Notes under the pieces: generated by a model
Databases searched by the model: none
The model's input: the letters and a program-made list of their open reading frames with translations, nothing else
What the model was told of the DNA's origin: nothing
Part shown: positions 1 to 64,000 of the stretch, piece by piece
Position numbering within the stretch: position 1 is the stretch's first letter
Layout of the letters: each line of letters starts with the position of its first letter
IMG/VR virus record: IMGVR_UViG_3300037067_027627
Source of the DNA: a virus
Lineage: Duplodnaviria; Heunggongvirae; Uroviricota; Caudoviricetes
Length of the DNA: 64,000 bases
Strand: one strand, 5' to 3'
Made by a program: the position numbers and the translations under genes

Positions 1-451
1 GCGTTTGTTCCCACTTTGTTATTAATATATCTCTTTTAAACTTGCGATTTCTCTCGACATATGCTACTATAGCCCCGCCCAATGTCATCCCGCGCGGAAT
101 CACGAATATGCAACCGTGACTCGAATCCTCGATTTCCATGCGCGTCCACAAGTTCTGATCCTGCGATATGATACCGTCGATAATGGGTATTTTATACTCG
201 ATCCAAACCCCGCGCACGGTTCCAGATCCGAGTTCTTTGCTCTCCCTAGTGAACATCATAATATCGTCCACGATATGGTCGCATGTGGTGTACGCGCGTA
301 TGGATTTTAATTTCTTTGCGGTACCGATGTTGTCACCCGTGTGATAGACATCCATAAAGCAATCCAGATTTTTCGTCTGAAAAGGTTTTGTTATCGCGTT
401 GCCACAGACCGGGCAACTTACATCCAGAAAGATATAATCAAACATTCCCAT
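1..451 (-). CDS. Hypothetical protein, 5' part only; the ORF starts at the ATG at 451 and runs off the window start. It has a C-x2-C...C...H zinc-finger-like N-terminus.
   Basis: Hand translation of the minus strand from 451 gives MGMFDYIFLDVSCPVCGNAITKPF... with no stop before position 1. It is missing from the ORF track because it is truncated at the window edge. Confidence 0.5.
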   Translation of the reverse strand, partial: MGMFDYIFLDVSCPVCGNAITKPFQTKNLDCFMDVYHTGDNIGTAKKLKSIRAYTTCDHIVDDIMMFTRESKELGSGTVRGVWIEYKIPIIDGIISQDQNLWTRMEIEDSSHGCIFVIPRGMTLGGAIVAYVERNRKFKRDILITKWEQT

Positions 452-470
452 AATTGATCCTCTTTTAAAG

Positions 471-541
471 CGGGCGCGACGGGGGTTGAACCCGCGAAAA
501 CAGATTAAGAGTCTGTCGTGTTGCCACTACACTACGCACCC
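471..541 (-). tRNA. tRNA-Lys (anticodon CTT)
   Basis: Full cloverleaf by eye. Acceptor GGGTGCG/CGCGCCC, D-stem GTGT/ACAC, anticodon stem ACAGA/TCTGT with loop CTCTTAA, T-arm GCGGG-TTCAACC-CCCGT. Discriminator G and no encoded CCA. Confidence 0.8.
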
Positions 542-599
542 ATTGTAGTATAAAAGTTATCAGTGATAAGTATATATAGTTATCACAAATGGGTGATAC

Positions 600-1109
600 T
601 TATGGGGCATGCATGACGTACATGCGCAGCAAGAAATACCCAACCCCTAGAACCCCTGACGTTATTATGGTTGCAGATATTCCGATTGCCCATTTCTTTA
701 TGTTATAATAATCTGTTGCAAGATTTGTTAAGGTAGTTTGGTTTGTAGAAACTGTTTTTTCCATTAGTGCCGCGCGTGTATCATTTGCCAGCACATACGA
801 GTGAAACTCATCCATTGATTCTTTGACAATCACATGTCTGGACATATTGAGTTCGTCTATTTTTGCATAGAACTGGTCACGCGTGATATTCTGTTCGCTG
901 GATCGGATCGATGATTCTGTTAACGCCTTGATGCAATCACTCATTGTAACGGTTACTTGTTTCAAATCGGTAACATCCCGTGTTACGAGTGCGATATCTG
1001 TAACGAGTGATCCTGTTTTGTTAGACAAAATCTTGAATTCGTTTGTCATTTCCTTAAATGATTCATCGCGAATACACTCGTGTACTATAGTGTTTTTATC
1101 CACGGTCAT
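600..1109 (-). CDS. Hypothetical protein with a C-terminal hydrophobic segment
   Basis: 169-aa ORF. The C-terminus AIGISATIITSGVLGVGYFLL is TM-like. No homology recognised. Confidence 0.45.
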   Translation of the reverse strand: MTVDKNTIVHECIRDESFKEMTNEFKILSNKTGSLVTDIALVTRDVTDLKQVTVTMSDCIKALTESSIRSSEQNITRDQFYAKIDELNMSRHVIVKESMDEFHSYVLANDTRAALMEKTVSTNQTTLTNLATDYYNIKKWAIGISATIITSGVLGVGYFLLRMYVMHAP

Positions 1110-1218
1110 TTACAAAACCCCGCGCGCATGCAATTTTCATATGTTCACTGGGCAATGATATTATTTAAAGATGATCTTCGACGGAATATTAACTGTAAAA
1201 TAGTTCGGAAGAATGATA

Positions 1219-1291
1219 TACTCCCTCCGGGATTTGCACCCGGGTCGCCGGGCTGAGAACCCAGCATGATTGGCTGCTACAACAAGGGAGC
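1219..1291 (-). tRNA. tRNA-Glu (anticodon CTC), archaeal type
   Basis: Acceptor GCTCCCT/AGGGAGT and anticodon arm CTGGG-TTCTCAG-CCCGG. The variable region and T-arm ...GCGACCCGGGTGCAAATCCCGG match the archaeal tRNA-Glu pattern. Discriminator A. T-loop has G55 (TGCAAAT). Confidence 0.7.
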
Positions 1292-1299
1292 AATTACTA

Positions 1300-1373
1300 C
1301 GGGCGGGGAGGGATTTGAACCCTCGATCTTGGGTTCGAAGCCCAATGTGTTATCCGGACTATACCACTCGCCC
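1300..1373 (-). tRNA. tRNA-Arg (anticodon TCG)
   Basis: Anticodon arm TTGGG-CTTCGAA-CCCAA and T-arm GAGGG-TTCAAAT-CCCTC. Acceptor GGGCGAG/CCCGCCC has one A-C mismatch at 6:67. The D-arm is non-canonical. Confidence 0.55.
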
Positions 1374-1375
1374 AA

Positions 1376-1435
1376 TGTCCCGACCGGGAATCGAACCCGG
1401 AGCCTCCGCATTACCTGCCGCAAAGGTGTCAGGAC
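1376..1435 (-). ncRNA. tRNA-like minihelix or tRNA fragment: acceptor plus T-arm only, lacking D and anticodon arms
   Basis: GTCCTGA...CCGGG-TTCGATT-CCCGG-TCGGGAC-A. Acceptor strands pair with one G-U. Only 28 nt lie between the acceptor 5' strand and the T-stem. Confidence 0.3.
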
Positions 1436-1622
1436 ATCACCCTGTGTTTTAATCCTATTTTTTCATTCGCCGTGTGGTTGAGTTGCTAGCGTACCACGGA
1501 AGTTGCGGTTGCAGGTGCGGCGTGATCCCAATTTATCACCACCGGGACTCCTGTTACAATGATGCGGAGAGAAGTAATACACTGAGTTGTACAAGTTCAG
1601 GAGGTACTAGTATCCTCTCCTA

Positions 1623-1694
1623 CGGGTACACGGGGAGTCGCACCCCGATCTAGCGAGTGACAGTCGCTCATAATTACTGATATACTATGCACCC
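1623..1694 (-). tRNA. tRNA-Asp (anticodon GTC)
   Basis: Acceptor GGGTGCA/TGTACCC with one G-U. Anticodon arm AGCGA-CTGTCAC-TCGCT. T-arm CGGGG-TGCGACT-CCCCG with G55. Discriminator G, 72 nt. Confidence 0.6.
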
Positions 1695-1731
1695 AATTGC
1701 CTATAAACGTGGGAGTGGGTTAGTTATAAAT

Positions 1732-2154
1732 CTATTCACGTTTTTCCATTTCTCTGTCAAGAATATAGTTATCGCGTGCATGTTCGCGCACTGGTATCAA
1801 CGATTTCATAAAAGTATCTGCAAGTGCTTCGAGTTCATCATCTGATAATTCCATTTTGTCTGCAATTACCAGTTTTCTGAAATTGTTACGCACCTCTTCG
1901 ATTTGATCAAGACCGCGCGCGTACCAAACGTTTACCAGTGCGAACTCGCTCGGTGTCATGATGCCTTTAACAACACGGTGTCCGTGGATTCGTAATGCTT
2001 CGGTGTATTTTGATACGACACCTCTGCAATATTCTTCCACGTCTGTCATATCAGACTCTTTTATTCGCAGGAACCAAGCCTTATCGTGAATCATCCCAAG
2101 ATACGTGCTTGTCCAATGCCACCATTCGTCTGACGGGGTATCCCAATGCACCAT
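1732..2154 (-). CDS. Hypothetical protein
   Basis: The ORF-track entry 1732..2181 is trimmed to the second Met (MVHWDTPSDEWW...) so that it does not overlap tRNA-His. No homology recognised. Confidence 0.45.
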   Translation of the reverse strand: MVHWDTPSDEWWHWTSTYLGMIHDKAWFLRIKESDMTDVEEYCRGVVSKYTEALRIHGHRVVKGIMTPSEFALVNVWYARGLDQIEEVRNNFRKLVIADKMELSDDELEALADTFMKSLIPVREHARDNYILDREMEKRE

Positions 2155-2156
2155 AG

Positions 2157-2228
2157 GTGGATCGGTGGGAGTTGCACCCACCCCAAAACGGTCACAGCGT
2201 TGTATGCTACTGATACACTACGACCCAC
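2157..2228 (-). tRNA. tRNA-His (anticodon GTG) with G-1
   Basis: 5' G(-1)-TGGGTCG pairs with CGATCCA-C73. The anticodon loop CTGTGAC gives GUG. T-arm GTGGG-TGCAACT-CCCAC. G-1:C73 is the His identity element. The anticodon stem has only 4 bp. Confidence 0.6.
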
Positions 2229-2491
2229 ACTTGTTAGAACGGGTAAGGTAAGTCTTCCGCGCGCCGCCTCACCCATCCGGCCACGCAGTCATAGACTTGT
2301 GGTTTCGCGATACCACGTTAGATTGCTGCCTACTCGCATTCACTGTGCGTTGGCATGTCGAGGAAACTCACTCTCGCGGGTTACCCAATTCATCGTCCGT
2401 CCTTCTTTATGCAGTGATGCACGGAACACACTGGGTTTCAATCCTTATGAGATCGGCAACCACCCTCGGGACACTTGTGATTCGTGTCCGA

Positions 2492-2564
2492 TAGTCCCGG
2501 ACAGATTCGAACTGCCGTTCCTGCCTTCAGAGGGCAGAGTGATTGTCCACTACACTACGGGACT
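2492..2564 (-). tRNA. tRNA-Gln (anticodon CTG), archaeal type with A1:U72
   Basis: Acceptor AGTCCCG/CGGGACT. Anticodon arm CTGCC-CTCTGAA-GGCAG. T-arm GGCAG-TTCGAAT-CTGTC. Discriminator A. AGUCCCG...GGGACUA is the archaeal tRNA-Gln signature. Confidence 0.75.
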
Positions 2565-2691
2565 ATATACCGCGAAACGGAGTTGCGCCGTTGCTACAGC
2601 CTTATGAGGGCTGAGTGCTTCTGTTACACCATCGCGATATTACTATTTCTGTCAGCAAAGTTATATAAATGTTTGCGATTAAGTGTGATGT

Positions 2692-3204
2692 ATGGGGCAA
2701 CCGGGGTATTGTAAGGCGTGTAGGCGTCACGACGTAGAGATTCATAATCTGGATCGATTTCCGAATATCAGGGTGCTGATCCGTGGAAAATACGCGCGCC
2801 CGGGCGTAAAAGGTGATGAGTTCCGATGTTCTGGGATATGTACGGATTGCGAACAGCAGACCCGTGTTACCGCAGACGAATTGCTGCAAGTATCCAAATT
2901 GTGGGGGCAAAACGCCGTTCATGAAATGATTGCGATTAACGAGTATCTGAATTCCCTCGATCCCAATTCCAAATATAACGCCGAAGAACTTATATCAGGT
3001 GCTCCGGTTGCTATGCAGATAAACAAAGATCGTCGCGCGTCTATGGAGGGGCTTGTGATGGCAGCGGCACGTGTGCGCATAAGCGATGGAACTCCTCGTG
3101 ATATGAAAATGGCTGCGCGCAGTGTATTCATTCCGTTTTATGAGAACTGGGGGCAGCATGATATGATAAGAAAAGAGTTTACAGAGAAGTGGCGATACTT
3201 TTGA
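2692..3204 (+). CDS. Hypothetical protein
   Basis: 170-aa ORF that opens a run of plus-strand genes. No motif recognised. Confidence 0.45.
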   Translation: MGQPGYCKACRRHDVEIHNLDRFPNIRVLIRGKYARPGVKGDEFRCSGICTDCEQQTRVTADELLQVSKLWGQNAVHEMIAINEYLNSLDPNSKYNAEELISGAPVAMQINKDRRASMEGLVMAAARVRISDGTPRDMKMAARSVFIPFYENWGQHDMIRKEFTEKWRYF

Positions 3205-3268
3205 AGCGATCCTTTTTTAAATACTAGCGTGTCATCGATATATTGCAAAATGCAAATCAGGATAGAAG

Positions 3269-4102
3269 GTGACCAAAATATCAGATTGTGATGAAATCCC
3301 GGTTCTGAAACGGTATCTTCCGGATCTGGACAAAGTTTATGTTTACCCCCTGTGTGATTTACACTTCGGGGAAACGAAATCGTTTGATGAGAAGAAATTC
3401 AGGGGATATCTGAAAGTTATTGCAGATGTTCCGGAAGCATATTGTATTTTTAACGGAGACTTGATCAATTGTGGTCTCCCGGGTGGAACCGGAGGGGAAG
3501 ATTTTTGGACTCAAGATCCACTCACCCCGCAAGATCAGAACGACACTCTTGTAACACTCGTGCAGGAATACGGAATCGAGGATAAGATTCTCGCAATCGT
3601 TGGTGGATCAAATCACCCCGGGCGCGCAATGAAAGCGATTGGGCATAATTATGACAAGCAGTTTGCTCAGAATCTCGGGCTTCTTGATCGTTATGTAGAC
3701 CCCATCTGTTTACTGTTCCTCGGGGTTGGCAAGAGGAAGAAATCTACCGAAACGCATCATAAAGGAACATCGACGTGGTATTCAATTATCACTACGCATG
3801 GATGGGCCGGGGGACGTTTGGCCGGTTCAAGTATCAACTCGACGAGGGAACTCGGAGCTATTTACGCAGCGGATTGCGTGATTACATCGCACAGGCATCT
3901 TGATGCTGGGACGAAGGATGAGTTCTATCTTCCAGATTACCACAACAAGAGTGTAAACAAGATGAAGCGCATCTTTGTAAGTGCCGGAACATTCCTGAAA
4001 TACTCCCCATATGCAGTTCGTAAAGGTATGCGTCCGAACGGGACAGGCACTCCGCGTATCCGTTTCGACGGTACTAAAAAGGATGTGCATGTGAGCATCT
4101 GA
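3269..4102 (+). CDS. Calcineurin-like metallophosphoesterase
   Basis: Metallophosphoesterase motifs in order: CDLHFGE (D-x-H), FNGDLIN (GD), GGSNHP (GNH), ITSHRH. Confidence 0.7.
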   Translation: MTKISDCDEIPVLKRYLPDLDKVYVYPLCDLHFGETKSFDEKKFRGYLKVIADVPEAYCIFNGDLINCGLPGGTGGEDFWTQDPLTPQDQNDTLVTLVQEYGIEDKILAIVGGSNHPGRAMKAIGHNYDKQFAQNLGLLDRYVDPICLLFLGVGKRKKSTETHHKGTSTWYSIITTHGWAGGRLAGSSINSTRELGAIYAADCVITSHRHLDAGTKDEFYLPDYHNKSVNKMKRIFVSAGTFLKYSPYAVRKGMRPNGTGTPRIRFDGTKKDVHVSI

Positions 4103-4103
4103 T

Positions 4104-4514
4104 ATGGTGATCAAAGTAAAAAAGGATCTCCAAAAAAGAATAGAAACTTTTTTGCACACATGGCCTTCTACAGAAGAGTATGGAGGCTTCCTTTTTTCAA
4201 ATCGTATTGGGAACATATCAGAGTTTCTTGTTATCCCCAATGTGCACGATAGTCGTACAAATACGTACCAGATGCCACTTACTGCGAAAGCACTGGCAGA
4301 AAAGTTTGCAAGCGCACGTAAACTCAAGGTTGTTGCACATTGGCACAATCATCCAACGCCATGCGTTTGCAGCGAACAGGATTGCCGCGCGGCGTCTTAC
4401 TGGGAACCACTGTGGTCGGTAATGATATCGCCTACGGAAAGTGGAAGATACAAAAAAGAGTTCATCTGGTATTTCTACAAGGGTATCAAGCCCGAGAAAG
4501 TTACTTTTATATAG
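4104..4514 (+). CDS. JAB/MPN (JAMM) metalloprotease-like protein
   Basis: EYGGFLF...VVAHWHNHPTPCVCSEQD fits the JAMM pattern E-x(n)-H-x-H-x(7-10)-S-x2-D. Confidence 0.55.
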   Translation: MVIKVKKDLQKRIETFLHTWPSTEEYGGFLFSNRIGNISEFLVIPNVHDSRTNTYQMPLTAKALAEKFASARKLKVVAHWHNHPTPCVCSEQDCRAASYWEPLWSVMISPTESGRYKKEFIWYFYKGIKPEKVTFI

Positions 4515-4529
4515 TAGCACTCGTCTTTA

Positions 4530-4820
4530 TTGACTATGAAATTCAACAAGACGGAGTTCATGCTCGGGAATGTCAATCGGGAGGAATTGCTTTCCAATCC
4601 TCATCCTGCGACCGGATATACTATAGGCAACGGGTATGAAGAGTGTCGCCAGTGTGAATTCTGTGGACGGCAACTTCCGTATAAAAACACAGATACAATA
4701 TTCGAGTCGGAAGAATATCCGTGTTGGACTTGGAAGGCGTTGGTTGCTGGATATACTATATGTGATTATTTCCAAGAGAAATCTCAATATGTGATTGAAC
4801 GTATTACGCGACGAAGATAA
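4530..4820 (+). CDS. Small Cys-rich hypothetical protein
   Basis: 96 aa; C-x2-C...C pairs (CRQCEFCG). Confidence 0.4.
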   Translation: MTMKFNKTEFMLGNVNREELLSNPHPATGYTIGNGYEECRQCEFCGRQLPYKNTDTIFESEEYPCWTWKALVAGYTICDYFQEKSQYVIERITRRR

Positions 4821-4831
4821 CTATCAACTAT

Positions 4832-5470
4832 TTAAACCATCTTGGCATTTCGCCACTCTTCCATTTCGATGTGACGATTTTCCTTTGCGCATGCGCGCAG
4901 GTATGCAATGGCAGAGTCGGCATTCCGTTTATAGCTTATGAGATACATGGTAGATATCGCAATACTGTAGTCTTCGGATGGATTTCCGGTGATAGGGTTT
5001 TGTTTCATAATCCATTGCGAAATTTCATATGTCCCGTGCATCCATCCAACAAACGAATCAAATCCGATAATAAGTTCGCGACTTTTTATTGTAAGATCGG
5101 TTTGTGTCATTGCATCGTGAAGATTACGAACAAATGCCGTGTATTTTCTTATTACAGATCCGGAACAGTAATCTGGGTGAGGAAACCCGTGTTTATCTCT
5201 GCCCGGGTATCCTGCGCCCGGAGGGAGCTGCATATTCCTGCGATGATAATCCAAAAAATCACCGCTTTCAATACACTCAAGCAACTCCATCATGATGCCG
5301 GAGCACTTCGGTTCTATTATAGATACGTAATCCTCATGCGACAGTTCACCGTCTTTGAACTTCTTGTAAGTGCGATACAGGAGATCGTATGCTTCCGTTA
5401 TTCGCCATAGAATATGATCCTCGATCTGCATAATATTATATAATGAACAACCCATTATATAACTATGCAC
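4832..5470 (-). CDS. Hypothetical protein
   Basis: 212-aa ORF. No confident motif. Confidence 0.45.
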   Translation of the reverse strand: MHSYIMGCSLYNIMQIEDHILWRITEAYDLLYRTYKKFKDGELSHEDYVSIIEPKCSGIMMELLECIESGDFLDYHRRNMQLPPGAGYPGRDKHGFPHPDYCSGSVIRKYTAFVRNLHDAMTQTDLTIKSRELIIGFDSFVGWMHGTYEISQWIMKQNPITGNPSEDYSIAISTMYLISYKRNADSAIAYLRACAKENRHIEMEEWRNAKMV

Positions 5471-6235
5471 AAGAGAATGGATATTTCGTGCGATGATGCC
5501 ATCACTCGGTATTTATCTGGGTCTTCGATAAAACAAGTTGCAATATCATGCGGTTGTTCGTCAACAACAATAACTCGCAGATTATCCGATAAGGATATTA
5601 CGAAACGTCCAAGCGGGAGGGTCGGGGTTTATAAAGAAATGACCACGGATCTGGAGGGATTCATAATCGGGATGATGATGGGTGATTCTAGCTTTGCAAA
5701 TGCAAGGAAACGAAAACTGATATCGACCGAGCATTCGATAGCTCAAACTGGGTATTTAATGTGGAAATTTGATAAATTAAGTTATATTATAGGAGGTAAA
5801 ATATATTTTCGAGATCGGTTTGATACTCGAACAAACAGAACATATCACCCGATTGCGTACCATTCTGCAACACACCCCGCGATAGATAAAATGCATCGTG
5901 AGTTCTTTAAAACCGGAACAAAACAGATTACGTCAGAGTTACTAGAGAGGATAACACCGGAAGGGATTGCGGTGTGGTATTGCGACGATGGGTGCCTATA
6001 TAGAAATCCGATGCGGTATACGAATCAACCCACCATTGCTACAAATGCATTTGATGACGATTCTCGTAATCTAATGATGGGTATGTTCAAAGAAAAGTAC
6101 GGGTTGATATTCAAGGTAAACCGTTCCAATGGATCAATACGAATGTGTAATATCACGGGAATACAAAAATTCTTCGCATTGTTTGGTCGTTTTATTCCGG
6201 CTTGCATGGAATACAAAAAGGCGAGTGTATTATGA
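5465..6235 (+). CDS. LAGLIDADG homing endonuclease with an N-terminal HTH
   Basis: Two LAGLIDADG-type motifs, GFIIGMMMGDSSF and GIAVWYCDDGCL. The N-terminus ITRYLSGSSIKQVAISCGCSSTTITRRL is HTH-like. Confidence 0.65.
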   Translation: MHKRMDISCDDAITRYLSGSSIKQVAISCGCSSTTITRRLSDKDITKRPSGRVGVYKEMTTDLEGFIIGMMMGDSSFANARKRKLISTEHSIAQTGYLMWKFDKLSYIIGGKIYFRDRFDTRTNRTYHPIAYHSATHPAIDKMHREFFKTGTKQITSELLERITPEGIAVWYCDDGCLYRNPMRYTNQPTIATNAFDDDSRNLMMGMFKEKYGLIFKVNRSNGSIRMCNITGIQKFFALFGRFIPACMEYKKASVL

Positions 6236-7038
6236 AACCTCGCTGCCTATGTATAGGAGACATCCACGGGAGGGTAACCGCGCTCAATGAAGTGCTCGAC
6301 TCCGCAGATTTTCGGAATGATAAGGATCGGCTTATCACTCTCGGAGATGTGTGCGATGGTGGAGATGATACGCGCGGTGTTATCGATCGTCTTCTCCAGA
6401 TAGAAGATCGGACTGATATACTAGGTAATCATGATGTCTGGTTTAATCAATGGGTATCTTGGAACCGTGAGATATCATTGTGCCCGCAGGAGTATTACCA
6501 TTGGCAGTCGCAAGGTGGGATATGGACAGAACGATCATACGATTTCGATGTTAGAAATGTTCCAATAGAGCATCGTAACTTCCTGAACGGTCAGGTTCCG
6601 TATTATATCGATGATGATAACCGTATATTTGTTCATGGCGGGTTCAATCCAAACAAACCGATAGGGTGCCAAACGGTCGAGTATATAACGTGGGATCGCA
6701 CCTTGATAAAGAAAGCAAAATATCGCCCGATAAAGGGGTATAATCATGTGTTTGTTGGTCACTCGTCAACAATGATGTTCAAAGAGAAGATGACAACGAT
6801 TGCGGGTGGGCGGAAAACAGTATCCCACGTGACAATAACGCATCCAGTGACGTGGCATAATCTGACTATGTGCGACTGCGGGGGTGGATGGACTGGAAGG
6901 TTGGCTATGGTAGATGTCTCCAATCCAGACAATTACTACCTTAGCAGTTTCCAGACGGCAAACCCGGCTCCGTCAATTACCCTATTTGGTACTCTCTGTC
7001 CCACTTCTGACGTTCAGACGCAAGAGGATCGTAGGTAG
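6202..7038 (+). CDS. PPP-family serine/threonine phosphatase or ApaH-like metallophosphatase
   Basis: Motifs CIGDIHGR, TLGDVCDGGDD, ILGNHDVW and VHGG are the GDxHG / GDxxDRG / GNHE pattern. Confidence 0.7.
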   Translation: MHGIQKGECIMKPRCLCIGDIHGRVTALNEVLDSADFRNDKDRLITLGDVCDGGDDTRGVIDRLLQIEDRTDILGNHDVWFNQWVSWNREISLCPQEYYHWQSQGGIWTERSYDFDVRNVPIEHRNFLNGQVPYYIDDDNRIFVHGGFNPNKPIGCQTVEYITWDRTLIKKAKYRPIKGYNHVFVGHSSTMMFKEKMTTIAGGRKTVSHVTITHPVTWHNLTMCDCGGGWTGRLAMVDVSNPDNYYLSSFQTANPAPSITLFGTLCPTSDVQTQEDRR

Positions 7039-8188
7039 GATCAATTCCCAACCTGCGAAGATGATCGTCATACGTATCTTCTGCGCCTTTGGTTAAAGTT
7101 TTTGCAGTTGCATGTTTGGTTATCTTCTTCGGAGGGATCACTTTTCCATATGCGTAGAATTCTGCCCATTTTTCGACCAATTCTCTGGGAACTCCAAACG
7201 CAACAGCAGCTATGGCACGATATCCCTTCGCCTTTTCAAGTTCCCACGATACAGCATCCTTCGTCGGGATTACGTCGTGTTCCTCTACGAACTCTGGATC
7301 GGACGCATATAGTTCTTTCATAAGAGCTTTCTCGCATAATCCGTATCGGTGCACGTACTGTTCCCATGTTACGTCTCCGTTTTGTATCAGGCGTTTGACC
7401 GTGTTCATATGGAACTCTATGGATTTCTTCATCCCGCGCGGTTTGGGAAACATATTGGCATCCATTGCTGCATACACTGTGTTCAGGGAAGTACCAATAT
7501 ATTTGGAGATCCAACCTGCGGGTTTACACAATCTCAATTCCCTGCGAAGTTTCTCTATTCCCTGTACATCTATTACCGTCTTTCCGCCAGCAGGACGCCC
7601 GCGCCCGCGTGTTGTTTGTTTCTGTGGTTCTGCACGATACTTTGTCGTAGATACAGGAATTATATTTTCTTCTGCGCACGGCATATCGAGTAACCCGTAT
7701 TTAGCAACGATTTGACTGACAACAGTTGGTTCATATCCTGCGTAAGAAGAATCACATTTTCCACGTTCGCGTATTGCGTTCACATAATACATTTCAATTA
7801 ATCTTTGCAATTCGTAATTAGAAAGACTATTGAGTATTTGTTTCTCATCCGGGAACAATCCAAGCATTTCAAGAGCGCGATCGGGATCCTTTGCAAGAAG
7901 CCCACCGTTTCCAGAATGCAGGAAATCCATCCATTTCCGAATCGTGACTATTTCGTTCTGTGCAAGACTGCGATAAAAAATATCTTCCAGCTCTTTATCC
8001 GGCATCGGCCTGATAATACTCCCGCTTGTATAGAGATCTAATATTATACGTTCTTGAATTTCTGGAACTCTTACGAACGATGACGTATCCATAATATAGA
8101 CATTCTTACGTCCGGACAAACTAGTCCGGCTTGGTTTCTTGGGTCTGCCCCGTTTTCCCGGGTGACTTTTTACTAAATGCGCGGGCAT
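6977..8188 (-). CDS. Hypothetical protein with a basic AT-hook-like N-terminus (GKRGRPKKP)
   Basis: 403-aa ORF. Both GRPKKP and GRGRPAGG motifs suggest DNA binding. No further homology. Confidence 0.5.
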   Translation of the reverse strand: MPAHLVKSHPGKRGRPKKPSRTSLSGRKNVYIMDTSSFVRVPEIQERIILDLYTSGSIIRPMPDKELEDIFYRSLAQNEIVTIRKWMDFLHSGNGGLLAKDPDRALEMLGLFPDEKQILNSLSNYELQRLIEMYYVNAIRERGKCDSSYAGYEPTVVSQIVAKYGLLDMPCAEENIIPVSTTKYRAEPQKQTTRGRGRPAGGKTVIDVQGIEKLRRELRLCKPAGWISKYIGTSLNTVYAAMDANMFPKPRGMKKSIEFHMNTVKRLIQNGDVTWEQYVHRYGLCEKALMKELYASDPEFVEEHDVIPTKDAVSWELEKAKGYRAIAAVAFGVPRELVEKWAEFYAYGKVIPPKKITKHATAKTLTKGAEDTYDDHLRRLGIDPTYDPLASERQKWDREYQIG

Positions 8189-8281
8189 ACAATACAGAAT
8201 ACACGGAAAGATTAATAAAGGTTGCTGTGAATACGGGAATCAAACGATAAATCTTAATATGTAAACCAATGATGATGATAT

Positions 8282-8530
8282 ATGAAGAAGTCTTCCAAGA
8301 AGTCCAGTAAAAAGGACAGGAAACGCAAGCGCAAAGAGGAGGAAGACGAAGACGAAGACGAAGAGGAAGACGACGAGTGCACGTGGATGGAGAAACCGCA
8401 CACGTGTGAATTCCCGCTCGGTGAATCAGAGAACATGCCGTCGTCATGCAATCCAAGATGCCCGGCAAGACAACACATGAAGATGATTGTTGCTCAACGA
8501 GCAATAGATAACAGGAGGATGTATCAATGA
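8282..8530 (+). CDS. Small highly charged (K/E/D-rich) protein
   Basis: MKKSSKKSSKKDRKRKRKEEEDEDEDEEEDDE.... Chosen over the antisense ORF 8121..8558, which looks like a low-complexity artefact. Confidence 0.35.
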   Translation: MKKSSKKSSKKDRKRKRKEEEDEDEDEEEDDECTWMEKPHTCEFPLGESENMPSSCNPRCPARQHMKMIVAQRAIDNRRMYQ

Positions 8531-8587
8531 AACCAGACGAAGAAGAATTAAACCGCAAGCAGGTACAGAATTTCCAGATACCGTGTC

Positions 8588-8836
8588 ATGGGTATATGCC
8601 TTGCCCACGGGATGGTGCGGAGCCGATTCAAAATGGCAATTGATGAAATTTTTCTGGAAAATGATCCGTATCCCGGGAAACAGGAAATTATGGAACGGGT
8701 ATCGAAGGAACTGGATCGATCAACGAATTATACCATACACGTGAACGACAGTGTGAGATACGATCCTTATAAAAATGCATGGGTTCCGCTGCTTGAAATC
8801 CGAATATTCGCGGATACGGAAGTAAAAAATGACTGA
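8588..8836 (+). CDS. Hypothetical protein
   Basis: 82-aa ORF, co-directional with its neighbours. Confidence 0.4.
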   Translation: MGICLAHGMVRSRFKMAIDEIFLENDPYPGKQEIMERVSKELDRSTNYTIHVNDSVRYDPYKNAWVPLLEIRIFADTEVKND

Positions 8837-8851
8837 TGACACCGAAGAGAA

Positions 8852-9052
8852 TTAGTTTTTTCTCGCGTACACAAGATATAATCCTTTCCGCACAACAACC
8901 CGTATCTTTCGATATCCTTTTGTATCTTTAAGCCACTCTTTCAATTTATCTTTACATCGTATCGTGGTAGCAAATGCTTGAAAACTAAATCGCTCGTTCT
9001 CAAACCACCGTGTGCGATCCATCCAGTCTAGCGGATCCAGTGAGTATGCCAT
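8852..9052 (-). CDS. Hypothetical small protein
   Basis: 66-aa ORF. Confidence 0.3.
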   Translation of the reverse strand: MAYSLDPLDWMDRTRWFENERFSFQAFATTIRCKDKLKEWLKDTKGYRKIRVVVRKGLYLVYARKN

Positions 9053-9108
9053 AGATATTACATATCATCACGTGTATTTAAATATTATCACATTCAATTC
9101 TCATCAGT

Positions 9109-9978
9109 ATGTTGATCCAGCCACTCCCTCCAGTGGGTGTTCATTACAAAACTGCGTGGGGAGATTCCTATGATTATTACGGCAATCTCGTTGAACAGAA
9201 CTCCAAGCGATGTGTTGGCGGGAGTTATAACGAGTCGTTAGATGCCGTTTATAATGAGTGGACAGAACTTATTTACTACAGATTTTTCAGGAACCATAAG
9301 CACACGATGGCGTTTGGAGACAAACGTTTTAAAGAATCAGAGATCTCAAACGTGGAAGAGGTTGTCACCCGTTTGTATGGAGGGTTCGGGTTCGATTCTC
9401 TTATGCGAATGATAGGTTCCGATCCGAAATTACTTCACGATTCGCTCGATCATGAACGAAGATTGTGGGCGGATAAACTATATATCGAATTCTTTGACAA
9501 GTTTTGCGCAGAGAACTCCATACGCCCAGACCAGATTCCCTCAAACTCGATGGAGTCCATGCGTGATGTGTTCTACAGGCATGCTCTTGATGGCGATATT
9601 GTTACGCGTGACTGGTCAAGAAAATACATGAGTTACATAATCGGGGTAGAAACATCAAACGGGGAAATTTACGAGATGACTGGTGAACAGATGATGTTCG
9701 GGTGGATATGCGGGCACGCAACGCGAAACCTCGCTGGGTTGGTTGTAGGACTTCAACACGGAATAAATGCAATGAATATGGGAAGAAAACCCGGGTTCTT
9801 TGAGAAATTGTTCTTCAAACGAAGGATCGAACAACGAAAACGTGCGATGGGTTGGAATTTTTACGTATATCCATCATCTGCAAAAGGGGACAAACACGAC
9901 ATACGTGTGAATATATATGATGTCGTTCGGTTTTATCCACCTCCACCCGGGGAACCTGTGAGGAACCCGTTACTATGA
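9109..9978 (+). CDS. Hypothetical protein
   Basis: 289-aa ORF. Its stop overlaps the next ATG (ATGA at 9975). Confidence 0.5.
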   Translation: MLIQPLPPVGVHYKTAWGDSYDYYGNLVEQNSKRCVGGSYNESLDAVYNEWTELIYYRFFRNHKHTMAFGDKRFKESEISNVEEVVTRLYGGFGFDSLMRMIGSDPKLLHDSLDHERRLWADKLYIEFFDKFCAENSIRPDQIPSNSMESMRDVFYRHALDGDIVTRDWSRKYMSYIIGVETSNGEIYEMTGEQMMFGWICGHATRNLAGLVVGLQHGINAMNMGRKPGFFEKLFFKRRIEQRKRAMGWNFYVYPSSAKGDKHDIRVNIYDVVRFYPPPPGEPVRNPLL

Positions 9979-10259
9979 AACGCGGGACTGTTCTGTTTGA
10001 TATACGCGTGCGGATGTTAGATGTAGATCCGACACGCGGGGCTTTTGCGATCGTATTACAGGATTCCGAGGGTGGAATAGAGTGCCCGATTGAAGCATAC
10101 ATGAATACTGTGGATGCTCCGATGGATGATCTGCGTATTAAAATGGCATTCGGTGACATTCGTGATGCAGTTATAGAAGTCATGCGAAAACATTCAGAAG
10201 ACGGAAGCATTGTATACAGGAATAAAAATAAAACGTATGTATCTAGGAAACGCCAGTAG
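9975..10259 (+). CDS. Hypothetical protein
   Basis: 94-aa ORF translationally coupled to the upstream ORF. Its stop codon overlaps the 3' end of tRNA-Asn. Confidence 0.45.
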   Translation: MKRGTVLFDIRVRMLDVDPTRGAFAIVLQDSEGGIECPIEAYMNTVDAPMDDLRIKMAFGDIRDAVIEVMRKHSEDGSIVYRNKNKTYVSRKRQ

Positions 10260-10322
10260 CAGGGCTCGAACCTACGAAACAAGATTAACGGTCTTGCGTG
10301 TTACCAACTACACTATACTGGC
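10251..10322 (-). tRNA. tRNA-Asn (anticodon GTT)
   Basis: Perfect acceptor GCCAGTA/TACTGGC. D-stem GTGT/ACAC. Anticodon arm CAAGA-CCGTTAA-TCTTG (C33 is unusual). T-arm GTAGG-TTCGAGC-CCTGC. Discriminator G. Confidence 0.7.
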
Positions 10323-10325
10323 TCA

Positions 10326-10409
10326 TCGGTGATGCAGGATTTGAACCTGCGAAAGCCCTTCGACAACGGATCTTGAATCCGTCCCGTTTGACCACTCCGG
10401 CAATCACCG
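10326..10409 (-). tRNA. tRNA-Leu (anticodon CAA)
   Basis: Acceptor CGGTGAT/ATCACCG. Anticodon arm ACGGA-TTCAAGA-TCCGT. 15-nt variable arm TGTCGAAGGGCTTTC. T-arm GCAGG-TTCAAAT-CCTGC. Discriminator A. Confidence 0.75.
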
Positions 10410-10411
10410 TA

Positions 10412-10495
10412 TACGCCGGGCAAGATTCGAACTTGCGAAAGCCCTTCGACACCGGGTTCTAAGCCCGGCGGATTTGACCACTCTCCCACCGACGT
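10412..10495 (-). tRNA. tRNA-Leu (anticodon TAG)
   Basis: Acceptor ACGTCGG/CCGGCGT. Anticodon arm CCGGG-CTTAGAA-CCCGG. Same long variable arm as the neighbouring Leu. T-arm GCAAG-TTCGAAT-CTTGC. Discriminator A. Only 2 nt from the next tRNA. Confidence 0.75.
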
Positions 10496-10536
10496 TCTTG
10501 TTAGTTTTGTTATCTTTGTTAGTTCCCTCTCGGGAA

Positions 10537-10619
10537 TGCGTCCGACAGGACTTGAACCTGTATTGTTTCCTCGTGCTCGACTTTAAATCGAGTGCGTTCA
10601 ACCGTTTCGCCACGGACGC
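10537..10619 (-). tRNA. tRNA-Leu (anticodon TAA)
   Basis: Acceptor GCGTCCG/CGGACGC. Anticodon arm CTCGA-TTTAAAG-TCGAG. Long variable region. T-arm ACAGG-TTCAAGT-CCTGT. Discriminator A. Confidence 0.65.
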
Positions 10620-10622
10620 GCA

Positions 10623-10704
10623 TAAGTGGAGCCGGATTCGCACCGGCGACGTTTCCTCGTCCAGAATCTCGATCTGGTGGAGTCGGCTTCTGTCCCATCC
10701 ACTT
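10623..10704 (-). tRNA. tRNA-Leu (anticodon GAG)
   Basis: Acceptor AAGTGGA/TCCACTT. Anticodon arm CCAGA-TCGAGAT-TCTGG. Variable hairpin ACGAGGAAACGTC. T-arm GCCGG-TGCGAAT-CCGGC with G55. Discriminator A. Confidence 0.65.
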
Positions 10705-10738
10705 TCTTTCAACTATCTGGAATTTCCAGACAGTTGAA

Positions 10739-10823
10739 CGATACCGGTAGGAATTGAACCTACAAAGTCTTTCGACCCGGCTGCTTTCAAGGCAGTTTAG
10801 CGCACCACACTACCCACGGTACC
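10739..10823 (-). tRNA. tRNA-Ser (anticodon TGA)
   Basis: Acceptor GGTACCG/CGGTATC. Anticodon loop CTTGAAA. Long variable arm. T-arm GTAGG-TTCAATT-CCTAC. Discriminator G. Confidence 0.55.
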
Positions 10824-10891
10824 ATTTGTTCTGCGAGGCGGTACAGGGGTGTTACCCCGCGACCTTTAGGAGAATCGCCCTACCCCGCATA
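10824..10891. ncRNA. Unresolved 68-nt structured spacer between tRNA-Ser and tRNA-Cys; possibly a non-canonical or degenerate tRNA
   Basis: Contains the GGGGTGTTACCCC hairpin and GGCG...CGCC pairing, but no canonical T-loop could be placed. Confidence 0.2.
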
Positions 10892-10974
10892 AGGACATAA
10901 CAGGATTCGAACCTGTGAAGGGAAATCCCTGTGGATCTGCAATCCACCGCAATTGACCGCTCTGCCATATGCCC
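10892..10974 (-). tRNA. tRNA-Cys (anticodon GCA) with an unusually long (14-nt) variable region
   Basis: Acceptor GGGCATA/TATGTCC. Anticodon arm GTGGA-TTGCAGA-TCCAC. T-arm ACAGG-TTCGAAT-CCTGT. Discriminator U, the universal Cys identity. Extra hairpin AGGGATTTCCCT in the variable position. Confidence 0.55.
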
Positions 10975-11011
10975 ATTTCTTTTCAGGTATTAAGTAATTC
11001 TTAACACCTCA

Positions 11012-11096
11012 CGCCCCGTGCTGGAATCGAACCAACGCCACCCAACGGGTGCACAACGATTAGCAGTCGTGGGGATTACCGCTCTCCCAACGGGGC
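11012..11096 (-). tRNA. tRNA-Ser (anticodon GCT)
   Basis: Acceptor GCCCCGT/ACGGGGC. Anticodon loop CTGCTAA. Long variable arm GTGCACCCGTTGGGTGGC. T-arm GTTGG-TTCGATT-CCAGC. Discriminator G. Confidence 0.65.
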
Positions 11097-11241
11097 AAAA
11101 AACCTATACTAGCCGCTTATAGACTAAGCAAGCGACACGAGGACAGACTATTCAGTAAAGAGACAACCTTAGAAACGTTTCCATCTCTTTCACCGTATCT
11201 GAACATAATAATATGTTGGGCGGGGATCTATATAAAGTTAG

Positions 11242-12366
11242 TTATCGCCGCTCGATTTGTTGTTTTTCTGCATGCATCCGCGTGCTTGAAATTCTTTGCC
11301 CTGTCGCGTCAGTAACCAGTGGTATGAGACAGATGGCAACAGGAGGAAGTGAATACATTTTCCGAAGATCGTTAACGTACTCAGCATTCTCTTTTGTTTC
11401 TTCACTTGCTACGAGAATGTCGTAGAATGGGTTCATTCCGACATCTCCCCACGCATCCACCAGTGGTTTAAACATGTAATCCGCATGATACTTCTTTGAT
11501 TTTATATAGTCTTTTATCTGGTTTATACGAACTTTGTACGGCTGAACCGGATGAGTTTTCTTGCTTGCCATGTGATCGCTTGTAATCCCGATATGTACAG
11601 CTCCCCCGTTCCCAGCAAGAGAGAATGCCGCATCTAATAACGCTCTATGCCCTGCGTGTAAGAGATCGAATGTCCCTCCAACCACAATCTCGGGGCGATT
11701 CATACGAATCATCCCTAGAATATTCTCAACCATTTTATTTCCCAAGAGTTTCTGGATAACCGGGGTATAGAATATCGGATCGCGTCTCATGAGTTTGATA
11801 AGAATATCTTTGCGCGCGCGATAGTATACTGTGGCCGGAACAAAAGCGTATTCTTCCCGTATCCAGTTTTCGATTTCCTCATAATGATGTGACGCCGTGT
11901 AAGCCAAATCAATATCCATAACCAAGGCTTCGTCAGGGTTTCGCGGAGGTTCCACATGTTCTGTCGCCAGAATATACGACTTTATTCGTTCGATAACAAC
12001 GAGATCTGGGGTCTTACCCGATCGGTTGTATAGTTCTGACATTACAGATTCACATCCATCCGCACTTATCCTTACATTTTCATGATCTGTGGAATGGGTG
12101 TCATAAACAATATCGTGGAAGAATAACGCCAGAATTGCTTCGTCCGGGTAATTAAACTCGTGACGGAACCACGCAGCGTTTGATATGCATTCAGTGAGAT
12201 GGTTTATGCTGTGGTATTTACGTGATTTATGCGTATACGGTTTCACTACAGTAATGAAGAAGTAATCGAGACTGTCGTGGAGTCCCAGATTTTCGCATGC
12301 ATCTCGCCACATGTCATATAAATACTGCTGGGATTCCGTTGGTATAGCAATTCTTGAATTTGCCAT
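11242..12366 (-). CDS. HD-domain phosphohydrolase fused to NMN/NaMN adenylyltransferase (NadM/NadD-like cytidylyltransferase fold)
   Basis: The C-terminal half carries the nucleotidyltransferase (H/T)xGH motif, GGTFDLLHAGH. The N-terminal half has HD-like His/Asp residues (HSINHL...FFHDIVYD). Start trimmed to MANSRIAIP at 12366 to remove overlap with the divergent gene. Confidence 0.6.
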   Translation of the reverse strand: MANSRIAIPTESQQYLYDMWRDACENLGLHDSLDYFFITVVKPYTHKSRKYHSINHLTECISNAAWFRHEFNYPDEAILALFFHDIVYDTHSTDHENVRISADGCESVMSELYNRSGKTPDLVVIERIKSYILATEHVEPPRNPDEALVMDIDLAYTASHHYEEIENWIREEYAFVPATVYYRARKDILIKLMRRDPIFYTPVIQKLLGNKMVENILGMIRMNRPEIVVGGTFDLLHAGHRALLDAAFSLAGNGGAVHIGITSDHMASKKTHPVQPYKVRINQIKDYIKSKKYHADYMFKPLVDAWGDVGMNPFYDILVASEETKENAEYVNDLRKMYSLPPVAICLIPLVTDATGQRISSTRMHAEKQQIERR

Positions 12367-12419
12367 AATAACTCTTGATACAGGAAGAATATAAATATAG
12401 CTACTACCATTTTTAATAC

Positions 12420-13580
12420 ATGGATGACATCGCGTGGATGAATGAGCCTGAGGCTGCAAAAGCACTTGTATATAATATGCTCAATGTAACGCGTATTTTG
12501 TCTCCGACAGGAATGGAACGCGAGATGACCGCGTTCTGCAACGAAGAATTAATAAAATGCGGATTTGAAACGCACATCGATACACATGGAAATATAATGG
12601 CAATACGTGGGCGGGATTCCCAAGATAAATTCATTCTTCTTAATTCTCATATGGATACTGTCCCGATAAACAGGCCGCGATCTCGCCTTTCACTTAGAGA
12701 AGAATATGTGAAAAAACGGAACGATATTCTCACTCGCAGGTTTGGTGTAAAATGCAGATATGTATCAGAAGGGAAAGCACTGATAAGAGCGAGAGATCAC
12801 TATGATACATCAGGATCGTTGTCATTTGAAAGTAGGGAAATGCACGAGTTATATGACCAAGAGCACAAGCAATTCCAAGCCGAACTCGAAGATTTAGAAC
12901 GATTTGTGAAAGACAACGAGAAAAACACTGACGTGTGGGTAGAAGAAGTATCAAACCCTTGGGAACCGCAAAGAATAGTATATAATCCAAGTGCTACTGC
13001 CATCGAGATCACCGAAGGACGGGGAGAGATGTATATGGGCGGGGATGATAAAGCCGGGGTTGCGATGATTCTTACTATTGCTCAACTCACGGATTACCCG
13101 TTGAAAATATTATTTACGGTATCAGAGGAAGAATTCGATATACGCGTTCCCGACCCAGACGATTCTGACCGTACTATCCGTGTATCCGGGGTTCACACGA
13201 TTCCCCCCGACTTCTATGACGATGTTGCGTTTGATTTGACACTGGATAAAGGAGAGGGCAATCTGCTTGTTCCAAAAATAAGCGGGAAGTTGTTATGTGG
13301 TGAAGATCTCGTGACTTTCATATTGCATGTATCAGAAATTGCAGATTACCCGCTTAAAGTAGTGGAAGGATTACGATGTGATGCACTTTACATACGTGAC
13401 CATGTTCCAGCCGTGAATATGTCCACGGGATATCACAACCCGCACCGTCCTAACGATTATGTTAATATTATAGAATCGCATAATATGATGGCTCTTGTAC
13501 GCAAAATTATAACAGAATATAATGCAACCAAGCCTGTGTTTGATCGTATTAAGAAAAAGAAACCTAAAACATCCGATTAG
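12420..13580 (+). CDS. M20-family metallopeptidase (ArgE/DapE/peptidase T-like)
   Basis: LNSHMDTV (H-x-D), GGDDKAGVAMILTIAQ (metal-binding Asp) and FTVSEEEFD (EE) form the M20 dinuclear-zinc signature. Confidence 0.65.
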   Translation: MDDIAWMNEPEAAKALVYNMLNVTRILSPTGMEREMTAFCNEELIKCGFETHIDTHGNIMAIRGRDSQDKFILLNSHMDTVPINRPRSRLSLREEYVKKRNDILTRRFGVKCRYVSEGKALIRARDHYDTSGSLSFESREMHELYDQEHKQFQAELEDLERFVKDNEKNTDVWVEEVSNPWEPQRIVYNPSATAIEITEGRGEMYMGGDDKAGVAMILTIAQLTDYPLKILFTVSEEEFDIRVPDPDDSDRTIRVSGVHTIPPDFYDDVAFDLTLDKGEGNLLVPKISGKLLCGEDLVTFILHVSEIADYPLKVVEGLRCDALYIRDHVPAVNMSTGYHNPHRPNDYVNIIESHNMMALVRKIITEYNATKPVFDRIKKKKPKTSD

Positions 13581-13629
13581 TTAATATTATATATGTAAAC
13601 GCGCTATTATCACATGGTGAAAACACACT

Positions 13630-14001
13630 ATGGACATACTAGAATTCTTAGTTGAGAACGAAAGCGCGATCCTGCTCGTTATCTCCGTACTGCTTGCAAT
13701 TGTCGCAAGGTACTTCCAGAACCAGTCGAAGATCCTGTACGACGCTGGGCAAGCAATTGTTGATCTTGAGCAGTTATTCCTCGCAGATATCAAGGATGGA
13801 GTTATCTCGAAGGAAGAGATCGATCTTCTTGTACCGAAGGTAGAAGCAGCAAAGGCAGCAATCCTCGCAGTTGTGGAAGTGTTCACTCAGCCCGTTACAT
13901 TCTCCCAGAGACTCGACATTCTTCTCGGATCTACAGGAGCACGGAATAAGATTGCACAGATCCAGATTAAAACGCAGACAATGCAGATGAAGCGTAGATA
14001 A
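13630..14001 (+). CDS. Hypothetical protein
   Basis: 123-aa ORF; hydrophobic N-terminus. Confidence 0.4.
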   Translation: MDILEFLVENESAILLVISVLLAIVARYFQNQSKILYDAGQAIVDLEQLFLADIKDGVISKEEIDLLVPKVEAAKAAILAVVEVFTQPVTFSQRLDILLGSTGARNKIAQIQIKTQTMQMKRR

Positions 14002-14060
14002 ACGCTTAATTTTTTGGTACCGTGGAAACGCGGTACCACCGAAACAGGTGAAAAAGGAAG

Positions 14061-14342
14061 GTGATTACGATTCCTCTTAGATGTGGCAAGACACAAATTG
14101 GCAACAACATCCGCAAATTGCGAAGAGAAGGGTACCCGCAACGTCAAGCAGTGGCTATTGCAATGAGTCATTCACGGCGATGTAAAACGGGCAAGGTTTC
14201 ATGGAAGACCGGGCGTTCTAAAAAACGCATAGGGTGGGGGTTCAAGAAATGTGCATTATCTGTGATACGAACTTCTCCGATTAATACACCAAAACAGTTC
14301 ACAAGAACAATGTCCAGAGTGCGTAAAATCTGCCGCAAATAA
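14061..14342 (+). CDS. Small basic protein, paralog 1 of a tandem trio
   Basis: 93 aa, K/R-rich. Shares the C-terminal motif KKCALSVIRTSPINTPKQF with the next two ORFs. Confidence 0.5.
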   Translation: MITIPLRCGKTQIGNNIRKLRREGYPQRQAVAIAMSHSRRCKTGKVSWKTGRSKKRIGWGFKKCALSVIRTSPINTPKQFTRTMSRVRKICRK

Positions 14343-14412
14343 TGCAAAATCAAACTTTTTTTGAAACACCTTTAAATACCTTTCTGCGCAATACAGATAT
14401 CGGTGCAACTAC

Positions 14413-14781
14413 ATGAGTAAATGTGTTCGAATCAACGGGCAACTCTGTTGTTCGTGTATGCCGTGTAGTAAACCGAAACGACGGAGAAATATTATGGTTA
14501 AGCGCAGAACTCACAGACGTGTTGGAACGCGGAAGGGATACAACAAGAAATGTGTCATCTCGATCATCCGACGCGCAAAGATCGGAACTGCAAAGCAGTT
14601 CAGTATGGCAATCAAGAAAGCACGGAAGGCTTGCCGGGCTACTAAGGTCAAGGCATCTACCGGTGGACGCCGCAAGGTCGGAACCAGACGCCGGAAGCTG
14701 GGCACACGCAAGTGCAAGTACGGCCACCGCAAGGGTAGCAAGAGATGCCGTAAGACTCCACGCAAAGCATCACGCCGGTAA
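14413..14781 (+). CDS. Small extremely basic protein, paralog 2 (about 40% K+R)
   Basis: Carries the motif KKCVISIIRRAKIGTAKQFSMAIKKARKACRA. Codon usage is consistent with a real gene; it sits in a local high-GC block. Confidence 0.55.
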   Translation: MSKCVRINGQLCCSCMPCSKPKRRRNIMVKRRTHRRVGTRKGYNKKCVISIIRRAKIGTAKQFSMAIKKARKACRATKVKASTGGRRKVGTRRRKLGTRKCKYGHRKGSKRCRKTPRKASRR

Positions 14782-14801
14782 TTCAGTAGGAGTGGATTGA
14801 C

Positions 14802-15182
14802 ATGGTAAGAAAGAGTGGAAGACGAAGAACAACCCGCAGAACAGTCACGAAAGTGGTTGCCGGTAAGAGATGCGTATGCAAATCTGTCCGTGGAAAAGCT
14901 GCGAAGGGCGCATTCAAGAAGTGCCTGATCTCGGCAATCCGTGGAACCAAGGTTACCACACCGAAGTCAGCACGTCGCGCATTCAACGCCGCTGCAAAGC
15001 GGTGCAGTGCACGGGTTCTTGGAAAGCCGGTTGCAACCCGCCGACGCCGCAAGGGTGTTCGCAGGGCTGCACCACGCCGCAGACGATCGGCATCTCCGCG
15101 CATGAGCGCCGGATCGTGGAGTGGAAACATACCACGCCGCGCAGAACGGTTAAGCCACAGCAAATACTGGCTCAACCAGTAA
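14802..15182 (+). CDS. Small extremely basic protein, paralog 3
   Basis: Carries the motif KKCLISAIRGTKVTTPKSARRAFNAAAKRCSA, homologous to paralog 2. Confidence 0.55.
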   Translation: MVRKSGRRRTTRRTVTKVVAGKRCVCKSVRGKAAKGAFKKCLISAIRGTKVTTPKSARRAFNAAAKRCSARVLGKPVATRRRRKGVRRAAPRRRRSASPRMSAGSWSGNIPRRAERLSHSKYWLNQ

Positions 15183-15231
15183 CTTTTTTTAAACGTGAAC
15201 AGGGTTTGACCCCACGGTCACGCGATTGATA

Positions 15232-15837
15232 TCACACGAATTCTGTAGTGGTTTCTGATCCGTGCCCAGACCATGTTGTAAATGTTTTCTGGTAACACTC
15301 CAAGAAGTCTTGTATATCTTCGAGATTATCGAAGAGGGTCATCGAACTATACTCGCTGCATGTGTTCCACGGTTTGCGCAGACCAACCCCGATTTTATTC
15401 TTTGCGAGTGCCGCATTTATCGTGTCTGCGCGGTCGTCTACCACAACAGCAACGCGTGGATTGTCGAACATCGATGTTTTGTCGGAAGATACAACAACCT
15501 CGTCATATACAAGATCGTGTATTTTCAGCCATTCTACGAGTTCCGCACGGTATTCGTCCTTGCGATGAGATGCGATAATCACATGGAACTTCGATTTCAT
15601 GAATTTCAGGAACTGTTCGGCATACGGGTATGGATTATAACTGCACTGGTGAGAATGGACGCGATTAAAAACTTCAATCACCTGATCCTGACCAGAGTAT
15701 TTATATATCGCTTCCCATCCGGTACATTCCCGTCGTTTGGGAATGCGAACCCCCATTTCAGATCCCGTTGCAAAAACAGCATCGTGAAAAGCCCATAGTG
15801 TTTCATCCACATCAACGATTGCGATTGGCTTCGACAT
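15232..15837 (-). CDS. HAD-superfamily hydrolase, 5'(3')-deoxyribonucleotidase-like
   Basis: The N-terminus MSKPIAIVDVDETLW carries the HAD motif I, DxDx(T/V). Confidence 0.55.
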   Translation of the reverse strand: MSKPIAIVDVDETLWAFHDAVFATGSEMGVRIPKRRECTGWEAIYKYSGQDQVIEVFNRVHSHQCSYNPYPYAEQFLKFMKSKFHVIIASHRKDEYRAELVEWLKIHDLVYDEVVVSSDKTSMFDNPRVAVVVDDRADTINAALAKNKIGVGLRKPWNTCSEYSSMTLFDNLEDIQDFLECYQKTFTTWSGHGSETTTEFV

Positions 15838-15840
15838 TTT

Positions 15841-16251
15841 TCACCTGTTGTTCTTTATCTTTGATTCGAGTTCGCGACATTGTGATTTCAATCTGAGCAG
15901 TTCTGCCTGTATGTGGTTGGATTGTTCGTGAAGACCGTTGATCACAGGCTCGTATTTCTTCTCTGACATGTGAATCCCGCTATACGTTCCAATATCTGTC
16001 CCAGCTAAGAACAGCAGTGCAGGTTCATCAACAAACTCTGCATACACCCGATTGAGAAAATCTCCGGTGTTTGCATTGCCATCAACAGGCGCGACATCCG
16101 TAAAGCACTTTTGAATCCTGTTCCTGTACGTTTCATATTCGGTATCGGTCATACCGGCAATGGTTTGCGTGGTGCAATCCACAACCATGCCTACGTCACG
16201 AACCGTCTCAAACTTTGGGAATACTTTTCCCTTTACAAACTTTGTTCTCAT
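15841..16251 (-). CDS. Hypothetical protein
   Basis: 136-aa ORF in a tight co-directional array. Confidence 0.45.
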   Translation of the reverse strand: MRTKFVKGKVFPKFETVRDVGMVVDCTTQTIAGMTDTEYETYRNRIQKCFTDVAPVDGNANTGDFLNRVYAEFVDEPALLFLAGTDIGTYSGIHMSEKKYEPVINGLHEQSNHIQAELLRLKSQCRELESKIKNNR

Positions 16252-16560
16252 TTAATGTCCTCCTCCTTGTTCCATTGCCCACTCCATCTCCAAACGTTTA
16301 TCGGCAACGTTGTTCTTTTCGTCTGATTCCCGTAGTTTCTCGCGGATCTCTGGAACAGTCAACATCTTGTAATCTTTCTGTTCAAGAGATCTTTCATATT
16401 CATTCATAAGAATGAATATAATACGAGAATCCACATTCATCCGTGTGGTGTGCGCCAGAAGTTGTTCATGGTAGAACCGGGCTTTTCGCCGTGCTCGCAC
16501 AACATCCATCACCTCGCAGAATAACTGGGTTACACGCGATTCGTATTCTTTGTTATCCAT
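16252..16560 (-). CDS. Hypothetical protein
   Basis: 102-aa ORF abutting the previous gene. Confidence 0.45.
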   Translation of the reverse strand: MDNKEYESRVTQLFCEVMDVVRARRKARFYHEQLLAHTTRMNVDSRIIFILMNEYERSLEQKDYKMLTVPEIREKLRESDEKNNVADKRLEMEWAMEQGGGH

Positions 16561-16563
16561 ATG

Positions 16564-16974
16564 TTATTCCTTCTGTTTCCATTCTTCGCAATGTATCACA
16601 TGACTGCCTCTGCCCGGGTAAGGGCACTCTGGTCGTCTATACTTCTCACAACTTAGGCAGTATACGAATCCACTGTAATGAATCATCGACGCATCCGTCA
16701 CAATCGGGTGCACTTCTATGAATGGGCGATCTCCGCAGCTACTACCATCCTCATCAATGTTCCCGGGTTTCATCTTGTTCAATTGTTCAGCCATTAATAC
16801 CCAAGATGATGAGTCATATCCTTCTCGAATGTCGTGATCAATCATATCCTTGCATTCTTCGATACATCCTTTGCGAAGAATCTCGAATAGTTCAATAGAC
16901 GTTTCCACCGACATCGTTACAAACTTGACACTATGTGTGTCGTAACCTTTAATCCCCACCAGATATGCTTTCAT
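16564..16974 (-). CDS. Hypothetical protein
   Basis: 136-aa ORF. Confidence 0.45.
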   Translation of the reverse strand: MKAYLVGIKGYDTHSVKFVTMSVETSIELFEILRKGCIEECKDMIDHDIREGYDSSSWVLMAEQLNKMKPGNIDEDGSSCGDRPFIEVHPIVTDASMIHYSGFVYCLSCEKYRRPECPYPGRGSHVIHCEEWKQKE

Positions 16975-16978
16975 GTGT

Positions 16979-17257
16979 TCACCCGCATGGTAATTTTACG
17001 CAGTTATCACCATCATACTCATGTGCAACGAACTTGAACGTGTCCAGACTTATCAGAGACGAGCAGTGAATCCCGCCGATATTGCAAGGGCAACCTTTCA
17101 CATTACACCCGGCGACGTATAACTTCTTCTCAGTTACGTAATACAAAACAGGTATAAGAGAAAGCCCATCTGTGGATTTCCCTTCTTTAGCAATCTCCAT
17201 ACGGCAGTTGCCGCAAAAGAGGTTACCTACCTCTTTTCCACACCGATCGCATTTCAT
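16979..17257 (-). CDS. Zinc-ribbon protein
   Basis: MKCDRCGKEVGNLFCGNCRME plus a later CxxC. Confidence 0.45.
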   Translation of the reverse strand: MKCDRCGKEVGNLFCGNCRMEIAKEGKSTDGLSLIPVLYYVTEKKLYVAGCNVKGCPCNIGGIHCSSLISLDTFKFVAHEYDGDNCVKLPCG

Positions 17258-17577
17258 TTCTTGATCTCTGTTGTCTTTGATCGAGCTTGTTCGATTGATT
17301 TGCGAATCACAGGAGCTGCTTTCTCATACATATCAATCCGTGCGATAATAAACGCAGCGTAATTAATAATGTCGATAAGCTCGTCCCGCTTCTTCTTGTT
17401 GTCGGAAGAGTAAAAAGCCCGCGTGGCTTTATACATCAGGACGCCTTCCAACGCTTCAACCGGGGCAACATCTTTCGGTTCCTGCGTATACAGTGTACCA
17501 CGTTCGATCTTTGTGCTTACGACTTCGCGCATAACCGCAAGATAACTCTCGTCTTTCTTACTGCCATCTTCTGTCAT
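17254..17577 (-). CDS. Hypothetical protein
   Basis: 107 aa; 4-nt overlaps at both ends. Confidence 0.45.
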   Translation of the reverse strand: MTEDGSKKDESYLAVMREVVSTKIERGTLYTQEPKDVAPVEALEGVLMYKATRAFYSSDNKKKRDELIDIINYAAFIIARIDMYEKAAPVIRKSIEQARSKTTEIKK

Positions 17578-18044
17578 GTTTTTCCTAACCTTTTATGTAA
17601 TACTGATTTCACAATTGATATAAAACCATCATACTGTTTCTTTTCCGGGATCGATACAAGATCTCTCCTGTAGTTTTTCCAGTGTTCTTCATATAGTTCT
17701 CGTGTCCGTGTAATTTGAAACTCTTGTATGTGATACGCAAACCCGGCGCGCCCGTTCCCGAGATCCCCGGCTTCACGATATACTACAGAATAGTCTTCAA
17801 GCGCACAGAGTGAGTGCCAAACTTCCGATTTCGTCATTACCCACGCAAGAGAGGATACCATTGTGGAAACCGATATGGGTTTATTTAATATGAAGTTGTA
17901 ATGGTAAATCTCACAAGCAAGCTTCAAATCTTCGGACAGTCGGCAATACATGTTGTCTTCTGCCATCCATCCGTCGATGCATCTTCGCAAATGCCACAAA
18001 CCGTCGTTCCATATGCGTTCACAATTCTCGTTTTCGAATTCCAT
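17574..18044 (-). CDS. Hypothetical protein
   Basis: 156-aa ORF. Confidence 0.45.
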   Translation of the reverse strand: MEFENENCERIWNDGLWHLRRCIDGWMAEDNMYCRLSEDLKLACEIYHYNFILNKPISVSTMVSSLAWVMTKSEVWHSLCALEDYSVVYREAGDLGNGRAGFAYHIQEFQITRTRELYEEHWKNYRRDLVSIPEKKQYDGFISIVKSVLHKRLGKT

Positions 18045-18180
18045 TATACACTTCCGATCATTGACGTGTATGACAAAGCTGCATAGTATATAGATATGAA
18101 TACCAGTATTGTCATAAGAATGATAATCATAAACATATATTCTATGGGAGTTACAAAAATTGTCATCATAATCACCGTTA

Positions 18181-18543
18181 CTATGCGTATTTCAATGATA
18201 ACGTGTATGAAACCCACGTCATGTATTCCGGGTTTGCCGCCTGTATTGCATATACTCCAAACAGAAGACACCCAATGGCCCCAATGATTGCGAATATAAC
18301 GACACCAATCGCGAATCCAATACAGAACTCGGTAAACATCCTATATGTATCCTGTGTTGTTAAGAGACTGACAAATCCGAATACAAATCCCCCGAGTATA
18401 ACCAGAACAAGCCACGCAACAACCATATTCGACCATATAGTTGCTTCAGACATTTGTGCGCTCGTATAAACCGAGAATACGTATTCCTTTGTTACTCCGA
18501 AATAATCCGCGATCTGCGGGATATATCTAATTCCGTCTGTCAT
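18181..18543 (-). CDS. Membrane protein (2-3 TM segments)
   Basis: Hydrophobic segments VVAWLVLVILGGFVFGFVSLL and FCIGFAIGVVIFAIIGAIGCLLFGVY. Confidence 0.45.
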   Translation of the reverse strand: MTDGIRYIPQIADYFGVTKEYVFSVYTSAQMSEATIWSNMVVAWLVLVILGGFVFGFVSLLTTQDTYRMFTEFCIGFAIGVVIFAIIGAIGCLLFGVYAIQAANPEYMTWVSYTLSLKYA

Positions 18544-19151
18544 GGTGCGTCATCACTCCCATAAAAATCATCCACTTCGTCAGATTTCATCTGTGCGAAT
18601 GGATCACCGGCGTTGAATTCTTCAGCCTTGAAAATACTAATATCCGAAACTCGTTTCTTTATTGGATGGAACATCTCGTGCACAGATTCCGGCAACCTGT
18701 CCACATTAGTTACAGACAAGTCACGGATTCCATCTATCTGGTCATTTTGTCTAGATACTTGTCTAGATACCCGTTCGGGTGATTGCCCGGAAGGTTTCTG
18801 GTTGATACGTTTCCACGTGTCACTTTCCTTCACGTCGTGCACTTGAAGATCCGCACGTTCCGTGGAATCCGTATGTTCGGTGGTTGCCTCAAATGTTTTA
18901 CATCCAAGGATTCTCAGCATACGCACTGTACTGGTATAGATGAAGAACGGGGATCGTTCGGATGCGCATGCACATCGTATGAACGCATCTTTCGGAATTG
19001 GTGTGAATGCATACGATTTCGGTTCAAGTTTGTGGATCTCCAATTCGATCTTCCGGAACCATCCCCGGTTGTAAATGCACCCGTTCTCACAGTGATCCTG
19101 TTGCTCTACAAATGACATTGTGTTCTCTCCTTGCTTTCTTTGACTGTTCAT
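18540..19151 (-). CDS. Hypothetical protein
   Basis: 203-aa ORF overlapping its neighbours by 4 nt. Confidence 0.45.
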   Translation of the reverse strand: MNSQRKQGENTMSFVEQQDHCENGCIYNRGWFRKIELEIHKLEPKSYAFTPIPKDAFIRCACASERSPFFIYTSTVRMLRILGCKTFEATTEHTDSTERADLQVHDVKESDTWKRINQKPSGQSPERVSRQVSRQNDQIDGIRDLSVTNVDRLPESVHEMFHPIKKRVSDISIFKAEEFNAGDPFAQMKSDEVDDFYGSDDAP

Positions 19152-19546
19152 TCATGCTGATCCTGACCTGATGTGGTGCTCTTCCGTAGTCGTTCTCTTT
19201 CAATCTTCATAATCAATTCATTATACGCGGAATCAGAGAACATACTGGTGTGCCTCTTGATCCACCTTTCCATAATATCCAGCGTTGCGATCGTGGCGGT
19301 GCGGGCTGATTCCTTTGCTGCAATACCCATCATGTATTTACATTCGTCCTTCGTAATTGGTTTCGGTGCCGGGGTGTGCAGATGGAAACTTAAATTAGGA
19401 CACCCCAGTTCTATTTTCATACATTCAGTACATGATTTATATTTATGGCAAGTCCCTATTCCTTTCATTGTGGTTTCACCGGCTTCCTGCAACACTGGCA
19501 TTTGCTCGAACCGAATCAAGAGTTCGAACCACCCCGAGATACTCAC
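19148..19546 (-). CDS. Hypothetical Cys-rich protein
   Basis: 132-aa ORF. Confidence 0.4.
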   Translation of the reverse strand: MSISGWFELLIRFEQMPVLQEAGETTMKGIGTCHKYKSCTECMKIELGCPNLSFHLHTPAPKPITKDECKYMMGIAAKESARTATIATLDIMERWIKRHTSMFSDSAYNELIMKIERERLRKSTTSGQDQHE

Positions 19547-20171
19547 GGAATATCAACGCGTTTGTTGATTTTGGAAGCTTCGTTCTCGTGTAAGCGGCAT
19601 CGATCATGTCTAATAAAGCATCGATCTCATCTCGGTTCGTTGTTGGTGGTGCGGGTTCGAATGCAACACCTTTCCCGTCCAGAAGATTAATACCAAACTG
19701 GAGAGTGCGGAACGCAGATCGCAATGCTTTCTCTTCTGATACAGATCCTTTCCGTTTTGTGATATCAGCTAGTTGACTTATCGCCATCCCACGGACTGAC
19801 CAGTACGTAGATGCAGCCAGATTCTTCGAAACGATATCACGAAGTTTATCATACTCTACGGATCTTGTGATTACATGCGGGCTCATTACTGCCCAAATCG
19901 CATTACAGTTCCCTTTTATAAGTAAATCTACAAGGTGCCCGATCTCCATGAACTGGAACTCCCATTCCCCAAGATCGTTTTCGTGTTTGCGGAATGGCAT
20001 AGTTTCCGGAATTCGCCACCCTTCCAATATTCTTAACGTAGGATATTGATACACTATCATGATGTCGTGGTCACTATCAGGGGTGTCCATCCCCCACATA
20101 TGCGATCCAATTACAGTTCTGAAAAGTTCTTTCCCGGGTAAATTTTGACCGGGAAAAGTTTTAGTTTCCAT
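19476..20171 (-). CDS. Pol-beta-superfamily nucleotidyltransferase (minimal nucleotidyltransferase fold)
   Basis: GSHMWGMDTPDSDHDIMIVY fits the G[SG]-x9-13-D-x-[DE] signature. Confidence 0.55.
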   Translation of the reverse strand: METKTFPGQNLPGKELFRTVIGSHMWGMDTPDSDHDIMIVYQYPTLRILEGWRIPETMPFRKHENDLGEWEFQFMEIGHLVDLLIKGNCNAIWAVMSPHVITRSVEYDKLRDIVSKNLAASTYWSVRGMAISQLADITKRKGSVSEEKALRSAFRTLQFGINLLDGKGVAFEPAPPTTNRDEIDALLDMIDAAYTRTKLPKSTNALIFREYLGVVRTLDSVRANASVAGSR

Positions 20172-21253
20172 TATCGCGCCTCGTTCCTAATCATTTTCTC
20201 TTGTGACCAGTGTTTACTCGTTGTCACGTGACCCGTACGAACATACTTCGCAACGTTCTGGTCGAATTCATTGAATGGGTACGAATACATACTTCTGACC
20301 ACAATTCCTTCGTGCCCGTGTCTAACAACAAGATCACCCCATGATTTCACTTCGCGTTCTAGGTCTCTTGCAGATGATATCCGCATCGGAACCAGTGGGT
20401 ATCCTTGGTGATGTTCATTATACATCTCGTATAACGTCGGTGTCGTAGAGACGTTCAGTATCTGCGCCCAGTCCTTAACCGATGCCCAGCTCGCCCACTC
20501 TGCATGATTGTGATCATAAACTGCGAAAAGTTGCAGGTATCCCCTGTTGAGGGCAAGATCTCCTATATAATGAATGGAGTGTTTCGCATATAACCACTCC
20601 CCAAATATCTGTACACCGTCCGGAATCAGATCCCGCATCACCGCATGCATAGATTTCACCATCGCAAACGATGGGTGTGGGGCATCGTGCGCATTCCGCG
20701 CAGCAACACCACGATTATCGAACGTGACATTACTCCCATCCATCTTCAAAGTGAATACGATATCCTTGTTGCACAGGGATTCCCACGGCATTATCCCATT
20801 TTCACGTTTCTCTTCAACGTGACCCCCGGGACTATTGCGGAAGAATGGAGTATGCGGGTACTTTATGCGTAGTCCTTTTGCGGAGGACAGATTTGGGATC
20901 GTGTGGGGAACGCCCCACTTGTTAAACTCCGTAAATGGTGACTTCACAACGATCAGTTTCTTCGGGTAGATCGCAGGAGAAATCCCGCACCATTTCCTGA
21001 GTTGATTCGGGGTGATTGCGCCTTTCTCTGCATCCATATGATGATTCTCACACAATGGCGCACCGTTCCCGTACACATACCCGCCATTTTCGGTATGTGC
21101 GTCCCACAATGCCCGTTCGAGTATGTGATGAGCGTCAACCGCCGCGTTCTTACACCACGGTACACAACACTTTCCATTATGTATCGCGAATGTTTCTTCC
21201 CGGAACTTCGCCCTTACCGGGTTCTGTTCCTTTCTGTTTGACATTGTTATCAC
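20171..21253 (-). CDS. HNH endonuclease domain fused to an ATP-dependent RNA ligase (Rnl-like nucleotidyltransferase)
   Basis: N-terminal HNH: CCVPWC...DAHHI...LCENHH. Ligase motif I KxDG in VFTLKMDGSNVTF. Motif IV-like EGIVVRS and motif V-like LYAKHSIHY. The first ~70 nt overlap the upstream ORF, so the true start may be downstream. Confidence 0.6.
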   Translation of the reverse strand: MITMSNRKEQNPVRAKFREETFAIHNGKCCVPWCKNAAVDAHHILERALWDAHTENGGYVYGNGAPLCENHHMDAEKGAITPNQLRKWCGISPAIYPKKLIVVKSPFTEFNKWGVPHTIPNLSSAKGLRIKYPHTPFFRNSPGGHVEEKRENGIMPWESLCNKDIVFTLKMDGSNVTFDNRGVAARNAHDAPHPSFAMVKSMHAVMRDLIPDGVQIFGEWLYAKHSIHYIGDLALNRGYLQLFAVYDHNHAEWASWASVKDWAQILNVSTTPTLYEMYNEHHQGYPLVPMRISSARDLEREVKSWGDLVVRHGHEGIVVRSMYSYPFNEFDQNVAKYVRTGHVTTSKHWSQEKMIRNEAR

Positions 21254-21515
21254 CTTTTTGTAGTTCTTTCTTGCGCGATTCTGCCATACCTATGTAGATC
21301 GATGTATAATCAGTGTTGCAATTAACTATTTCAATCAGATCATCTATCGCAGATAAAGGAATCAATGGCAGAACGCGTTTCATTTTCTCTAACGCCTTCG
21401 CATACTCTTCCGATCCCTCCCAGCACTTCTCACTGCAATACTCGTATTCCCACGAATAGTTCATATCACAGTTCGAACAAGCGTGGAAAACCTTGCCACA
21501 CGTACATCTGGGCAT
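21177..21515 (-). CDS. Cys-rich zinc-finger protein
   Basis: CTCGKVFHACSNCD...CSEKC. Confidence 0.4.
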   Translation of the reverse strand: MPRCTCGKVFHACSNCDMNYSWEYEYCSEKCWEGSEEYAKALEKMKRVLPLIPLSAIDDLIEIVNCNTDYTSIYIGMAESRKKELQKGDNNVKQKGTEPGKGEVPGRNIRDT

Positions 21516-21820
21516 TATGATACACCATCCCCAATGTTCTTAACTCGTTCTTTCCACCGTTTAAGAATATCTGCGCGCACCGCGCAACCGTGCGCATATT
21601 CCTCTTCGTATTCTTTCAGGAATGGTTCTCCTAGAGCGAAACACTTCGGACAATACCATATTATGCCATATTCCCCGTCCGGAGAAACCCCGCACGATGT
21701 GCATACCTCGATGTTGCAAATCTGGCAAGTGTGAATACTGCATTTCAAAACATGGGAGTTGCACACGTCACATACTTTGCGCTCTTTCTTTATCACGACT
21801 TCCTCGATTATAGTACTCAT
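21515..21820 (-). CDS. Cys-rich zinc-binding protein
   Basis: Multiple CxxC pairs: CDVCNS...CQICN...CTSCG...CPKC. Confidence 0.45.
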   Translation of the reverse strand: MSTIIEEVVIKKERKVCDVCNSHVLKCSIHTCQICNIEVCTSCGVSPDGEYGIIWYCPKCFALGEPFLKEYEEEYAHGCAVRADILKRWKERVKNIGDGVS

Positions 21821-21823
21821 AAC

Positions 21824-22294
21824 TCACCGGAAATCAGAATCTTGGTCGTCGTCGTGTTTCGGAATCTGCATATCTATAGAAAACTTCTTAAACCTGTATC
21901 GTTTAACGCAGTGTACCGTTTTCAAATACTCATCGTGAAACTTGGTGAACTCCGCGTCTAATTTCGGACAGATTTCTTCAAGTTTCTTGACAGCACTGTC
22001 GCACCGATCAAAAAATGTCCTCTTGAAGAGTTTGTCCCAAAATGAATCTTCACGATTAACATATATTGCACCAGCATTGTACCTGTAGCTACCAACACCG
22101 TAGTAACCCGGGACACTTGCATATCCATATCGCGGGCTGTTGTCGATATCATTTCTCAGGTTCTCATATGTGATATAAAACACAATCCCACTAGAATCTG
22201 CAACCGGAATCACGAAATGCTTAAATAGTTCTGGATGTTCGTGAAGTTTCAGAAACCGATCCCCATCTGCCTTGTTATACTCGATATCATGCAT
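21824..22294 (-). CDS. Hypothetical protein
   Basis: Start reassigned to MHDIEYNK at 22294, preceded by the SD in GAAGGTGAAAAAAGA-ATG. The ORF-track N-terminal extension is a read-through of repeat copy 1. Confidence 0.5.
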   Translation of the reverse strand: MHDIEYNKADGDRFLKLHEHPELFKHFVIPVADSSGIVFYITYENLRNDIDNSPRYGYASVPGYYGVGSYRYNAGAIYVNREDSFWDKLFKRTFFDRCDSAVKKLEEICPKLDAEFTKFHDEYLKTVHCVKRYRFKKFSIDMQIPKHDDDQDSDFR

Positions 22295-22330
22295 TCTTTT
22301 TTCACCTTCAACATCGCCCCAAAGGGCAGA

Positions 22331-22370
22331 CCGTGAACGGGGCTCGCACCCGTTTGCCTTCTGGTCACGG
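22331..22370 (-). repeat. Intergenic tRNA-like minihelix repeat, copy 1
   Basis: Plus strand CCGTGAACGGGGCTCGCACCCGTTTGCCTTCTGGTCACGG. It lies 9 nt after the stop codon of the 22380..23117 gene. Confidence 0.85.
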
Positions 22371-22379
22371 TTGTTCTGA

Positions 22380-23117
22380 TTACGGTGCTTGTTTTTTCTT
22401 TTGCGGAGACACATGCACGTTGTGGTCTACAGTCAGGTTCTGACCGGTAGGATCTGCCGCAGCTGCATACACTGCTGCGTCGGCAACGGTTCCTGTGGAA
22501 CGGTATGCTGTTGCAGCCATACCATATGCCCTTCCAACAGACTGTCCTCCTGCACGATGATGCCCGAAACAGATTGTATTCGCACTTCCAAGCCCAATAC
22601 TGATCCCATCGGCAAATGCTGTCGGAGAAGCAGACAGATATAGGAATGCCCACTTGAAATCTTTGGTGCACTTCTCAATCGTGTTCAGGATCTGTGTGCG
22701 GGTGTATTCTTTACTGTCGTTCTCGTTACCATCGGTAAGAATAACAACCATAACCCGCGCAGGATCTGCCCCGGGTTTCTCGTAACGTTCACGCACGGTT
22801 GCAATTGCACGACCTATCGCGTCATACAGAGCTGTCCTTCCTCTCGGAACGTATGTGGATCGATCCAATGGTTTCACATCTGCGATCGGAGTCCCGTCAT
22901 GCGCTACAATATACTCGTGGTCAAACAGAACCATCGTGAGGAATGCTGCGCCTTGCAACCCCTGTTGTTCACTCAGGAACGTATTGAATCCTCCGATTGC
23001 ATCGTCCCTGATGTTACTCATTGACCCAGACCTGTCAAGAATACATACGAATTCCGTAGGTACATCTGTTGATGTCTGGATCTGTTTTCCCTTTTTAGAC
23101 TGCTGTTTTTTTGACAT
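22380..23117 (-). CDS. von Willebrand factor A (vWA) domain protein
   Basis: MIDAS motif VCILDRSGSMSN (DxSxS), plus downstream T and D residues. Confidence 0.6.
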   Translation of the reverse strand: MSKKQQSKKGKQIQTSTDVPTEFVCILDRSGSMSNIRDDAIGGFNTFLSEQQGLQGAAFLTMVLFDHEYIVAHDGTPIADVKPLDRSTYVPRGRTALYDAIGRAIATVRERYEKPGADPARVMVVILTDGNENDSKEYTRTQILNTIEKCTKDFKWAFLYLSASPTAFADGISIGLGSANTICFGHHRAGGQSVGRAYGMAATAYRSTGTVADAAVYAAAADPTGQNLTVDHNVHVSPQKKKQAP

Positions 23118-23138
23118 ACAAACCCCTGTAAAAATAGA

Positions 23139-23543
23139 TTAGATTTTGAAGATAACGTTCTTCACCGGGGTATCATGCGATGTCGCATCCTCGCGCCGCT
23201 TGCGCAGGGTATCTGCAACCTGCGATTTAAGTCGCTTCCCAGCTTCCTCAACCTGCTTCGCACGGTACGCTTCCTGATTGATCCTGTGCAATCTGTTCCC
23301 GGCGATTTTAATCGTGTTCATGATCTTGAAGATCACTGCCGATTTATACTCCCCGTTAACGCACAGGGTTGTCCCATCAAATAATCTGATGGTTTTGTGA
23401 GAGTCCGTTAGCCAGAACGAAGGATTCGACTCCACATACTGTGGATTCATCTTATCCTTTGTAAGTACTCCGCGAATACTCAACACACGATACATCCGGA
23501 CACCGTTCCTGAGGAACTCTTGTGTCTTGATCCGAACTGTCAT
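23139..23543 (-). CDS. Hypothetical protein
   Basis: 134-aa ORF with SD GGAGGAAAC upstream. Confidence 0.45.
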   Translation of the reverse strand: MTVRIKTQEFLRNGVRMYRVLSIRGVLTKDKMNPQYVESNPSFWLTDSHKTIRLFDGTTLCVNGEYKSAVIFKIMNTIKIAGNRLHRINQEAYRAKQVEEAGKRLKSQVADTLRKRREDATSHDTPVKNVIFKI

Positions 23544-23788
23544 GTTTTTGTTTCCTCCATTTTACTTTACTTAATCCCCTCTTCGGGGAAACGTGAGTAG
23601 CGGGGGATCGAACCCCGCGCAAGTGCTGCCACACTTTTCCTGATGGTGATTCATCCAGACGTACAGAAATCCGGAAGCGGATGCCCTGTTCGGGAAACAT
23701 CCCATTATCCTTCCCACTCACACAATCACGACCCGGACGGCAAGCTCCGGTTCACGCCTCGGGGTTGTACGATCCTCAATCGTGAAAT

Positions 23789-23828
23789 GTCGTGAACGGG
23801 GCTCGCACCCGTTTGCCGCTCGACACGA
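23789..23828 (-). repeat. Intergenic tRNA-like minihelix repeat, copy 2; outer stem variant TCGTG/CACGA
   Basis: GTCGTGAACGGGGCTCGCACCCGTTTGCCGCTCGACACGAC. Compensatory change in the outer stem. Lies directly after the stop of 23838..24044. Confidence 0.8.
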
Positions 23829-23837
23829 CGGATAATC

Positions 23838-24044
23838 TCATCTAAGTATTATCACCGCTAACACAACAACTACTACAAATAATACGAATAGTGCTGGCAA
23901 CCAAACCAACCACCACGGCATGATAATGTTAAATCCATAAAACAATACAAGAAGCGCAATCTGCGCAACAAACAGCAATCCTACTGTAAAGTTAGACATG
24001 TTAGTTTCACTTCTGTTCGCAACATCCGCAAGCACCGTGTGCAT
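23838..24044 (-). CDS. Small membrane protein
   Basis: 68 aa, almost entirely hydrophobic. Confidence 0.4.
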   Translation of the reverse strand: MHTVLADVANRSETNMSNFTVGLLFVAQIALLVLFYGFNIIMPWWLVWLPALFVLFVVVVVLAVIILR

Positions 24045-24237
24045 GCGTGTTCATATACGCAATGTGATCTGCAAGATCATCGGCAATTGTTTGTGTGTAC
24101 CACGGTTTGATCAATGCAAGAATAGATTCGATCTGCTCTTCGGTGAGATCGTTGATCTCGATGTTGTACCAAACCGTATCTCTTCCGATACCATCTGGGT
24201 TGTGACATTCCGTTCTGTTATAATTCATTTGTACCAC
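24007..24237 (-). CDS. Hypothetical protein
   Basis: 76-aa ORF. Confidence 0.35.
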   Translation of the reverse strand: MVQMNYNRTECHNPDGIGRDTVWYNIEINDLTEEQIESILALIKPWYTQTIADDLADHIAYMNTHAHGACGCCEQK

Positions 24238-24417
24238 TTTAAAGTTATATGTGCGTGATATTAATCTTTTCCCATATCTTCCAACAAATCATCCAAGGGT
24301 TTTCGGTCGCCATATCTTTTCCCAGCGTTGCAGACAAAGCGATCGGTGAATAGATGCGATTCATACCATAGCAATGTCTGTATAATAGCAACAACTGGGC
24401 ATGTCATACGCCAACAC

Positions 24418-24789
24418 CTACTGATCTTCTTTTCTACGTAACTGGTCGCACGTTCTGAATCGTTTTACTGACAAAACCTGCCCCCGCCCGTCTCGTTTGG
24501 CTCCATTTGCACCTTTGGTATCTGGTGAAATAAAATCCGGTCGCGCCATTATCTGCGTCACCTGACTCGGGACTATGTACCACGTGTCTTTTGATGGCGA
24601 TGGAATGATATCATCTGCGGGCTCATAATATACCCGCTGGATAATTGGATTATCATCTATGGTTTTAATAACATCGTCCATCATTTCCAGCCGTAAAACT
24701 CGCCCATCCGGAGGATATTCATAAACACTTCCATCGGATCGTTCAACGATAATCGGATGCGAATTCAAGTTTATAATACGCGTGCTCAT
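24418..24789 (-). CDS. Hypothetical protein
   Basis: 123-aa ORF. Confidence 0.45.
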   Translation of the reverse strand: MSTRIINLNSHPIIVERSDGSVYEYPPDGRVLRLEMMDDVIKTIDDNPIIQRVYYEPADDIIPSPSKDTWYIVPSQVTQIMARPDFISPDTKGANGAKRDGRGQVLSVKRFRTCDQLRRKEDQ

Positions 24790-24815
24790 CGAATAACACC
24801 ATCAAACAGCGAGGA

Positions 24816-25139
24816 TTAATCCTCGCTGCCATCATCTTCGTCTTCGTCGTCTTCGTCGTCATCCTCATCGTCGTCTTCGTCCTCGCATTCGTCCTCGTCT
24901 TCGTCGTCACAAGGGCAATCGTCTTCGGGCTGTGTGAAATCAAGAATCTTGTCTTTCACGACCTCAACGTTGAAAATGTCTGATAATGCAACAGAGTCAT
25001 CCTCAATCAAATCGGTCATTGCTTCGTCGGCGATATCAATTGCTTCGCGCGGGTTCTTTGCTTCGACAATGGTAAATGCCGAATATTTTACTACGAACCT
25101 CTTTAGTACTGGTGCTTTACGTTTTCCCATAAGTATCAC
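24816..25139 (-). CDS. Hypothetical protein with a poly-acidic (D/E) C-terminal tail
   Basis: C-terminus PCDDEDEDECEDEDDDEDDDEDDEDEDDGSED. Confidence 0.45.
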   Translation of the reverse strand: MILMGKRKAPVLKRFVVKYSAFTIVEAKNPREAIDIADEAMTDLIEDDSVALSDIFNVEVVKDKILDFTQPEDDCPCDDEDEDECEDEDDDEDDDEDDEDEDDGSED

Positions 25140-25504
25140 TTCGTATTGGATTGTGTTTTTTCCACTGTGTCAAATATTCGCATCACATCATTTATATCTG
25201 TTTCGGTGAGCTTACAATCGCGAATCAGGAGATCTCCAAGTGAAGATAAGATCCGCTGACCATTCGTAAGAACAGCGCTCGTTGTTTTCGGGTCTACCTG
25301 CCCCTCGGATATCCCACGTAATGCCCCGGTAAGAGCAAAGATGTCAACAAGAAGTGCCTTTGCAGTGTTGTGATCGGCGCAGAAAATCGTAGGAACAGGG
25401 TTAAGAGTCTGCGCAACAGGATCCGGGTCTGATTGCACGTCTGTTTTTGATTTCTCAAGTACAATCTCGAAGTCGTTTTGTTTGTCCTTGTTTGTATCTG
25501 CCAT
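25136..25504 (-). CDS. Hypothetical protein
   Basis: 122-aa ORF. Confidence 0.45.
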   Translation of the reverse strand: MADTNKDKQNDFEIVLEKSKTDVQSDPDPVAQTLNPVPTIFCADHNTAKALLVDIFALTGALRGISEGQVDPKTTSAVLTNGQRILSSLGDLLIRDCKLTETDINDVMRIFDTVEKTQSNTK

Positions 25505-25505
25505 G

Positions 25506-25703
25506 TTATATTACCTCTAGTTTCTTCTGTGTCTTTGTTATTATACGTTTGTTTTCCCCGATACGCGTAAACGATCCTTCGACCAGTTCACTGATGCGAT
25601 GGCAATCCGGGCATTCTACCGTTTCGTGAATATCACTCATTGATTTCTTGGTAAATACCCCATGTTCACGGCATTTGTATATGCATGTAAATCGCAGTTT
25701 CAA
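25506..25703 (-). CDS. Zinc-ribbon protein
   Basis: CIYKCREHG...CPDCHR. Confidence 0.4.
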   Translation of the reverse strand: MKLRFTCIYKCREHGVFTKKSMSDIHETVECPDCHRISELVEGSFTRIGENKRIITKTQKKLEVI

Positions 25704-25728
25704 ATGGCAACACCACCAATAAAATTAG

Positions 25729-26169
25729 TTATGAGTATTCGTCCCCATACACTTCCTTAATATAAGGATCCGGATCCTCGATGCACATTACTTTTTTCTT
25801 CTCGGGTATCGTCATGTTCTGGTCTTCCATAATACTCTTACGTAAAGACTCCCGTGAAGATTTTAATTGCGTAAGTATAGACATCCGCGCAACTATTTTC
25901 TTTGCACCATTGTTAATTTCACCCTGCGATATCTCCCCGCTAAGAGAGAATACCGAAGATAATGAATCGTAATTCGCAATTGCTGCTGTGATTGCTGCTA
26001 GTTCACTACTTGTAAACCGATCATTACCAGTAACAATTGACTCCAACCCTCGCGCAGCCAGTTCAATTTCCGACAACATATCAACTAAATCACTTCGTAA
26101 CATCCCGAAAGTTACAACTAGATCACCATCGATATCGTCATCATCGTTTGAAAACCGTCCGGATACCAT
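25729..26169 (-). CDS. Hypothetical protein
   Basis: 146-aa ORF. Confidence 0.45.
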   Translation of the reverse strand: MVSGRFSNDDDDIDGDLVVTFGMLRSDLVDMLSEIELAARGLESIVTGNDRFTSSELAAITAAIANYDSLSSVFSLSGEISQGEINNGAKKIVARMSILTQLKSSRESLRKSIMEDQNMTIPEKKKVMCIEDPDPYIKEVYGDEYS

Positions 26170-26238
26170 GATCTGCCAAATACCTATTCCATTATCAATT
26201 CATATATAGGTTTCGGAACGACGGTGTGAGGGATAAAT

Positions 26239-26412
26239 TTACCTGAATCTGTGCTTATCGACAGGACGCTTTTTTTCTTCAAACGCCATAAATCGTTCAT
26301 GCTTCGCACATTTTTCCGAGAACGGGTTAAATGCAGATGGGCAGGTTAGTTCCCCGTTCTCATTTGTTGTATCCGCACATCCTTCGCAAAACTTATACTT
26401 TGAGCATACCAT
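26239..26412 (-). CDS. Small Cys-rich protein (57 aa), below the ORF-track length cut-off
   Basis: Hand translation gives MVCSKYKFCEGCADTTNENGELTCPSAFNPFSEKCAKHERF.... SD GAGGTAAAA lies upstream. Confidence 0.35.
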   Translation of the reverse strand: MVCSKYKFCEGCADTTNENGELTCPSAFNPFSEKCAKHERFMAFEEKKRPVDKHRFR

Positions 26413-26435
26413 GATTTTACCTCACATCCGGTTTC

Positions 26436-26750
26436 TTACTCTGCATCTTCGTCTTCGTCTGGGAGACCAAGGAAGATACGTGTGCCTTCAATCACGTGTT
26501 CGTAATCGATTTTGTTCTCGTTAAGTTTTCGCATCACGTCGTTCACAGTGAACGTTGCATTCGATTTCACCTGCAAATCCCTCACAGACTTGACTGCGAC
26601 CCCGAATTTAGAAACAGGTATCAAAAAGAAATCCTCAGTAACGTCTGCATTCAATCTGTTCTCGTTCGTAATACGCACTACAAGAAGTGCCTTGTCAGTA
26701 TCTTTCTCTGTCATGTTATACCTCTTTTTTCTTGAATCCCATGCACCCAA
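26436..26750 (-). CDS. Hypothetical protein
   Basis: 104-aa ORF. Confidence 0.45.
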   Translation of the reverse strand: MGAWDSRKKRYNMTEKDTDKALLVVRITNENRLNADVTEDFFLIPVSKFGVAVKSVRDLQVKSNATFTVNDVMRKLNENKIDYEHVIEGTRIFLGLPDEDEDAE

Positions 26751-26895
26751 TCTCTGGTTTAAGTCCCGGGATTATATCATCATACATGGGTATGTCCTTT
26801 GTTGTATTTATAACTCTTCCGAGAACGCGGCACCAGTTCGGAGAACGTTCCCCGTATCCCCCAGTGCTGCAATCTCTGCAAGGTAATTCTGGCAT
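26716..26895 (-). CDS. Small Cys-rich protein
   Basis: ORF-track entry 26716..26964 trimmed to MPELPCRDCSTGG so that it abuts the upstream gene. Confidence 0.35.
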   Translation of the reverse strand: MPELPCRDCSTGGYGERSPNWCRVLGRVINTTKDIPMYDDIIPGLKPEIGCMGFKKKEV

Positions 26896-26896
26896 G

Positions 26897-27247
26897 TTAT
26901 GATTCCTTCTTTGGATCACGTTCTTCGATAATCGCCGATAGTAAGATGAGGTAATTTCGGGCATCCGAAACTCGTTGTGAGAACCCTTCTGTAGCTCCAG
27001 TCCCGCCCCACCCCAGCCGTGTTCCGGGTCTCATCGCAGCCTTGGCAATAGCTTGGATATGCTTCATCATAAAAACAAGGCATACTTCTTCCGGGGTGAT
27101 CCCAAGTTGATTCGCGGTTGTCTTGAAGTTAACCAATACATCAGTATCGGCAGCATATTCAGATCGCTTTGTTATGAGGAGACTACGTTCAGCCCCCTCG
27201 AACATATTGTAGAGATTTTCAAAAGATTGTTTATCCATGATCTTCAC
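26897..27247 (-). CDS. Hypothetical protein
   Basis: 116-aa ORF. Confidence 0.45.
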   Translation of the reverse strand: MKIMDKQSFENLYNMFEGAERSLLITKRSEYAADTDVLVNFKTTANQLGITPEEVCLVFMMKHIQAIAKAAMRPGTRLGWGGTGATEGFSQRVSDARNYLILLSAIIEERDPKKES

Positions 27248-28674
27248 ACCTGCGCGTTTCTCCGTACCTGATCAAACGTCCAGTCACGGATAATACTCCC
27301 GTTCAGGAACACCGTGTTCAGGACATTATATCCCGGGACACATACTTCGTTTACAGTTGCATAGTGACCATCCTCACACGTGAGGATAAGCCGCCCGCGT
27401 TTGGAGGCTTTTCGCGCGTCTGATACCGGGCGTTTGTAAACGTCGTGCCATACCCCGTCAATATCGATCGCACTGCACTTGAATGCAAAACTCTGGGTAT
27501 CACGATTGACTTTCTGGAGAAGAGCACCGCCCATCCCGAACACGATATTGGACGGGGCGAACCGATACTTTCCGACAACCTCGTATAAAATCTGACTGAT
27601 CATATCGAGGCTGATGTAATCGCCATAGATAACACTGACGTGTGGATCGAGAACACGATACCCGCGTTCATTAACAGTCCCACCGTAGTGCTTCCACAAA
27701 AGTTCGAGAACCTGCAACGACATCCAAACCGGGTCGCCACTGTCTGGGCGGAGGACAACTTTGCCTTTACGCGCGATGATTTGGTCTTTCAGTAACTCAC
27801 CGAAATATTTGTCTGCTGCACGAATTGCATCGTATGAATCAATAACAACAGATGCAATCGCATCGTCCGGAGCACGACCGATGATCTCACGGTACGCTTC
27901 CTCCTCGTTCCCTTCCCCGTAACTGGTCACAGTTGAATGTTCTGCCGCATAAACGGAAAGGAGAATCGGATCGCGACTCATCTTGGCACTGTAATACTTG
28001 TTTGCATACCGTTTCGCAAGTAGATTGTCGCTCCCGGCGAAGTTCACTAAGTGTGCCATCCCGCCAATACCTGCGGTTTCTACAGATGATGCGCCACGGA
28101 ACCCAAAATCGTTCAGGTGCACAATCGATGCATGTTCACCGGCTTTTACTGCCCACCCTTCGATCACTTTACGAACTTCGCGACTCATTGTGGCTACGGT
28201 AATAGGATACCATACCAATTCAAGAAGTCCCTCGTAGAAGTTTGGAAGCCAGAAAGAATCGGGATCCGTGTTCTCAACGGTCATTAACACATTTTTGACC
28301 GGAACGACCATACCCTCTGGTACAGTCTTGATTTGCAGCGGAAGTTTCCCATCAAGATCGTTCGCAATGTGGCGAAAACCCTTCTCGTTGAAAAACTTAA
28401 ACCCGAATATCTCTTCGCTATCTGCAATAGCCTCGTCAATGGTTTCGTTTGTGATAACCTTCCCGGCGAGATATTTCTTCAAGTAATATTGAGTGCCGAA
28501 GCATACCGTTTCCGGGAACATACCCCCGCGACTCTCTAAATACGAGAACACAGTTCTGGTATTCTTTGGATACTGCATCCAGTGAGTTAATTTATATGCG
28601 TCAGTCGCTTCTTCCATGATGCAATCTGCCAAGATTGCCGCAGTGATAGGATTTTCTTTATTTACTTTGTCCAC
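27244..28674 (-). CDS. Nicotinamide phosphoribosyltransferase (NAMPT / NadV-like)
   Basis: 476 aa. The motifs GIGGMAHLVNFAGSDN and NIVFGMGGALLQ match NAMPT-family signatures; the overall length also fits. Confidence 0.7.
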   Translation of the reverse strand: MDKVNKENPITAAILADCIMEEATDAYKLTHWMQYPKNTRTVFSYLESRGGMFPETVCFGTQYYLKKYLAGKVITNETIDEAIADSEEIFGFKFFNEKGFRHIANDLDGKLPLQIKTVPEGMVVPVKNVLMTVENTDPDSFWLPNFYEGLLELVWYPITVATMSREVRKVIEGWAVKAGEHASIVHLNDFGFRGASSVETAGIGGMAHLVNFAGSDNLLAKRYANKYYSAKMSRDPILLSVYAAEHSTVTSYGEGNEEEAYREIIGRAPDDAIASVVIDSYDAIRAADKYFGELLKDQIIARKGKVVLRPDSGDPVWMSLQVLELLWKHYGGTVNERGYRVLDPHVSVIYGDYISLDMISQILYEVVGKYRFAPSNIVFGMGGALLQKVNRDTQSFAFKCSAIDIDGVWHDVYKRPVSDARKASKRGRLILTCEDGHYATVNEVCVPGYNVLNTVFLNGSIIRDWTFDQVRRNAQV

Positions 28675-28678
28675 TGTT

Positions 28679-28930
28679 TCACCTCTTTATTATAAGTTTC
28701 CTTCCCAAGTCAATACCCAGTGCGTCCTGCATCTCGCAATCGTTGTTCTTCGAGCAGGAGTCGCAATTCCCTGTTTCTTCACCGCACAACGTAGTTGCTG
28801 GCAAAACGATATTAACCGCATTCCCACTAGTATCAGTGCAGCGAAGTTCCATGAAACGCCGTCCGTCCGGACACGACATCCCGACAATCATCTGGATCAG
28901 TAAAACTTCCTCTGTCATTTCCTTTTTCAC
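28679..28930 (-). CDS. Small Cys-rich protein
   Basis: CPDGRRFMELRCTD...CGEETGNCDSCSKNNDC. The listed first codon is GTG. The true ATG is probably MTEEV, preceded by GGTGGGTGAAAAAGGAA. Confidence 0.4.
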   Translation of the reverse strand: MKKEMTEEVLLIQMIVGMSCPDGRRFMELRCTDTSGNAVNIVLPATTLCGEETGNCDSCSKNNDCEMQDALGIDLGRKLIIKR

Positions 28931-29135
28931 CCACCTGCAATGCAGGTAATATGAACGGCAGGGAATCGACCCCCGCGCATTTACTCGCTTGTGGTGTTCG
29001 CGAATGCAAACGCGACTTTCCGTGCTTTCACCTTTCGTTCATACCCAACGTTCCCGGATACAAACTCCCCACGGTCTAGGAGTGTCTGAACAGTTTTTGC
29101 AGCAACGTGTACACTTCTTTCTGAAACGTTGGATG

Positions 29136-29176
29136 CCGTGAACGGGGCTTGCACCCGTTCAGCCGCTAGTTCACGG
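29136..29176 (-). repeat. Intergenic tRNA-like minihelix repeat, copy 3; T-loop variant GCTTGCA
   Basis: CCGTGAACGGGGCTTGCACCCGTTCAGCCGCTAGTTCACGG. It abuts the stop of 29177..29632 with a 0-nt gap. Confidence 0.8.
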
Positions 29177-29632
29177 TTACTTGGAGTTCATCATATCTTC
29201 CCATGCGCCATCCGGAATCGTTTCGAGTTTTTTAATAAACCCCAACTCATTCTGTGTTACGTCGCATGGCTGCGGGACTTGATCTATTCCCGGCAATCTC
29301 TCCATCATTTCGCAATCCTTTTCAAACGTAATCGTGTGCCCGTTTAGTTCAACAAGAATAACCCTGTTGAATACCTGTTGCGCAATGAACCAGTTAAACG
29401 TGCGAAAAACGGTTTCACACATCCCTTCTCCAAGGATCCCACCAGCGAAAACAGTGTGTGTTCCGGAATGGAGTATTCTTGTTGTTGCACTGAGGACTGC
29501 AAGAACCGCATTCCTGTCATGGCGATCTATCGTCATCATCCCTTCCACGGTTATTCCGTTACTGCGTGCCGTTATCATTCGTCCCACATTCCCGTTCCAC
29601 TTTGAATTTCGCATCGAGATACATTGTCGCAA
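29177..29632 (-). CDS. Hypothetical protein
   Basis: 151-aa ORF. Confidence 0.45.
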   Translation of the reverse strand: MRQCISMRNSKWNGNVGRMITARSNGITVEGMMTIDRHDRNAVLAVLSATTRILHSGTHTVFAGGILGEGMCETVFRTFNWFIAQQVFNRVILVELNGHTITFEKDCEMMERLPGIDQVPQPCDVTQNELGFIKKLETIPDGAWEDMMNSK

Positions 29633-30092
29633 CTGGATTGAGTTCTATGCGACCCTGATTTTTAAGATAAAACTCTCTGGCACCTTCCAATGGATTCGGG
29701 TGTCCTTGTGCAGCACTCGCGCCAACCATGTCACAATACATCTCTGTCATTGCATCCCATGTCGGGCGTATTGCTCTTACGGGTCTGTAGAAATGTGATC
29801 CGTGCGTTTCCATCACCCAGAATTGCCAGTGATGATCATTCATGTGTTGGTGATGACACCATGCACGGTTAAACGCTTCGTTTTGACGGCTCAACGGGGG
29901 TTCTGTATCGAGATCCCGCCGTTTCCCATTCGGATGGAAGAAATAATTCGCGTATGCAGAGAATTCCGTAAGAGAGAATTTACTCATATCATGGAAAACG
30001 CCACGCCAGAATATCCCTTCGTGCATGCACAACCAGAACACATACCATTTGTGTATCATTGTATACTTGAAGTGCTCCCAGTATTGCCACAT
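29559..30092 (-). CDS. Hypothetical His-rich protein
   Basis: 177-aa ORF (WCHHQHMNDHHWQFW). Confidence 0.45.
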   Translation of the reverse strand: MWQYWEHFKYTMIHKWYVFWLCMHEGIFWRGVFHDMSKFSLTEFSAYANYFFHPNGKRRDLDTEPPLSRQNEAFNRAWCHHQHMNDHHWQFWVMETHGSHFYRPVRAIRPTWDAMTEMYCDMVGASAAQGHPNPLEGAREFYLKNQGRIELNPVATMYLDAKFKVERECGTNDNGTQ

Positions 30093-30650
30093 TTATCTCA
30101 CTGCCTTTTTCCCGAGTTTTAACGGTTTCGGCTTCCGCACGACTTCATACGTGGTTTTCACTGGGAGTACACCAGTATATTCGGTCACAACTGCCTTTCC
30201 GAGTATATCATCGGCGATGCCAAGCGGTATTTCTGAATCTTTCACCATCTTGAGTGATTTGTTATAATCATCGTTCAAATTTTCAAGTTGCTTCAGCCGT
30301 ATCTTCGTATAAGCATCCGGGAACTTCGCCTTGAATGTCGGGATATCTGTAATATGATTACGCATTTGTTTCCCGTATTTTTCCGCAATCATTGCATCAT
30401 CGTCAGATGTTATTTTCTCATTTATAGCTCGTTTTAACAACGTCTCGCGCTGTTTGCTAAGACTCGTCAGATATGGCATAATTTCGTCGTTTATGCGGTT
30501 CATCTCGTCGTCGATCAGTAGAATGCGGGTCAAAACCAACGATGAAGGGCACCCGGTAACATAATCAACATTGGATACTGATTTAATATCAGACGATTGA
30601 ACGGGCAACGGGTTCTCTTTCAGATCTTCTCTTTCATCTTGTGTACTCAT
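30093..30650 (-). CDS. Hypothetical protein
   Basis: 185-aa ORF. Confidence 0.45.
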   Translation of the reverse strand: MSTQDEREDLKENPLPVQSSDIKSVSNVDYVTGCPSSLVLTRILLIDDEMNRINDEIMPYLTSLSKQRETLLKRAINEKITSDDDAMIAEKYGKQMRNHITDIPTFKAKFPDAYTKIRLKQLENLNDDYNKSLKMVKDSEIPLGIADDILGKAVVTEYTGVLPVKTTYEVVRKPKPLKLGKKAVR

Positions 30651-30654
30651 ACTA

Positions 30655-30891
30655 TCATCTTATCCTAAGGCAATTGCAGCATCGCGCGCAAACAATATCG
30701 ACAAGTCCACACCTTGGACATATTCGTAGCGAATAGTCATTACAGTTTTCACCTGCGGGACACTCAAGCCCTGTAGAAATAACCCATAGATGACCCCGTT
30801 TTTTGCATACATTTTCGCGGTTCCATAACTGGATTGACTTCCGCACATGGGCCTTAGTTTTGCGTATCAAATTACGTGTCTGTTCAAACAT
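30655..30891 (-). CDS. Cys-rich zinc-binding protein
   Basis: CPAGENCNDYSLRICPRCGLVDIVCARCCNC. Confidence 0.4.
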   Translation of the reverse strand: MFEQTRNLIRKTKAHVRKSIQLWNRENVCKKRGHLWVISTGLECPAGENCNDYSLRICPRCGLVDIVCARCCNCLRIR

Positions 30892-30912
30892 TCTTTATCC
30901 CTCCGGGATCGA

Positions 30913-31230
30913 TTATAGGAATATTGAATCGGTGTAATCGATGTTATGAACAATCGACTTTCTTATAACACGATATCCCCATTCCTTGAGAGCATTATAT
31001 ACAATCTGTTCCTGCTCTACATAACGTTGTGAAATATCCTTGTATTTCGTTCGTTCATGAGTTTCTAACATCACTTTTAAACGCATGGTATGATGCGATG
31101 ATACGTTTCCTTCTACGAGAATGCAAGTCCAATCGAATATTTTGTTATCAGAGAGCAGCTTGCCATCATAAATAACCAATGCAGTAACAATTAGATCACT
31201 TACACTTTTTTCATCCGTCAATGCCACCAT
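30913..31230 (-). CDS. Hypothetical protein
   Basis: ORF-track entry 30913..31326 trimmed to MVALTDEK. The upstream extension overlaps a tRNA-like T-arm element. Confidence 0.4.
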   Translation of the reverse strand: MVALTDEKSVSDLIVTALVIYDGKLLSDNKIFDWTCILVEGNVSSHHTMRLKVMLETHERTKYKDISQRYVEQEQIVYNALKEWGYRVIRKSIVHNIDYTDSIFL

Positions 31231-31428
31231 ATATCCCACCCGGGAATGTGAATGCCGGGAATCGAACCCGGTAAATTCGTGACGTGAATCACGCCCGCGT
31301 GTTACCATTACACTCTGCTTCCACACCCACAGTGCCCGTTATTCCCCATCCATCTCCGTTCGGTCTTGGAGTACGGTTAATAGGGTATTGATCTGTTGAA
31401 CATCGATAAGTCAGACCCACTGTGGATT

Positions 31429-31468
31429 CCGTGAACGGGGCTCGCACCCATTCGATTTCTGGTCACGG
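31429..31468 (-). repeat. Intergenic tRNA-like minihelix repeat, copy 4
   Basis: CCGTGAACGGGGCTCGCACCCATTCGATTTCTGGTCACGG. The G-to-A change gives a U-G wobble only in the minus-strand RNA. Lies 10 nt after the stop of 31479..32504. Confidence 0.8.
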
Positions 31469-31478
31469 ATATGAAAAA

Positions 31479-32504
31479 TTATGAAGATTGTTTTACCGGC
31501 AGCATGATTGGCATCTGCATTCCAGATCCTGTGGTAGTCCCAGTGGATCCGGTGCCCATCTCTGATGGTGCTACGATAATGAGGTTGCCTTTTGCCCCGA
31601 TACTCTCCAGTGCCTCGATGTATTTCCACTCAATGAGCTGCTGAGAAATACCTTCGGATACTGTATTCTGGAAGTCACGGATACCGTTTGCTTCCGCACG
31701 TTTACGATCTGCTTCTGCTTCTGCCACAGACACTTCAAACCGCTTCTTCTGGATATCCTGTTCCATGTTGAGCTTGGAAGTGATCGAGTCTTTGAGAGAC
31801 TGCGGCGGGTCGATATTGCGGATGTATACCTGTTCAATAACGATCGCGTCTTTAACGCCAACGTTGCTTACACTGTTTCTGATTCCAGTGTCAATCTCTT
31901 TCTCGATTGCCACGCGATCCGAACTGTCCGTTGTTTCTTCGTCAGAGTAGAGTTTCTTTACCTCATACTTGGCAATAACATCACGCGGGACTGCATGCAT
32001 TGGGTTTGTGATGATTGTGTTCTGGTAATCAACACCGACGTGCTTGTATACCTCAACCGCTTTAAGTGGATCGAGATGATAGTTTGCCGCTATGCCTACG
32101 GTAACCGGGAGACCCTCATTCGAGAGTGCCTGAATTGTTGCAGTATCTGACGTCCCGTAATCCATATACCGCTGCGTCTGTACATTCATAGAAATGACAG
32201 ATACCCACGGTGCTTTAAGATGAAGCCCGGGTTGAAGAACGTTGTCGTCAACATTTCCAAACGAATCCTGAATACCCACGTTCCCTGCTGGAACCTGCGC
32301 AATCATTGTCAATGCCAGCACAAGAAGTGCTACAACTGATACACCGATTACTTTTAACATGATAGACCATTTCCCACTAGATTTCACAACTGCGGCTGCA
32401 AGTTCCCAGAGATTGATATCTCCATTGGAGATACATCGAAGTGTTGGTGGTAATAACAAGAACACCCCGACTGCAACTAGCAGAATAGTGCTTACAAATA
32501 CCAT
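31479..32504 (-). CDS. SPFH/band-7 (stomatin/prohibitin/HflK/C-like) membrane protein
   Basis: N-terminal TM helix, then a region typical of the SPFH fold (...AEAEADRKRAEANGIRDFQ...LIEWKYIEALESI). Confidence 0.6.
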   Translation of the reverse strand: MVFVSTILLVAVGVFLLLPPTLRCISNGDINLWELAAAVVKSSGKWSIMLKVIGVSVVALLVLALTMIAQVPAGNVGIQDSFGNVDDNVLQPGLHLKAPWVSVISMNVQTQRYMDYGTSDTATIQALSNEGLPVTVGIAANYHLDPLKAVEVYKHVGVDYQNTIITNPMHAVPRDVIAKYEVKKLYSDEETTDSSDRVAIEKEIDTGIRNSVSNVGVKDAIVIEQVYIRNIDPPQSLKDSITSKLNMEQDIQKKRFEVSVAEAEADRKRAEANGIRDFQNTVSEGISQQLIEWKYIEALESIGAKGNLIIVAPSEMGTGSTGTTTGSGMQMPIMLPVKQSS

Positions 32505-32527
32505 AGAATTTCCACCGCGTTACCCGA

Positions 32528-33004
32528 TTACTTCTGAGAAGTCGTCGTGACACTCATCTTCGACCTGAACAATTCAAGCGTGTCCTTCTGCACCTTGAGA
32601 GAATCGTTCATGATGCTGATGATAATCGCATTCTGGTCAATTACATGCGTGAGAAGTGTCTCGACATCCGGCATCGACTTGGTAGTTGCGTGCTCAATAC
32701 GAACACCTCGCAGGAGAGGATGATTTGAATTCGGCACTTTGATCTTGCTGATGTAGAACGAACGGCTTGCCCAGATTGAAGTCATGCGCTGTAAATCAAC
32801 ACTGTCTTCGTGAAGTTTCCTGTATCTGTCAATGAACTCGTTTGCAGAAAACGAAGTAACTGCCATCAGTTTCTCTTCGTCCGTGACCGAGTACTTGGAC
32901 ACGTAATTCGACTGCTCAAACTCAATGTCCGAAAGTTTAACTCCTTTCGGAATCTGTTTTAGGTGGTTTTTCCCAACCACGCTTGTTCCGGCAAGTTTGC
33001 CCAT
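32528..33004 (-). CDS. Hypothetical protein
   Basis: Start reassigned to MGKLAGTS at 33004, preceded by the SD AGGTGA. The ORF-track N-terminal extension reads through repeat copy 5. Confidence 0.45.
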   Translation of the reverse strand: MGKLAGTSVVGKNHLKQIPKGVKLSDIEFEQSNYVSKYSVTDEEKLMAVTSFSANEFIDRYRKLHEDSVDLQRMTSIWASRSFYISKIKVPNSNHPLLRGVRIEHATTKSMPDVETLLTHVIDQNAIIISIMNDSLKVQKDTLELFRSKMSVTTTSQK

Positions 33005-33042
33005 GCATTTCACCTGTTTTGCCCGCCAACACAGACGGGAAA

Positions 33043-33082
33043 CCGTTAACGGGGCTCGCACCCGTTTGCCTTCTGGTAACGG
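33043..33082 (-). repeat. Intergenic tRNA-like minihelix repeat, copy 5; compensatory outer-stem variant CCGTTA/TAACGG
   Basis: CCGTTAACGGGGCTCGCACCCGTTTGCCTTCTGGTAACGG. The paired double substitution preserves the stem. The variant also creates the stop codon of 33046..33333. Confidence 0.85.
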
Positions 33083-33333
33083 TTGGGTAACCAATTCTTG
33101 TTCACCCATCGCTTACAATTTATGCTCCCGGCTCTTACAAACCCTTCTCTCTTAAGCCACGCTGTAATAGTTTCGTTGAACAATCCTCCGGTTTCCAATT
33201 GTAGTTCGTCACGGTAGACTGCACCGAATTTGTCAATCAACTTTGATGTTGCAGACGTTAGAACCTCGTGGTGAATATTAACCTTCAACTGTGATTCCGG
33301 AATTCTCTTGTAAACCATAGATTCACTCCTCAT
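33046..33333 (-). CDS. Hypothetical protein whose last ~13 codons lie in repeat copy 5
   Basis: 95 aa. The C-terminus ...RYQKANGCEPR is the translated repeat. Confidence 0.45.
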   Translation of the reverse strand: MRSESMVYKRIPESQLKVNIHHEVLTSATSKLIDKFGAVYRDELQLETGGLFNETITAWLKREGFVRAGSINCKRWVNKNWLPNRYQKANGCEPR

Positions 33334-33691
33334 ACTTATTGTTCATTACTCGTAAAACACCTAGTAATGTTACTTGCGCCTGTTCAATTCTTTCAAGAGT
33401 TACCGTGTCTTTCCAATCCGGGCACTGCTTATCCTGAACCAATGTCACGCAGTGATCAATATCTATCGGTATATCCTCACTTTTCAAGTTCTTTCTGAGT
33501 TCCTGAACCGTATGAACAGGGCATCTAGGAAATTCTCGCGTTGGTGGATACCCGTGTAACTGAACCTTTGCATCAAATAAGAAACTAGATGTCTCGAACA
33601 ACTCGAACATGATATCTGTGCGAGTCTGCTTAAGTTGCCGATGAAACTCATGTCTCCACGAATACATAATGATACACCTATTATCATGCAA
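33323..33691 (-). CDS. Hypothetical protein
   Basis: 122-aa ORF. Confidence 0.45.
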   Translation of the reverse strand: MHDNRCIIMYSWRHEFHRQLKQTRTDIMFELFETSSFLFDAKVQLHGYPPTREFPRCPVHTVQELRKNLKSEDIPIDIDHCVTLVQDKQCPDWKDTVTLERIEQAQVTLLGVLRVMNNKYEE

Positions 33692-33708
33692 TCAATGCCG
33701 CGATCGCG

Positions 33709-33921
33709 TCATAGAGATGTTCCTAATACGAAGAATACCGAAAACGCAATAGCCAATGGGTATTTCATAATATGATCTTCTGGGAGTTTCGCAAACCCCA
33801 CTGTGAAAAAGCAAGACACCCCAAAGCAAATCGTTGCAACCGTAGAAGTCATGGCATAATCACCAGTTTCGGCAGATACGGAATCAATCCGAATACGGCA
33901 ACCAATATTCCAAAAACGCAA
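33709..33921 (-). CDS. Small membrane protein
   Basis: 70 aa, hydrophobic. Confidence 0.35.
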   Translation of the reverse strand: MRFWNIGCRIRIDSVSAETGDYAMTSTVATICFGVSCFFTVGFAKLPEDHIMKYPLAIAFSVFFVLGTSL

Positions 33922-34064
33922 ACCGCGAATGATGCAAGAGCATCGGCATCATAATAATGTATAACGAACACCGACTCCAGCACCGTCGAATAGAAGTATA
34001 ATGCAAAGATGACCGCGATCACGAAACCTATCGGTATGAAAACCCATTGCGAAATTACAACCAT
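33849..34064 (-). CDS. Small membrane protein
   Basis: 71 aa with two hydrophobic helices. Overlaps the previous ORF, so only one of the two may be real. Confidence 0.35.
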   Translation of the reverse strand: MVVISQWVFIPIGFVIAVIFALYFYSTVLESVFVIHYYDADALASFAVCVFGILVAVFGLIPYLPKLVIMP

Positions 34065-34091
34065 GTAATCACCAGAAAAATAGTGCGGTGA

Positions 34092-35589
34092 TTATCTCAC
34101 CGCGTTGATGTCAATCCTCTCGACTTCATCGACAAGTGTAGTTCCATTCATCTCGTAAAGATTCAGGAACCGCAGAGAGTTGTCTGCCCACCCGCCAACT
34201 GTGCAGTGCTTCCGCTCGCCCTCTGGGAACTGCGTGGTTCCGTAGTGCGCCAGATCGAACGTGTACACGAACGGGTTGTTTCCGGTCTTGATACGGAACG
34301 ACCTGAAAGCATCGTAGCAACTTGGTCGCCCGTATCCCTGCTCGTCCGTGAAGAAGATAATCCGGTCTACATCAGGCATATCCTTTGCGACTGCGCTAAT
34401 ACACAGTCCGGTGTGGGTTGATCCGCCGGTTCTATCTCCAGCATCACGTATCTTGTCTACGTTTGTGAGGATACTGTCCCGTGGGTTTGCCCGAACAATC
34501 GACACGCTTGTACCGAATGCGTATACCTTGCAATCATCAGCGCGCGATGCAACCATAGCTCCGAAGACGTTTCCGATATCCTTGTGAGTTACCATAGACT
34601 TCTCGTGGATACTACTGTTCATCGATCCGCTGTTATCACAGAATACCGCAGTTTTCCCCGGGATGCAAGTCATATTCTCTGCGCTAACCGCCATTGCGTC
34701 TGACAGTGCCGCCTTGATCTTCTCTACCCCGTTGTAGTTAAGGCTCTCGATCTGTCTGTATGCAGTGTAGTACTGCACCGGGATCATTCGTGATCTACGC
34801 ACACGATCTTCATCTGCAACTTCTGCACAAACATCACTGATGTTGACACCGCGCTTCATAAGGTTGCGAAGGTTTCGGATGATACCAAGGTATCCCATTG
34901 CATCAAGGATGTGTGTCCAGTTCTTCTTTGTGGAACCGTTGACCATGATATAGTTCTCCCATGTCTCCGGAAGAGGCAGAGTGCCACCGATAATGTTCTG
35001 GAACATTGTCTCCTGCCCATCGCGTGGCTTTGGGTGTGTCAGGAACATAACGTCCCGTGGCTTGATCATCATGTCATCCTTCGTATACTTGGCAAACTGG
35101 TAACTGTCGAAGCTCACGAACGCCTTCGCAAGACCGCGCTTGATCGCCATTGGCAGGTAAGTTCTCTCCATCTTGTACTGCTTGTTCAGCATCATACAAT
35201 ATGCAAGAAGCTCTGTCATGTCGTCCACACGCTTGATCGACTTCGCAACGTAGTTCGAACCATTCGGGATGTCCTTTGCCCCTGCGTAGATCGCCTCAGC
35301 GAGAATCACCGTTGTGGGTGTTCTCATGTTGAACCGGTTACGCGTGTACCAAGCACCTTTGAGTGCGAGTTCCGGGTCATCCGATCTCGAAATGTTCCGG
35401 ATAAGATCGACAAATCTCTTGTTCGATGCCTCTCCCGACTCGTAAAACGTATTCATCTTCGCAACGGTTGTTGCCGCGCGCAGGATGAACTCCAGCTTCT
35501 CGGATGGCTTGAATGCCTCTCCACCCTCGTAGTTCACGGTGACCTTTGCAGCCACCTTTCTCTTTCCAACTGTCTTGTTAAACTGCATG
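34092..35589 (-). CDS. rsr: Ro60-like TROVE-domain protein with a C-terminal vWA domain (Rsr ortholog)
   Basis: ~500 aa, alpha-helical repeat N-terminal region plus C-terminal MIDAS FCDNSGSM; this architecture and length match Ro60/Rsr. Start placed at MQFNK, which has SD GAGGTGA 6 nt upstream. Confidence 0.65.
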
Positions 35590-35633
35590 TTTCTCACCTC
35601 ATGAGATTGTATTCGCATCACGATACGGTGAAA

Positions 35634-35686
35634 GCGGAATGGCGGGGTTGCACCGCAGCGCGCAAGGCTTCAAGCCCTTATTCCGC
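35634..35686 (-). ncRNA. tRNA-like mini-RNA: acceptor-like stem GCGGAAU/AUUCCGC enclosing a T-arm-like hairpin (UGCAACC loop) and a second hairpin
   Basis: Perfect 7-bp inverted repeat closes two internal hairpins. Same strand as rsr and 45 nt upstream of it. Confidence 0.35.
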
Positions 35687-35877
35687 ATTGATCGAAAGTG
35701 GGGTTATCATGTGGATCTGGTTTAATATTTGTTTCAGATCGTTTGTGACACTTCGGGAAACGACCAAACCCGGACGGAGTTGAACCGCCTAATTTTAGTT
35801 CCGTAGACTAATGTGTAACCGAAGTAACCATTTCCAATCGCATCCCCACCAAATTTACATGAGACCTGAATGGAACG

Positions 35878-35980
35878 TGGAGAGATTGTGCGGGTCAGGC
35901 TTTGCCCTTTCGGGCGAGTTACGGATTCATGTGTAGTGAAATATAACGATGAAACCTTCCCCTGTCGCAACTCCACTGTG
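35878..35980 (-). ncRNA. Y-RNA-like structured RNA, unit A
   Basis: Minus-strand RNA. Terminal helices GUGGAG..CUCCAC and UGCG..CGCA around an internal loop. Internal hairpin UCGCCC-GAAA-GGGCAA (GNRA loop). Conserved block GCGACAGGGGAAGGUUUCAUCGUU shared with unit B. Confidence 0.45.
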
Positions 35981-35996
35981 TAAACATAATAGCAAT

Positions 35997-36090
35997 GGTG
36001 CGTTATTATGCGGGTCTCGCAGCCCTCCCCGAAGGGAGGAATTGTTAACCTAGATGTAAACGATGAAACGATTCCCTGTCGCATCGCACC
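35997..36090 (-). ncRNA. Y-RNA-like structured RNA, unit B (tandem paralog of A)
   Basis: Terminal helices GGUGCG..CGCACC and AUGCG..CGCAU. Hairpin CUCCC-UUCG-GGGAG (UNCG loop). T-arm-like GGGC-UGCGAGA-CCCG. Tetraloops are canonical only in the minus sense. Confidence 0.45.
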
Positions 36091-36154
36091 TATTGCATTG
36101 TGTTCTTGTTATTACTTATGTATGTTCGATTCTGTATATATAACTTGTCACAAA

Positions 36155-36418
36155 TCACCCATCATCAGGATCTTTGCGTTCACATTCTGCACATTTTGTG
36201 TAGATTTTGCTGCGTATGTCCAGTATTACATTTGCAACCGCGCATGCTTGCGTAAACGTCAACGGAATTTCCGTGGTGTTTACTGGGTCTTCTATGACCA
36301 TCACGTAGTCACGGAACCACCCACGCTTCAGCAGAAGACCAGACAACTTACTGTTAAGCTTCGTCAATGAAACCGTTGTGTTGTTCGTAGTGCATTCTAT
36401 AATCACTCTCTGCAACAT
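36155..36418 (-). CDS. Hypothetical protein
   Basis: Start at MLQRVIIE, preceded by GAGGTGAAAAGA-ATG. The ORF-track start is a GTG inside the leader. Confidence 0.45.
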   Translation of the reverse strand: MLQRVIIECTTNNTTVSLTKLNSKLSGLLLKRGWFRDYVMVIEDPVNTTEIPLTFTQACAVANVILDIRSKIYTKCAECERKDPDDG

Positions 36419-36671
36419 TCTTTTCACCTCGTAAAATTCAATGTGCCTAACACGGGGGTATGAGCCCCGCGTGTTGTAATGGCGATTCGAATCCTGTTTG
36501 GACTCAGGACTCCGACTTACGTGTATGATGTCCCCGCGTTTAACGCAGGGAAATTCCGGATACGACGTTTGACCATCGTATCCGGTACCTGATATGAAGT
36601 AAATCCGATCCTAACGTGTCGGGCGCGGGTCAATAGTGTCAACCACCACCCCAAGTCAATACTTGGGAAGA

Positions 36672-36712
36672 CCGTGAACGGGGCTCGCACCCGTCATGCC
36701 GCTAGTCCACGG
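36672..36712 (-). repeat. Intergenic tRNA-like minihelix repeat, copy 6
   Basis: CCGTGAACGGGGCTCGCACCCGTCATGCCGCTAGTCCACGG. Lies 5 nt after the stop of 36718..36987. Confidence 0.8.
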
Positions 36713-36717
36713 TTGCC

Positions 36718-36987
36718 TCATCTTTCTATCGTATACACGCCCTCTGCCAGTTTTTCAACTGCACGAATTACATCGCTTCTTTTTGGGAACATAAACCCCT
36801 TGGGATGCCGTAGAAATGCTTTTACAAACCCGGGCAATTCCCACCCTTCCATGACATTCGCGTCTACTGCAAGCAGATAATCTGCCAATTCGTCAAAGCA
36901 CTCGTCGCAGATATACCCAAACTTCGGATTATATCTATGGCACAACACGTGATGACACCCTTCGCGATTGCAATCCTTTACACTCAT
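36718..36987 (-). CDS. Cys/His-rich small protein
   Basis: CNREGCHHVLCHRYNPKFGYICDECFDE. Confidence 0.45.
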   Translation of the reverse strand: MSVKDCNREGCHHVLCHRYNPKFGYICDECFDELADYLLAVDANVMEGWELPGFVKAFLRHPKGFMFPKRSDVIRAVEKLAEGVYTIER

Positions 36988-37001
36988 TTCTCACCTCTCT
37001 G

Positions 37002-37499
37002 TCATTGTTCTGATCTGGTTTGCAACCATGATATGACACTGATCTCGTATGAAACCGTATCGATATTTTTTCTACGATCTCTGATAGCTGTATCGAAGTC
37101 TCCGCCGGGTTTCAAATTTAATTTCTCGATCCATGTCTTCGCGACTTCGTAATCGATTATTAGGAACATATGCCCGGGATCACGCATTGGGGGGAATTTC
37201 GATATTTCAAGTCCCTTTGCAATCTTGAATGGCTGGAAATCATCAACCGGGATAAGATTCATAAGTTTCCATTCATCGCCCCGTTTTACAGGTGTAACGA
37301 ACTGGAGTTTTCCGGGATATCCACACTCATCTGCGAGAACCCACTCGTAATCAGAAAGGAGATTGTGATCCATTACAGCCGACCGCAAATCCTCGCGAAG
37401 AATCCTGTTAAGCGACTTCAATTGCTTTTCTTTATCCCGAATTTGACGTACCACTTCATTTCTCTCATCAAATGCTTCCTGACTATTCATTGAAATCAC
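37002..37499 (-). CDS. Hypothetical protein
   Basis: 165-aa ORF. Confidence 0.45.
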   Translation of the reverse strand: MISMNSQEAFDERNEVVRQIRDKEKQLKSLNRILREDLRSAVMDHNLLSDYEWVLADECGYPGKLQFVTPVKRGDEWKLMNLIPVDDFQPFKIAKGLEISKFPPMRDPGHMFLIIDYEVAKTWIEKLNLKPGGDFDTAIRDRRKNIDTVSYEISVISWLQTRSEQ

Positions 37500-38080
37500 C
37501 TCTTATACTTGCATTTCCAGAACATGGGTTGGATCGATTCGACAACGCCGCCATATCCATCATGAGTATGACACATCAGTCGTAACATCGTTTCAACATC
37601 ATCACATCCGAGTGGGTTATGACGCGGTTTTCTGGGGAAGTTGCAAAAGAACAACCCTCCATCTTTCAGCAAACCCTGTATATCTAACAGAATCTCTGTA
37701 ATTGAACCCCCGTCCGGTTGAACGTTCAGAACATTGCTTGCGAACACCACATCGTAATCATGATCGATCGCGTGATAATCGTGAAGACCAACGACAAAGT
37801 TATTCCCGATCTCCCACGCGGTGCAATCAAATCCTGCGTCTCGTAGAAGTTTCGTTCCCAAAGCATCCTTCCCGGCACCAAAATCTAAAATTTTATCAGT
37901 TTTGTTGACGTGTTCCATCACGATCTTTGGTAACGCCTGTCGTATCGAGAACGATTTGGAATACGTCGCATTCACAAATTTAGTATAATTCGGGTTGTCA
38001 ATCATCATCCACCCATTGTCGTATGGTTGTGCGTGCAAATACTTTATCCCCCTTTGTATAAAACGATCCTTGCGATCCAA
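37496..38080 (-). CDS. Class I SAM-dependent methyltransferase
   Basis: Motif I ILDFGAGKDALG, followed by acidic and aromatic post-I/II residues (AGFDC, VVFASNVL). Confidence 0.6.
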   Translation of the reverse strand: MDRKDRFIQRGIKYLHAQPYDNGWMMIDNPNYTKFVNATYSKSFSIRQALPKIVMEHVNKTDKILDFGAGKDALGTKLLRDAGFDCTAWEIGNNFVVGLHDYHAIDHDYDVVFASNVLNVQPDGGSITEILLDIQGLLKDGGLFFCNFPRKPRHNPLGCDDVETMLRLMCHTHDGYGGVVESIQPMFWKCKYKR

Positions 38081-38399
38081 ATCCTAAGTCTGGAACCCAC
38101 CCCTCCGGGCAAATGGATTTGACTTTCTCCCTTGCTTCCTCTTCATCTCGGTACTTCTTTACCTCGAATGAAAACGATTTCATCACCATTTTCTTTCCGA
38201 CAAGATCCAGATATCGCACTGTCATCTTTTTTACGTTCGAGCTTGCAAGACGATTCATCGTAGCGTTCACGAATTGTTCGCGCGTGAGCTCGATATCGAC
38301 AAACGTAACTCCAGATGTTTTATCTTCTATGGTGATGCGTATTGAATCGTCATAAGACGACAATATACTTATTCGCCCATCAATATCTTTAATAGTCAC
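37998..38399 (-). CDS. Hypothetical protein
   Basis: 133-aa ORF. Overlaps the upstream gene by ~80 nt, so the true start may be later. Confidence 0.4.
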   Translation of the reverse strand: MTIKDIDGRISILSSYDDSIRITIEDKTSGVTFVDIELTREQFVNATMNRLASSNVKKMTVRYLDLVGKKMVMKSFSFEVKKYRDEEEAREKVKSICPEGWVPDLGFGSQGSFYTKGDKVFARTTIRQWVDDD

Positions 38400-38943
38400 A
38401 CTCTATCCCCGCCTTGTTGCATACATCACGCCAGAATCCCTTAAACCCAATTTTGGATTTAAAGTGTGGATCTGCTGCAATCATTCTTTTGATGATCTCG
38501 TTGCTTTCCCAGAGTTCGGATCTGATCTTTGATGCTGCAAAATCGAAATCCGCCATATCCGGCATAACCATCATCCACTTGTGATGATATACTGGGGAGG
38601 AATCCCCGGAATATTCACGAATGGATACCTCGCTTGTTTTTGGTTTGTAGTTTAAAGACGCATACAGAACCGGCTCGCGGTATTTGCGCCACCCTTCTAC
38701 ATAAAGGAATGAAATCGCATCGATAACCCCACCATGCACGGTAAGTTTTACCAGTTGGTAGTCATATGGATCCGGAATCTTATGCGTTTTTACCCGGGCA
38801 AGAATTCTTGTGAGTCTTACGAACTCATCGAAGAACGGCTTTGGTTCCAGATAAATGGTCGATTCCTTGTGGATATACCAGTTGTCAACAACCACCTTCC
38901 CACGGAACGACTTCATCCTTTCAATTGACTTGATTTGTACCAT
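38389..38943 (-). CDS. Hypothetical protein
   Basis: 184-aa ORF. Confidence 0.45.
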   Translation of the reverse strand: MVQIKSIERMKSFRGKVVVDNWYIHKESTIYLEPKPFFDEFVRLTRILARVKTHKIPDPYDYQLVKLTVHGGVIDAISFLYVEGWRKYREPVLYASLNYKPKTSEVSIREYSGDSSPVYHHKWMMVMPDMADFDFAASKIRSELWESNEIIKRMIAADPHFKSKIGFKGFWRDVCNKAGIECDY

Positions 38944-39080
38944 ACCTTCTTACCCCCGATTTCAATACAGAACTCTTTACTCGAACCATACCCGCGAACA
39001 TCTTCTATGGTCACGTATCCCTGTGTTGGGGAAAATAACCTGTCGCCTTTCTTGAATGTGACAATTTCATGCTTAGTCAT
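38913..39080 (-). CDS. Small hypothetical protein (~55 aa)
   Basis: Start placed at MTKHEIV after the SD GGAGGA. The longer ORF-track version reads through repeat copy 7. Confidence 0.35.
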   Translation of the reverse strand: MTKHEIVTFKKGDRLFSPTQGYVTIEDVRGYGSSKEFCIEIGGKKVWYKSSQLKG

Positions 39081-39117
39081 TTGTCCTCCATTCTTCAACA
39101 TTGCCCAAACGGGCAGA

Positions 39118-39156
39118 CCGTGAACGGGGCTCGCACCCGTTTGCCGCTCGACACGG
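39118..39156 (-). repeat. Intergenic tRNA-like minihelix repeat, copy 7
   Basis: CCGTGAACGGGGCTCGCACCCGTTTGCCGCTCGACACGG. Its extended upstream flank TTCAACATTGCCCAAACGGGCAGA is shared with copy 8. Confidence 0.8.
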
Positions 39157-39177
39157 AATCCTAGATGACGTGCGTTA

Positions 39178-39381
39178 TTATTTACCTTCTGCATTTTTAA
39201 CCAGTGCACTAAGAGCAGACCCCACCACAATCATGGACAATGCCATTACCCACAATACCCACATGAACGTTGTTGCATTGATCGTATGCATTATCAAAAA
39301 TGAATTACAGTAAGATGATGTAATCCCGACAAACAACAAAATCGTTCCGATAACTTTGACTCCGGTGCCGTTCATTATCAT
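39178..39381 (-). CDS. Small membrane protein
   Basis: 67 aa with two hydrophobic helices. Confidence 0.4.
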   Translation of the reverse strand: MIMNGTGVKVIGTILLFVGITSSYCNSFLIMHTINATTFMWVLWVMALSMIVVGSALSALVKNAEGK

Positions 39382-39722
39382 TATGTTGGCCTCCCTTTGA
39401 TCCGGGTTGAATCTTCTTCATCCATTTGCTTGATCTTATCCGCACGTTCCTGAGCCTCACGTGCCGACATCATGATCGACTCTTCGATCTCGTGAAGACC
39501 ATCCGCGCAATAATCAAGCGTTACGTTACACCGCTTTGCACGTTTGTCCCACAAAGTCATCGTTCCTTCAAACGTTGCCTTCACTTCTGAACAAGTTAAT
39601 GGTTTGCGGCAATGTGCGCAAACAGTGATCGGGGTTTCAGGAATAGGCATATCGTTTGCAATTGATACAATGTCACCCGGAAAATCCGGGTGCCATACGC
39701 CTTCTTTGTCGATAATTCCCAT
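39381..39722 (-). CDS. Hypothetical Cys-containing protein
   Basis: 113-aa ORF. Confidence 0.45.
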   Translation of the reverse strand: MGIIDKEGVWHPDFPGDIVSIANDMPIPETPITVCAHCRKPLTCSEVKATFEGTMTLWDKRAKRCNVTLDYCADGLHEIEESIMMSAREAQERADKIKQMDEEDSTRIKGRPT

Positions 39723-39725
39723 ACT

Positions 39726-40721
39726 CTACACCCGTATTTCCATGAGGAGAGCCTGCGATCTCTGAACAACATCATGCCCGTCAACAACCCGCAGAAACCG
39801 GTTTGCTTGCCAGTTCTGGGTCTTGCGGAATGGGTCAACATGGTTAACGACATCCACGACGCTGTTATAGAGTGCCCACGCGGTTCCTTTGAATCTTGCT
39901 AAGTCTGCCGATTTCTCAAACCGGTTCAGCACAATATCCTTCAGATACTGACGATTCGCCATGCGCCGCGCAGTGTCCCCAACTTCAGGAGCCGGGAAGA
40001 GATCATCCAAGAACTTCGTAACTTCATCAGCGTAAAGATTGATCGCGAGAAGTTTCTCGGCTGCTTCCGGGAATCCAGCGACATAATCATCCACCAGACC
40101 AAGAACCTGCTGAGCTTCCTTGACTTTGCTCTGAATATCCCCGGTGTGTTCAATGAAACACACGCGCTTCGCCCCACCGAGTGCCATCGTCAATGTATTT
40201 TGACAAACAACACGCGTTGTTACCATTGCGGCAATCATAGAAGATTTGCCATCAAACGAGTTTACGAAGCACACATACGGGGCGATCTTATCTCCGAATA
40301 TATCGAAGTCCTTGTTTGACTTTGCAAGAATCCACGTTTTACATGCTCCGTTGTATGGGGATATGAGAACACCGCCGGTCTCATACCGCACATCTCCGCC
40401 CCCGAGCAGTTCATCTGTGAATGCGAACGCCTCGCTATTCTGAACAATGCGGTAATCATCGGAGACAATCCCAAGAATACGGAGATCTGTATCCCTGACG
40501 ACTGCGAACTGATGCGGGATCTTTTTCCTTACATCTACCCCAAGAGTTGCTGCACTGAAATCTGCTGGGATACACGCCTCGAACGGGACAAACTTTGCCT
40601 TAAAGTTCATACCGCCCATCTCCATCGCGACCGTACTATTCGGGGCTTCGGAAAGAACATTCCCAAGACCATGCCATGCCGGTTTTTGATACAAGAAACA
40701 CTGTTCAATATCGTGTGACAT
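39726..40721 (-). CDS. Hypothetical 331-aa protein, possibly an abundant structural protein
   Basis: Start at MSHDIEQ after AAGGTGGAAAAAGA-ATG. The ORF-track N-terminus is a TTG-initiated read-through of the conserved leader. No fold recognised; the structural guess rests only on the strong conserved leader. Confidence 0.45.
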   Translation of the reverse strand: MSHDIEQCFLYQKPAWHGLGNVLSEAPNSTVAMEMGGMNFKAKFVPFEACIPADFSAATLGVDVRKKIPHQFAVVRDTDLRILGIVSDDYRIVQNSEAFAFTDELLGGGDVRYETGGVLISPYNGACKTWILAKSNKDFDIFGDKIAPYVCFVNSFDGKSSMIAAMVTTRVVCQNTLTMALGGAKRVCFIEHTGDIQSKVKEAQQVLGLVDDYVAGFPEAAEKLLAINLYADEVTKFLDDLFPAPEVGDTARRMANRQYLKDIVLNRFEKSADLARFKGTAWALYNSVVDVVNHVDPFRKTQNWQANRFLRVVDGHDVVQRSQALLMEIRV

Positions 40722-40757
40722 TCTTTTTCCACCTTCAACATTGCCCAAACGGGCAGA

Positions 40758-40797
40758 CCGTGAACGGGGCTCGCACCCGTTCGCTTGCTAGTCACGG
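40758..40797 (-). repeat. Intergenic tRNA-like minihelix repeat, copy 8
   Basis: CCGTGAACGGGGCTCGCACCCGTTCGCTTGCTAGTCACGG. Abuts the stop codon of 40798..41226. Confidence 0.8.
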
Positions 40798-41226
40798 TTA
40801 TGGATTGTTTGATCCCCAAAGTTCATCGGTCACGGATACAAGAATCTTCCGTACAACTTCCCGATCCACGTGTTCGTATAAAATCATGCGGTGTTCTCCA
40901 CATAGTTGCGCGTCAGCTTCGTATTGGTCGCATGCAGGTTTCTGATAACCAAAGGCAAACCGCACGACTGCAACCCAGTATTGATTCTGATCCGGTTCGT
41001 GTGATAACGGTTTAAACCCCTGATGAATAAATCCACCCAGATATTCACTCTTGTGAAAAAACGCTTCGTCGCCATCCTGCGCCAGTAACCGGTATCTTCC
41101 GTCTGGGAGTCTTCGCAGTAACGTTGCAGTACCCGGTACTTCTCCGGTGTTGGTTGTAATTAATATCCCATTATCAGACTTTTCGTTTTCCGTCATATCC
41201 GGGTTCCCCCATTTTTGTATGATCAC
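40798..41226 (-). CDS. Hypothetical protein
   Basis: 142-aa ORF. Confidence 0.45.
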   Translation of the reverse strand: MIIQKWGNPDMTENEKSDNGILITTNTGEVPGTATLLRRLPDGRYRLLAQDGDEAFFHKSEYLGGFIHQGFKPLSHEPDQNQYWVAVVRFAFGYQKPACDQYEADAQLCGEHRMILYEHVDREVVRKILVSVTDELWGSNNP

Positions 41227-41440
41227 GCCCGATGTGCCAAGATCGGCAGTTGCTACAAAAGTATGCGTTGAAATCGTAACCGGTCTTAACTTTCATTGCA
41301 GATGCTGCTTCTTTCGCCATTACCTCATCCACATGCCGGACTTTGTTGCCGCACGATCGTGCTCTCTTCAAAGCTTCCCAAAAAACGCGCCCGCCATATG
41401 TAATTTTCTGAGGCTTGTTTTTAGTCTTCATGAAAATCAC
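41174..41440 (-). CDS. Hypothetical Cys-containing protein
   Basis: 88 aa. Overlaps the previous ORF, so the true start is possibly later. Confidence 0.35.
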   Translation of the reverse strand: MIFMKTKNKPQKITYGGRVFWEALKRARSCGNKVRHVDEVMAKEAASAMKVKTGYDFNAYFCSNCRSWHIGRDHTKMGEPGYDGKRKV

Positions 41441-41446
41441 AACGGG

Positions 41447-41749
41447 TTAATCGTTTACAGTTACCAGTCCGTGCCGCTTCAGCACGTCTTGAAGTTCATT
41501 TGTGAACTGAACATCCGGAATACGATCTTTCTTGTTTCCGCCATCAATCGCGTTGATGTGTTTCCCTGTTGTAGTGCCCCACACGTTCACAGATACTCTG
41601 GGCAGTTTCCCGGGTTCACAGAATGCAACAACCGTATTGTATGAGAACCAAAGCGACAGTTCCCCAATATCAACACGTTGCGCATGCACTCCATAATTAT
41701 CATTTGCGTAATTCGCATACCCGCGAATCTTAATGTTTCCAACTTGCAT
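41447..41749 (-). CDS. Hypothetical protein
   Basis: 100 aa, preceded by the conserved leader GAAGGTGAAAAAAGA-ATG. Confidence 0.45.
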   Translation of the reverse strand: MQVGNIKIRGYANYANDNYGVHAQRVDIGELSLWFSYNTVVAFCEPGKLPRVSVNVWGTTTGKHINAIDGGNKKDRIPDVQFTNELQDVLKRHGLVTVND

Positions 41750-41794
41750 TCTTTTTTCACCTTCGTTTAGTTCAAATTACCGGATTCCCGGAAC

Positions 41795-41830
41795 ACCGAT
41801 CCCCGACTCGCACGGGTTGTATGCGTTATT
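41795..41830 (-). repeat. Degenerate ninth copy of the repeat: T-arm-like hairpin CCCG-UGCGAGU-CGGG plus the conserved leader
   Basis: Minus strand ACCCGTGCGAGTCGGGG followed by ...CGAAGGTGAAAAAAGAATG. The outer stem is not conserved. Confidence 0.4.
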
Positions 41831-42530
41831 ACTATTTGGAATTCGTTTCGGCCTAATTTAATGTGGTGAATTCGACATTTAACGGCAGTCGATGCCAGTA
41901 TAACCAAATACATTCTACATACTCTAAATATAACACTCTGTTCAAAACAATTCCAAATACGCGGGGTTACACCGCAGGTATATTACATAATCGGTGGTTC
42001 TCTGTGTTGGGCGCACACATCATCGTATCATGCGGATACATGAGGGGATTCGTAACAAAGAAACAAAATGAGTAAGTTAAAGCCTACAACGGGCACGATC
42101 GCAGATAACGCGCGCCAATAACTGTGCACACGCCCGGAGATCTTCCCCCGTGTAGTATTCAAACTTCCATCCGCACCAGTGACTCTTCAAGCGCGGGTTC
42201 ACTATTCCCCCGCTCCAGTTTTACGGTGTCAACATGTTCATCGTGGCACATTGTGCTTAATAGTTCTGTCCTGTTGCTCGATGGCGTTGGACTGTCGGTG
42301 TGGTAGACTGAACACGTTTACGTTACCGCGTATAGTATTGCGGATGTGCATCGGATAACGGCATAACGGGGCTTCTCCACCGAGAACGGGGTTTTAGGGA
42401 CGCCGTAGCGAACCTCTTTCCCGTCGTTCTGGGTTTCGGGTGTCCGTTTTGCCATGATCAATCTAGGATGGGGTTCTATTTAAACCTTCTCCACTTAATG
42501 GGAATTAAGTGTTAATCCGTCCGAATGTTG

Positions 42531-42590
42531 ACCTAGTGAAATACTACGTAGTATACTACGTAGTATTCTATAACTAGGGAACCATCGGGA
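42531..42590. promoter_or_regulatory. Nested palindrome cluster: two overlapping ATACTACGTAGTAT palindromes flanked by CCTAGT/ACTAGG
   Basis: Direct reading of the sequence at 42531-42590. Further palindromes nearby at 42622 (GCGCGC-A-GCGCGC), 42685 (CCCGGG-TGAT-CCCGGG) and 42721 (GACCGTT-TAT-AACGGTC). Confidence 0.5.
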
Positions 42591-42872
42591 TTCCGGGGTT
42601 CTGCAAAGGATTACAGGGATGGCGCGCAGCGCGCGATATTGGGGTTCTGGGCGGGTTTTTGACCTTTTACGGAGAAACACACACCCGGGTGATCCCGGGC
42701 AACGGAAGCCCTATATTAAAGACCGTTTATAACGGTCTGCCTATAGGATGTTGCTCCAGTGTCTTACCCAACTCATCATAGTAGCACCATTCACATACCG
42801 GTTTGCCGTTAATGCAATGGGGTTCATCATCGGAACACTGTAACTTGATCTCTTCCCCGCACAATGTACACT

Positions 42873-43205
42873 TCATAAGAACTTCTCGTGATTTGGTGAC
42901 AGCCGATAATACGTTGTGCCAAACAATCTTTCACGCTCGTTCTTTGGTGCTGGTTTCGGAAGCGCGATCAGAAATCCATCATCTTTCATTTTCCACACAG
43001 CGCGCCTAAACCCGGCATAACTACACACCCTGCGATATTTCAATACGAACTGTTTATACACATTCCAGTTTTTAAACATAAAGTATGGTGTTACCTTATC
43101 ATTACGGTCTAATAACCACTTTATGAAAGCGCGTTGTGACATCGCATCTGATTTCCGAGGCGATAACAACATCACCTCTTCATCAATACCACCTTGCATT
43201 GCCAT
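42873..43205 (-). CDS. Winged-helix DNA-binding protein (putative transcriptional regulator)
   Basis: 110 aa. The start codon overlaps the near-palindrome ATACTAATACGTAGTAT, related to the 42541 palindromes. A TTTAAATA TATA-like box sits ~35 nt upstream on the minus strand. Confidence 0.4.
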   Translation of the reverse strand: MAMQGGIDEEVMLLSPRKSDAMSQRAFIKWLLDRNDKVTPYFMFKNWNVYKQFVLKYRRVCSYAGFRRAVWKMKDDGFLIALPKPAPKNERERLFGTTYYRLSPNHEKFL

Positions 43206-43278
43206 ACTAATACGTAGTATTCAAAAAAGATAAAGATGTCGGATCCCCGTTCTAGGTTTTCTCATCATAAAATCGAAT

Positions 43279-43656
43279 CTATTTAAAATAAAAGTTTGGT
43301 TTGGAACGTACACGCACTGATTCGAGCCTTTCTTCCGCGCGTGCAATATCTATATCGACAATACTATCCCGGCCATCTAGGACATTTGCGATCTCCAATA
43401 AGTCATTCGCCATAGTACGCAGATCGTTTGCGATTGGGTGGAACCGTTCTTTCGACTTCTTGAGATCGAATATCGCATATGTTAACCAGTTGGAAGAGAT
43501 ATCACCGCTTGTCATCAGTTCACGGCACTCTGGATATTTATTCCCCATCACGTATACCTCCGGCTCCCCATTCTTAATCTGATTGAGAAGTTCGCGCACT
43601 TCCTGTTCTACGATCATGAGTTGCGCTTCAACCGGTAACTTCCTGCGTGATGCCAT
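43279..43656 (-). CDS. Hypothetical protein
   Basis: 125-aa ORF. Confidence 0.45.
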   Translation of the reverse strand: MASRRKLPVEAQLMIVEQEVRELLNQIKNGEPEVYVMGNKYPECRELMTSGDISSNWLTYAIFDLKKSKERFHPIANDLRTMANDLLEIANVLDGRDSIVDIDIARAEERLESVRVRSKPNFYFK

Positions 43657-43881
43657 ACTATATTGGAAGTTTCACTACTATTTAAATCAAACCCGGGTAA
43701 TGCAGATGTTTATAAAGATCCCCGTTCAACAATTTTATATGAAACCCGCATTAGTCCACAACAGGGGTGTCAAAAAATTTCGTAGAACAACCGCAACTGT
43801 ACAGTTTGGATGGTTGATCAAATCCGGTTTGGTGCTAATCGTACTTCTCGCTACTATCGTTGCCGTATCTGGTGTAATATC

Positions 43882-44505
43882 ATGAATGATAAAAAATACC
43901 GCGTCTTAGTATCAGATCCTCCGTGGGCATACTCGGATCACAACACAGGTGGATCATTCAAGTCTGGAAGTGGGCAGCATTACACAACTATGAAACCAGA
44001 GACTGTTGCAAAAATACGTGTTCAAGAGATTATGCAAGACGACTCTATTTGTTTACTGTGGATCACAACCCCGCTTCTCGATAAAGGATTCGATGTTCTG
44101 CGCGCGTGGGGTTACGATTACAAGACAACCATCACTTGGTATAAGGTTGATCGTCAAACTATGCGCGGAAGACTCGGACTTGGAAGATATTTCCGTGGAA
44201 TGACTGAGCACGTTCTTGTTGGAATACGTGGAAAAATCAAACCATTTGCTTGCCAGAGCCAGAACGTTATCATAGAAAAGCCCCGTGGTCATTCGCAGAA
44301 ACCCGAAGACTTCTGGAGACTTGTGGATCACGCGATGGGTGACATTAATCCACACCGGGATTTGCAATTCGTAGATCACACACTCGTTGATATCAACCCA
44401 GAACCCAGCATCGAACTATTCTGTCGTGGGGAACCCCGTCCTTACTGGGATGGTTGGGGAAACGAATGCGCCGGGAAACGAAAAGTAGAACTGGATATTT
44501 TATAA
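43882..44505 (+). CDS. MT-A70-family N6-adenine DNA methyltransferase
   Basis: DPPW catalytic motif in YRVLVSDPPWAYSD. Start placed at the MNDKKYR Met. Confidence 0.6.
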   Translation: MNDKKYRVLVSDPPWAYSDHNTGGSFKSGSGQHYTTMKPETVAKIRVQEIMQDDSICLLWITTPLLDKGFDVLRAWGYDYKTTITWYKVDRQTMRGRLGLGRYFRGMTEHVLVGIRGKIKPFACQSQNVIIEKPRGHSQKPEDFWRLVDHAMGDINPHRDLQFVDHTLVDINPEPSIELFCRGEPRPYWDGWGNECAGKRKVELDIL

Positions 44506-44507
44506 TT

Positions 44508-45356
44508 TTATATTGGTTGTGTACAACTCCGACACAACGGGATTATATCTTTGCATCCATTCGCATGTGCAAACCTGTATTTCTTTGCAAGATTACTGTT
44601 TACTGCTTCAAGCATAGACGTTTTGGTGACATCCCCCACATACAACTCACATTCCACATCAAAGCAGCAAATCCCAACTTTCCCATCACAATAAACTACG
44701 GCATTCGTGAACGGAACAGGGCACGGTTCCCTGTTCTCGCCCGTTCTCGTATGAACCCCATGCTGATTATTAAATGAGATTGGATGGAATGAAACGATAT
44801 CCCCACCAAATCTACGTATGAGTTCGTCACAATCTGGTTGTGTCACAAACCGCCCATCGTCTGTAGCCCCAATACATAGAATAACATTGGGCTTTCGCTT
44901 CCGGAACTGGTCTACCGCATACGCAACTTTATCAAGATTCTCGTATTTGAGCCCCATGACAGATTCGTATGTCTCCTTTGTCCCTGCGTATAGACTAAAG
45001 TTCAGGAAGTATAAGGTCTTAATGTTCAGTAATTTCTCCGTGTTCTCCGGTGTAAGGAGAGAACAATTCGTGGAAATCGATATCTTAGCATTCGGAGCGT
45101 GTTCAGAGATGTAATCACAAACCTCAAACAGACGGGGGTTCATCAAAGGTTCCCCATAGTAATATGGCATGATTTCATTGTACTCTCCAGCGGATCCAAC
45201 CTCGTCAATTATCTTCTTCCAGATAGATTCCGGCATTGGATGTACCGATCTCTTCCTGTGGTGGTAACTACAGAATTTGCATTTAGCATTACAATACGGG
45301 TATAAATCAAGCAGAATATTCGGGTAACGACTCTCCATCTGACACCTCTGTTTCAA
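44508..45356 (-). CDS. Radical SAM enzyme
   Basis: CxxxCxxC in YPYCNAKCKFCSY. A C-terminal Cys cluster (CDGKVGICCFDVEC) suggests an auxiliary Fe-S (SPASM/twitch-like) domain. Confidence 0.6.
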   Translation of the reverse strand: MKQRCQMESRYPNILLDLYPYCNAKCKFCSYHHRKRSVHPMPESIWKKIIDEVGSAGEYNEIMPYYYGEPLMNPRLFEVCDYISEHAPNAKISISTNCSLLTPENTEKLLNIKTLYFLNFSLYAGTKETYESVMGLKYENLDKVAYAVDQFRKRKPNVILCIGATDDGRFVTQPDCDELIRRFGGDIVSFHPISFNNQHGVHTRTGENREPCPVPFTNAVVYCDGKVGICCFDVECELYVGDVTKTSMLEAVNSNLAKKYRFAHANGCKDIIPLCRSCTQPI

Positions 45357-45708
45357 GTTTCACATATTTCGTAAGATACGCCATAGCAAGCGCATTTTGA
45401 CCCTGATATCTATATGCAATCGCAGCATCGTGCCATTTGGCTGACACATCTGCCATTTGTTTTATAGTATAGCACCCGCTATCTTCCATAGCAAAAAGTA
45501 GATACGCATACCCATAGGGGTTGTCAGGATCAAGTTGAATAACTCTTTCAAATAATTTGACCGGATCTTGCCCATTCAGTTTTGCCACCTCTCTGTCGCA
45601 CTTATCTTCAATCAATGATTTACCCTTTAAGAAGTCTATCACCGCAGAGTAATGATGAAACCCATATCGGCGCATCATTAATTCGGTGTAGGATCTTGTA
45701 TCATTCAT
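45307..45708 (-). CDS. Hypothetical protein
   Basis: 133-aa ORF. Confidence 0.4.
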   Translation of the reverse strand: MNDTRSYTELMMRRYGFHHYSAVIDFLKGKSLIEDKCDREVAKLNGQDPVKLFERVIQLDPDNPYGYAYLLFAMEDSGCYTIKQMADVSAKWHDAAIAYRYQGQNALAMAYLTKYVKLETEVSDGESLPEYSA

Positions 45709-45714
45709 TTAACA

Positions 45715-45942
45715 CTACCACTCTTTAAACATCCACCTGTTCAGGGAATGCCCCGATGGTATCTGAGCGCATACAAATATAAACACAATTGCCCCCAGAT
45801 ACCCATAAACTAACCAAATCAGTGCAACGATCGGATCCGGCTTTATATAAAACGATACTCCGATCAACCCAAATACCAAAACAATTATAGATTGGATCAC
45901 TTGGTATCTATATACAGTGCATTTAAATTTTGTCATGGTCAA
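45715..45942 (-). CDS. Small membrane protein
   Basis: 75 aa with two TM helices. Confidence 0.4.
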   Translation of the reverse strand: MTMTKFKCTVYRYQVIQSIIVLVFGLIGVSFYIKPDPIVALIWLVYGYLGAIVFIFVCAQIPSGHSLNRWMFKEW

Positions 45943-46288
45943 CCACGTTGTTTATACTCGATTCTATAGATTTGATCATACGCTGCGCAAACATCTGTTC
46001 GTTGTAATTCTCTGCAATACACGCATCGGATTCCCATTTGCGCAAATACGACTTCACATCTTCTAGGTTTCTTCCATTCTTTATCATAGATGGAATCAGG
46101 TATCGATATATCGGAATTGTGTTGTGACACATGTTGTCTGATAGAAGTGTCATAAATTCGCGTTCGGCGCGTGATGTGTCCCCGGATTCAAAACACATTA
46201 ATCCGACGTAGAACATCTCGAATGCCGGGTCGTTCTTATCGAACTTATACACCATCCGAACTTGTTCTTTATCATCAAACAGTCCCAT
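45923..46288 (-). CDS. Hypothetical protein
   Basis: 121-aa ORF. Confidence 0.4.
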   Translation of the reverse strand: MGLFDDKEQVRMVYKFDKNDPAFEMFYVGLMCFESGDTSRAEREFMTLLSDNMCHNTIPIYRYLIPSMIKNGRNLEDVKSYLRKWESDACIAENYNEQMFAQRMIKSIESSINNVVDHDKI

Positions 46289-46324
46289 TAATAAGTGTAC
46301 AGTGTATAATTTTAAATACCTTCG

Positions 46325-47089
46325 CTACCTAGTTAAAAATATCAGTAACAGAACCCCGGCTGCAATATATAAATTCTTATTATTTCCGTTACCGGCGTCT
46401 TCATATAAAACATACAACGGATTCTGCGGGGTAACAACAACCTCTGGAGTGACAACTTCTGGAGTAACGACTTCCGGGGTAACAACCTCTGGAATAACAA
46501 CCTCTGGAGTAACATTGCATCCTATTCCATAGCAATCACACCCCAGATAAGTGTTTACAAGATACGCATAATACTCTACAAGTATCGCGGTGTGATTCGA
46601 TCCACTACTATACCCGGATGCATCATTTGCGAACCCGGGGTAATGCGCAGAACCCGATGTACGCAAGTATTCGGTAAATCCGGCACGTTCGTTGCTCAGC
46701 ATATCATCAGCAGGGATATAGGAGCCAGTTGGAGTCCGATAGCAATGTATAATTTCATGCCACATGCGTGCGCCAGCTTCCCCGGGAGTATCATAACTCC
46801 AATGCCCAATCGAAGCCTGATACAACTCTCTTACTGCAATCCCTCCGATGTTCCATATAAATCGAGAATCCGATTGCGAAGAGATGATAATTGTATTGGG
46901 TGATACCGGAAACGGAACGGTGGAATTATTCGATGTCTTGTACACCCACATATTATCAAACGGCGTTTGAAAAACGAAATGTATACATGATGGAATGCCA
47001 GCGGATCCTATCCATCCACGTATTGTAGATTCCGTTATCGATGGATCAAGATTTATAACCGTCCACAAATTTTGAAACGCCATGTGCAA
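46325..47089 (-). CDS. Membrane-anchored putative zinc metalloprotease (HExxH) with a PEVV(T) tandem-repeat stalk and a C-terminal TM anchor
   Basis: HEIIH motif. (TPEVV)x5 is encoded by a 15-nt tandem repeat at ~46425-46500. Terminal hydrophobic segment LYIAAGVLLLIFL. Confidence 0.5.
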   Translation of the reverse strand: MHMAFQNLWTVINLDPSITESTIRGWIGSAGIPSCIHFVFQTPFDNMWVYKTSNNSTVPFPVSPNTIIISSQSDSRFIWNIGGIAVRELYQASIGHWSYDTPGEAGARMWHEIIHCYRTPTGSYIPADDMLSNERAGFTEYLRTSGSAHYPGFANDASGYSSGSNHTAILVEYYAYLVNTYLGCDCYGIGCNVTPEVVIPEVVTPEVVTPEVVTPEVVVTPQNPLYVLYEDAGNGNNKNLYIAAGVLLLIFLTR

Positions 47090-47145
47090 CGTTTCAGTAT
47101 AGCGCGTGGGTTATATTTAAATATATCCGGCGCACTCCTTATAGT

Positions 47146-47829
47146 ATGGCAACCCTTGCATGGAATATAAAGTTACTCGGTAACCTTACGGAGAGGGATT
47201 TTGCAGCATGGGCGAAAGCTGCTAATATCCCAACAATTTATAACTTCAATGTTACCACCGAGGATACTAAACGGGATACGTCTTACTGGGAGGATGAGCA
47301 TCAACCAAATACCATACTAGTTCCGGAAGACAACAATACGATCATCGTAGGAAGCAAAGAAAGCGCAGTGAGTTTCGAACCATATTGTTATGCTGGCAAC
47401 CGATGTATCATGATGGCCCAGCGCGATGATTTCACCACTGGGACAGAACTACTCGCGCTGATTCTTATATGCGATGGTCTTCTTAGCAAAGACGTTCTTA
47501 ACAAGCTAATGGATAACGTCGATCTCGGTACATGGATCCAGAAAAATCAACCTGACGCTCTCAACGCATATAACCATCGCGACACACTCGTTGCTTCCGA
47601 TGGGTATATAGACGAAAGCAATACAGAAGGAGAAAAGTTAAAGAACGCAACATGCCAATATGTTGTGAAGGTGCTAGGATTAGGGAAACCTGCGACAACG
47701 ACAACAACGACGACAACTACAACAACCACTCCGACAACGAAAACTTCGACGATGATGTATGTGCTTGGGGGTGGGGCACTTGTGGCTGCTCTCTTGGCGT
47801 ATTATGCTCACAAGAAATCCAGTCAGTAA
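47146..47829 (+). CDS. Membrane-anchored protein with a poly-Thr stalk and C-terminal TM anchor; distant paralog of 46325..47089
   Basis: TTTTTTTTTTTPTTKTS stalk, then MMYVLGGGALVAALLAYYAHKK. The N-terminal regions of the two align loosely (NIPTIYNF vs GIPSCIHF; NTIIVGSK vs NTIIISSQ). Confidence 0.5.
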   Translation: MATLAWNIKLLGNLTERDFAAWAKAANIPTIYNFNVTTEDTKRDTSYWEDEHQPNTILVPEDNNTIIVGSKESAVSFEPYCYAGNRCIMMAQRDDFTTGTELLALILICDGLLSKDVLNKLMDNVDLGTWIQKNQPDALNAYNHRDTLVASDGYIDESNTEGEKLKNATCQYVVKVLGLGKPATTTTTTTTTTTTPTTKTSTMMYVLGGGALVAALLAYYAHKKSSQ

Positions 47830-48008
47830 TATCCAACGGTATATACAATAATTCTCTTTTATCATTGATATACGTAAATCATATAACAGCGTACCAAGAA
47901 AGTCGCGCTGCTCTTACCAAATCAGAGATTTCAAAAACAAGAATGTGGGAAGATATGTACCGCAGACTGTCCCACCCAACAGAATGCGGAATGATAACAA
48001 TGGATTAG

Positions 48009-48452
48009 TTATTTTGTTCCAACGTTCTTTCCGCTTCTCCACAGATCCCAAGTATTCCACACTGCCCTCTGTTCTGCGATATTTAGAAACACCTGATAAA
48101 AGAACGGCTCGTCTTCTCCGAGATCAACGGTCGTCATATGATCTCCACGCATATTAACAAACTGCGACAAGAAAACTGAAAGAAGGCGATTATATTCTGT
48201 ATATAGGCACTCGGTATAACAATCTTTGACACGCGGGATAAGAGTCATCACATAATCCGGTTCGAAATTGTTCGACTCTATCATCTTCTGCAAATCACAT
48301 GTACACCCTTTCCCGAACATATCGCTCTTAATAATTTTAAACGCATTCAGCTCGGAGTGAACGAATTGCTTCCACTGGTCTAATAAGTCGTCGATATCGG
48401 TGAACCCGTTCGCGATCGTAGGATCATCTTCCATATCTGTGTACAATACCAT
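48009..48452 (-). CDS. Hypothetical protein
   Basis: 147-aa ORF. Confidence 0.45.
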   Translation of the reverse strand: MVLYTDMEDDPTIANGFTDIDDLLDQWKQFVHSELNAFKIIKSDMFGKGCTCDLQKMIESNNFEPDYVMTLIPRVKDCYTECLYTEYNRLLSVFLSQFVNMRGDHMTTVDLGEDEPFFYQVFLNIAEQRAVWNTWDLWRSGKNVGTK

Positions 48453-48515
48453 ACAAACATCCCTAGATAATTATGATGGATCGTCTTCGTTTAAAAATGT
48501 ATCTACGGGGGTATC

Positions 48516-49040
48516 TCATATCCCCATACTGAAATCGGCGCATATCTTAACCGTTCCTGATTTTGTTCCCTGTACACGAGCTGTTATAGGGTCGGTAGAC
48601 TGCGTTCCTCCAGCAATAATGGGTGGCGTTGTCACGTCAGCTATCCATTTCCCGGTCTCGTCTGTAATTCGCAATGTAGCCGCGCCAGCCCCGTTCCCTG
48701 TATTTTTAACAGTAACCACGATGGATGCCCAATCTGTCAAGCTGATTGTTGGAGGGGTTATCGTAATCCCAGTAATAACAAACGATGGTGATGTCACCGG
48801 CGCTTGCACATATACCGTCATATATAACGTCTCTGTAGAACGCCAAAGCATCACTGTGTAATTACCAGTGCTCGAATAAATATGACTGACACTCGCTGCA
48901 TCTTTCTGTGTTAATCCATCTCCAAAATCCCACCTGCGGTATGAGGTGTCCTGACTAGTATCAGTAAACGATACCACAGATTGTGCCGGTATGCCAACTA
49001 GTGGGTTTGTTGCTTGTGCAGGATTAACAATCAATGTCAT
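48516..49040 (-). CDS. PKD-domain protein
   Basis: WDFGDG motif in YRRWDFGDGLTQKDAASVSHIYSSTGNYTV. Confidence 0.55.
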   Translation of the reverse strand: MTLIVNPAQATNPLVGIPAQSVVSFTDTSQDTSYRRWDFGDGLTQKDAASVSHIYSSTGNYTVMLWRSTETLYMTVYVQAPVTSPSFVITGITITPPTISLTDWASIVVTVKNTGNGAGAATLRITDETGKWIADVTTPPIIAGGTQSTDPITARVQGTKSGTVKICADFSMGI

Positions 49041-49117
49041 GTTATCTTGTCACCTTAATTGAAATCGGCGGGATTGCGCCCGCCGAAACCGTTCGATTTT
49101 CACCGAAAATAATAAAT

Positions 49118-49552
49118 TTATTGGTTGATGTTGGTATCAGCCGTGTACTTGGGATCTTTTACCCAAACGGAGCAAGCCTTCTGGTTGTTGTGGTTCAATG
49201 TCTTGATCGCACCAACCTTCGTCTTGATAGTTACATCTGGATAGAATGTGTGCCCGTAGTACTTGGTGCTGCCCTGCGCATACTTGTAGGTATGTGAGAC
49301 AACCTCGTGCGCCTCTCCACCAACAAACGTGTCGAATGTTCCCTTGATCACATTCCCGTCGTCAGTCTTGAGTGCATATTCGGTCACAACCTGATCCCCG
49401 GATCCGGGGGTTGCCACGATTGTGAATGTTACTGTCAGCGGGGATAATCCACCAACATACGTCGGAAGAATATATACACCCGGTTCTACTGCCCCTGCGG
49501 GGACGATGTTTGTGCCTTCTGGCATGTAGTCAACCATTTGTCGATTCACCAA
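49118..49552 (-). CDS. Hypothetical protein
   Basis: 144-aa ORF. Confidence 0.45.
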   Translation of the reverse strand: MVNRQMVDYMPEGTNIVPAGAVEPGVYILPTYVGGLSPLTVTFTIVATPGSGDQVVTEYALKTDDGNVIKGTFDTFVGGEAHEVVSHTYKYAQGSTKYYGHTFYPDVTIKTKVGAIKTLNHNNQKACSVWVKDPKYTADTNINQ

Positions 49553-49609
49553 TCAGGTATATAGCATTCTTACATATTTAAAGATACCGTGCGGCAGGTA
49601 TATGAATTT

Positions 49610-49798
49610 TTATTCTGAATCCCCGGGATATGCGGTAATTCCAATAATTGCGAAAAGCGATAATATTATTATAAGCTTTCTGATGTTTTCTGAAAAATGC
49701 ATCGTTGAATAATGCACAGCAATAGCTATTGAGAATGCAGCAATGATAACAAAAATTGTATACCAATACAACCCGTACATGCAATGTTGCATTGACAC
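49610..49798 (-). CDS. Small membrane protein
   Basis: 62 aa with two hydrophobic helices. Confidence 0.35.
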   Translation of the reverse strand: MSMQHCMYGLYWYTIFVIIAAFSIAIAVHYSTMHFSENIRKLIIILSLFAIIGITAYPGDSE

Positions 49799-49804
49799 AT
49801 CTTC

Positions 49805-50677
49805 CTATATAATGTTTTCCTGTATCATGTAATGCTTGTTTACCATCACATCCCGTATACGTGCATCAAACTGCTCAAAATCGGTATACACATCACCGAT
49901 CTTTGAACTTCTCGATGAGTGTCCCAGAATCATATCAATTATCATGTCGTCGATTCCGCGAAGCCTGAATTGCGTCTGCAAGGTTTTTCTTCCTGTTTTT
50001 GCTGTAACCTTCATCCCGTCAACGGAGTAATGACCAAGACGGCGGGTTATCCATTTCCCATTCTCGGATACAGGAAGAGCAGAATACCATTTGTTCAAGT
50101 GCGGGGTTATCTTTTCATGCCATGCCAGAAACCGTTCCCGGTGCGTCTTGCACGTCATAATTACCATAGACCGCTTCTCCCAGTTTATATTGGCAGATCG
50201 CAACCACACTGCAAGCTCAGATGGACGAGCTCCAAAATAAAACTGCACAACCGCCCCGGAATATACCAGATCATTCTTTTCATTCTTTTCAATTGTTTGC
50301 AGCAGCGATCGTAATTCGTCTGGGGTGAGTGATACCTTTTCTCGTTTTGGCTTGACCTGCTTTGCACGCAGAATATTGATCTGATTAAATCGTTGTGTTT
50401 CACGCATCACATTCCCGCTATCTACCGGGAGGGAAGCGCACCTGAACTTCATATACCCTTTCAACGCGGCCAGAAATGCATTGTATGTGTTTTCATTTGC
50501 AATCGTATGCAAATACGATTCGGCATCAACCGTAGTAAACGTTGAAAAGTCACGTTTGGAATGCTTCAACCAGAACGAAAACTTCCCAAGCATTGATGCG
50601 TATAACTTCCCTGCGGAAATTCTATCAGTCCCAGCAAGATGAGCCGTATAATTCAGAATTTCAATTCTATCGTCCAT
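49805..50677 (-). CDS. Tyrosine recombinase / integrase
   Basis: C-terminal catalytic region ...MILGHSSRSSKIGDVYTD (H-x-x-R ... Y) with an upstream R. The size of 290 aa fits. Confidence 0.55.
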   Translation of the reverse strand: MDDRIEILNYTAHLAGTDRISAGKLYASMLGKFSFWLKHSKRDFSTFTTVDAESYLHTIANENTYNAFLAALKGYMKFRCASLPVDSGNVMRETQRFNQINILRAKQVKPKREKVSLTPDELRSLLQTIEKNEKNDLVYSGAVVQFYFGARPSELAVWLRSANINWEKRSMVIMTCKTHRERFLAWHEKITPHLNKWYSALPVSENGKWITRRLGHYSVDGMKVTAKTGRKTLQTQFRLRGIDDMIIDMILGHSSRSSKIGDVYTDFEQFDARIRDVMVNKHYMIQENII

Positions 50678-50725
50678 TTAATAGATGTAGACAAGATACA
50701 TTTAAAAAAGGGTAGTATGTGAGTA

Positions 50726-53032
50726 TTATGCCCCTTCCCATTCGTCGCGGGGGTACTTTGGATTATCGTCGTAATTGTGTTTGTAATTATCACGAATCAC
50801 GAATCTCCCGGAGAGTGTCCCGTGCGAATCATAGTAATTACGCTCGTTAATACCAGCACGATATACAGACTTTGATATGACACGATTCGTATACAGATCT
50901 GTCCACATATTCAGCGTTGTCAATCCGAGGGCAAGATCCACTATTGCCCTCTTATCTTTGATAGACAAGGTTTCGATTTTATCATCACACCGCTTGCAAG
51001 ATTGTGCCGGTTTTGTGTCTGGAATTAACCCTTCTCCATAGTTATTCAGCATCTTTCCGTATTCTTTGAAATATGCACGTACTTGTAACCCGAGAGTATA
51101 TGTGAAGTTGTCAATCACACCTTCGTCAAATAAATATCTCCAGTTCTCCGGTGTTGTATTTCCCATCGCGTACTTCACGACCATCAACTTCTCTTTTGAC
51201 GGGGTTGTATTGATAACATACTGAGTATCTACGCCATTGATAAACCCGGCGCTGATGCGTTTATTAGCAGTATATTCAGATTCCTCCTGCTTTTCCTCCT
51301 CATATACTTCGCGCATGTGCTGCATACGAAGATCTGCTTCATATTCTATACGCGATTCTTTCGCGTTGTCGTAAAACCACTCGCTTATCAAACCTTGTTC
51401 CAGATAAGACGTGAGATCTGATACCGATATTGCGCCGGTTATAAAATCTACAAATATCGAGTGTTCTACTGTTCCCACCATATATCCGGATTTAACACCG
51501 AGATCTTCGATATCTTCGATTGCATCTCTGTCAATGTAATCATCGCGCGCGTCGCGAATGATCTCGCGCCCTTCTGCATCAAACGAAGGTACTTCTTCAC
51601 CTTCTCCTTGTTCATACCCTTCGAATAGTGATGTTTCCCGATGTGACTGTTTTAATGTAGACAGTGCCTCGCGCATTCTAGCATGCTTCTCTTCGACTGT
51701 CAACTCACCAGTGATGGCATGACGGTATTTGGCACGACCGTTGATGCCAATACGATGAACGAATGGTTGTATCCGCCCATCCATAAGCATATCATCCCAA
51801 TCACCATCCGATATCTTAAAGTCGTTATACTGTGCAAGCAACCTGCCTTCATCGTATGACATAATCGACGATGTAAGATGCCCTTCAATGTCTGTTTGCA
51901 CAGTCGGGGATCCACTCTTGCCGGATACGAAATCGTCTCTGCCAAGATTCTTATATTTCACTCGGCATTTCTGCCCGGTGATTTTCGGAATTTTCTGGTG
52001 GTGCTTCGGTTTTTTAACTCCTTGCACGCTTGGGGTTCCCAAATATTCGTATTCCCAATCAGTGCCGAACCCACCCCCGAACGTGTATGTTGTTGGGTAT
52101 ATATACTTACCACGGTGGTAATTTGGGTTACCTGCAAACTTATCGTGTCTCCAATCCATCGGGGCCGATGCAATTGCCAATTCGAGTTCACTTGCGTTTT
52201 CTATCGCAGCCTTAACTGCGATCATCACCGTGTATAATTCATTTACATCTACGAAATCTGTGCTCGTATGCGCGTTGTAATACCCAGCCGATAAGTTAAC
52301 GCACGGGGTATACTGTGAGATCACGTAGGTGTCTGCATATGATCCGCCAACATCGACAAACTTCAAGTTAGCAGACCTCTGCGAAATTACGTTAAACGCG
52401 TCAACAAATTCTTTTGGAGCACACGTTCTTCCACAATACTCTGATATGAGATCATTTCCACCACGTCGATCTATAGTGAAACAGCAAAGGATATTGTTAA
52501 AATCTCCAGATGTTAACGCTTCTGCACCCTTTCCTCCGATTTCCTCGCTCGCGGTGAAAATTATTTTCATCGGCAAGTTGGTATGCACTGCAAGTGTAAG
52601 TGCTACTGCAATCCCACACTTGTCGTCTCCACCAAGCATCTTACCATTTCCGGTAAATACATCGTCAAGCCATCGGTATTGGACATATTTTGCGATATCC
52701 GCGTCTTCTTTTCCCTGAACTGTATCTGTATGCGCATTTATACAAACAAGTTTATGCCCGTCAACCCCGCGTGCTGCATATACGTTTTTCACAGCGTCTG
52801 TATGCACCAGAAACCCGGCCTTCTTCAACGTGGATATACAGTATTCTACAACCTCGTCTTCACTCCCTGTTGGAGAGTACATCTTAAACAAGTCTTCCAG
52901 TATAAGTATGAGTTCTTGCTTGAGTGGTTTGCTGTACACGGTGCGTTGAAGCACGCTCTGCATCCATGTTGAAACACGATCCTTGAAATCGGACTTCTCC
53001 GGGGCAATAATATTTTTACGCTTACTGGGCAT
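50726..53032 (-). CDS. 768-aa protein: N-terminal M20-family metallopeptidase domain fused to a ~480-aa C-terminal region of unknown function
   Basis: CINAHTDTV, GGDDKCGIAVALTLA and FTASEEIGGKG form the M20 signature, paralogous to 12420..13580. Confidence 0.6.
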   Translation of the reverse strand: MPSKRKNIIAPEKSDFKDRVSTWMQSVLQRTVYSKPLKQELILILEDLFKMYSPTGSEDEVVEYCISTLKKAGFLVHTDAVKNVYAARGVDGHKLVCINAHTDTVQGKEDADIAKYVQYRWLDDVFTGNGKMLGGDDKCGIAVALTLAVHTNLPMKIIFTASEEIGGKGAEALTSGDFNNILCCFTIDRRGGNDLISEYCGRTCAPKEFVDAFNVISQRSANLKFVDVGGSYADTYVISQYTPCVNLSAGYYNAHTSTDFVDVNELYTVMIAVKAAIENASELELAIASAPMDWRHDKFAGNPNYHRGKYIYPTTYTFGGGFGTDWEYEYLGTPSVQGVKKPKHHQKIPKITGQKCRVKYKNLGRDDFVSGKSGSPTVQTDIEGHLTSSIMSYDEGRLLAQYNDFKISDGDWDDMLMDGRIQPFVHRIGINGRAKYRHAITGELTVEEKHARMREALSTLKQSHRETSLFEGYEQGEGEEVPSFDAEGREIIRDARDDYIDRDAIEDIEDLGVKSGYMVGTVEHSIFVDFITGAISVSDLTSYLEQGLISEWFYDNAKESRIEYEADLRMQHMREVYEEEKQEESEYTANKRISAGFINGVDTQYVINTTPSKEKLMVVKYAMGNTTPENWRYLFDEGVIDNFTYTLGLQVRAYFKEYGKMLNNYGEGLIPDTKPAQSCKRCDDKIETLSIKDKRAIVDLALGLTTLNMWTDLYTNRVISKSVYRAGINERNYYDSHGTLSGRFVIRDNYKHNYDDNPKYPRDEWEGA

Positions 53033-56000
53033 TCAGAACATCTCCTCGTCCTCTGATTGTTGAGAGGTCTTTCACCTTTATCACAGACATCAGATCCTGC
53101 ATACGATGGAGTGTCTGTCCGTCTATTTCGTCCAATTTGTGGTTTACAGTACCTCCGTCGTAGGATATCCAGTTGTCTGAAAACCGGATATTATACGCCA
53201 GATCTTTTGTAATAAGACCGCTTCCAAACAATCCCATTGCCATGTGTGGAGACATCTCCTGATAGAATCCACCCGGGCGCGCATCTTCGGATGTTAGATA
53301 CGATTTACAATCGCCTTCGTTACGCATCGAGTACGAATCCTCCGGATTACGCGGATCTTCTATCACGAGTATCGATTCCCCAGCTGAAGTACGTTCTATG
53401 CAGTTTTTGATTGCCATCTGACGAGCTTCATGCGAAAGTTCGCTAAGTCGTATTCCACCAAATCCCCCATCATCGTTCGGGGACAACCCACCACGCCGCG
53501 TTGCCTTCATCGCTGGAGTGAGGTCACTGCGCATGTATAGTTTGTTATCATTAAATACGTAATTTCCCGGGCTTCTACCGGCATGGGCGTCTGGATTGTA
53601 TGACCCGACACCATTGTATCCGTGTTCCCGAAGTATTACTCCGAGCGCAGAATTAATAGCACCCTCGTATTGCGGAAGTCCATATAACTGATCTACGATA
53701 AACGCAGAGTCTCTTTCGCCGGGTTTCTCCATCGCAGGGGTCATGAGCATACGTCCCATCCACGACGGGGATAGTTCGTCTGATGCAACGTATGCTACAT
53801 ATCCACCCATGTTCATTTTTGTAAGAAGACTGCGGTTCAATCCACTCTTACCGGGATAAGAACGGAATCCCATACAGGATGTCCACTGTTGGCACGTAGA
53901 CGACCTTAGGAAATCCGCAGGGCGGTTGCTAATTACCATTGTGAGTTTTCCACCGGCTTTCTTGACAGTTTTCATTGTAGCAATCTTCTTAATTGCGTTT
54001 TCTATATGCTTGTACTTTACAGCTTTGCCACGGACATCTTCAGCTCCAAGAAGCCGCCCCTTCGTGAATATCTCTGATACTGGTATTGACTCCGACCAGT
54101 CTACTTCGGAATTACTTCCGTCGTATCCGTGTAAATACGCCGTTACAGCCCAGTCATTATCGACATCTGTGTTCAGGATCACATCTTTGATTACAACGTT
54201 ATTCAGGTTCTTGAACTTCTTGAATTTAGTTCCAATTGTTCTTCTTATCGCCGGGAAGATATCCTCCTCAACCACTTTCGCGTAATCGAACCGTTCTACG
54301 TTATTAACAACCCCGAGTCGTGCGGGATCGAACGTTATGTCGTATACTCCGGATAACCCAAACAGATCGTCTTCCCCACGGTATTTGAAATGGCTCATCG
54401 AAAACTCAGGATCCTTCGCATACGCTGTTGCCCAGTTGTCAACCAGTATATTATATCCACCATACGACTCGCCTTTCTCATTTGTAAGGCTGTGCTCCAG
54501 TTCCGTGTCTGCAATAAATCCTTTAAAGCAATCAGAGTCCACGCATACCCGCTTGTCGAGAGGATCTTTAACCTTGTCACACCCCGAACATGTCGAGTGT
54601 AGAGCCAATGCTAAATGATCGTATCTGGGTCTGCGATCACCAACGTTGTGGTGAGACCCTTTCGAAGTCATGAGATAATGCGATAGATGAAACAAATCAA
54701 CGCGGGAACATACCAGACTGCGTAACGTCTCTTCTTTCCCATCTGCGGTTTTTATAACCGAATCTGCATATTTGGGGAATTCTTTATTGGACATCATCGC
54801 AACATACATTCCCATGTTGTTTTTAAGCTGTCTGGGAACAACGGTATTGTAATGCGTCATTGCATACTCAAGACACGATATCTTATTATTATCTCCGAGA
54901 TCACACATCTTGGGCTTGTACATGTCTCTCAATGAGAACAATCGCTGGAATTCATCAGATTTCTGACTTTCTCCGGACTCTGCACGGTATATGTACATTG
55001 CAGGAACCATATCCACGATCTTCTGAACACATGATATTGTCTTCCCTTCGCCATTCTTACACTCGAATGTGTTTAAAGATACAGATTCCATACGATCCGG
55101 AGATATTATGTCTGGAATTCCTATGGCAATGTAATCAGCAAATGTATTTATATACTGCTGATTAATGTCGTATAATTTGAGTAATCGTGGCGCAATCAGG
55201 TATTCACGACGCGCTTCCCCATCGATGGACTTGATCAATTCACGAACGTATGTATTGTGTTCCCTGTCGAATGAAATATCCGGAAGCATAGGAAGATATT
55301 TTGAATACACTTCAAGATCATCTACGAGAACCTGCCGGAACAACGGTGTGGAATATGACACAGAATGCGATTTCATACTTCCTATGTCGTAATCTTCTGA
55401 TACCGATTGGAAACCACTGTACCCGGTTATATTCATTTCTTTGGAAGCTACCGACAGATTCGCCATCATCTTGCTAACGTTATCAATCTCCGCAGCAAGT
55501 GATTCGCGTTCTCTAGAATCCCGCGATGCTTGCAGTTTACGGGTCAATCCATCTACAACTTTACGAAGGAACCGTGCTTGGAACTTTGCATAAACCCACA
55601 CTTCGTGCCGCTGCATCATCTTGTCAACGCATGTAATAGCATTCCCACTAGAATCTGTACAATCGGGAAGGTTTAGCAATACACCCCGCTTTCGCAGTGC
55701 TATGATCGGAGTTGCATTTGCAGATTCCCCAACGAGTTTGTCGAGACAATTTGTAGTTAAACCGGAGAATCTCTCGTCGGTACATGTGAGATCTGATAAT
55801 GGGACATCTTTCACGATCGAGTCTAATATACGTCCCGCCCCGGTGACCTCACCAGATAATGAGTCTATAAGAACATCCATACATGTAATGGGGGTTTGTG
55901 ATTTTCCACGAAGTAGAGAGCAATCCCCATTGAGTAAACCATGTTGCATCGTATCAATATATGATGGCTGTTGCTCAGAAAGATTGTTCAGGTATTGGAA

Positions 56001-57407
56001 GAAGTCCGTAGACGATATAGACGATCCTTCCACATCTGGGCCACGAGTTGCCCATCGCATCCGTGTATTGTCTATCAACCTTGCGAAACACGACTGCGTT
56101 TCCTCGTATCCGGCGTACCTGCACAATGGCTGATCTACAATCATTTCACGTCCCATTACAGATTCTGACAAGTAAGATAACAAAATCCCGGTTCTTACCA
56201 TGTAGTCAATCCCATTGATGGTACTATATCCATCAGATGGGCGAATTGATCGTTCAAACGCGGATACGTTTCTAAAATTGTAATCTCGCGTAAGTATATC
56301 AAAAAATCCAGATCTGAGATCTCCCGGCGCAGTTTTAAGAAGATACTGCCCAATTCTCGCTGCGCGAGTCCCATATCCCCCATCTCCAACAGTCTTAGCA
56401 CTGCAACGATTCAGGAACTCTTGAATCATTGGCAATCCTATATCTGTTTTGACAGACCAGTCGTATTCATCCATACGCGTGATAAATGGATATGAACTGT
56501 CCGGACTGTACACCCCACCCATGTTTTCAACAGATGATGTTGCCATTGCTATAAGCTTCTGCAAGCAAGGCATTGTTTTAAACTTGCCGTTACCACGTGG
56601 CTTGTGATGCGCACACACCATGCCGTTGTTGATTTTATTTATGATTTCAGGAACTGTTTCCAAGTATACGGTTGAACCCGTGGCAGAGTCGTATATTCCC
56701 TCGTCATTTGCAATTATATCAAGTACATCTGATATACACGAATACGAATCACCAGTTGCACCATCAATACCAGATACCTTACAGTATCCCTGTTCCGGAG
56801 ATGCTTTGTCATTCAGCACGAAGAACTTCAATATTGCTTCTTCGAATGACATTGCATATCCGTAAGTGTTTAGTATATCGTAGTAGGTGTACCCATGATA
56901 TAGCAAGTTATCGAGTGTCTGGTTTTTTGGCAATGCATATTTACGACTCTCATCAAACACCGGGTTTGTGAGAAGTTCCCGTATTGCATCATTATTCCCA
57001 GAATACATATCGGGTTTCACAATCACCCGTATAGATTTCCCATGATTCTTCCTATATGCAACTTCTTTGAGAATGATATCCAAACAAGTGCGGTCTTCTT
57101 CTCCCCCCGCCATTGTCGCCATACTCCCGGTTGTCTCTATATATTCAAGGCATCGCATTAAAATACGACCGAGCCGTTCTGGACGATCGTAGGTACCACT
57201 ATCTGGAACTTTAAACTCCTCTTGTTTTCTCCTTCGCGGGTGCTCAGAGGCAGGTTTCTTTGGAACCCTATATGTTTTAAAAATATCTACAGGGGGACGA
57301 CGCGGAGTGTAACCCCATGAACGATTCGCTTCATCGCCATCGCTGTACTCGGTTTCCTCCTCAATAACGTAATCTTCGTAATCTTCGTAATCCTCATCAT
57401 CAGGCAC
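53022..57407 (-). CDS. 1461-aa protein of unknown function with an acidic DYEDYEDY N-terminus
   Basis: One uninterrupted ORF with no polymerase, helicase or capsid motifs recognised by eye. Its 11-nt overlap with the downstream M20 fusion gene suggests co-translation. Confidence 0.55.
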   Translation of the reverse strand: MPDDEDYEDYEDYVIEEETEYSDGDEANRSWGYTPRRPPVDIFKTYRVPKKPASEHPRRRKQEEFKVPDSGTYDRPERLGRILMRCLEYIETTGSMATMAGGEEDRTCLDIILKEVAYRKNHGKSIRVIVKPDMYSGNNDAIRELLTNPVFDESRKYALPKNQTLDNLLYHGYTYYDILNTYGYAMSFEEAILKFFVLNDKASPEQGYCKVSGIDGATGDSYSCISDVLDIIANDEGIYDSATGSTVYLETVPEIINKINNGMVCAHHKPRGNGKFKTMPCLQKLIAMATSSVENMGGVYSPDSSYPFITRMDEYDWSVKTDIGLPMIQEFLNRCSAKTVGDGGYGTRAARIGQYLLKTAPGDLRSGFFDILTRDYNFRNVSAFERSIRPSDGYSTINGIDYMVRTGILLSYLSESVMGREMIVDQPLCRYAGYEETQSCFARLIDNTRMRWATRGPDVEGSSISSTDFFQYLNNLSEQQPSYIDTMQHGLLNGDCSLLRGKSQTPITCMDVLIDSLSGEVTGAGRILDSIVKDVPLSDLTCTDERFSGLTTNCLDKLVGESANATPIIALRKRGVLLNLPDCTDSSGNAITCVDKMMQRHEVWVYAKFQARFLRKVVDGLTRKLQASRDSRERESLAAEIDNVSKMMANLSVASKEMNITGYSGFQSVSEDYDIGSMKSHSVSYSTPLFRQVLVDDLEVYSKYLPMLPDISFDREHNTYVRELIKSIDGEARREYLIAPRLLKLYDINQQYINTFADYIAIGIPDIISPDRMESVSLNTFECKNGEGKTISCVQKIVDMVPAMYIYRAESGESQKSDEFQRLFSLRDMYKPKMCDLGDNNKISCLEYAMTHYNTVVPRQLKNNMGMYVAMMSNKEFPKYADSVIKTADGKEETLRSLVCSRVDLFHLSHYLMTSKGSHHNVGDRRPRYDHLALALHSTCSGCDKVKDPLDKRVCVDSDCFKGFIADTELEHSLTNEKGESYGGYNILVDNWATAYAKDPEFSMSHFKYRGEDDLFGLSGVYDITFDPARLGVVNNVERFDYAKVVEEDIFPAIRRTIGTKFKKFKNLNNVVIKDVILNTDVDNDWAVTAYLHGYDGSNSEVDWSESIPVSEIFTKGRLLGAEDVRGKAVKYKHIENAIKKIATMKTVKKAGGKLTMVISNRPADFLRSSTCQQWTSCMGFRSYPGKSGLNRSLLTKMNMGGYVAYVASDELSPSWMGRMLMTPAMEKPGERDSAFIVDQLYGLPQYEGAINSALGVILREHGYNGVGSYNPDAHAGRSPGNYVFNDNKLYMRSDLTPAMKATRRGGLSPNDDGGFGGIRLSELSHEARQMAIKNCIERTSAGESILVIEDPRNPEDSYSMRNEGDCKSYLTSEDARPGGFYQEMSPHMAMGLFGSGLITKDLAYNIRFSDNWISYDGGTVNHKLDEIDGQTLHRMQDLMSVIKVKDLSTIRGRGDVLNAQ

Positions 57408-57413
57408 TGTAAT

Positions 57414-57605
57414 TCACCGTCTTCGCGTTTTTCCACGAAGTTCCTCGTCAACAGTAGGAACATGTGGTTCTATTATCGTATCGCTCGTTATAAGAACGTC
57501 TTTAAAAGCGTTCACTATCTCGTCGGTTTCAGTTTTCCCACGCGGGCGTGTTAACGGGTACAAACATGATGCCGTAGATTTTGAAGAAGAACGCCGTTTA
57601 ACCAT
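57414..57605 (-). CDS. Small hypothetical protein
   Basis: 63-aa ORF. Confidence 0.3.
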   Translation of the reverse strand: MVKRRSSSKSTASCLYPLTRPRGKTETDEIVNAFKDVLITSDTIIEPHVPTVDEELRGKTRRR

Positions 57606-59079
57606 GATATATCCTTATCGCATCTGGTATAAAAACATACCTACCATAAGGTATATTAACCACAGTGGACATGTAATATTTATGTCTAGTGTTATAAAAC
57701 AAGTACTCAAATACTTAAAGGAAAACGGTGGATCCACACTTGAAGAGATCTCGAACGGCACCGGGGTTCCGCAAACGGATCTGCTAGTTGCAGTTGGGCA
57801 TATCATCGAGGATGGGTATGTTGTATTCAACGAAACCAACAAAACATATAAAATAAAGTTTGTGCTTAACCCAGTAATATCAGCAGAACGTCTTTCAGAA
57901 AAAACAGCGTGGGACTACAATAAAATACAAGAAAAACTTGCGACCGTCACCCCGCAAACAACCAGAACAATTCCAGAGAAATGGCGAAATCCATACCTGA
58001 GTTACCTTCCAGATAGAATTGATCAGGGTGATCGAGGAACATGTGTTGGATTCTCTTCTGCCATCGGAGCAACTTTATTATATTACCAAATTACCAAAGA
58101 CCTGCCTACCCCGGAGGAAGTTGCCGCAGAAAAGCGAAATGTGGAGTACAAACTGTGTTCCAGCAGCAAACCACTCATTTGCGACCAGTTTAACAAGAGA
58201 TGGAAAAGTCCACAGTTTATATACATGATGAGCCGCCTTGTTGGGAATGTCACTTCTCCGGAAGGATCGTATGTGAGTGCCGCAGTGAAAGCATTGAATA
58301 AGTATGGATCTGTTTTCGAAACTGAATGCACAACATCAAAAACACCATACTGTGTGGCGGAATGGTATCCCACGTTAAACGGAGAATCCACAGAAGATGC
58401 AAAATGCAGAATCATGCTCAGTGGTCTCAGTCATCTCACAGAAGGATATGCGCAGGTAGGCACATTCGACGCTATTTGCGACGCCGTATATACGCATGGA
58501 TTCGCTCTCATCGCGATAAATATCTACGAGAACTATACCCGTGACAACTGTGAAGGAAACTATCCGGATCCAAACGGATCGGTTGTTGGATCACACGCAC
58601 AGTGTGTTGTTGGATACGATAAGATCGCCCGCACTCTCGAATTCCGTCAATCGTGGGGAAATTCGTGGACAAACGAAGGCGGAATATCAGAGCGATACTT
58701 CGAGGAAGCTGCATCCGAAGCATTTATTATTCTGGATGAGAACGAAACCAAAGTCGGGCAAACCATATACACGAAAGTTGCAGTAACGTCGAATGTGAAC
58801 TGCACGTATAAAGTTGACAATGATAATGCCACTGTATCAAACGGGGTTGTCGCACTTGAACGTGGTGTACGTCATACTATTACTGCTACAGCTGTTGATG
58901 CATCCACCGTAACCGAACCTACAATGTCCGTAACGTTCACCCCATTGAATGAAACACACGAAGTTGATTTCACATTTACTAAAGTTGATATCCCATCTCC
59001 TGTAGTAAAAAAAAGCCTGATCAGAGCAATCTATGATCTTATTATAGCATTTTTATCTGCGTTTAAACGATCTGCGTGA
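57604..59079 (+). CDS. Papain-like (C1-family) cysteine protease with an N-terminal winged-helix-like segment
   Basis: DQGDRGTCVGFSSAIG (Q...C), VVGSHAQCVVGYD (H) and RQSWGNSWTNEGG (N-S-W-G) form the papain-like catalytic set. The start may instead be MSSVIKQV at ~57682. Confidence 0.55.
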   Translation: MIYPYRIWYKNIPTIRYINHSGHVIFMSSVIKQVLKYLKENGGSTLEEISNGTGVPQTDLLVAVGHIIEDGYVVFNETNKTYKIKFVLNPVISAERLSEKTAWDYNKIQEKLATVTPQTTRTIPEKWRNPYLSYLPDRIDQGDRGTCVGFSSAIGATLLYYQITKDLPTPEEVAAEKRNVEYKLCSSSKPLICDQFNKRWKSPQFIYMMSRLVGNVTSPEGSYVSAAVKALNKYGSVFETECTTSKTPYCVAEWYPTLNGESTEDAKCRIMLSGLSHLTEGYAQVGTFDAICDAVYTHGFALIAINIYENYTRDNCEGNYPDPNGSVVGSHAQCVVGYDKIARTLEFRQSWGNSWTNEGGISERYFEEAASEAFIILDENETKVGQTIYTKVAVTSNVNCTYKVDNDNATVSNGVVALERGVRHTITATAVDASTVTEPTMSVTFTPLNETHEVDFTFTKVDIPSPVVKKSLIRAIYDLIIAFLSAFKRSA

Positions 59080-59126
59080 TTCGGGTAATCCCATCACCTA
59101 CTATTTTTGTAAATCAAAAAAAATAA

Positions 59127-60584
59127 TTAGATATTATCACTATATCCGCCCGGATATGCGTTCACATCCCACATTGTAACTACAATGTGATCCGTAGGTT
59201 CTGATGATACCCCACCAATATTATAAACGTCACCCGATGCAGCGGTAGTGATAATCGAACCAGAGTTCCAATTCACTGTATAATTCCACGCGTCCTGCTG
59301 GAACCCGTCACCTACCATCAAAATACTTCCGTCTCGAAGCCCGCATACTTTCGAGTTATATCGATCTCCCCATGTAGCATTTGATGTTACACAACTCCAT
59401 GTCGCTCCCATATCTACAGATTTCCATATTTCTGCGCTTCCGGGTTGCCCCCCAACCATAAAGACGATGTTGCCAGATCCCTCTACTCCCGCACACCCTG
59501 CTCTTCCTTCCCACTCTGTAGTTGACGTTTGGCATAACCAAGTTGCTCCGTCATCTGTGGATCTCCAGACATCTCTCATGTATGAATAATCGACAAGGTT
59601 CTGACCTCCAAACAAAAGAATGCTATTATCTGACAATGGTACCATAGTCGGGGAATATCTTCCTTCTGTTCCCATCCATACCGCACTGGATGTCTGACAT
59701 GTCCATGTTACCCCATCGTTTGTAGATTTCCAAATGGCATTTGACAAACCAGCACATATAATATTCCCACTTGTTGTTATCAAAGCCGCATCCGGGGATT
59801 TCATAACGAGATTAGAAGTCTGCGCTGTCCACGTAATCCCATCTGTGGATTTCCAAACGTCTTTAGGATAATTCCAATCATTACGCCCTCCTATAAGAAC
59901 CACGATATCGTTTGCACCATCAAATCTCGATACAAGCCCTGCGTACCTACGCCCGCTACTCCACGATGCTGATGAAGTAAGGCAAGTCCAGTTAGCCCCC
60001 TTGTTAACAGATTTCCAAACAATAGGCGGATACTTAGTTCCAGTATATCCGCCTGCTGTTATTATAGAACCGTCATGCAAAACCGTATACTGATGATCAA
60101 ACAGAAGACCATATTCGGCTTGAGAAGTCAAACAGGTTGGGCCAATGCCCCCACCACTTTGCCCGCCCACGACTACGATTTTCGCAGTGTTCCCTACTAT
60201 AATTCCGGTTTTCCCATCGTCTACCCCATTCATCATGGTAAATATTCGTCCAGATAAAATATCCGGAGTGAACGATTTTACAGAATCCGTGATATAGGAT
60301 AACTCCCCAATCATGGATACTCCATCGGTGAGAGATCCGCTGATCACGACAGACCCGTCGTATCGTGTTGCGAATTTTGGGATTGAGATCGTAGAGTTCT
60401 TATATCCGTCTGCGTTCACAGACAAGAGATCCAGAATTACATTTGCTGAGGTATAGAAATATCCACTCTCGTTAGTAACAACACTCCACCCAGATCCTTG
60501 CGTAAGAACAGCACCGGATATGTATACATCTTGTGATTCGGTACTCTTTTTTGCGTCGCGAACGTTTCCTCTTAGAACAACCAT
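59127..60584 (-). CDS. Beta-propeller-like repeat protein
   Basis: At least five repeats of W-[TLS]-C-x-T-S-x-A-x-W spaced ~45-50 aa apart (WTCLTSSASW, WTAQTS, WTCQTSSAVW, WLCQTSTTEW, WSCVTSNATW). Confidence 0.5.
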   Translation of the reverse strand: MVVLRGNVRDAKKSTESQDVYISGAVLTQGSGWSVVTNESGYFYTSANVILDLLSVNADGYKNSTISIPKFATRYDGSVVISGSLTDGVSMIGELSYITDSVKSFTPDILSGRIFTMMNGVDDGKTGIIVGNTAKIVVVGGQSGGGIGPTCLTSQAEYGLLFDHQYTVLHDGSIITAGGYTGTKYPPIVWKSVNKGANWTCLTSSASWSSGRRYAGLVSRFDGANDIVVLIGGRNDWNYPKDVWKSTDGITWTAQTSNLVMKSPDAALITTSGNIICAGLSNAIWKSTNDGVTWTCQTSSAVWMGTEGRYSPTMVPLSDNSILLFGGQNLVDYSYMRDVWRSTDDGATWLCQTSTTEWEGRAGCAGVEGSGNIVFMVGGQPGSAEIWKSVDMGATWSCVTSNATWGDRYNSKVCGLRDGSILMVGDGFQQDAWNYTVNWNSGSIITTAASGDVYNIGGVSSEPTDHIVVTMWDVNAYPGGYSDNI

Positions 60585-60586
60585 AA

Positions 60587-61126
60587 TTACTCTCCAAACG
60601 CAGATTTTATAAACTGTGAAACTATGTCATCGGGATTTGATATAAAACTATGTTCTCTTAACGCGCCTATCATGAATTCGGCGAACATCTCTTCTGTATG
60701 GAAACGATGCAATATCATGTTCAAAAGAACACCATCCCGTTTCACAGCCCACTCGTAAATCACATGCCCGTATTCATGAAGCAGCGAATCCTCAATAAGA
60801 TCCGTAACTGTGTTCTCTGCAAGTGCACCATGCACTTTCGCAATTGATATAAACTTTGGATTTATCCAGAATATTATATTTCCAGTAAATTGTGACATAC
60901 TCCTGTATATAGCCACATCTTTTTTATGTTGTGGCGTGAACGCATGTATTTTTACCTGAAACGTATCCGATATCCCGGCCTGTTGCAGTAACTGCGCAAC
61001 ACTGGAACTTGCTTCACGAACGCCCCGTTCTAGCATTGGATCGTACTTCACAGTTTTACGACCGTCTGGTTTTTTCACGTAACACCTCTGATATATACCC
61101 TTCAAGTTCAAGATCAAAATCGACAA
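60587..61126 (-). CDS. Zincin-like metalloprotease (HExxH)
   Basis: LLHEYGHVIYEW. Confidence 0.5.
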   Translation of the reverse strand: MSILILNLKGIYQRCYVKKPDGRKTVKYDPMLERGVREASSSVAQLLQQAGISDTFQVKIHAFTPQHKKDVAIYRSMSQFTGNIIFWINPKFISIAKVHGALAENTVTDLIEDSLLHEYGHVIYEWAVKRDGVLLNMILHRFHTEEMFAEFMIGALREHSFISNPDDIVSQFIKSAFGE

Positions 61127-61427
61127 GTTCTTGGTTATACTCGATATACGGATCGTTTACCATACTCGTCCCAACTAACGATTCGAACCAATGTGCCGTT
61201 TTCCGGGCAGACCCCCATCTCGTATCTGCAAGCCCGGAATCATTAAATATTTTGTTGTGCAGCCGCGCACGCTCGTCCTCATAACCTTGGTATCCATACC
61301 TTCTCACAAGTATCCGGGATCCGCGCAAAAAATTAGCATAATCGGTTATAGAATCTTTCGGAACCACGCGCCCCGCGATACGAACATATTCCATGCATAT
61401 CACCGGCAGTGATGGCACTTGGAGCAT
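61056..61427 (-). CDS. Hypothetical protein
   Basis: 123 aa. Its 3' end overlaps the previous gene by 70 nt in another frame. Confidence 0.35.
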   Translation of the reverse strand: MLQVPSLPVICMEYVRIAGRVVPKDSITDYANFLRGSRILVRRYGYQGYEDERARLHNKIFNDSGLADTRWGSARKTAHWFESLVGTSMVNDPYIEYNQELVDFDLELEGYISEVLREKTRRS

Positions 61428-61591
61428 GTAATCGTGTATTTCCCATTGTTAAGTATTTCAAGCTGCTTAAGAGCATAATCCGGATCCCGCATCTCCGGAG
61501 TTATCATAGACGGATCTACGAACATCGGGACGCTCGACTTAGATACGTCTGGTAGTGTGGTTGCCATGAATATGAATCAATGAACAAGTAT

Positions 61592-61960
61592 TTAAACTTG
61601 TTCTGGCATTACGAGCTTGATCAACGCATAAAGGCACTCGATGACAATATCTTCTTTGGTTTGACCATCGCATACGATTATACTTTCATCAGAGAACCCG
61701 GTGATGATATCAGATAGTTTTTCTGCGCACAATGCGTGAAGCCCATCGTCTATAAAAATAGGTTGCGGGAAGTAGTTATACCCATCTTTTATAACAAGCC
61801 CGCATGATACAAGTTGCGGAAGATGATATGAAACACGCTGCTGATCCATTTTTACACGTTTAGATATATCTGATAACGTCAGCATCTTCTTGCTAAGTAC
61901 GATTGCCTTGAATATCTCGTACCGCGCGTCCATACCTTTCTGTGCCATATCACTCGTCAA
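61592..61960 (-). CDS. Winged-helix transcriptional regulator (ArsR/TrmB-like)
   Basis: LTLSDISKRVKMDQQRVSYHLPQLVSCGLV is a recognition-helix region. Confidence 0.5.
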   Translation of the reverse strand: MTSDMAQKGMDARYEIFKAIVLSKKMLTLSDISKRVKMDQQRVSYHLPQLVSCGLVIKDGYNYFPQPIFIDDGLHALCAEKLSDIITGFSDESIIVCDGQTKEDIVIECLYALIKLVMPEQV

Positions 61961-62291
61961 CTATAAATTTCACCCCACTCGGGTGTCCGGGCTTTAATTC
62001 TACTACGAATACCGGAACTTCTGTAAGCCCAAGTTCGGTGATGATTTCAAACCCTTTGTCTTCGCCAACATCGATCGGTTTTATCTTGCCAGACTTGAAT
62101 TCCTTTTTGAAATCACGTTTGGCTTCAGCACATGTTGGGCACCCTTCGGTCGTAACCAACCACCGCTGGAGAATGTCGCTCTCTTTGAACGATATTATGG
62201 TGGTGTTCTTACTTTCGTTTCCTGCTTTTCGGTTTGCCTTTTTGGGGCTTTCTCGCGGCGACTTTTTTGCGCCCTGTGGTTTGTATGCCAT
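61950..62291 (-). CDS. Hypothetical protein with a basic N-terminus
   Basis: 113-aa ORF. Confidence 0.4.
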   Translation of the reverse strand: MAYKPQGAKKSPRESPKKANRKAGNESKNTTIISFKESDILQRWLVTTEGCPTCAEAKRDFKKEFKSGKIKPIDVGEDKGFEIITELGLTEVPVFVVELKPGHPSGVKFIVDE

Positions 62292-62925
62292 GCGTTGTTT
62301 CCTCCTCGTTGATTTCTGGTGATCCCTGTTTCAGCGGATGGTATTGCTCAACAACCTCAGATACAAGTTCCTTCTGGTTTTTGTCAAGATCATCCCACTT
62401 CGCATCCGGGGGTAACTCCCCGACATCTTTTAGTTTTTGCATTGCAAGCACTTTTTCACTTGCATCAAGAATTTCACTGGTTGCTTCCCCGACAAAATCA
62501 ATTGTCTCGTTGAGTGTTCCTTTGCACACTCCGCATTTTGACAGATCCCGCGCTTTTTTCAGTTCATCAAGTGCAGTGCGTATGTGATCATTCGAATCAC
62601 GAACGTCTTTCTCGATCTTTTCGCGCGGAGATATTGTCATCGCGACTCGCGGTGGTGTGACTGGAGTTTTTTGTACAATTGCAAGTAGTCGATCATGATG
62701 TTCATTCATCTCTTTGCGCTTGTCTTCGGATGTCTCTCCGAACAATGCGTTTAAAAGACCATTCACCATCATGTCTACGCCTTTGGTTACCTGAAAACCA
62801 ACCGCATTGCCAGCACTTGTAGTTGCAGATTCGGCTATCGTAGCACGTATATCATCTATTTGCATTTTGAACACCGTCCAACACGTCATACACCTGCTTC
62901 TTAAGCCATGCCGTTCCTGCACCAT
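62209..62925 (-). CDS. Hypothetical protein
   Basis: 238 aa with a basic C-terminal tail. Confidence 0.45.
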   Translation of the reverse strand: MVQERHGLRSRCMTCWTVFKMQIDDIRATIAESATTSAGNAVGFQVTKGVDMMVNGLLNALFGETSEDKRKEMNEHHDRLLAIVQKTPVTPPRVAMTISPREKIEKDVRDSNDHIRTALDELKKARDLSKCGVCKGTLNETIDFVGEATSEILDASEKVLAMQKLKDVGELPPDAKWDDLDKNQKELVSEVVEQYHPLKQGSPEINEEETTHGIQTTGRKKVAARKPQKGKPKSRKRK

Positions 62926-63250
62926 CTGGAATATTCACAACGATATTGTAATACACTGGATGATCTTCTTTCAACCAGTTCAGTACCAGAATATCAAATC
63001 CGCCATATTGCGTCTCTACAATCTTTCTCGCATCTTCGATACCAACGGCAATTGGGTGGGGAAGGGTTTTGGCATAAGCCATGATATCCCCTTCCGCATT
63101 TCCCCACAACGACGTATTATCGTGTATCGCAGCAACGAGTTGTTTTGGCGTTGTCTCTTTTAGAGCACGATTTAACATTCCACGTATGACATCTTTCACC
63201 ATCGTGGTCATAAACCCGCCCGCCAACGCATCCTTATCAAACAACCCCAT
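62852..63250 (-). CDS. Hypothetical protein
   Basis: 132-aa ORF. Confidence 0.4.
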   Translation of the reverse strand: MGLFDKDALAGGFMTTMVKDVIRGMLNRALKETTPKQLVAAIHDNTSLWGNAEGDIMAYAKTLPHPIAVGIEDARKIVETQYGGFDILVLNWLKEDHPVYYNIVVNIPDGAGTAWLKKQVYDVLDGVQNANR

Positions 63251-63275
63251 GATATCTCCTATTACTGCGATGCCA

Positions 63276-64000
63276 TTAAATATCTTTCGGCTTGTTCTCC
63301 GTGTTTTCGGAGGATTCTACAGATCCAGATCCCCAGTCATCGCGAGTTTCGCCGGGGGTTTGCTCATTATCTCCAGACTCATTTCCTTCGGAGGGGCTTT
63401 CGTAGACTGGAAAGTCGTACTTTGGTTTTTTACTATCTCCTGATGGTTTTTGATCTGTGACACCTGATTTCGATTCTACCGGTTTTTCAGTAGAGTCGTC
63501 ATCCACATGCGTTATCTTAGGGGTAATCGCATTATACGAAGTCCCACAGGTTCCACACTTCACATGTGTATCGCCGATCTTTGAGAACATGTCGGATCCG
63601 CAAGTGGGACATGCCATCTTCACAGTTCCGTCATCCGCTTTAATACCACGCACTTTGTGCATGTCCGATTGATCCGCAGATACCGGTGCTGCTGGAGTTG
63701 TTTGAACGTCCGGAGATTGCAATATCTGTGGAGATGCTGCCGCAGATGCTGCCATTGCTGCCTGACGTGCTGCAATATCTTTTGCTGCTTCTGCTTGTAT
63801 CCGCTGAGTCTCTATGTATGCCGCAGCAACAGATTCTCCGATTTTACTTAATGCCTGTCCTGCGAGATCTCGTGTGAAAGCGCGACCCTCCTGCTTGTCC
63901 TTAAACTCAGCTTGCGAAATTTCCAGATCGTTAGCTAGTCTTTGGAGCTGGATCCTCTGTGATAATTCCTCTGAGGTATTCGCTAGTGGGGGTGCGCTGG
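63276..64000 (-). CDS. Zinc-ribbon-containing protein, N-terminus beyond the window end
   Basis: The ORF-track entry 63276..63755 starts at an internal Met. The minus-strand frame stays open from 63755 to position 64000. CPTCGSDMF...CGTCGTSY is a zinc ribbon. Confidence 0.45.
   Translation of the reverse strand, partial: SAPPLANTSEELSQRIQLQRLANDLEISQAEFKDKQEGRAFTRDLAGQALSKIGESVAAAYIETQRIQAEAAKDIAARQAAMAASAAASPQILQSPDVQTTPAAPVSADQSDMHKVRGIKADDGTVKMACPTCGSDMFSKIGDTHVKCGTCGTSYNAITPKITHVDDDSTEKPVESKSGVTDQKPSGDSKKPKYDFPVYESPSEGNESGDNEQTPGETRDDWGSGSVESSENTENKPKDI

What the first reader, a model, noticed from the sequence alone, without database searches (positions are those of the whole stretch)
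3269..21253. RNA-repair / tRNA-maintenance toolkit: HNH-RNA ligase fusion, nucleotidyltransferase and phosphoesterases alongside two tRNA islands
Several genes in this window point to RNA end-healing and sealing.

- The ORF at 20171..21253 combines an N-terminal HNH nuclease motif (CCVPWC..DAHHI..LCENHH) with the covalent-lysine motif I KMDG and motif IV EGIVVRS of ATP-dependent RNA ligases.
- Immediately upstream (19476..20171) is a minimal Pol-beta-type nucleotidyltransferase (GS..D.D), the fold used by CCA-adding and other end-modifying enzymes.
- Two calcineurin-like phosphoesterases (3269..4102, 6202..7038) could provide 2',3'-cyclic phosphodiesterase / 3'-phosphatase end-healing activity, as in bacterial Pnkp.

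Together with at least 14 tRNA genes, the Rsr/Y-RNA module and the tRNA-like processing signals, this element invests heavily in tRNA/RNA maintenance. That is typical of viruses countering host anticodon nucleases (the T4 Pnkp/Rnl1 paradigm) and of Rsr-RtcB repair operons.

An HNH-Rnl fusion is itself unusual.
Basis: inference. Interest (0 to 1): 0.7.

Follow-up and report, generated by a model that had tools for sequence, protein, structure and literature searches.

The report
Phage HNH–RNA ligase plus RlaP repair pair
A large phage-like genome fragment carries a nuclease-fused RNA ligase directly coupled to an RNA-end nucleotide adder, next to 15 tRNA genes; this tRNA-repair kit is a kind already described in jumbo phages, so it is a new member, not a new invention.

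Summary
The ORFs, motifs and tRNA islands are real.

- **Ligase.** 20171-21253 lies on the minus strand. It encodes an N-terminal HNH fold fused to a PF09414 RNA-ligase nucleotidyltransferase domain.
- **Partner.** Its stop codon overlaps the start (TAATG) of 19476-20171. [quoted passage not shown]

The fusion is not unusual. It was noted in 2016 and 2021 comparative-genomics papers. It occurs full-length in 17 phage records and in 66 of the top 150 metagenomic cluster representatives. The same ligase domain also occurs alone, and inside "Swiss Army Knife" RNA-repair proteins with 2H, kinase and phosphatase domains. This supports an RNA-repair role.

The healing half of the proposed toolkit is weak:

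- No polynucleotide kinase, 2H, RtcB or CCA-adding enzyme was detected among the ORFs scanned.
- 6202-7038 is a generic lambda-phosphatase/NinI-like enzyme. Its homologue does sit directly after a stand-alone ligase, near T4-Pnkp-like genes, in one other phage lineage.
- 3269-4102 is a metallophosphoesterase with no RNA link.

Verdict: observation confirmed, interpretation partly supported, a new member of a known kind. What the HNH domain does remains open.

The parts
20171..21253 (-). HNH-RNA ligase fusion gene (360 aa from GTG; probable true start ATG 21244, 357 aa)
   Evidence: Pfam RNA_ligase 1.8e-20 and phrog_24030 'RNA ligase' 8e-64. AF2 model pLDDT 92.6, pTM 0.91. 296 homologues with E<=1e-5, nearly all full-length.
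20969..21214 (-). HNH (beta-beta-alpha-metal) domain, about aa 14-95. C29/C34/C68/H71 is a putative zinc site. H42-H43, N63 and H72 are the catalytic-type residues.
20174..20866 (-). Ligase nucleotidyltransferase domain, about aa 130-360. Motif I is K170-M-D-G-S-N, with R186, E219 (FGEW), E315-G316 (EGIVVR) and K336/R339. There is no C-terminal or OB accessory domain.
19476..20171 (-). RlaP-family Pol-beta nucleotidyltransferase (231 aa). Its start codon overlaps the ligase stop (TAATG).
   Evidence: Pfam PF10127 4.1e-11 and phrog_388 6.7e-19. G22-S23, D34 and D36 are invariant and E76 is nearly invariant. Sequence overlap seen.
15232..15837 (-). HAD-superfamily phosphatase (DVDET motif). Weak candidate 3'-phosphatase. 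It is a conserved downstream neighbour of the ligase in related phages.
   Evidence: Weak Pfam NIF/NT5C hits. phrog_415 'polynucleotide kinase' 8.7e-8. Homologues lie downstream of the ligase in L008 (2e-75) and L010 (1e-52).
6202..7038 (+). Lambda-phosphatase/ApaH/NinI-like metallophosphoesterase (probable start 6232). Possible RNA end-healing enzyme, unproven.
   Evidence: Pfam Metallophos 2.2e-9 and phrog_246 2e-43. PDB matches 2qjc, 5vjv and 1g5b. A homologue is the gene directly after a stand-alone ligase in L035 and L039-L043.
3269..4102 (+). Calcineurin-like metallophosphoesterase of unknown specificity. No evidence ties it to RNA repair.
   Evidence: phrog_7339 'DNA repair exonuclease' 1.6e-18. 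Foldseek gives generic MPE hits, with the best TM-score to the PolD small subunit. It is adjacent to the other phosphoesterase in relative L061.
470..2638 (-). tRNA island 1: Lys(CTT), Glu(CTC), Arg(TCG), Asp(GTC), His(GTG), Gln(CTG), plus a CAU-anticodon tRNA that ARAGORN missed.
10251..11097 (-). tRNA island 2: Asn, four Leu, two Ser, Cys.
34092..35621 (-). TROVE/Ro60-like RNA-binding protein with a vWA domain.
   Evidence: Pfam TROVE 2.6e-22 and vWA_Ro60 1.4e-6. phrog_850 4e-45.

Best explanation
The core of this finding is a two-gene, translationally coupled RNA-repair module in a large phage-like genome.

**Proposed mechanism**
1. The C-terminal domain of the 20171-21253 protein is an ATP-dependent RNA ligase. 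Lysine 170 is adenylylated, AMP is passed to an RNA 5'-phosphate, and a 3'-OH attacks to seal the break.
2. The downstream RlaP enzyme adds one or two nucleotides to an RNA 3'-OH. A tRNA that lost a nucleotide after cleavage, as with RloC-type anticodon nucleases, could then be refilled before sealing.
3. Together with 15 phage tRNA genes and a Ro/TROVE protein, this keeps translation running when host defences cut tRNAs.

**Shown here**
- Domain identities.
- Conserved catalytic residues.
- Folds.
- Gene overlap.
- Family distribution.

**Inferred**
- The substrate is tRNA.
- RlaP and the ligase cooperate.
- The trigger is a host nuclease.

**Open points**
- The HNH domain is conserved and looks catalytically competent, but its role is unknown. 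The published guess is DNA attack on competitors.
- Enzymes that would make ligatable ends are not identified. No kinase was detected. The candidates are the HAD protein at 15232-15837 and the lambda-phosphatase-like protein at 6202-7038.
For: **RNA ligase identity**
- Pfam RNA_ligase 74.2 bits and phrog_24030 8e-64.
- The family profile hits Naegleria RNA ligase among PDB sequences.
- Motifs I, Ia, III, IV and V are invariant in 61 homologues.

**RNA-repair context of the ligase clade**
- The same ligase domain (E 1e-50 to 1e-65 against the family profile) is embedded in proteins with 2H-SAK, a P-loop/tRNA-ligase kinase and a PTP-SAK phosphatase.
- As a stand-alone gene, it sits beside T4-Pnkp-like kinase-HAD genes and a lambda-phosphatase homologue in L035-L043.

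**RlaP**
- Pfam above cut-off.
- Catalytic GS/DxD conserved.
- Stop and start codons overlap.
- In vitro, RlaP adds 1-2 NMP to RNA 3'-OH and helps restore aminoacylation of over-damaged tRNA (PMC12776372).
- The jumbo-phage survey links RlaP to RNA ligases (PMC7824862).
- A second RlaP lies 1 kb from the ligase in relative L010.

**Wider setting**
- 15 tRNAs and a TROVE protein are in the same window.
Against: - No polynucleotide kinase, Pnkp-like protein, 2H phosphoesterase, RtcB or CCA-adding enzyme was detected among the window ORFs tested. It is therefore unclear how 2',3'-cyclic-phosphate/5'-OH ends would be made ligatable. The window covers only about half of a 124.8-kb contig.
- The ligase-RlaP adjacency is not conserved.
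  - Close syntenic relatives have an NAD kinase at RlaP's position.
  - The closest RlaP homologues are not near a ligase.
  - My local RlaP profile found none within 10 kb of 45 viral ligase loci. That profile has limited reach.
- HNH domains usually cut DNA.
- No biochemical data exist for any HNH-Rnl fusion in the searchable literature.
Confidence: 0.55

Rival explanations
1. Trim-fill-seal. The HNH domain is itself the end-healing enzyme. It clips the terminal nucleotide(s) from a broken RNA, leaving 3'-OH and 5'-phosphate ends. RlaP then refills the lost 1-2 nucleotides and the ligase seals. No kinase or phosphatase is needed.
For: - HNH nucleases generate 3'-OH/5'-P ends, which is established chemistry of the family. 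Those are exactly the ligase's substrates.
- HNH catalytic residues are invariant across the family.
- The high pTM of 0.91 suggests the two domains form one unit.
- No Pnkp-like kinase was found in the window or in the flanks of 12 other HNH-fused loci. Stand-alone ligase loci of one lineage do have Pnkp-like genes nearby.
- RlaP adds exactly 1-2 nucleotides (PMC12776372).
Against: - It is purely inferential.
- The kinase contrast rests on essentially one stand-alone lineage and on flanks of 10 kb or less, not whole genomes.
- RlaP is absent next to most HNH-Rnl genes.
- Untemplated refilling would rarely restore the right sequence.
- HNH enzymes are mostly DNases.
Confidence: 0.1
2. The fusion acts on DNA. 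The HNH domain nicks or cuts DNA (competitor phage, host, or the phage's own genome) and the ligase domain seals DNA or DNA/RNA-hybrid nicks. The tRNA context would then be coincidental.
For: - The HNH fold matches DNA nucleases: the GVE2 HNH endonuclease, McrA, IscB and Cas9.
- Iyer et al. 2021 propose that the HNH domain attacks superinfecting phage or host DNA.
Against: - Pfam assigns the domain to RNA_ligase, with no DNA-ligase or capping-enzyme hit.
- The clade is fused to RNA-healing domains in Swiss-Army-Knife proteins.
- It is adjacent to Pnkp-like genes elsewhere.
- Here it is translationally coupled to an RNA-specific RlaP (PMC12776372).
Confidence: 0.15
3. There is no integrated toolkit. 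The ligase, RlaP, phosphoesterases, tRNAs and Ro protein are independent accessory genes of a large phage that merely share a window. The phosphoesterases serve other roles, such as protein dephosphorylation, Ap4A or signal-nucleotide degradation, or DNA processing.
For: - The phosphoesterases are 13-17 kb from the ligase, on the other strand, and separated from it by a tRNA island.
- 6202-7038 belongs to a family present in 966 phage records, many of them lambda-like. Its best PDB matches are ApaH-like and Ser/Thr phosphatases.
- 3269-4102 resembles nuclease-type and generic MPEs.
- No neighbour is conserved across independent HNH-Rnl lineages.
Against: - The ligase-RlaP overlap argues for co-expression of at least that pair.
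- A homologue of 6202-7038 is directly adjacent to the same ligase clade in L035 and L039-L043.
Confidence: 0.2

Closest known systems
HNH-fused 'Rnl2-family' RNA ligases of jumbo phages (Burroughs and Aravind 2016; Iyer et al. 2021, PMC7824862). Examples: Halovirus HGTV-1 gp233, Caulobacter phage CcrSC gp219, Acinetobacter phage ME3 gp200; phrog_24030.
   Same: Same two-domain architecture over the full length (27-32% identity, 93-99% coverage). The HNH and ligase residues are invariant in both. The genome setting is also the same: a jumbo phage rich in tRNA genes.
   Different: It is a distant member, with no nucleotide-level match to any deposited phage. Here it is translationally coupled to RlaP, which is not the case in HGTV-1, CcrSC or ME3.
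T4 Rnl2 and Naegleria/Deinococcus Rnl5 nick-sealing RNA ligases
   Different: It lacks the Rnl2 C-terminal domain and the Rnl5 N-terminal OB-like domain. The accessory module is an N-terminal HNH domain instead.
RlaP nucleotidyltransferases (PF10127), such as P. fluorescens RlaP in the RtcB-RtcA operon and T4 NrdC.11
   Same: Pfam membership, the GS/DxD catalytic core, and linkage to an RNA ligase gene.
   Different: It is a short form (231 aa). It partners a 5'-phosphate ligase rather than RtcB. No PDB relative is detectable by sequence.
T4 Pnkp + Rnl1 and bacterial Pnkp/Hen1 healing-and-sealing systems
   Same: The proposed logic is the same: repair of nuclease-broken tRNA. A lambda-phosphatase-type metallophosphoesterase is present, as in bacterial Pnkp.
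   Different: No kinase was detected. The phosphoesterase is neither fused to nor adjacent to the ligase. The ligase is not of Rnl1 or Rnl4 type.
'Swiss Army Knife' multidomain RNA-repair proteins (2H-SAK, Rnl, kinase, PTP-SAK)
   Same: They contain the same ligase clade, including the KYPxT and FGEWLYAKHSIHY signatures.
   Different: The window protein has none of the 2H, kinase or PTP domains. It has HNH instead.

Membership tests
ATP-dependent RNA ligase, PF09414 (Rnl2/Rnl5-type nucleotidyltransferase) | Profile match above the curated cut-off | tested here: met
   74.2 bits against a cut-off of 27, aa 164-338 covering model positions 2-171 of 171.
ATP-dependent RNA ligase, PF09414 (Rnl2/Rnl5-type nucleotidyltransferase) | Covalent nucleotidyltransferase motifs: I (KxDGxN), Ia, III, IV and V | tested here: met
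   K170, D172, G173, R186, E219, E315, G316, K336 and R339 are invariant in 61 sequences. N175 is at least 90% conserved.
ATP-dependent RNA ligase, PF09414 (Rnl2/Rnl5-type nucleotidyltransferase) | Fold closest to RNA ligases rather than DNA ligases or capping enzymes | tested here: met
ATP-dependent RNA ligase, PF09414 (Rnl2/Rnl5-type nucleotidyltransferase) | Ligase-adenylate formation and RNA sealing activity | not testable with these tools
   Needs biochemistry.
T4 Rnl2 family in the strict sense | C-terminal helical domain required for nick sealing | tested here: not met
Rnl5 (Naegleria / Deinococcus) | N-terminal OB-like domain | tested here: not met
   The N-terminal domain is an HNH fold.
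HNH (beta-beta-alpha-metal) nucleases | His-Asn-His catalytic triad with a Cys/His zinc site, and the HNH fold | tested here: met
HNH (beta-beta-alpha-metal) nucleases | Pfam HNH profile hit on the window protein itself | tested here: not met
   There is no PF01844 hit at E<=0.01 for the window protein. The HGTV-1 orthologue does hit, at 4e-5.
RlaP (PF10127) | Profile match above the cut-off, and the Pol-beta GS...DxD core | tested here: met
   43.5 bits against a cut-off of 23. G22, S23, D34 and D36 are invariant. All 12 homologues carry a precomputed PF10127 assignment.
RlaP (PF10127) | Gene linkage to an RNA ligase | tested here: met
   The stop and start codons overlap with the ligase gene.
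RlaP (PF10127) | Addition of 1-2 NMP to RNA 3'-OH | not testable with these tools
   Shown only for the Pseudomonas enzymes (PMC12776372).
Pnkp-type end-healing (T4 Pnkp or bacterial Pnkp) | P-loop polynucleotide 5'-kinase | tested here: not met
   No Walker-A motif occurs in any plausible ORF. Kinase and Pnkp profiles built from related loci give no hit.
Pnkp-type end-healing (T4 Pnkp or bacterial Pnkp) | Phosphoesterase fused or adjacent to the kinase or ligase | tested here: not met
   In the window, 6202-7038 and 3269-4102 are 13-17 kb from the ligase and on the other strand. A homologue of 6202-7038 is adjacent to the ligase in L035 and L039-L043.
Rsr/Ro-Y RNA-RtcB repair module | TROVE protein | tested here: met
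   Pfam TROVE 2.6e-22 and vWA_Ro60.
Rsr/Ro-Y RNA-RtcB repair module | Y RNA / YrlA gene next to it | tested here: inconclusive
   There is no Rfam match in 33000-37500, and the upstream region does not fold better than shuffles (z -0.56). Only a T-arm-like motif was seen.
Rsr/Ro-Y RNA-RtcB repair module | RtcB ligase | tested here: not met
   No RtcB hit was found among the window ORFs of 340 aa or longer that were scanned.

The most novel reading that the evidence does not exclude
The HNH domain is an RNA end-trimming nuclease. It converts 2',3'-cyclic-phosphate/5'-OH breaks into 3'-OH/5'-phosphate ends by clipping terminal nucleotides. RlaP restores the clipped 1-2 nucleotides and the fused ligase seals. 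This would be a kinase- and phosphatase-independent RNA repair pathway. It would explain why HNH-fused ligases travel without Pnkp, while stand-alone ligases of the same clade sit next to Pnkp-like genes.
Probability: 0.1. Interest if true: 0.75.

Novelty: new member of a known kind. Interest (0 to 1): 0.3.

Why it matters
Phage RNA-repair genes show which host defences, such as anticodon nucleases, a phage must survive.

This locus adds a clean example of an HNH-RNA ligase translationally coupled to RlaP. That pairing makes it a convenient system for two unanswered questions:
- What does the conserved HNH domain do in these widespread but biochemically untouched fusions?
- Does RlaP really cooperate with a 5'-phosphate ligase?

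It does not reveal a new class of system.

Tried and rejected
- **Nucleotide search.** A megablast search of the locus against deposited phages gave no match.
- **PDB sequence searches.**
  - Single-sequence searches with the ligase, RlaP and 3269-4102 gave nothing.
  - The RlaP profile also gave nothing.
- **Literature.**
  - Burroughs and Aravind 2016 is not held.
  - The 2021 review has no text supplements.
- **Source contig.** The JGI gene call P0001, a truncated form of the ligase, could not be traced to its contig. I therefore could not scan the rest of the 124.8-kb contig.
- **RlaP near ligases.** A local RlaP profile found RlaP near a ligase only in the window and in L010, among 45 viral loci. 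The profile has limited sensitivity.
- **Conserved neighbours.** An all-against-all neighbour search across 13 HNH-Rnl loci found no partner conserved beyond within-lineage synteny.
- **Promoters and terminators.** Counts were near random (promoter-like sites) or only modestly above it (terminator-like sites), and no site stood out.
- **Y RNA.** An Rfam E-value search found none near the Ro gene.
- **Rejected: CCA-adding enzyme.** I considered this identity for 19476-20171. Pfam assigns it to RlaP instead.
- **Rejected: homing endonuclease.** I considered the HNH domain to be a recently inserted homing endonuclease. The conserved fusion in 66 of the top 150 cluster representatives argues against it.
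- **Remaining ORFs.** Pfam scans of mid-size ORFs found no further repair enzymes.

Full report
**1. What is in the sequence**

The window has about 45% G+C with densely packed short ORFs. It has no nucleotide-level match to any deposited phage. Its gene content resembles the accessory region of a very large phage:
- two tRNA islands and a LAGLIDADG homing endonuclease;
- NAMPT, a TROVE/Ro protein, an MT-A70 methylase and an integrase;
- many PHROG families.

The phage assignment is an inference. No structural genes lie in the window.

Two corrections apply.

- *Strand and order.* The ligase (20171-21253) and the nucleotidyltransferase (19476-20171) are on the minus strand. The nucleotidyltransferase is therefore downstream of the ligase. 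Its ATG overlaps the ligase TAA (TAATG), which is a typical translationally coupled pair.
- *Start codons.* The ligase probably starts at ATG 21244 (MSNRKEQ...) behind a GGTGA ribosome-binding site, matching homologue N-termini. The 6202-7038 gene probably starts at ATG 6232.

Public gene calls for this very gene are truncated: 288 aa at JGI and 301 aa in a Logan assembly. They miss the HNH domain, probably because the upstream ORF 21177-21515 overlaps the start by about 68 nt.

**2. The HNH-ligase fusion**

*Ligase domain*
- Residues 164-338 match Pfam RNA_ligase PF09414 at 74.2 bits (cut-off 27). No DNA-ligase or capping-enzyme family is reported.
- PHROG 24030, 'RNA ligase', matches at 8e-64.
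- An alignment of 61 homologues shows the ligase residues invariant: K170, D172, G173 (motif I), R186, E219, E315, G316, K336 and R339.

*HNH domain*
- A complete HNH signature is also invariant in that alignment: C29, C34, D40, H42, H43, N63, C68, H71, H72 and E76.

*Structure*
- AlphaFold2 gives a confident single-body model (pLDDT 92.6, pTM 0.91).
- The best DNA ligase follows at 12.0, and capping enzymes score 9.1 or lower.
- Foldseek gives the same order.
- The family profile finds Naegleria RNA ligase among PDB sequences (E 8e-4) and weakly finds the IscB HNH region.

The domain does not group with DNA ligases or capping enzymes, and the ORF is not split in relatives. The protein is not a strict member of Rnl2 (no C-terminal domain) or Rnl5 (no OB-like N-terminal domain). 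It is a PF09414 nucleotidyltransferase domain whose accessory module is HNH.

**3. The fusion is not unusual**

- Full-length homologues (27-32% identity, 93-99% coverage) occur in 17 phage records. These include Caulobacter jumbo phages, Halovirus HGTV-1, Ralstonia RsoM2USA, Salicola SCTP-2, Acinetobacter ME3 and uncultured huge phages.
- HGTV-1 already annotates its copy as 'RNA ligase / HNH endonuclease domain'.
- The metagenome protein search returned 296 homologues with E<=1e-5. Almost all of the 120 listed cover 90% or more of the query.
- An exhaustive profile search found 3905 cluster representatives at E<=1e-3, and 582 at E<=1e-30.
- The top 150 representatives break down as follows:
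  - 66 are HNH+ligase proteins of the same size;
  - 46 are stand-alone ligase domains of about 215 aa;
  - 20 are large multidomain proteins;
  - 6 are long proteins whose profile match is split;
  - 12 are other or fragmentary.
- Iyer et al. [quoted passage not shown] They suggest the HNH domain attacks competitor or host DNA (PMC7824862).
- I found no biochemical study of such a fusion in the searchable library.

**4. Evidence that this ligase clade works in RNA repair**

- Large proteins carrying the same ligase domain combine it with a 2H phosphoesterase (2H-SAK), a P-loop kinase (AAA_33/tRNA_lig_kinase) and a PTP-type phosphatase (PTP-SAK). These are the 'Swiss Army Knife' healing-and-sealing architecture.
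- In one lineage of large viral contigs (L035-L043), the ligases are 60-93% identical to each other. There the stand-alone ligase lies 5-7 kb downstream of one or two T4-Pnkp-like genes (GxxGSGKS kinase plus DLDGT HAD phosphatase, about 315 aa).
- In L035 and L039-L043 it is also followed directly by a metallophosphoesterase.
- These fusions and neighbourhoods are the strongest computational support for an RNA substrate.

**5. The nucleotidyltransferase is RlaP**

- The 231-aa protein matches Pfam PF10127 (43.5 bits, cut-off 23) and phrog_388.
- G22, S23, D34 and D36 are invariant and E76 is nearly invariant.
- RlaP was named for its operonic linkage to RNA ligases.
- A 2025 preprint shows that Pseudomonas RlaPs add one or two NMPs to RNA 3'-OH ends. 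It proposes that they rescue tRNAs which lost nucleotides to 'smart' ribotoxins such as RloC, and notes that this is chemically compatible with 5'-phosphate ligases (PMC12776372).
- Iyer et al. call RlaP the most prevalent such enzyme in jumbo phages, with a distribution that mirrors that of RNA ligases.

The adjacency seen here is not a fixed feature.
- Syntenic relatives L008 and L009 have an NAD kinase at RlaP's position.
- L010 has an RlaP 1 kb upstream of the ligase.
- The closest RlaP homologues are not near a ligase.
- No neighbour is conserved across independent HNH-Rnl lineages.

So RlaP looks like a cassette placed behind an otherwise autonomous ligase gene.

**6. The phosphoesterases**

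*6202-7038*
- It is a lambda-phosphatase/ApaH/NinI-like enzyme: Pfam Metallophos; phrog_246 2e-43; PDB 2qjc, 5vjv and 1g5b.
- The family occurs in 966 phage records, many of them lambda-like phages. Membership alone says little.
- In its favour, the metallophosphoesterase directly after the stand-alone ligase in L035 and L039-L043 is its homologue (E 1e-12 to 1e-15).
- It also weakly matches a Pnkp-like PHROG (phrog_8238).
- Iyer et al. note that calcineurin-like domains occasionally supply the healing phosphatase.

*3269-4102*
- It is a bona fide metallophosphoesterase, with invariant motifs and a calcineurin-like fold.
- It resembles generic or nuclease-type members. The PolD small subunit gives the best TM-score, and phage relatives are annotated 'DNA repair exonuclease'.
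- It has no RNA connection.

*Both together*
- In relative L061 the two phosphoesterase genes are adjacent. In the window they are separated by a JAB gene and a LAGLIDADG homing endonuclease.
- They may work together, but on what is unknown.
- Both lie 13-17 kb from the ligase, on the opposite strand.

**7. What is missing**

- No Walker-A kinase is in the window.
- Kinase and Pnkp profiles built from related loci give no hit.
- Pfam scans of the larger and most mid-size ORFs found no 2H, RtcB or CCA-adding enzyme.
- A HAD phosphatase (15232-15837, DVDET motif) is conserved downstream of the ligase in relatives. It weakly matches a 'polynucleotide kinase' PHROG. It is a better-placed but still weak healing candidate.
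- The window is only part of a contig of at least 124.8 kb, so absence from the genome is not shown.

**8. Most likely mechanism, and rivals**

*Best supported (confidence about 0.55).* This is a phage tRNA/RNA repair pair. RlaP extends trimmed 3'-OH ends and the ligase domain seals 3'-OH/5'-P breaks through a K170-AMP intermediate. It is backed by 15 phage tRNAs and a Ro protein. Several of those tRNAs (Lys, Arg, Asp, His, Asn, Gln, Glu) are isoacceptor types that known anticodon nucleases target. That last point is my background knowledge and was not tested here.

*Rivals.*
- A DNA-directed nick/seal enzyme (0.15).
- No integrated toolkit beyond the gene pair (0.2).
- A speculative trim-fill-seal pathway in which HNH itself heals the ends (0.1).

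The last is suggested by HNH chemistry (3'-OH/5'-P products), by the 1-2 nucleotide addition by RlaP, and by the lack of Pnkp near 13 HNH-fused loci compared with its presence near one stand-alone lineage. That contrast rests on few independent lineages and on short flanks.

**9. Verdict**

This is a new, divergent member of an already described kind: the jumbo-phage RNA-repair complement of HNH-Rnl2-family ligase, RlaP, Ro and tRNAs. Interest is modest. The open question worth an experiment is what the conserved HNH domain does.

Noticed in passing
window 2568-2638 (-): A fifteenth tRNA found by Rfam (47 bits) but missed by ARAGORN. It folds as a cloverleaf with anticodon CAU (Met or Ile2 type).
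   Followed up: partly
window 20171-21253 (-) and 21177-21515 (-): Public gene calls for this exact ligase start at internal codons (288 aa at JGI, 301 aa at Logan) and so omit the HNH domain. The upstream Cys-rich ORF overlaps the true start by about 68 nt.
   Followed up: partly
window 5465-6235 (+); L061 992-2820: A LAGLIDADG homing endonuclease (Pfam 1.8e-25) ends exactly at the probable start of the phosphoesterase gene. In relative L061 the two phosphoesterase genes are directly adjacent, which suggests mobile-element insertion or rearrangement between them in the window.
   Followed up: partly
window 4104-4514 (+): A JAB/MPN-like deubiquitinase-type protein with an HxH...D motif (Prok-JAB 2.6e-5, just below the cut-off) lies immediately after the 3269-4102 phosphoesterase. 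It could be a counter-defence pair.
   Followed up: no
window 27244-28674 (-), 11242-12465 (-); L008 5160-5939, L009 8484-9302: There is an NAD-related gene set. NAMPT is 6 kb upstream of the ligase. An HD-phosphohydrolase fused to a PPAT-like adenylyltransferase (NCBIfam 1.4e-42) sits directly upstream of tRNA island 2. In syntenic relatives an NAD kinase occupies the slot that RlaP holds here.
   Followed up: partly
window 35622-36000 (-), motif at 35772-35789: The roughly 900-bp gene-poor region upstream of the TROVE/Ro gene contains a tRNA T-arm-like hairpin (GGCGG-UUCAACU-CCGUC). It has no Rfam match and no unusual folding energy. A Y-RNA/YrlA-like partner is neither shown nor excluded.
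   Followed up: partly
window 31479-32504 (-); L001 2189-3091; L017 7232-8140; L014 8726-10567: SPFH/Band-7 genes recur near HNH-Rnl (HGTV-1, L017 and the window) and directly after the closest RlaP homologue (L014/L015). The association is unexplained.
   Followed up: no
protein P0150 (736 aa, metagenomic homologue): This is an HNH-Rnl homologue interrupted by an intein that carries a LAGLIDADG endonuclease, inserted in the ligase domain near motif I. Five other homologues of about 530-740 aa show a similarly split profile match but were not scanned.
   Followed up: partly
L004/L005 (protein P0017): One HNH-Rnl homologue (45% identity) sits in a cellular-looking context (ABC transporter, Zip, UbiA, acetyltransferase) on a 161-kb contig. 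The fusion is therefore not confined to phages.
   Followed up: no
window 43810-50677: A cluster of an MT-A70 methyltransferase, a radical SAM/SPASM protein and a tyrosine integrase. Beyond it lie very large ORFs (768 and 1461 aa) of unknown function.
   Followed up: no
L011, L012, L013: Identical RlaP protein sequences, each preceded by the ligase gene or a contig-truncated ORF in its position, occur in three other assemblies (Logan SRR18595300, ENA ERZ27247358, JGI 3300014205). The 3269-4102 protein has many homologues at 65-87% identity. This phage group appears to recur in environmental samples.
   Followed up: no

Follow-up and report, generated by a model that had tools for sequence, protein, structure and literature searches.

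Organization of the Eight-tRNA Operon

The window, which is the whole stretch of 64,000 nucleotides analyzed here (IMG/VR virus record IMGVR_UViG_3300037067_027627), carries eight tightly packed tRNA genes on the minus strand between positions 10251 and 11096 (Table 1). ARAGORN called all eight with the same anticodons that the initial annotation had assigned, and seven of them exceed the gathering score of the Rfam tRNA model, six at 47-64 bits and tRNA-Leu(GAG), searched alone, at 39.9 bits. The best Rfam fit of tRNA-Ser(UGA) is to the tRNA-Sec model at 37.6 bits, below that model's cut-off of 47. From tRNA-Ser(GCU) to tRNA-Asn the genes are separated by 37, 68, 34, 3, 41, 2, and 3 nt. CCA is not encoded in the tRNA genes, and a U follows the discriminator base in 13 of 15 tRNAs. 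tRNA-Leu(GAG) has the T-loop UGCGAAU and a D-loop without GG.

The array was compared with those of two related metagenomic contigs, L006 and L138. The gene order (Ser-GCU, Cys, Ser-UGA, Leu-GAG, Leu-UAA, Leu-UAG, Leu-CAA, Asn) is the same in L138 and, up to the contig end, in L006. The neighboring NMNAT-like protein is 48% identical in L138 and 62-65% identical in L006, and the tRNA-Ser(GCU) genes of the window and L006 are 100% identical, which argues for purifying selection. The oligo-T tract beyond tRNA-Asn is, by its sequence, likely to be the archaeal terminator of the operon, and L138 has a comparable TTTTATT 3' of tRNA-Asn. The T-run directly before tRNA-Ser(GCU) is not conserved (T6 in the window, T4 in L006, and CTT in L138).

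Table 1 Coordinates of the tRNA genes, associated signals, and context genes in the window
Feature	Position	Strand	Basis
Second tRNA array including TATA box	471-2669	minus	ARAGORN, Rfam
tRNA-Lys	471-541	minus	second array
tRNA-Glu	1219-1291	minus	second array
tRNA-Arg	1300-1373	minus	second array
Intron-containing tRNA(UGC)	1376-1548	minus	second array, BHB fold
tRNA-Asp	1623-1694	minus	second array
tRNA-His	2157-2227	minus	second array
tRNA-Gln	2492-2564	minus	second array
tRNA-Met	2568-2638	minus	second array
TATA box of second array, 23 nt before tRNA-Met	2662-2669	minus	motif
Metallophosphatase	6202-7038		RNA-repair context
Oligo-T tract GTTTTATTTTTATT, candidate operon terminator	10221-10233	minus	sequence
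tRNA-Asn(GUU), G73, C32-C33	10251-10322	minus	ARAGORN, Rfam
tRNA-Leu(CAA), A73	10326-10409	minus	ARAGORN, Rfam
tRNA-Leu(UAG), A73	10412-10495	minus	ARAGORN, Rfam
3'-trailer hairpin (GAGA tetraloop) and A-rich linker	10496-10536	minus	fold
tRNA-Leu(UAA), A73, 13-nt unpaired variable region	10537-10619	minus	ARAGORN, Rfam
tRNA-Leu(GAG), A73, C33	10623-10704	minus	ARAGORN, Rfam
3'-trailer hairpin, 14 bp	10705-10738	minus	-19.7 kcal/mol, z = -7.9
tRNA-Ser(UGA), class II, G73, weak/irregular D arm	about 10739-10823 (ARAGORN 10738-10824)	minus	ARAGORN
Y-shaped structured trailer (68-nt spacer)	about 10825-10891	minus	fold, L006 conservation
tRNA-Cys(GCA), 83 nt	10892-10974	minus	ARAGORN, Rfam
3'-trailer hairpin, 10 bp, and A-rich linker	10975-11011	minus	fold z = -6.8
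tRNA-Ser(GCU), class II, G73	about 11012-11096 (ARAGORN 11011-11097)	minus	ARAGORN, Rfam
T6 run directly before tRNA-Ser	11097-11102	minus	sequence
Hairpin UUGCUUA-GUCUA-UAAGCGG containing leader stop codon	11113-11131	minus	fold, conservation
Leaderless 29-codon ORF MFRYGERDGNVSKVVSLLNSLSSCRLLSL plus stop, tail of Leu/Ser/Asn/Cys codons	11117-11206	minus	three-array comparison
Archaeal TATA box TTTATATA, 22 nt upstream of leader ATG	11229-11236	minus	motif, spacing
HD + cytidylyltransferase-like protein	11242-12465		NAD/RNA-repair context
RlaP	19476-20171		RNA-repair context
RNA ligase	20171-21253		RNA-repair context
NAMPT	27244-28674		NAD context
Ro60/TROVE	34092-35621		RNA-repair context

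The 68-nt spacer, originally described as an unresolved structured element, is indeed structured and is the largest of several hairpins that trail tRNA 3' ends. It folds into a three-way junction (-27.5 kcal/mol) in which a 10-bp stem interrupted by a bulged A joins a variable hairpin and the hairpin GGGGUAACACCCC. This Y shape is kept in L006 with two compensatory pairs, and the trailer hairpin at 10975-11011 is likewise preserved there through compensatory changes. The variable hairpin is not an anticodon arm since its loop is 8 nt in the window and 5 nt in L006. The spacer had no Rfam match at E <= 1, and a covariance model built from the two homologues found no further copy. A hidden tRNA was rejected (ARAGORN was blank with a lowered threshold and in its mitochondrial mode as well), as were a Y RNA or ribozyme (no Rfam match) and a C/D or H/ACA sRNA (no C/D boxes or H/ACA pocket by eye, and no Rfam match).

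Archaeal Signals and the Second tRNA Array

The motif TTTAWATA occurs 24 times in the window (6.2 expected), and 10 of the 24 copies have an ATG 20-25 nt downstream (P ~2e-4), which is the pattern of leaderless archaeal promoters. The archaeal TATA boxes lie 21-24 nt before ATGs. Each tRNA array has such a box (11229-11236 and 2662-2669), placed as in archaeal TATA/BRE promoters, which lie about 23 nt before the transcript start. The tRNA(UGC) of the second array contains a perfect hBHBh' intron (CCGCA-CCUG-CAA-CCGCA ... UGCGG-CAGG-UAA-UGCGG), and removal of the 98-nt intron leaves a canonical 75-nt cloverleaf; this tRNA with its bulge-helix-bulge (BHB) motif is not one of the eight. The identity features that had been read as archaeal (Lys G73, Glu A73, Gln A1:U72, His G-1:C73, and no encoded CCA) are all present in the second array. 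tRNA-Gln combines A1:U72 with A73, the G-1 of tRNA-His (position 2228) lies opposite C73, and the archaeal set of Gln A1:U72/A73, Lys G73, Glu A73, and Cys G37 is found as a whole. The assignment of these bases to domains follows established identity rules. At least 120 genomes contain an 18-mer of tRNA-Gln, almost all of them archaeal by title, and A73 is present in 107 of 121 tRNAs with this 18-mer. The archaeal character of the tRNAs thus rests on stronger evidence (TATA-to-ATG spacing, the BHB intron, and the tRNA-Gln 18-mer) than was originally offered.

A bacterial sigma-70 promoter, for which there is one 9/12 match, was rejected because the tRNAs have archaeal identities and one of them a BHB intron, and because the TATA box stands at a constant distance from the ATG. 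Similarity of tRNA-Gln was uninformative about the host, the best matches (63-65 of 73 nt) being scattered over Halobacteriales and Woesearchaeota. A haloarchaeal origin was also rejected as the proteome is not acidic (median pI 6.7).

Genomic Context and Known Viral tRNA Sets

The window has many PHROG matches and an integrase, and its ORFs are small and closely spaced; neither a capsid nor a terminase gene was identified in it. Five further relatives, sought through the NMNAT gene, have other genes downstream, and in L008 a terminase adjoins the homologous NMNAT gene. No DNA similarity to any tRNA cluster was found among GenBank phages and viruses, and the window has no close relative among GenBank phages; a single 44-bp match, to Pseudomonas phage Lu11, consists of a simple trinucleotide repeat. 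IMG/VR scans with the neighboring protein, the spacer, the Cys tRNA, and a pair of leader motifs gave nothing or 117 chance matches without adjacent tRNAs, and a metagenome scan with the Ser-GCU core returned the same contig only. A contig from a Methanosarcinales MAG (L114) has a tRNA-Thr with the same UGC T-loop but no proteins in common with the window and was set aside. Genes for RNA repair lie in the same window as the tRNA arrays, the link between them being one of co-location alone.

Viral tRNA arrays are well known, including that of an archaeal virus that has more than 30 tRNAs. Halogranum tailed virus 1 (HGTV-1) has 34-36 tRNA genes, of which one contains an intron (PMC13532342), and the window likewise has many clustered tRNAs, one of them with an intron. 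An RNA ligase family is common to both, and the best named matches of the window's ligase include that of HGTV-1 (32% identity), but the window proteome is not halophilic (median pI 6.7). A term search of the HGTV-1 paper (PMC13532342) found no class II tRNA-Cys, recurrent C33, A18/G55 elbow, or leader ORF. With the tRNA clusters of T4, T5, and mycobacteriophages the window shares a polycistronic array and anticodon-loop changes (PMC10264068), and in the window, as in T4 with its Rnl1/Pnkp, an RNA ligase and a phosphatase accompany the tRNA array. The phage clusters differ in that the host domain of the window is archaeal, and the window's changes fall at U33 and the 18:55 elbow, not at the positions described for T5 (PMC10264068). 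What the window adds is a class II tRNA-Cys with a 7/5 branch, replacements at U33 and in the elbow, an RNA-repair neighborhood, and a leader ORF that mirrors the composition of the array.

A Class II tRNA-Cys

tRNA-Cys has a 7-bp acceptor, a 5-bp T stem, a 5-bp anticodon stem, U73, and G37. Its 14-nt variable region (AGGG-AUUU-CCCU-UC, 10917-10930) forms a hairpin with a 4-bp stem and a 4-nt loop in the ARAGORN/Rfam fold, in agreement with the initial annotation. A variable region of more than 10 nt in the form of a stem-loop gives the tRNA a class II shape, but its identity is not one of those of class II (Leu, Ser, bacterial Tyr, and Sec), as it has GCA and U73 and its orthologues are class I. 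Identical copies of the 83-nt gene occur in L002-L004. At the same operon position L006 and L138 have ordinary class I tRNA-Cys genes of 71 and 75 nt, so the extra arm was inserted recently and in a single lineage. The D-loop gained 2 nt alongside the arm. The determinants for CysRS/SepRS (GCA, U73, and G37) are kept, and the tRNA most likely still carries cysteine.

Nematode V-arm tRNAs also combine a class II shape with an anticodon belonging to neither Ser nor Leu. The same combination is found in allo-tRNAs (PMC5389517), which have SerRS/LeuRS determinants (G73 or A73) and an 8/4 or 9/3 branch, whereas the window tRNA-Cys has Cys determinants with U73 and a 7/5 branch. The selC* tRNA-Cys of Mukai et al. 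(PMC5389517) are characterized by U73, a GCA or UCA anticodon, and a long variable arm, and the window tRNA-Cys shares these features with GCA as its anticodon. However, selC* tRNAs are bacterial, are linked to selenocysteine genes, and have a tRNA-Sec-like 8/4 (or bulged) branch with longer anticodon and acceptor stems, while the window tRNA-Cys belongs to a probable archaeal virus and has the canonical 7/5 branch and a 5-bp anticodon stem.

Replacements at Position 33 and in the Elbow

Two tRNAs of the array were noted at first reading to have C33, and the ARAGORN folds agree: tRNA-Asn (loop CCGUUAA, position 10290) and tRNA-Leu(GAG) (loop UCGAGAU, position 10671). Of 143 tRNAs taken from loci in archaeal genomes, 142 have U33. 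Among the viral tRNAs called by ARAGORN, 3 of 26 have C33 (5 of 28 once two hand-parsed intron tRNAs are added), compared with 1 of 143 in the cellular background, and C33 is found repeatedly across the three arrays. The elbow pair G18/U55 is replaced by A18/G55 in 6 of the 26 viral tRNAs versus 1 of 143 cellular ones. The two elbow changes are coupled, both being present in all six variants and neither in the other 20. We know of no archaeal anticodon nuclease that requires U33 and of no cognate nuclease for the variant tRNAs of the window.

Proposed Function of the Array

The array is probably a single archaeal-type transcription unit of a large archaeal virus (or virus-like mobile element) that acts as a polycistronic tRNA supply module among RNA-repair genes. 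Such a unit would run from the TATA promoter through the leaderless 29-codon ORF and the eight tRNAs, spaced by 2-3 nt or by trailer hairpins, to the oligo-T terminator. The precursor, if expressed, would be processed by the RNase P and tRNase Z of the host, and because CCA is not encoded we propose that it is added by a host enzyme. The products would decode all six Leu codons, Ser AGY and UCR, Cys, and Asn. When those of the second array (Met, Gln, His, Asp, Arg, Glu, Lys, and one tRNA with an intron) are added, they may form the virus's own tRNA supply, which would sustain viral translation while the host tRNA pool is depleted or cleaved in infection rather than correct a codon mismatch. 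This role is suggested by the position of the array among RNA-repair and NAD-salvage genes along with the changes at near-invariant positions. Two weak members of the array were counted against the supply reading: tRNA-Ser(UGA), with its poor D arm and its sub-threshold fit to the Sec model only, and tRNA-Leu(UAA), with its unpaired variable region.

The classic explanation of viral tRNAs is that they serve codons more frequent in the virus than in its host, here especially those of the six-codon Leu and Ser families, whose decoding the initial annotation supposed to be reprogrammed. The ORFs of the window use all six Leu codons (6-27% each), and the four Leu tRNAs cover them all. Such compensation is nevertheless unlikely, and the proposed reprogramming is without support: Leu and Ser usage is nearly even in the window ORFs, no bias is mirrored by the tRNA set, the Lys and Glu C34 tRNAs of the virus serve its own minor codons (AAG 42%, GAG 37%), and there is no dedicated tRNA for UCU and UCC, together 36% of the Ser codons. 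Less likely still, the unusual tRNAs may be decaying pseudogenes in a hitch-hiking array with odd features that are neutral damage. The weak score of tRNA-Ser(UGA) would fit, as would the restriction of the class II tRNA-Cys and both C33 changes of the window to one lineage, and decay does happen in this array family since L138 has a truncated tRNA-Leu(UAA). However, every stem is intact, including a re-registered 7-bp acceptor in tRNA-Leu(GAG), the A18/G55 form of this tRNA is common to the window and L138, A18 and G55 never occur singly, and the operon order and leader are conserved. It is very unlikely that the extra arm makes tRNA-Cys(GCA) a substrate of SerRS (or LeuRS), with UGY partly read as Ser, so that the tRNA would serve recoding or mistranslation in the manner of allo-tRNAs and nematode V-arm tRNAs. 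SerRS recognizes its tRNAs mainly by the size of the long arm (PMC9976931), Mukai et al. deem a long V-arm with G73 or U73 compatible with serylation in allo-tRNAs, in which U73 is treated as tolerated by SerRS (PMC5389517), and the growth of the D-loop accompanied the arm. On the other hand, GCA and U73, the main CysRS determinants (PMC5389517), are kept along with G37, the A73 required by archaeal LeuRS (PMC9976931) is absent, the arm with its 4-bp stem is short next to the variable regions of the Ser tRNAs in the array, which measure 17-18 nt, and the tRNA-Cys of both relatives is class I.

The Leader ORF

A leader ORF of 29-31 codons lies upstream of the operon in all three arrays. L006 has an identical TATA box and spacing before the leader ATG, and L138 has a AATATATA box 23-25 nt before it. 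The frame is open in all three with in-frame indels, and the other two frames hit stops. The last 14-15 codons are nearly all Leu, Ser, Asn, or Cys codons (13/15, 14/14, and 14/15); 11-13 of them are directly read by tRNAs of the array, and each of the eight tRNAs is represented. With at least 12 of 14 codons for these amino acids, the leader is unique, barring two simple repeats, among 76,531 stop-free 14-codon windows. The hairpin over the stop codon is kept in L006 and L138, where a change from UAA to UGA preserves pairing.

Bacterial amino-acid and pheST operons have leader-peptide attenuators, which likewise possess a short upstream ORF rich in codons that match the controlled product. 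Here, the putatively translated leader differs in preceding tRNA genes, in belonging to a leaderless archaeal mRNA, and in sampling four amino acids together. The mutually exclusive terminator and antiterminator of attenuators are also missing, a single conserved hairpin over the stop codon being found. A tentative possibility is that the leader is a translational sensor, a codon test track on which ribosomes passing the Leu/Ser/Asn/Cys run report the supply of the downstream tRNAs. Equally tentatively, stalling versus smooth passage might alter the fate of the precursor via the stop-codon hairpin, RNase P access, or transcript stability. The distance of the ATG from the TATA box, like that of other leaderless genes in the window, agrees with this reading, as do the maintenance of the frame in three lineages, the near-unique tail that mirrors the eight tRNAs, and the conserved hairpin. 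Against it, the comparison rests on three sequences, no conserved terminator/antiterminator pair or T-run was found in them, and the second tRNA array has no leader ORF. The conservation could also reflect a role at the RNA level because nucleotide conservation is high as well. To our knowledge, a leader-ORF sensor of a tRNA operon has no precedent.

Implications

The neighborhood joins tRNAs, RNA ligase, RlaP, Ro60, and NAD salvage in one place. The class II and class I tRNA-Cys genes at the same operon position show a tRNA before and after a natural change of class, which makes them useful for studying how such a switch is tolerated by synthetases, EF1A, and the ribosome. If regulatory, the leader ORF would be a new mode of tRNA-gene control, in which a leader peptide of an archaeal virus controls a tRNA operon through feedback on precursor maturation or abundance. 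Two near-invariant features, U33 and G18:U55, are repeatedly replaced in viral tRNAs that otherwise look functional. Phage tRNAs evade tRNA-targeting defences through anticodon-loop changes (PMC10264068, PMC11555353, PMC11464382). C33 and A18:G55 fit a recent proposal in which immunity directed at tRNAs shapes those of viruses, and would widen its reach to archaea.

Composition and conservation of the operon

ARAGORN places 14 tRNA genes in the window, grouped into two arrays and without exception on the minus strand. The eight tRNAs that the initial annotation had read by eye as a compact array are exactly those returned by ARAGORN, with the same anticodons, at 10251-11097. With gene boundaries set by 7-bp acceptor stems, encoded CCA is absent from all eight. 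Six of them score 47-64 bits on the Rfam tRNA model and Leu-GAG reaches 39.9 bits with filters relaxed, while the irregular D arm of Ser-UGA makes the tRNA-Sec model its best fit, at 37.6 bits and thus below that model's cut-off of 47. A U directly follows the tRNA in 13 of 15 window tRNAs.

Coordinates of the tRNA genes and associated features in the window
Feature	Coordinates	Strand	Remark
tRNA-Ser-GCU	11012-11096	minus	7-bp acceptor boundary
tRNA-Cys-GCA	10892-10974	minus	7-bp acceptor boundary
tRNA-Ser-UGA	10739-10823	minus	7-bp acceptor boundary
tRNA-Leu-GAG	10623-10704	minus	7-bp acceptor boundary
tRNA-Leu-UAA	10537-10619	minus	7-bp acceptor boundary
tRNA-Leu-UAG	10412-10495	minus	7-bp acceptor boundary
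tRNA-Leu-CAA	10326-10409	minus	7-bp acceptor boundary
tRNA-Asn-GUU	10251-10322	minus	7-bp acceptor boundary
TATA box of operon	11229-11236	minus	
Leader ORF	11117-11206	minus	leaderless, 29 codons, ATG at 11206
tRNA-Met	2568-2638	minus	A18/G55
tRNA-His	2157-2227	minus	A18/G55
tRNA-Asp	1623-1694	minus	A18/G55
tRNA-Glu	1219-1291	minus	A18/G55
Ro60/TROVE gene	34092-35621		

The operons of two related metagenomic contigs, L006 and L138, were reached through homologues of the flanking HD/cytidylyltransferase-like gene, whose proteins are 62-65% (L006) and 48% (L138) identical to that of the window. L006 shares the promoter and leader of the window. Next come Ser-GCU, which is identical, Cys-GCA, the shared structured spacer and Ser-UGA, and then an HNH-endonuclease ORF (L006 4920-5627), Leu-GAG, Leu-UAA and the beginning of Leu-UAG. 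L138 has the promoter, leader, Ser-GCU, Cys-GCA, Ser-UGA, Leu-GAG, a truncated Leu-UAA, Leu-UAG, Leu-CAA and Asn-GUU. Gene order has thus been kept over considerable divergence. The L138 Leu-UAA (1535-1600) is cut off after the anticodon arm, so operon members can decay. L006 Ser-UGA (4780-4890), missed by ARAGORN, appears to carry a short anticodon-loop intron (loop CCUGAA..., C33), at which a clean BHB motif was not found. The array is absent beside the flanking gene in the other relatives examined.

Each spacer longer than 3 nt opens with a stable hairpin 0-3 nt from the upstream discriminator and continues as an A-rich tail. The window hairpins (-11.6, -19.7 and -6.6 kcal/mol) have L006 counterparts in which pairing is kept by compensatory changes. 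The largest structure is the 68-nt spacer that follows Cys. It consists of a 10-bp stem carrying a bulged A, a hairpin that varies in sequence from the window to L006 with pairing retained (two compensatory pairs), and a conserved GGGGUAACACCCC hairpin. At the same site L138 has an unrelated, equally stable long hairpin (-29.1 kcal/mol). The 68-nt spacer has no Rfam match, and a search for a second copy found none. The spacers are read as 3'-trailer structures that may function in processing, insulation or exonuclease blocking.

Archaeal signals and probable viral origin

The window is a portion of a 124.8-kb metagenomic contig, pieces of which are also present in Logan SRR18595300, ENA ERZ27247358 and JGI 3300014205. 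It is densely filled with small ORFs, many matching phage protein families (RNA ligase, RlaP, Ro60/TROVE, NAMPT, NinI-like metallophosphatase, LAGLIDADG endonuclease, DUF932, integrase, MT-A70 and a radical-SAM protein). No capsid or terminase gene was recognised within the window; in L008, which holds a relative of the flanking gene, a terminase adjoins that homologue. The flanking gene (11242-12465, minus strand), which lies immediately upstream of the array and encodes an NMNAT-like protein, and a NAMPT gene (27244-28674, minus strand) look like an NAD-salvage pair, a type known from large phages. No nucleotide relatives were found in GenBank phages or IMG/VR. Simple trinucleotide-repeat tracts lie at 8334-8382 and 24820-24900; the first accounts for the sole megablast match, to Pseudomonas phage Lu11, so that this match is no sign of kinship.

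Four lines of evidence mark the element as archaeal rather than bacterial; the initial annotation had read its tRNAs as archaeal-type from identity elements. Those elements (Lys G73, Glu A73, Gln A1:U72, His G-1:C73) are all present. The motif TTTAWATA occurs 24 times in the window against 6.2 expected, a count exceeded in none of 100 shuffles, and an ATG lies 20-25 nt downstream in 10 of the 24 (P about 2e-4); a TATA box with leaderless mRNA spacing is the archaeal pattern. The first 18 nt of tRNA-Gln are found in at least 120 GTDB genomes with almost exclusively archaeal titles, the few "bacterial" ones being mostly short MAG contigs, and A73 is present in 107 of the 121 tRNAs carrying this 18-mer. 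The fourth line is an intron-containing tRNA gene (1376-1548, minus strand) with a perfect helix-bulge-helix-bulge-helix (CCGCA/CCUG/CAA/CCGCA ... UGCGG/CAGG/UAA/UGCGG); excision of its 98-nt intron, which sits at position 37/38 as is canonical, leaves a clean 75-nt cloverleaf. A haloarchaeal host is ruled out by the non-acidic proteome of the window (median pI 6.7).

The spliced tRNA has anticodon UGC, C32-C33, A73 and the mature loop CCUGCAA. It carries C3:G70 and not the G3:U70 that alanine identity needs. In the same array, the stretch 2638-2669 (minus strand) takes in a TATA box (2662-2669) that ends 23 nt upstream of the first position of tRNA-Met, whose primary transcript probably starts at or beside the mature 5' end as a leaderless tRNA.

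Position 33 and the elbow pair

C33 had been noticed in two tRNAs, and it is present in the loops of Asn (CCGUUAA) and Leu-GAG (UCGAGAU). It also occurs in L138 Ser-UGA and, by hand parsing, in the intron-containing tRNAs of the window (CCUGCAA) and L006 (Ser-UGA); orthologues of the C33 tRNAs in other lineages have U33. The cellular background (ARAGORN on 120 archaeal genome loci, 143 tRNAs) has U33 in 142 of 143 and a UUC T-loop in 142 of 143. C33 is found in 3 of 26 ARAGORN-called viral tRNAs against 1 of 143 cellular ones (P = 0.012), or in 5 of 28 when the two hand-parsed tRNAs are included (P = 5e-4). C33 in these arrays is not an isolated slip.

A second departure concerns the elbow. 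The window Met, His, Asp, Glu and Leu-GAG tRNAs and L138 Leu-GAG (1400-1481) have an N54-G55-C56 T-loop (YGCRANY), and all carry D-loop AG in place of G18G19. All remaining viral tRNAs, including L006 Leu-GAG with its standard G18/U55, combine GG with UUC, so that both changes always coincide (6 of 26 viral against 1 of 143 cellular, P = 5e-5). This covariation of a tertiary pair argues that such tRNAs fold and are used. A search of the available literature found no description of A18/G55 tRNAs. One similar tRNA-Thr is seen on L114, a Methanosarcinales MAG contig.

A tRNA-Cys with a long variable arm

The 83-nt tRNA-Cys-GCA (acceptor GGGCAUA/UAUGUCC, U73, anticodon loop UUGCAGA with G37) does contain the 14-nt variable hairpin first noted by eye, AGGG-AUUU-CCCU-UC. 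In L006 the orthologous tRNA measures 71 nt, with only 4 nt in the variable loop and a D-loop 2 nt shorter than in the window; that of L138 measures 75 nt and has the variable loop UUUCC. The arm is confined to the window lineage (three identical copies from three samples) and looks like an expansion around an ancestral UUUCC. It is therefore an insertion of recent date in what was an ordinary viral tRNA-Cys.

The closest published case is the bacterial selC* tRNA-Cys, which is tRNA-Sec-like, has an 8/4 branch and is tied to selenocysteine genes (PMC5389517); the window tRNA has a canonical 7/5 branch and therefore lies outside that family. A long arm with G73 or U73 is regarded as compatible with SerRS (PMC5389517) and arm size is given as the major serine determinant (PMC9976931), yet it is unlikely that the new arm lets this tRNA be serylated. 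GCA and U73 are the main CysRS determinants (PMC5389517), and since the tRNA retains GCA, U73 and G37 its identity is most likely still cysteine.

The leader ORF

A short ORF, with its ATG exactly 22 nt past the TATA box, lies between that box and tRNA-Ser. It encodes MFRYGERDGNVSKVVSLLNSLSSCRLLSL* in the window, MMFRHGERDSNVSHGLLLNSLSSCSLLSL* in L006 (about 4403-4492) and MVRHEPVGTMNVSNALLLNSLSCRSSLLSL* in L138 (about 835-927), with lengths of 29-31 codons. All three lineages keep the frame open (1-5 stops in each of the other two frames), all indels are multiples of three, and substitutions in the tail are synonymous or within Leu/Ser/Asn/Cys. These amino acids, precisely those of the eight operon tRNAs, account for 13/15, 14/14 and 14/15 of the last 14-15 codons, and for 20.5% of window codons. 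Array anticodons directly read 11, 13 and 13 tail codons, with each of the eight tRNAs represented. Two simple repeats aside, at least 12 of 14 such codons are reached nowhere else among 76,531 stop-free 14-codon windows in any frame. The hairpin embedding the stop codon is conserved, a UAA to UGA change preserving pairing; the T-run after it is not.

The leader ORF could conceivably act as a translational sensor for the tRNAs that the operon itself encodes, a reading that, with three sequences available, we hold to be rather doubtful. The tail composition invites it, but nothing like a switch structure is seen, and such an ORF is missing from the other array.

Minihelix repeats and the Ro60 region

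A tRNA-like minihelix of about 40 nt recurs at eight intergenic sites on the minus strand of the window (T-arm starts 40780, 39140, 36694, 33065, 31451, 29158, 23812 and 22353). An acceptor-like stem is stacked on a T-arm-like hairpin (CCGUGA, about 10 nt, ACGGG-UGCGAGC-CCCGU, UCACGG), with compensatory outer-stem changes at 33065 (CCGUUA/UAACGG) and 23812 (GUCGUG/CACGAC). A small hairpin and a GGTGG/GGAGG motif often follow ahead of the next ORF. The minihelices could be processing sites punctuating polycistronic mRNAs. One copy is included in a low-scoring ARAGORN match at 23787-23877 (minus strand); another such match, at 31246-31325 (minus strand), has a perfect T-arm, CCGGGUUCGAUUCCCGG, the same as that of the intron-containing tRNA.

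A 1.1-kb non-coding stretch without an Rfam match (35622-36720, minus strand) lies upstream of the Ro60/TROVE gene. It contains two repeated units, UGCGACAGGG ... GUUUCAUCGUU ... GACCCGCA, in each of which the 5' and 3' ends pair as a closing stem, and a T-arm-like GGCGGUUCAACUCCGUC at about 35773-35789. These elements could serve the viral Ro60 as Y-RNA-like partners.

Proposed role

One archaeal promoter most likely transcribes the whole operon; host enzymes would process the precursor, CCA would then be added, and the products would decode Leu (all six codons), Ser, Cys and Asn. The suggestion that the array compensates for codon usage differing from the host's did not find support. Window codon usage is nearly flat, and in the other array the virus encodes tRNAs that read the Lys and Glu codons it uses less often itself, which makes simple codon compensation a less favoured reading. 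Bacteriophage tRNAs sustain translation once those of the host have been cleaved or depleted (PMC10264068, PMC11555353, PMC11464382). A comparable role, sustained translation under host tRNA cleavage or depletion, would fit the co-location of the operon with RNA ligase, RlaP, phosphatase, Ro60 and NAD-salvage enzymes and the heritable U33 and elbow changes. The element is a viral tRNA array, an already known class of which this is a variant with several tRNAs of unusual build and one putative regulatory element.

Follow-up and report, generated by a model that had tools for sequence, protein, structure and literature searches.

In the known NARP2-type route of NAD+ reconstitution, the first enzyme is a phage nicotinamide phosphoribosyltransferase (Nampt; KVP40 NadV), and the Nmnat (KVP40 NatV, ACP17 ASD50455, the RTH11 gene upstream of Nampt) is a NadM-type NMN adenylyltransferase (NMNAT) fused to a Nudix domain. 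Among cultured phages, 94% of the carriers of KVP40-type Nampt encode an Nmnat (bioRxiv 10.1101/2024.02.11.579819). In the coenzyme A (CoA) pathway, archaeal phosphopantetheine adenylyltransferases (PPATs) are stand-alone proteins or are fused to an NTPase (PF01931) or a DUF359 DPCK domain, arrangements that differ from the one described here. An HD-family enzyme that yields the PPAT substrate is also known: AcpH, an acyl carrier protein phosphodiesterase, releases 4'-phosphopantetheine (PMC8557913).

We analysed a 64,000-nucleotide stretch (the window) of a Caudoviricetes genome, IMG/VR record IMGVR_UViG_3300037067_027627. The first-pass annotation had placed two ORFs in it, ORF A (11242..12366) and ORF B (27244..28674), and read them as an NAD+ salvage pair. 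Both ORFs were found at these coordinates on the minus strand, and their features are not chance matches. The best explanation for the window is that it carries two unrelated auxiliary cofactor genes. By its sequence, ORF A is a rare phage HD-PPAT fusion of predicted activity, separate from the Nampt.

Domains and motifs of ORF A

ORF A encodes a two-domain protein of 374 aa, in which a PDE-like HD domain precedes a PPAT domain. Translation starts at an ATG at position 12366, with a Shine-Dalgarno-like AAGAG 5 nt upstream. The longest possible frame extends to a GTG at 12465, but the 374-aa version is the one found in all homologues and in three independent gene calls. A protein identical to ORF A (P0001) is labeled 'pantetheine-phosphate adenylyltransferase' by JGI.

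The C-terminal domain (aa 223-374; 11242..11700, minus strand) is a Rossmann domain similar to archaeal/eukaryotic-type PPAT. Residues 225-369 scored 145.7 bits against NCBIfam NF001985, the model for this type (curated cut-off, 104 bits), whereas NadD models gave at most 12 bits (cut-offs 150–315) and NadM and NadM-Nudix models had no matches in this domain. The only solved structure significantly related by sequence was the PPAT-like protein 3DO8 of A. fulgidus (E 8e-16). It also ranked first in Foldseek, followed by PanC, bacterial PPATs and CCT; NMNATs were absent from the top 50. The domain had initially been annotated as a NadM/NadD-like NMN/NaMN adenylyltransferase, an assignment that these scores and the nearest structure overturn in favor of PPAT. 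The motif cited for it, GGTFDLLHAGH, is indeed present in the C-terminal half (aa 230-240; 11647..11679, minus strand). Motifs of the GGTFD..HxGH type are common to the entire HIGH-nucleotidyltransferase superfamily, and the exact form GGTFDxLHxGH agrees with archaeal-type PPAT; we thus rejected the motif as an NMNAT signature. Within it, G231, T232, F233, D234, H237, G239 and H240 were invariant in the homologue alignment, as was a second motif, ISST (aa 359-362; 11281..11292, minus strand), which lies within ISSTR at residues 359-363. Sequence comparison thus assigns the domain to the PPAT family of the CoA pathway, in a superfamily whose substrate specificity does not follow with certainty from family membership.

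The N-terminal domain (aa 1-222; 11701..12366, minus strand) adopts an all-helical fold of the HD superfamily, and the catalytic domains of class I cyclic-nucleotide phosphodiesterases resemble it most. HD-like His and Asp residues had been proposed here, and the metal ligands are intact: the first His pair of the HD/PDE site in YH52xxxH56 (12199..12213), the HD dyad H84-D85 (12112..12117) and the distal Asp ligand(s) in D151-I-D153 (11908..11916), all on the minus strand. H52, H56, H84, D85, D151 and D153 were invariant in 12–15 homologues (alignments A2, A3 and A5). The PDE signature HDxxHxGxxN is not retained, the corresponding sequence being HDIVYD, and Pfam had no match to this domain, PDEase_I included. 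Comparison of an AF2 model with known structures bore out the suggested HD fold and replaced the suggested NMNAT fold with a PPAT-like one.

HD-PPAT fusions and a possible role in CoA metabolism

We further checked the architectures of the HD family among 180 retrieved proteins and found archaeal-type PPAT-HD (25 proteins), HD-PPAT (15), PPAT-DPCK-HD (8) and bacterial CoaD-HD (2). The two CoaD-HD proteins scored 144 and 160 bits on TIGR01510 (cut-off 103.3). PPAT-DPCK-HD proteins occur in eukaryotes, two named examples being from Spirogloea and a diplonemid, and one PPAT-HD protein came from the ciliate Blepharisma. A JGI name among the PPAT-HD-type proteins reads 'predicted metal-dependent HD superfamily phosphohydrolase/phosphopantetheine ...'. 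The genomic context was examined for five HD-first members, and each was on a phage-like contig. The HD family is widespread and has been joined to PPAT repeatedly in evolution. The HD partner is common to two PPAT types that are related only distantly, and this marks out PPAT/CoA chemistry; the fusions point to a predicted role in CoA or 4'-phosphopantetheine metabolism. It is through fusions only that the HD family is linked to CoA, and bacterial stand-alone HD genes had no conserved neighborhood with CoA genes.

ORF B is an ordinary Nampt, and we consider it probable that ORF A is a separate fusion acting in CoA metabolism. The PPAT domain would convert 4'-phosphopantetheine and ATP to dephospho-CoA and PPi, and the N-terminal domain would be a metal-dependent, PDE-like hydrolase. 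Most likely, the target of HD hydrolysis is a CoA-related phosphoester, and the PPAT domain returns the pantetheine moiety towards CoA. By analogy with the unrelated AcpH, the HD reaction may free 4'-phosphopantetheine from a phosphodiester-linked carrier; alternative substrates may be CoA, dephospho-CoA or PPi. An infecting phage could in this way maintain the CoA pool of its host or redirect it. The literature searched describes no phage defence that depletes CoA.

A possible functional partner of ORF A is a divergent M20/M42-like peptidase ORF across a 53-bp gap (12420..13580, plus strand), which had weak matches to M20, PepT and aa-His-dipeptidase and matched PHROG 4191 ('peptidase', 6e-20). 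This adjacency was retained only in L012/L013. An array of eight tRNA genes (10251..11097, minus strand) lies just downstream of ORF A in the same orientation, as context only.

The resemblance of the N-terminal domain to cyclic-nucleotide phosphodiesterases could instead indicate a counter-defence or signaling enzyme unrelated to CoA supply. The HD domain would then degrade a nucleotide second messenger (a cyclic mono- or oligonucleotide), and the transferase would adenylylate another phosphorylated ligand or produce dephospho-CoA for use as a non-canonical RNA cap initiator. Stand-alone homologues in cultured phages (e.g., Rhodococcus phages and Acinetobacter phage MD-2021a) fit such a role, as does the location of ORF A in an accessory region where RNA-repair and tRNA functions abound. 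In the phage encoding P0009, moreover, the fusion is a lone inserted gene beside GNAT genes and a weak RyR-domain ORF. We regard this role as unlikely, as the PDE signature is not kept, Pfam PDEase_I is silent, no defence-related family was detected, and the fusions to both PPAT types and DPCK argue for a CoA-centered function.

ORF B and the question of an NAD+ salvage pair

ORF B (27244..28674, minus strand) encodes a 476-aa protein of the PRPP-type Nampt clade. Its start codon is GTG, preceded by AAGAGGTG. As first annotated, it is a full-length Nampt, matching Pfam NAMPT_N and NAPRTase and scoring 538.8 bits against NCBIfam PRK09198 (cut-off 405). It scored 387–401 bits with human and Xanthomonas (Xcc) Nampt and just 241 bits with phage Namat (SpbetaL1, 9W5X). 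By these matches, ORF B is a canonical phage Nampt and a genuine NAD-salvage enzyme, predicted to form NMN from nicotinamide (Nam) and PRPP. A counter-defence role for the Nampt alone is plausible.

The closest cultured-phage Nampts, those of RTH11 and ACP17, have a NatV-type NMNAT-Nudix gene directly upstream. No NatV-type gene was present beside ORF B in the window, and tblastn with two NatV proteins against the window gave nothing at E<=1. Nor did we find NatV, NadM, NadR, NadD, Nudix, Prs or a canonical Nmnat in the ~75 kb (window plus flanks) available from this genome of at least 124.8 kb. ORF A could in principle fill this gap, as an NMN/NaMN adenylyltransferase derived from a PPAT-like scaffold that completes the Nam to NMN to NAD+ pathway, with HD in place of the NatV Nudix domain. 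The frequent co-carriage of Nmnat with Nampt (bioRxiv 10.1101/2024.02.11.579819), the adenylyl-transfer chemistry common to all HIGH nucleotidyltransferases and a superfamily-level similarity between ORF A and ACP17 NatV (hhalign probability 56%) are in line with this, and so are a Nudix-PPAT-like fusion (P0084) that echoes the NatV architecture and the RyR-domain ORF next to P0009; RyR-domain proteins degrade ADPR-derived signals (PMC13232231).

Nevertheless, ORF A passed the curated PPAT threshold and failed every NMNAT model, its nearest structures are PPAT-like, and there are proteins in which its HD partner family is joined to bona fide bacterial CoaD or to PPAT-DPCK CoA synthases. Between the two ORFs lie 14.9 kb and ~26 ORFs, including a plus-strand block; the two belong to different strand blocks and are not in one operon. 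In all five phage lineages with HD-PPAT that were examined, four of them other than that of ORF A, no NAMPT was found near the fusion on contigs with at most ±10 kb flanks. A normal Nmnat could also lie in the ~50 kb of the genome that was unseen. We therefore consider an NMNAT role for ORF A quite improbable, and the proposal of a new HD/NMNAT fusion completing the pathway was abandoned; with ORF A in a CoA-pathway family, it does not look as if the two genes form a pair for NAD+ salvage. The NMNAT partner of ORF B may be encoded in the half of the genome outside the available sequence or be supplied by the host.

That ORF A is an idle, decaying or non-catalytic remnant, the Nampt working alone with host enzymes, is hardly credible: apart from the uncertain function of many phage accessory genes nothing specific favors it, the catalytic motifs of both domains are unchanged in homologues down to 28–40% identity, both domains model as confident and compact (pLDDT 94.1, pTM 0.89), and the gene is kept in at least 12 clusters at 50% identity.

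Comparison with known systems

ORF B resembles the NARP2 phage Nampts in its full-length match and is 40–47% identical to those neighboring NatV. It is far less similar to the NARP1 Namat (241 vs ~390 bits) and has no adjacent Nmnat, and no Adps was found. ORF A shares with NatV that it is phage-encoded and bifunctional, joins a HIGH nucleotidyltransferase to a phosphohydrolase domain and comes from a genome with a Nampt; it differs in having PPAT rather than NadM and HD rather than Nudix, and in not being adjacent to Nampt.

Compared with class I cyclic-nucleotide phosphodiesterases and HD-superfamily hydrolases (PDE5, PDE2A, 2pq7, YedJ), the HD domain of ORF A has Tyr in place of the second His of HDxxH, and at 222 aa it is far smaller than the catalytic domains of PDEs (~330 aa). 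Its similarity to AcpH is one of analogy only, with no sequence relation (hhalign probability 0.1). The C-terminal domain is like archaeal/eukaryotic-type PPAT (NF001985/PRK00777, 3DO8, the PPAT domain of CoA synthase) in its score above the cut-off, the GGTFDxLHxGH and ISST motifs, the Rossmann fold and the length of ~150 aa, but ORF A is phage-encoded, carries an N-terminal HD domain of 220 aa and is of predicted activity only. Bacterial and protist PPAT-HD, CoaD-HD and PPAT-DPCK-HD proteins (Blepharisma A0AAU9J8J2, Spirogloea SM000080S22950) likewise unite an HD and a PPAT domain of the same families in a single chain; in contrast to these, the phage clade of ORF A has no DPCK and shows the reversed order, with the HD domain first.

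Domain structure of the HD-PPAT protein

Both genes of interest were located on the minus strand, at 11242..12366 (ORF A, 374 aa) and 27244..28674 (ORF B, 476 aa). An upstream GTG (position 12465) would give the longest frame of ORF A; the start at ATG 12366, with AAGAG 5 nt before it, agrees with all homologs and with an identical 374-aa protein that was called independently three times. The C-terminal domain (residues 223-374) is an adenylyltransferase of the phosphopantetheine adenylyltransferase (PPAT) family with intact motifs. GGTFDLLHAGH, noted in the first-pass annotation as a signature of NMNAT, is indeed present at residues 230-240, and ISSTR is also found; however, the HxGH and ISSTxxR motifs are common to the whole superfamily, including PPAT, and therefore do not discriminate between NMNAT and PPAT. 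Residues 225-369 scored 145.7 bits on the NCBIfam model of archaeal-type pantetheine-phosphate adenylyltransferase (NF001985, cut-off 104, model positions 5-146 of 157), and PPAT/NTPase and Thermococcales CoaD models were matched as well, whereas NadD models gave at best 12 and 11.9 bits versus cut-offs of 315 and 150 and no NadM or NadM-Nudix model matched at E≤1.

Structural comparisons agreed with this assignment. By sequence, A. fulgidus 3DO8 alone among solved structures gave a significant match (phmmer against PDB, E 8e-16), and it also ranked first when the AF2 model of ORF A (pLDDT 94.1, pTM 0.89) was compared with PDB by Foldseek (TM 0.81-0.85, normalized to the target). It was followed by pantothenate synthetases, bacterial PPATs, cytidylyltransferases (CCT) and HldC, and no NMNAT structure occurred among the top 50 PDB matches of the C-terminal domain. 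Profile comparison with NatV (an NMNAT-Nudix protein) of phage ACP17 gave a probability of 56%, a similarity at the superfamily level only. The earlier assignment to NMNAT, whose author had named PPAT (CoaD) as the contrary outcome, is thus unsupported: the domain does model as PPAT. A protein identical to ORF A is named 'pantetheine-phosphate adenylyltransferase' by JGI. Homologs down to 28% identity retain HxGH and ISST without change, so that the C-terminal domain is probably active. Relatives of this PPAT are fused to DPCK, the kinase domain partnered with PPAT in CoA synthases, either of the CoaE type (in eukaryotes) or of the DUF359 type. ORF A itself lacks a DPCK domain, and the window yielded none either.

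The N-terminal domain (residues 1-222) is a phosphodiesterase (PDE)-like HD domain with intact ligands. Its first 220 residues had no match at E≤1 in Pfam (including PF01966, HD, and PF00233, PDEase_I) or NCBIfam, and only PHROG 19425 (3e-15) and PHROG 16069, both 'phosphohydrolase', were detected. A separate model of residues 1-222 (pLDDT 94.3) showed an all-helical fold of the HD/PDE type, with further structural matches to the HD hydrolases 2pq7 (13.6), YedJ (11.3) and YpgQ (10.5). Three homolog alignments revealed invariant H52, H56, H84, D85, D151 and D153, as well as Y51, in accordance with the H...HD...D metal-ligand pattern of the HD superfamily. The HD-like character proposed previously for this domain was therefore correct, although phosphodiesterase-like is a more precise description. 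A relationship to E. coli AcpH was also considered and rejected by profile comparison (hhalign probability 0.1). The HD family of the N-terminal domain may correspond to COG4339.

Recurrent partnership of the HD and PPAT families

An exhaustive HMMER search of 1.84 billion representative sequences detected 8,499 relatives at E≤1e-3. A separate homolog search with the N-terminal domain alone yielded no additional proteins. Among 180 retrieved proteins whose architecture was surveyed, the HD domain occurred alone in 103, following an archaeal-type PPAT in 25, preceding PPAT in 15, at the end of a PPAT-DPCK-HD protein in eight and fused to bacterial CoaD in two, whereas 25 proteins contained PPAT alone and single proteins showed PPAT-PepD (M20) and Nudix-PPAT fusions. 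The HD-then-PPAT order formed approximately 12 clusters. PPAT-DPCK-HD proteins carried a Pfam CoaE domain (118-164 bits), and organisms possessing them included eukaryotes, such as the alga Spirogloea muscicola and the diplonemid Namystynia; one PPAT-HD protein came from the ciliate Blepharisma. In the two CoaD fusions (P0099 and P0136), the HD domains scored 82-87 bits to the N-terminal domain of ORF A and the CoaD domains, with 144 and 160 bits, exceeded the cut-off of 103.3 for the TIGR01510 equivalog. The same reaction is carried out by bacterial CoaD and by archaeal-type PPAT, which are distant, non-orthologous relatives. These fusions reveal a recurrent evolutionary partnership of the PPAT and HD families. 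That the HD family was joined independently to both PPAT types and to a full CoA synthase argues that its function is tied to PPAT/CoA chemistry and that the ORF A transferase is a PPAT. We found no paper describing an HD-PPAT partnership in the literature searched, and nothing relevant on COG4339 or on HD+PPAT and HD+DPCK fusions.

The stand-alone HD family (~205 aa), for which neither Pfam nor NCBIfam has a model, is widespread in bacteria. A pattern search of GTDB species genomes gave 594 confirmed relatives among its first 600 matches, and the family is represented in Pseudomonadota (Pseudomonas, Comamonas, Variovorax, Pseudoxanthomonas and Delftia), cyanobacteria, Acidobacteriota, Gemmatimonadota and Verrucomicrobiota. 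In 80 bacterial loci (L105-L184), no CoaD, DPCK, PPAT, Nudix or M20 gene was detected within ±6 kb of the stand-alone HD gene, and GC3-aware gene calling showed no conserved neighbor beyond within-genus synteny, so that genomic context provides no further help on mechanism.

We also examined the HD-PPAT fusion in four other phage lineages (represented by P0003, P0007, P0009 and P0011), in which all contigs were phage-like; the fusion gene adjoined a terminase gene in P0007, and the P0009 contigs were 122-127 kb long. The fusion was absent from INPHARED and from a scan of IMG/VR, the latter yielding only generic cytidylyltransferase fragments. With its HD domain first, ORF A is a rare and phage-specific permutation of a widespread but uncharacterized HD+PPAT partnership. 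In the P0009 phage (L001-L006), HD-PPAT was the single plus-strand gene amid genes on the minus strand, adjoining a 77-aa ORF with a weak RyR domain, an NrdD fragment and a GNAT acetyltransferase, and three otherwise near-identical contigs of this phage had IS605 OrfB/TnpB (Cas12f-like) copies at differing sites.

Several observations involved peptidases. An M20/M42-like peptidase ORF at 12420-13580 (+) is head-to-head with the HD-PPAT gene across a 53-bp gap, an arrangement also present in a related phage (L012/L013, 52% identity), and a 768-aa ORF at 50726-53032 (-) opens with an M20-like segment paralogous to this peptidase. In the PPAT-PepD protein, a metagenomic sequence (P0030), the partner of an archaeal-type PPAT is a beta-Ala-His dipeptidase of the PepD type (TIGR01893, 366 bits). 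These sequences hint at a possible PPAT-peptidase link, although the P0030 peptidase directly resembled the peptidase ORF of the window only weakly (E 0.002).

Nampt and the surrounding genes

ORF B has a GTG start preceded by AAGAGGTG and contains the Pfam NAMPT_N and NAPRTase domains, in addition to a match to PHROG 448. With 538.8 bits on NCBIfam PRK09198 (cut-off 405), its previous identification as a full-length NAMPT is upheld. Homologs of Nampt were found in 2,022 phage records. The Nampt family also includes Namat, the ADPR-PP-using enzyme of NARP1, and the clade of ORF B was therefore checked. Human and Xanthomonas (Xcc) Nampt gave 387-401 bits, compared to 241 bits for SpbetaL1 Namat (PDB 9W5X/9W5W, PMC12774641). 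No Pribosyltran/Prs match representing a Prs-like Adps was detected near ORF B among the ORFs scanned, its direct neighbors being ORFs of 116 and 83 aa. The higher Nampt scores and the absence of Adps among the scanned ORFs identify ORF B, by sequence criteria, as a PRPP-type, NARP2-like Nampt rather than a Namat. NARP2 has already been described, and the NAD+ side of the window is ordinary.

In cultured phages, Nmnat accompanies 94% of such Nampts (bioRxiv 10.1101/2024.02.11.579819). The closest cultured relatives of ORF B are 44% (Xanthomonas phage RTH11) and 40% (Acidovorax phage ACP17) identical to it, and both phages have a NatV-type NMNAT-Nudix gene directly upstream of Nampt; NatV likewise adjoins Nampt in an IMG/VR locus (L019). 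Two NatV proteins used as tblastn queries had no match in the window at E≤1, and among 29 larger and 50 smaller ORFs scanned with Pfam, none had a further CTP_transf_like, NUDIX or Pribosyltran domain. A partner Nmnat was not found in the 64-kb window, 9.4 kb of left flank and 1.4 kb of right flank, which together cover ~75 kb of a source contig of at least 124.8 kb. ORF A is separated from ORF B by 14.9 kb and ~26 ORFs. It heads a short minus-strand unit leading into a tRNA array (10251..11097), and a plus-strand block (12420..14800) lies between it and the long minus-strand block to which ORF B belongs. Tblastn also detected no NAMPT near the fusion in the four other phage lineages on the available contigs (≤±10 kb). 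With the two genes so far apart, in different strand blocks, and the transferase being a PPAT, the NAD+ salvage pair proposed in the first-pass annotation is unsupported.

The window (44.9% GC) looks like an accessory region of a large phage. ARAGORN predicted 14 tRNA genes in two arrays (470-2638 and 10251-11097, minus strand), including four tRNA-Leu, two tRNA-Ser and an unusually long, 83-nt tRNA-Cys(GCA) at 10892-10974; an extra tRNA-like element (2568-2638) was called by Rfam and not by ARAGORN. tRNA was the sole Rfam family at threshold, and no Y-RNA was found. Other genes encode an RNA ligase, RlaP, Ro60/TROVE, a LAGLIDADG endonuclease, a radical SAM protein and MT-A70. The RNA ligase, RlaP nucleotidyltransferase and Ro60/TROVE-vWA protein, located in 19476-21253 (-) and 34092-35621 (-), make up an RNA-repair/translation-maintenance set. 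Beyond the left end, the flank of ~9.4 kb (L101) encodes a PolyA_pol/CCA-adding-like protein and a PTH2 peptidyl-tRNA hydrolase (L101 11461-13055), as well as a glycosyltransferase and a methyltransferase. The LAGLIDADG homing endonuclease (5465-6235, plus strand) carries an HTH at its N terminus, and directly behind it lies a calcineurin-like metallophosphoesterase gene (~6232-7038, plus strand), known from the L101 gene calls only. At 43810-45356, the MT-A70 methyltransferase (+) is convergent with a radical SAM/SPASM protein (-), with a gap of ~3 bp. A 1,461-aa ORF at 53022-57407 (-) had no Pfam match; together with ORFs of 491 aa (weak papain-like match) and 485 aa (weak beta-propeller-like matches) at 57604-60584, it may encode structural or host-interaction proteins. 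Megablast of positions 11000-29000 (18 kb) against INPHARED showed no cultured-phage match.

Possible roles in coenzyme A metabolism

The transferase of ORF A would convert 4'-phosphopantetheine and ATP to dephospho-CoA, and its HD domain may hydrolyze a CoA-related phosphoester; the PDE-like fold would suit a phosphodiester substrate. A precedent is provided by AcpH, an HD-family enzyme which frees 4'-phosphopantetheine from holo-ACP (PMC8557913). Since the N-terminal domain of ORF A has no sequence relation to AcpH, an AcpH-like reaction is an analogy only, and CoA or dephospho-CoA, 3',5'-ADP or PPi could be the substrate instead. Repeated fusion of the HD family to PPATs of two non-orthologous types, as well as to a eukaryotic CoA synthase, hints at an unrecognized step of CoA/phosphopantetheine recycling. 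We tentatively raise the possibility that the family is a missing enzyme of CoA/4'-phosphopantetheine turnover that acts beside PPAT in bacteria, protists and phages, for example a 4'-phosphopantetheine-releasing phosphodiesterase.

Other explanations were weighed against the reading of ORF A as an HD-PPAT protein of CoA metabolism. It is rather doubtful that the PDE-like domain serves in counter-defense or signaling. That ORF A is an NMNAT after all appears quite improbable given its model scores and nearest structures, and this reading keeps a small probability because the genome has a Nampt but shows no Nmnat in the DNA searched, and because specificity can shift inside the superfamily. A dead gene is unlikely, as the motifs are invariant. 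What looked like a plausible new architecture for NAD salvage is instead probably an enzyme of the CoA pathway.

The literature searched contained no CoA-depleting phage defense and nothing relevant on phage PPAT. Cultured phages and IMG/VR contain essentially no PPAT-type genes, so that manipulation of the CoA pool by phages would be a little-explored kind of auxiliary metabolism. If the role in CoA/4'-phosphopantetheine turnover is true, HD-PPAT might keep acyl-carrier/CoA chemistry running, or strip host carrier proteins, during infection, and in the phage a single protein would then serve as a 'CoA reconstitution' module, the CoA counterpart of NAD+ reconstitution pathways.
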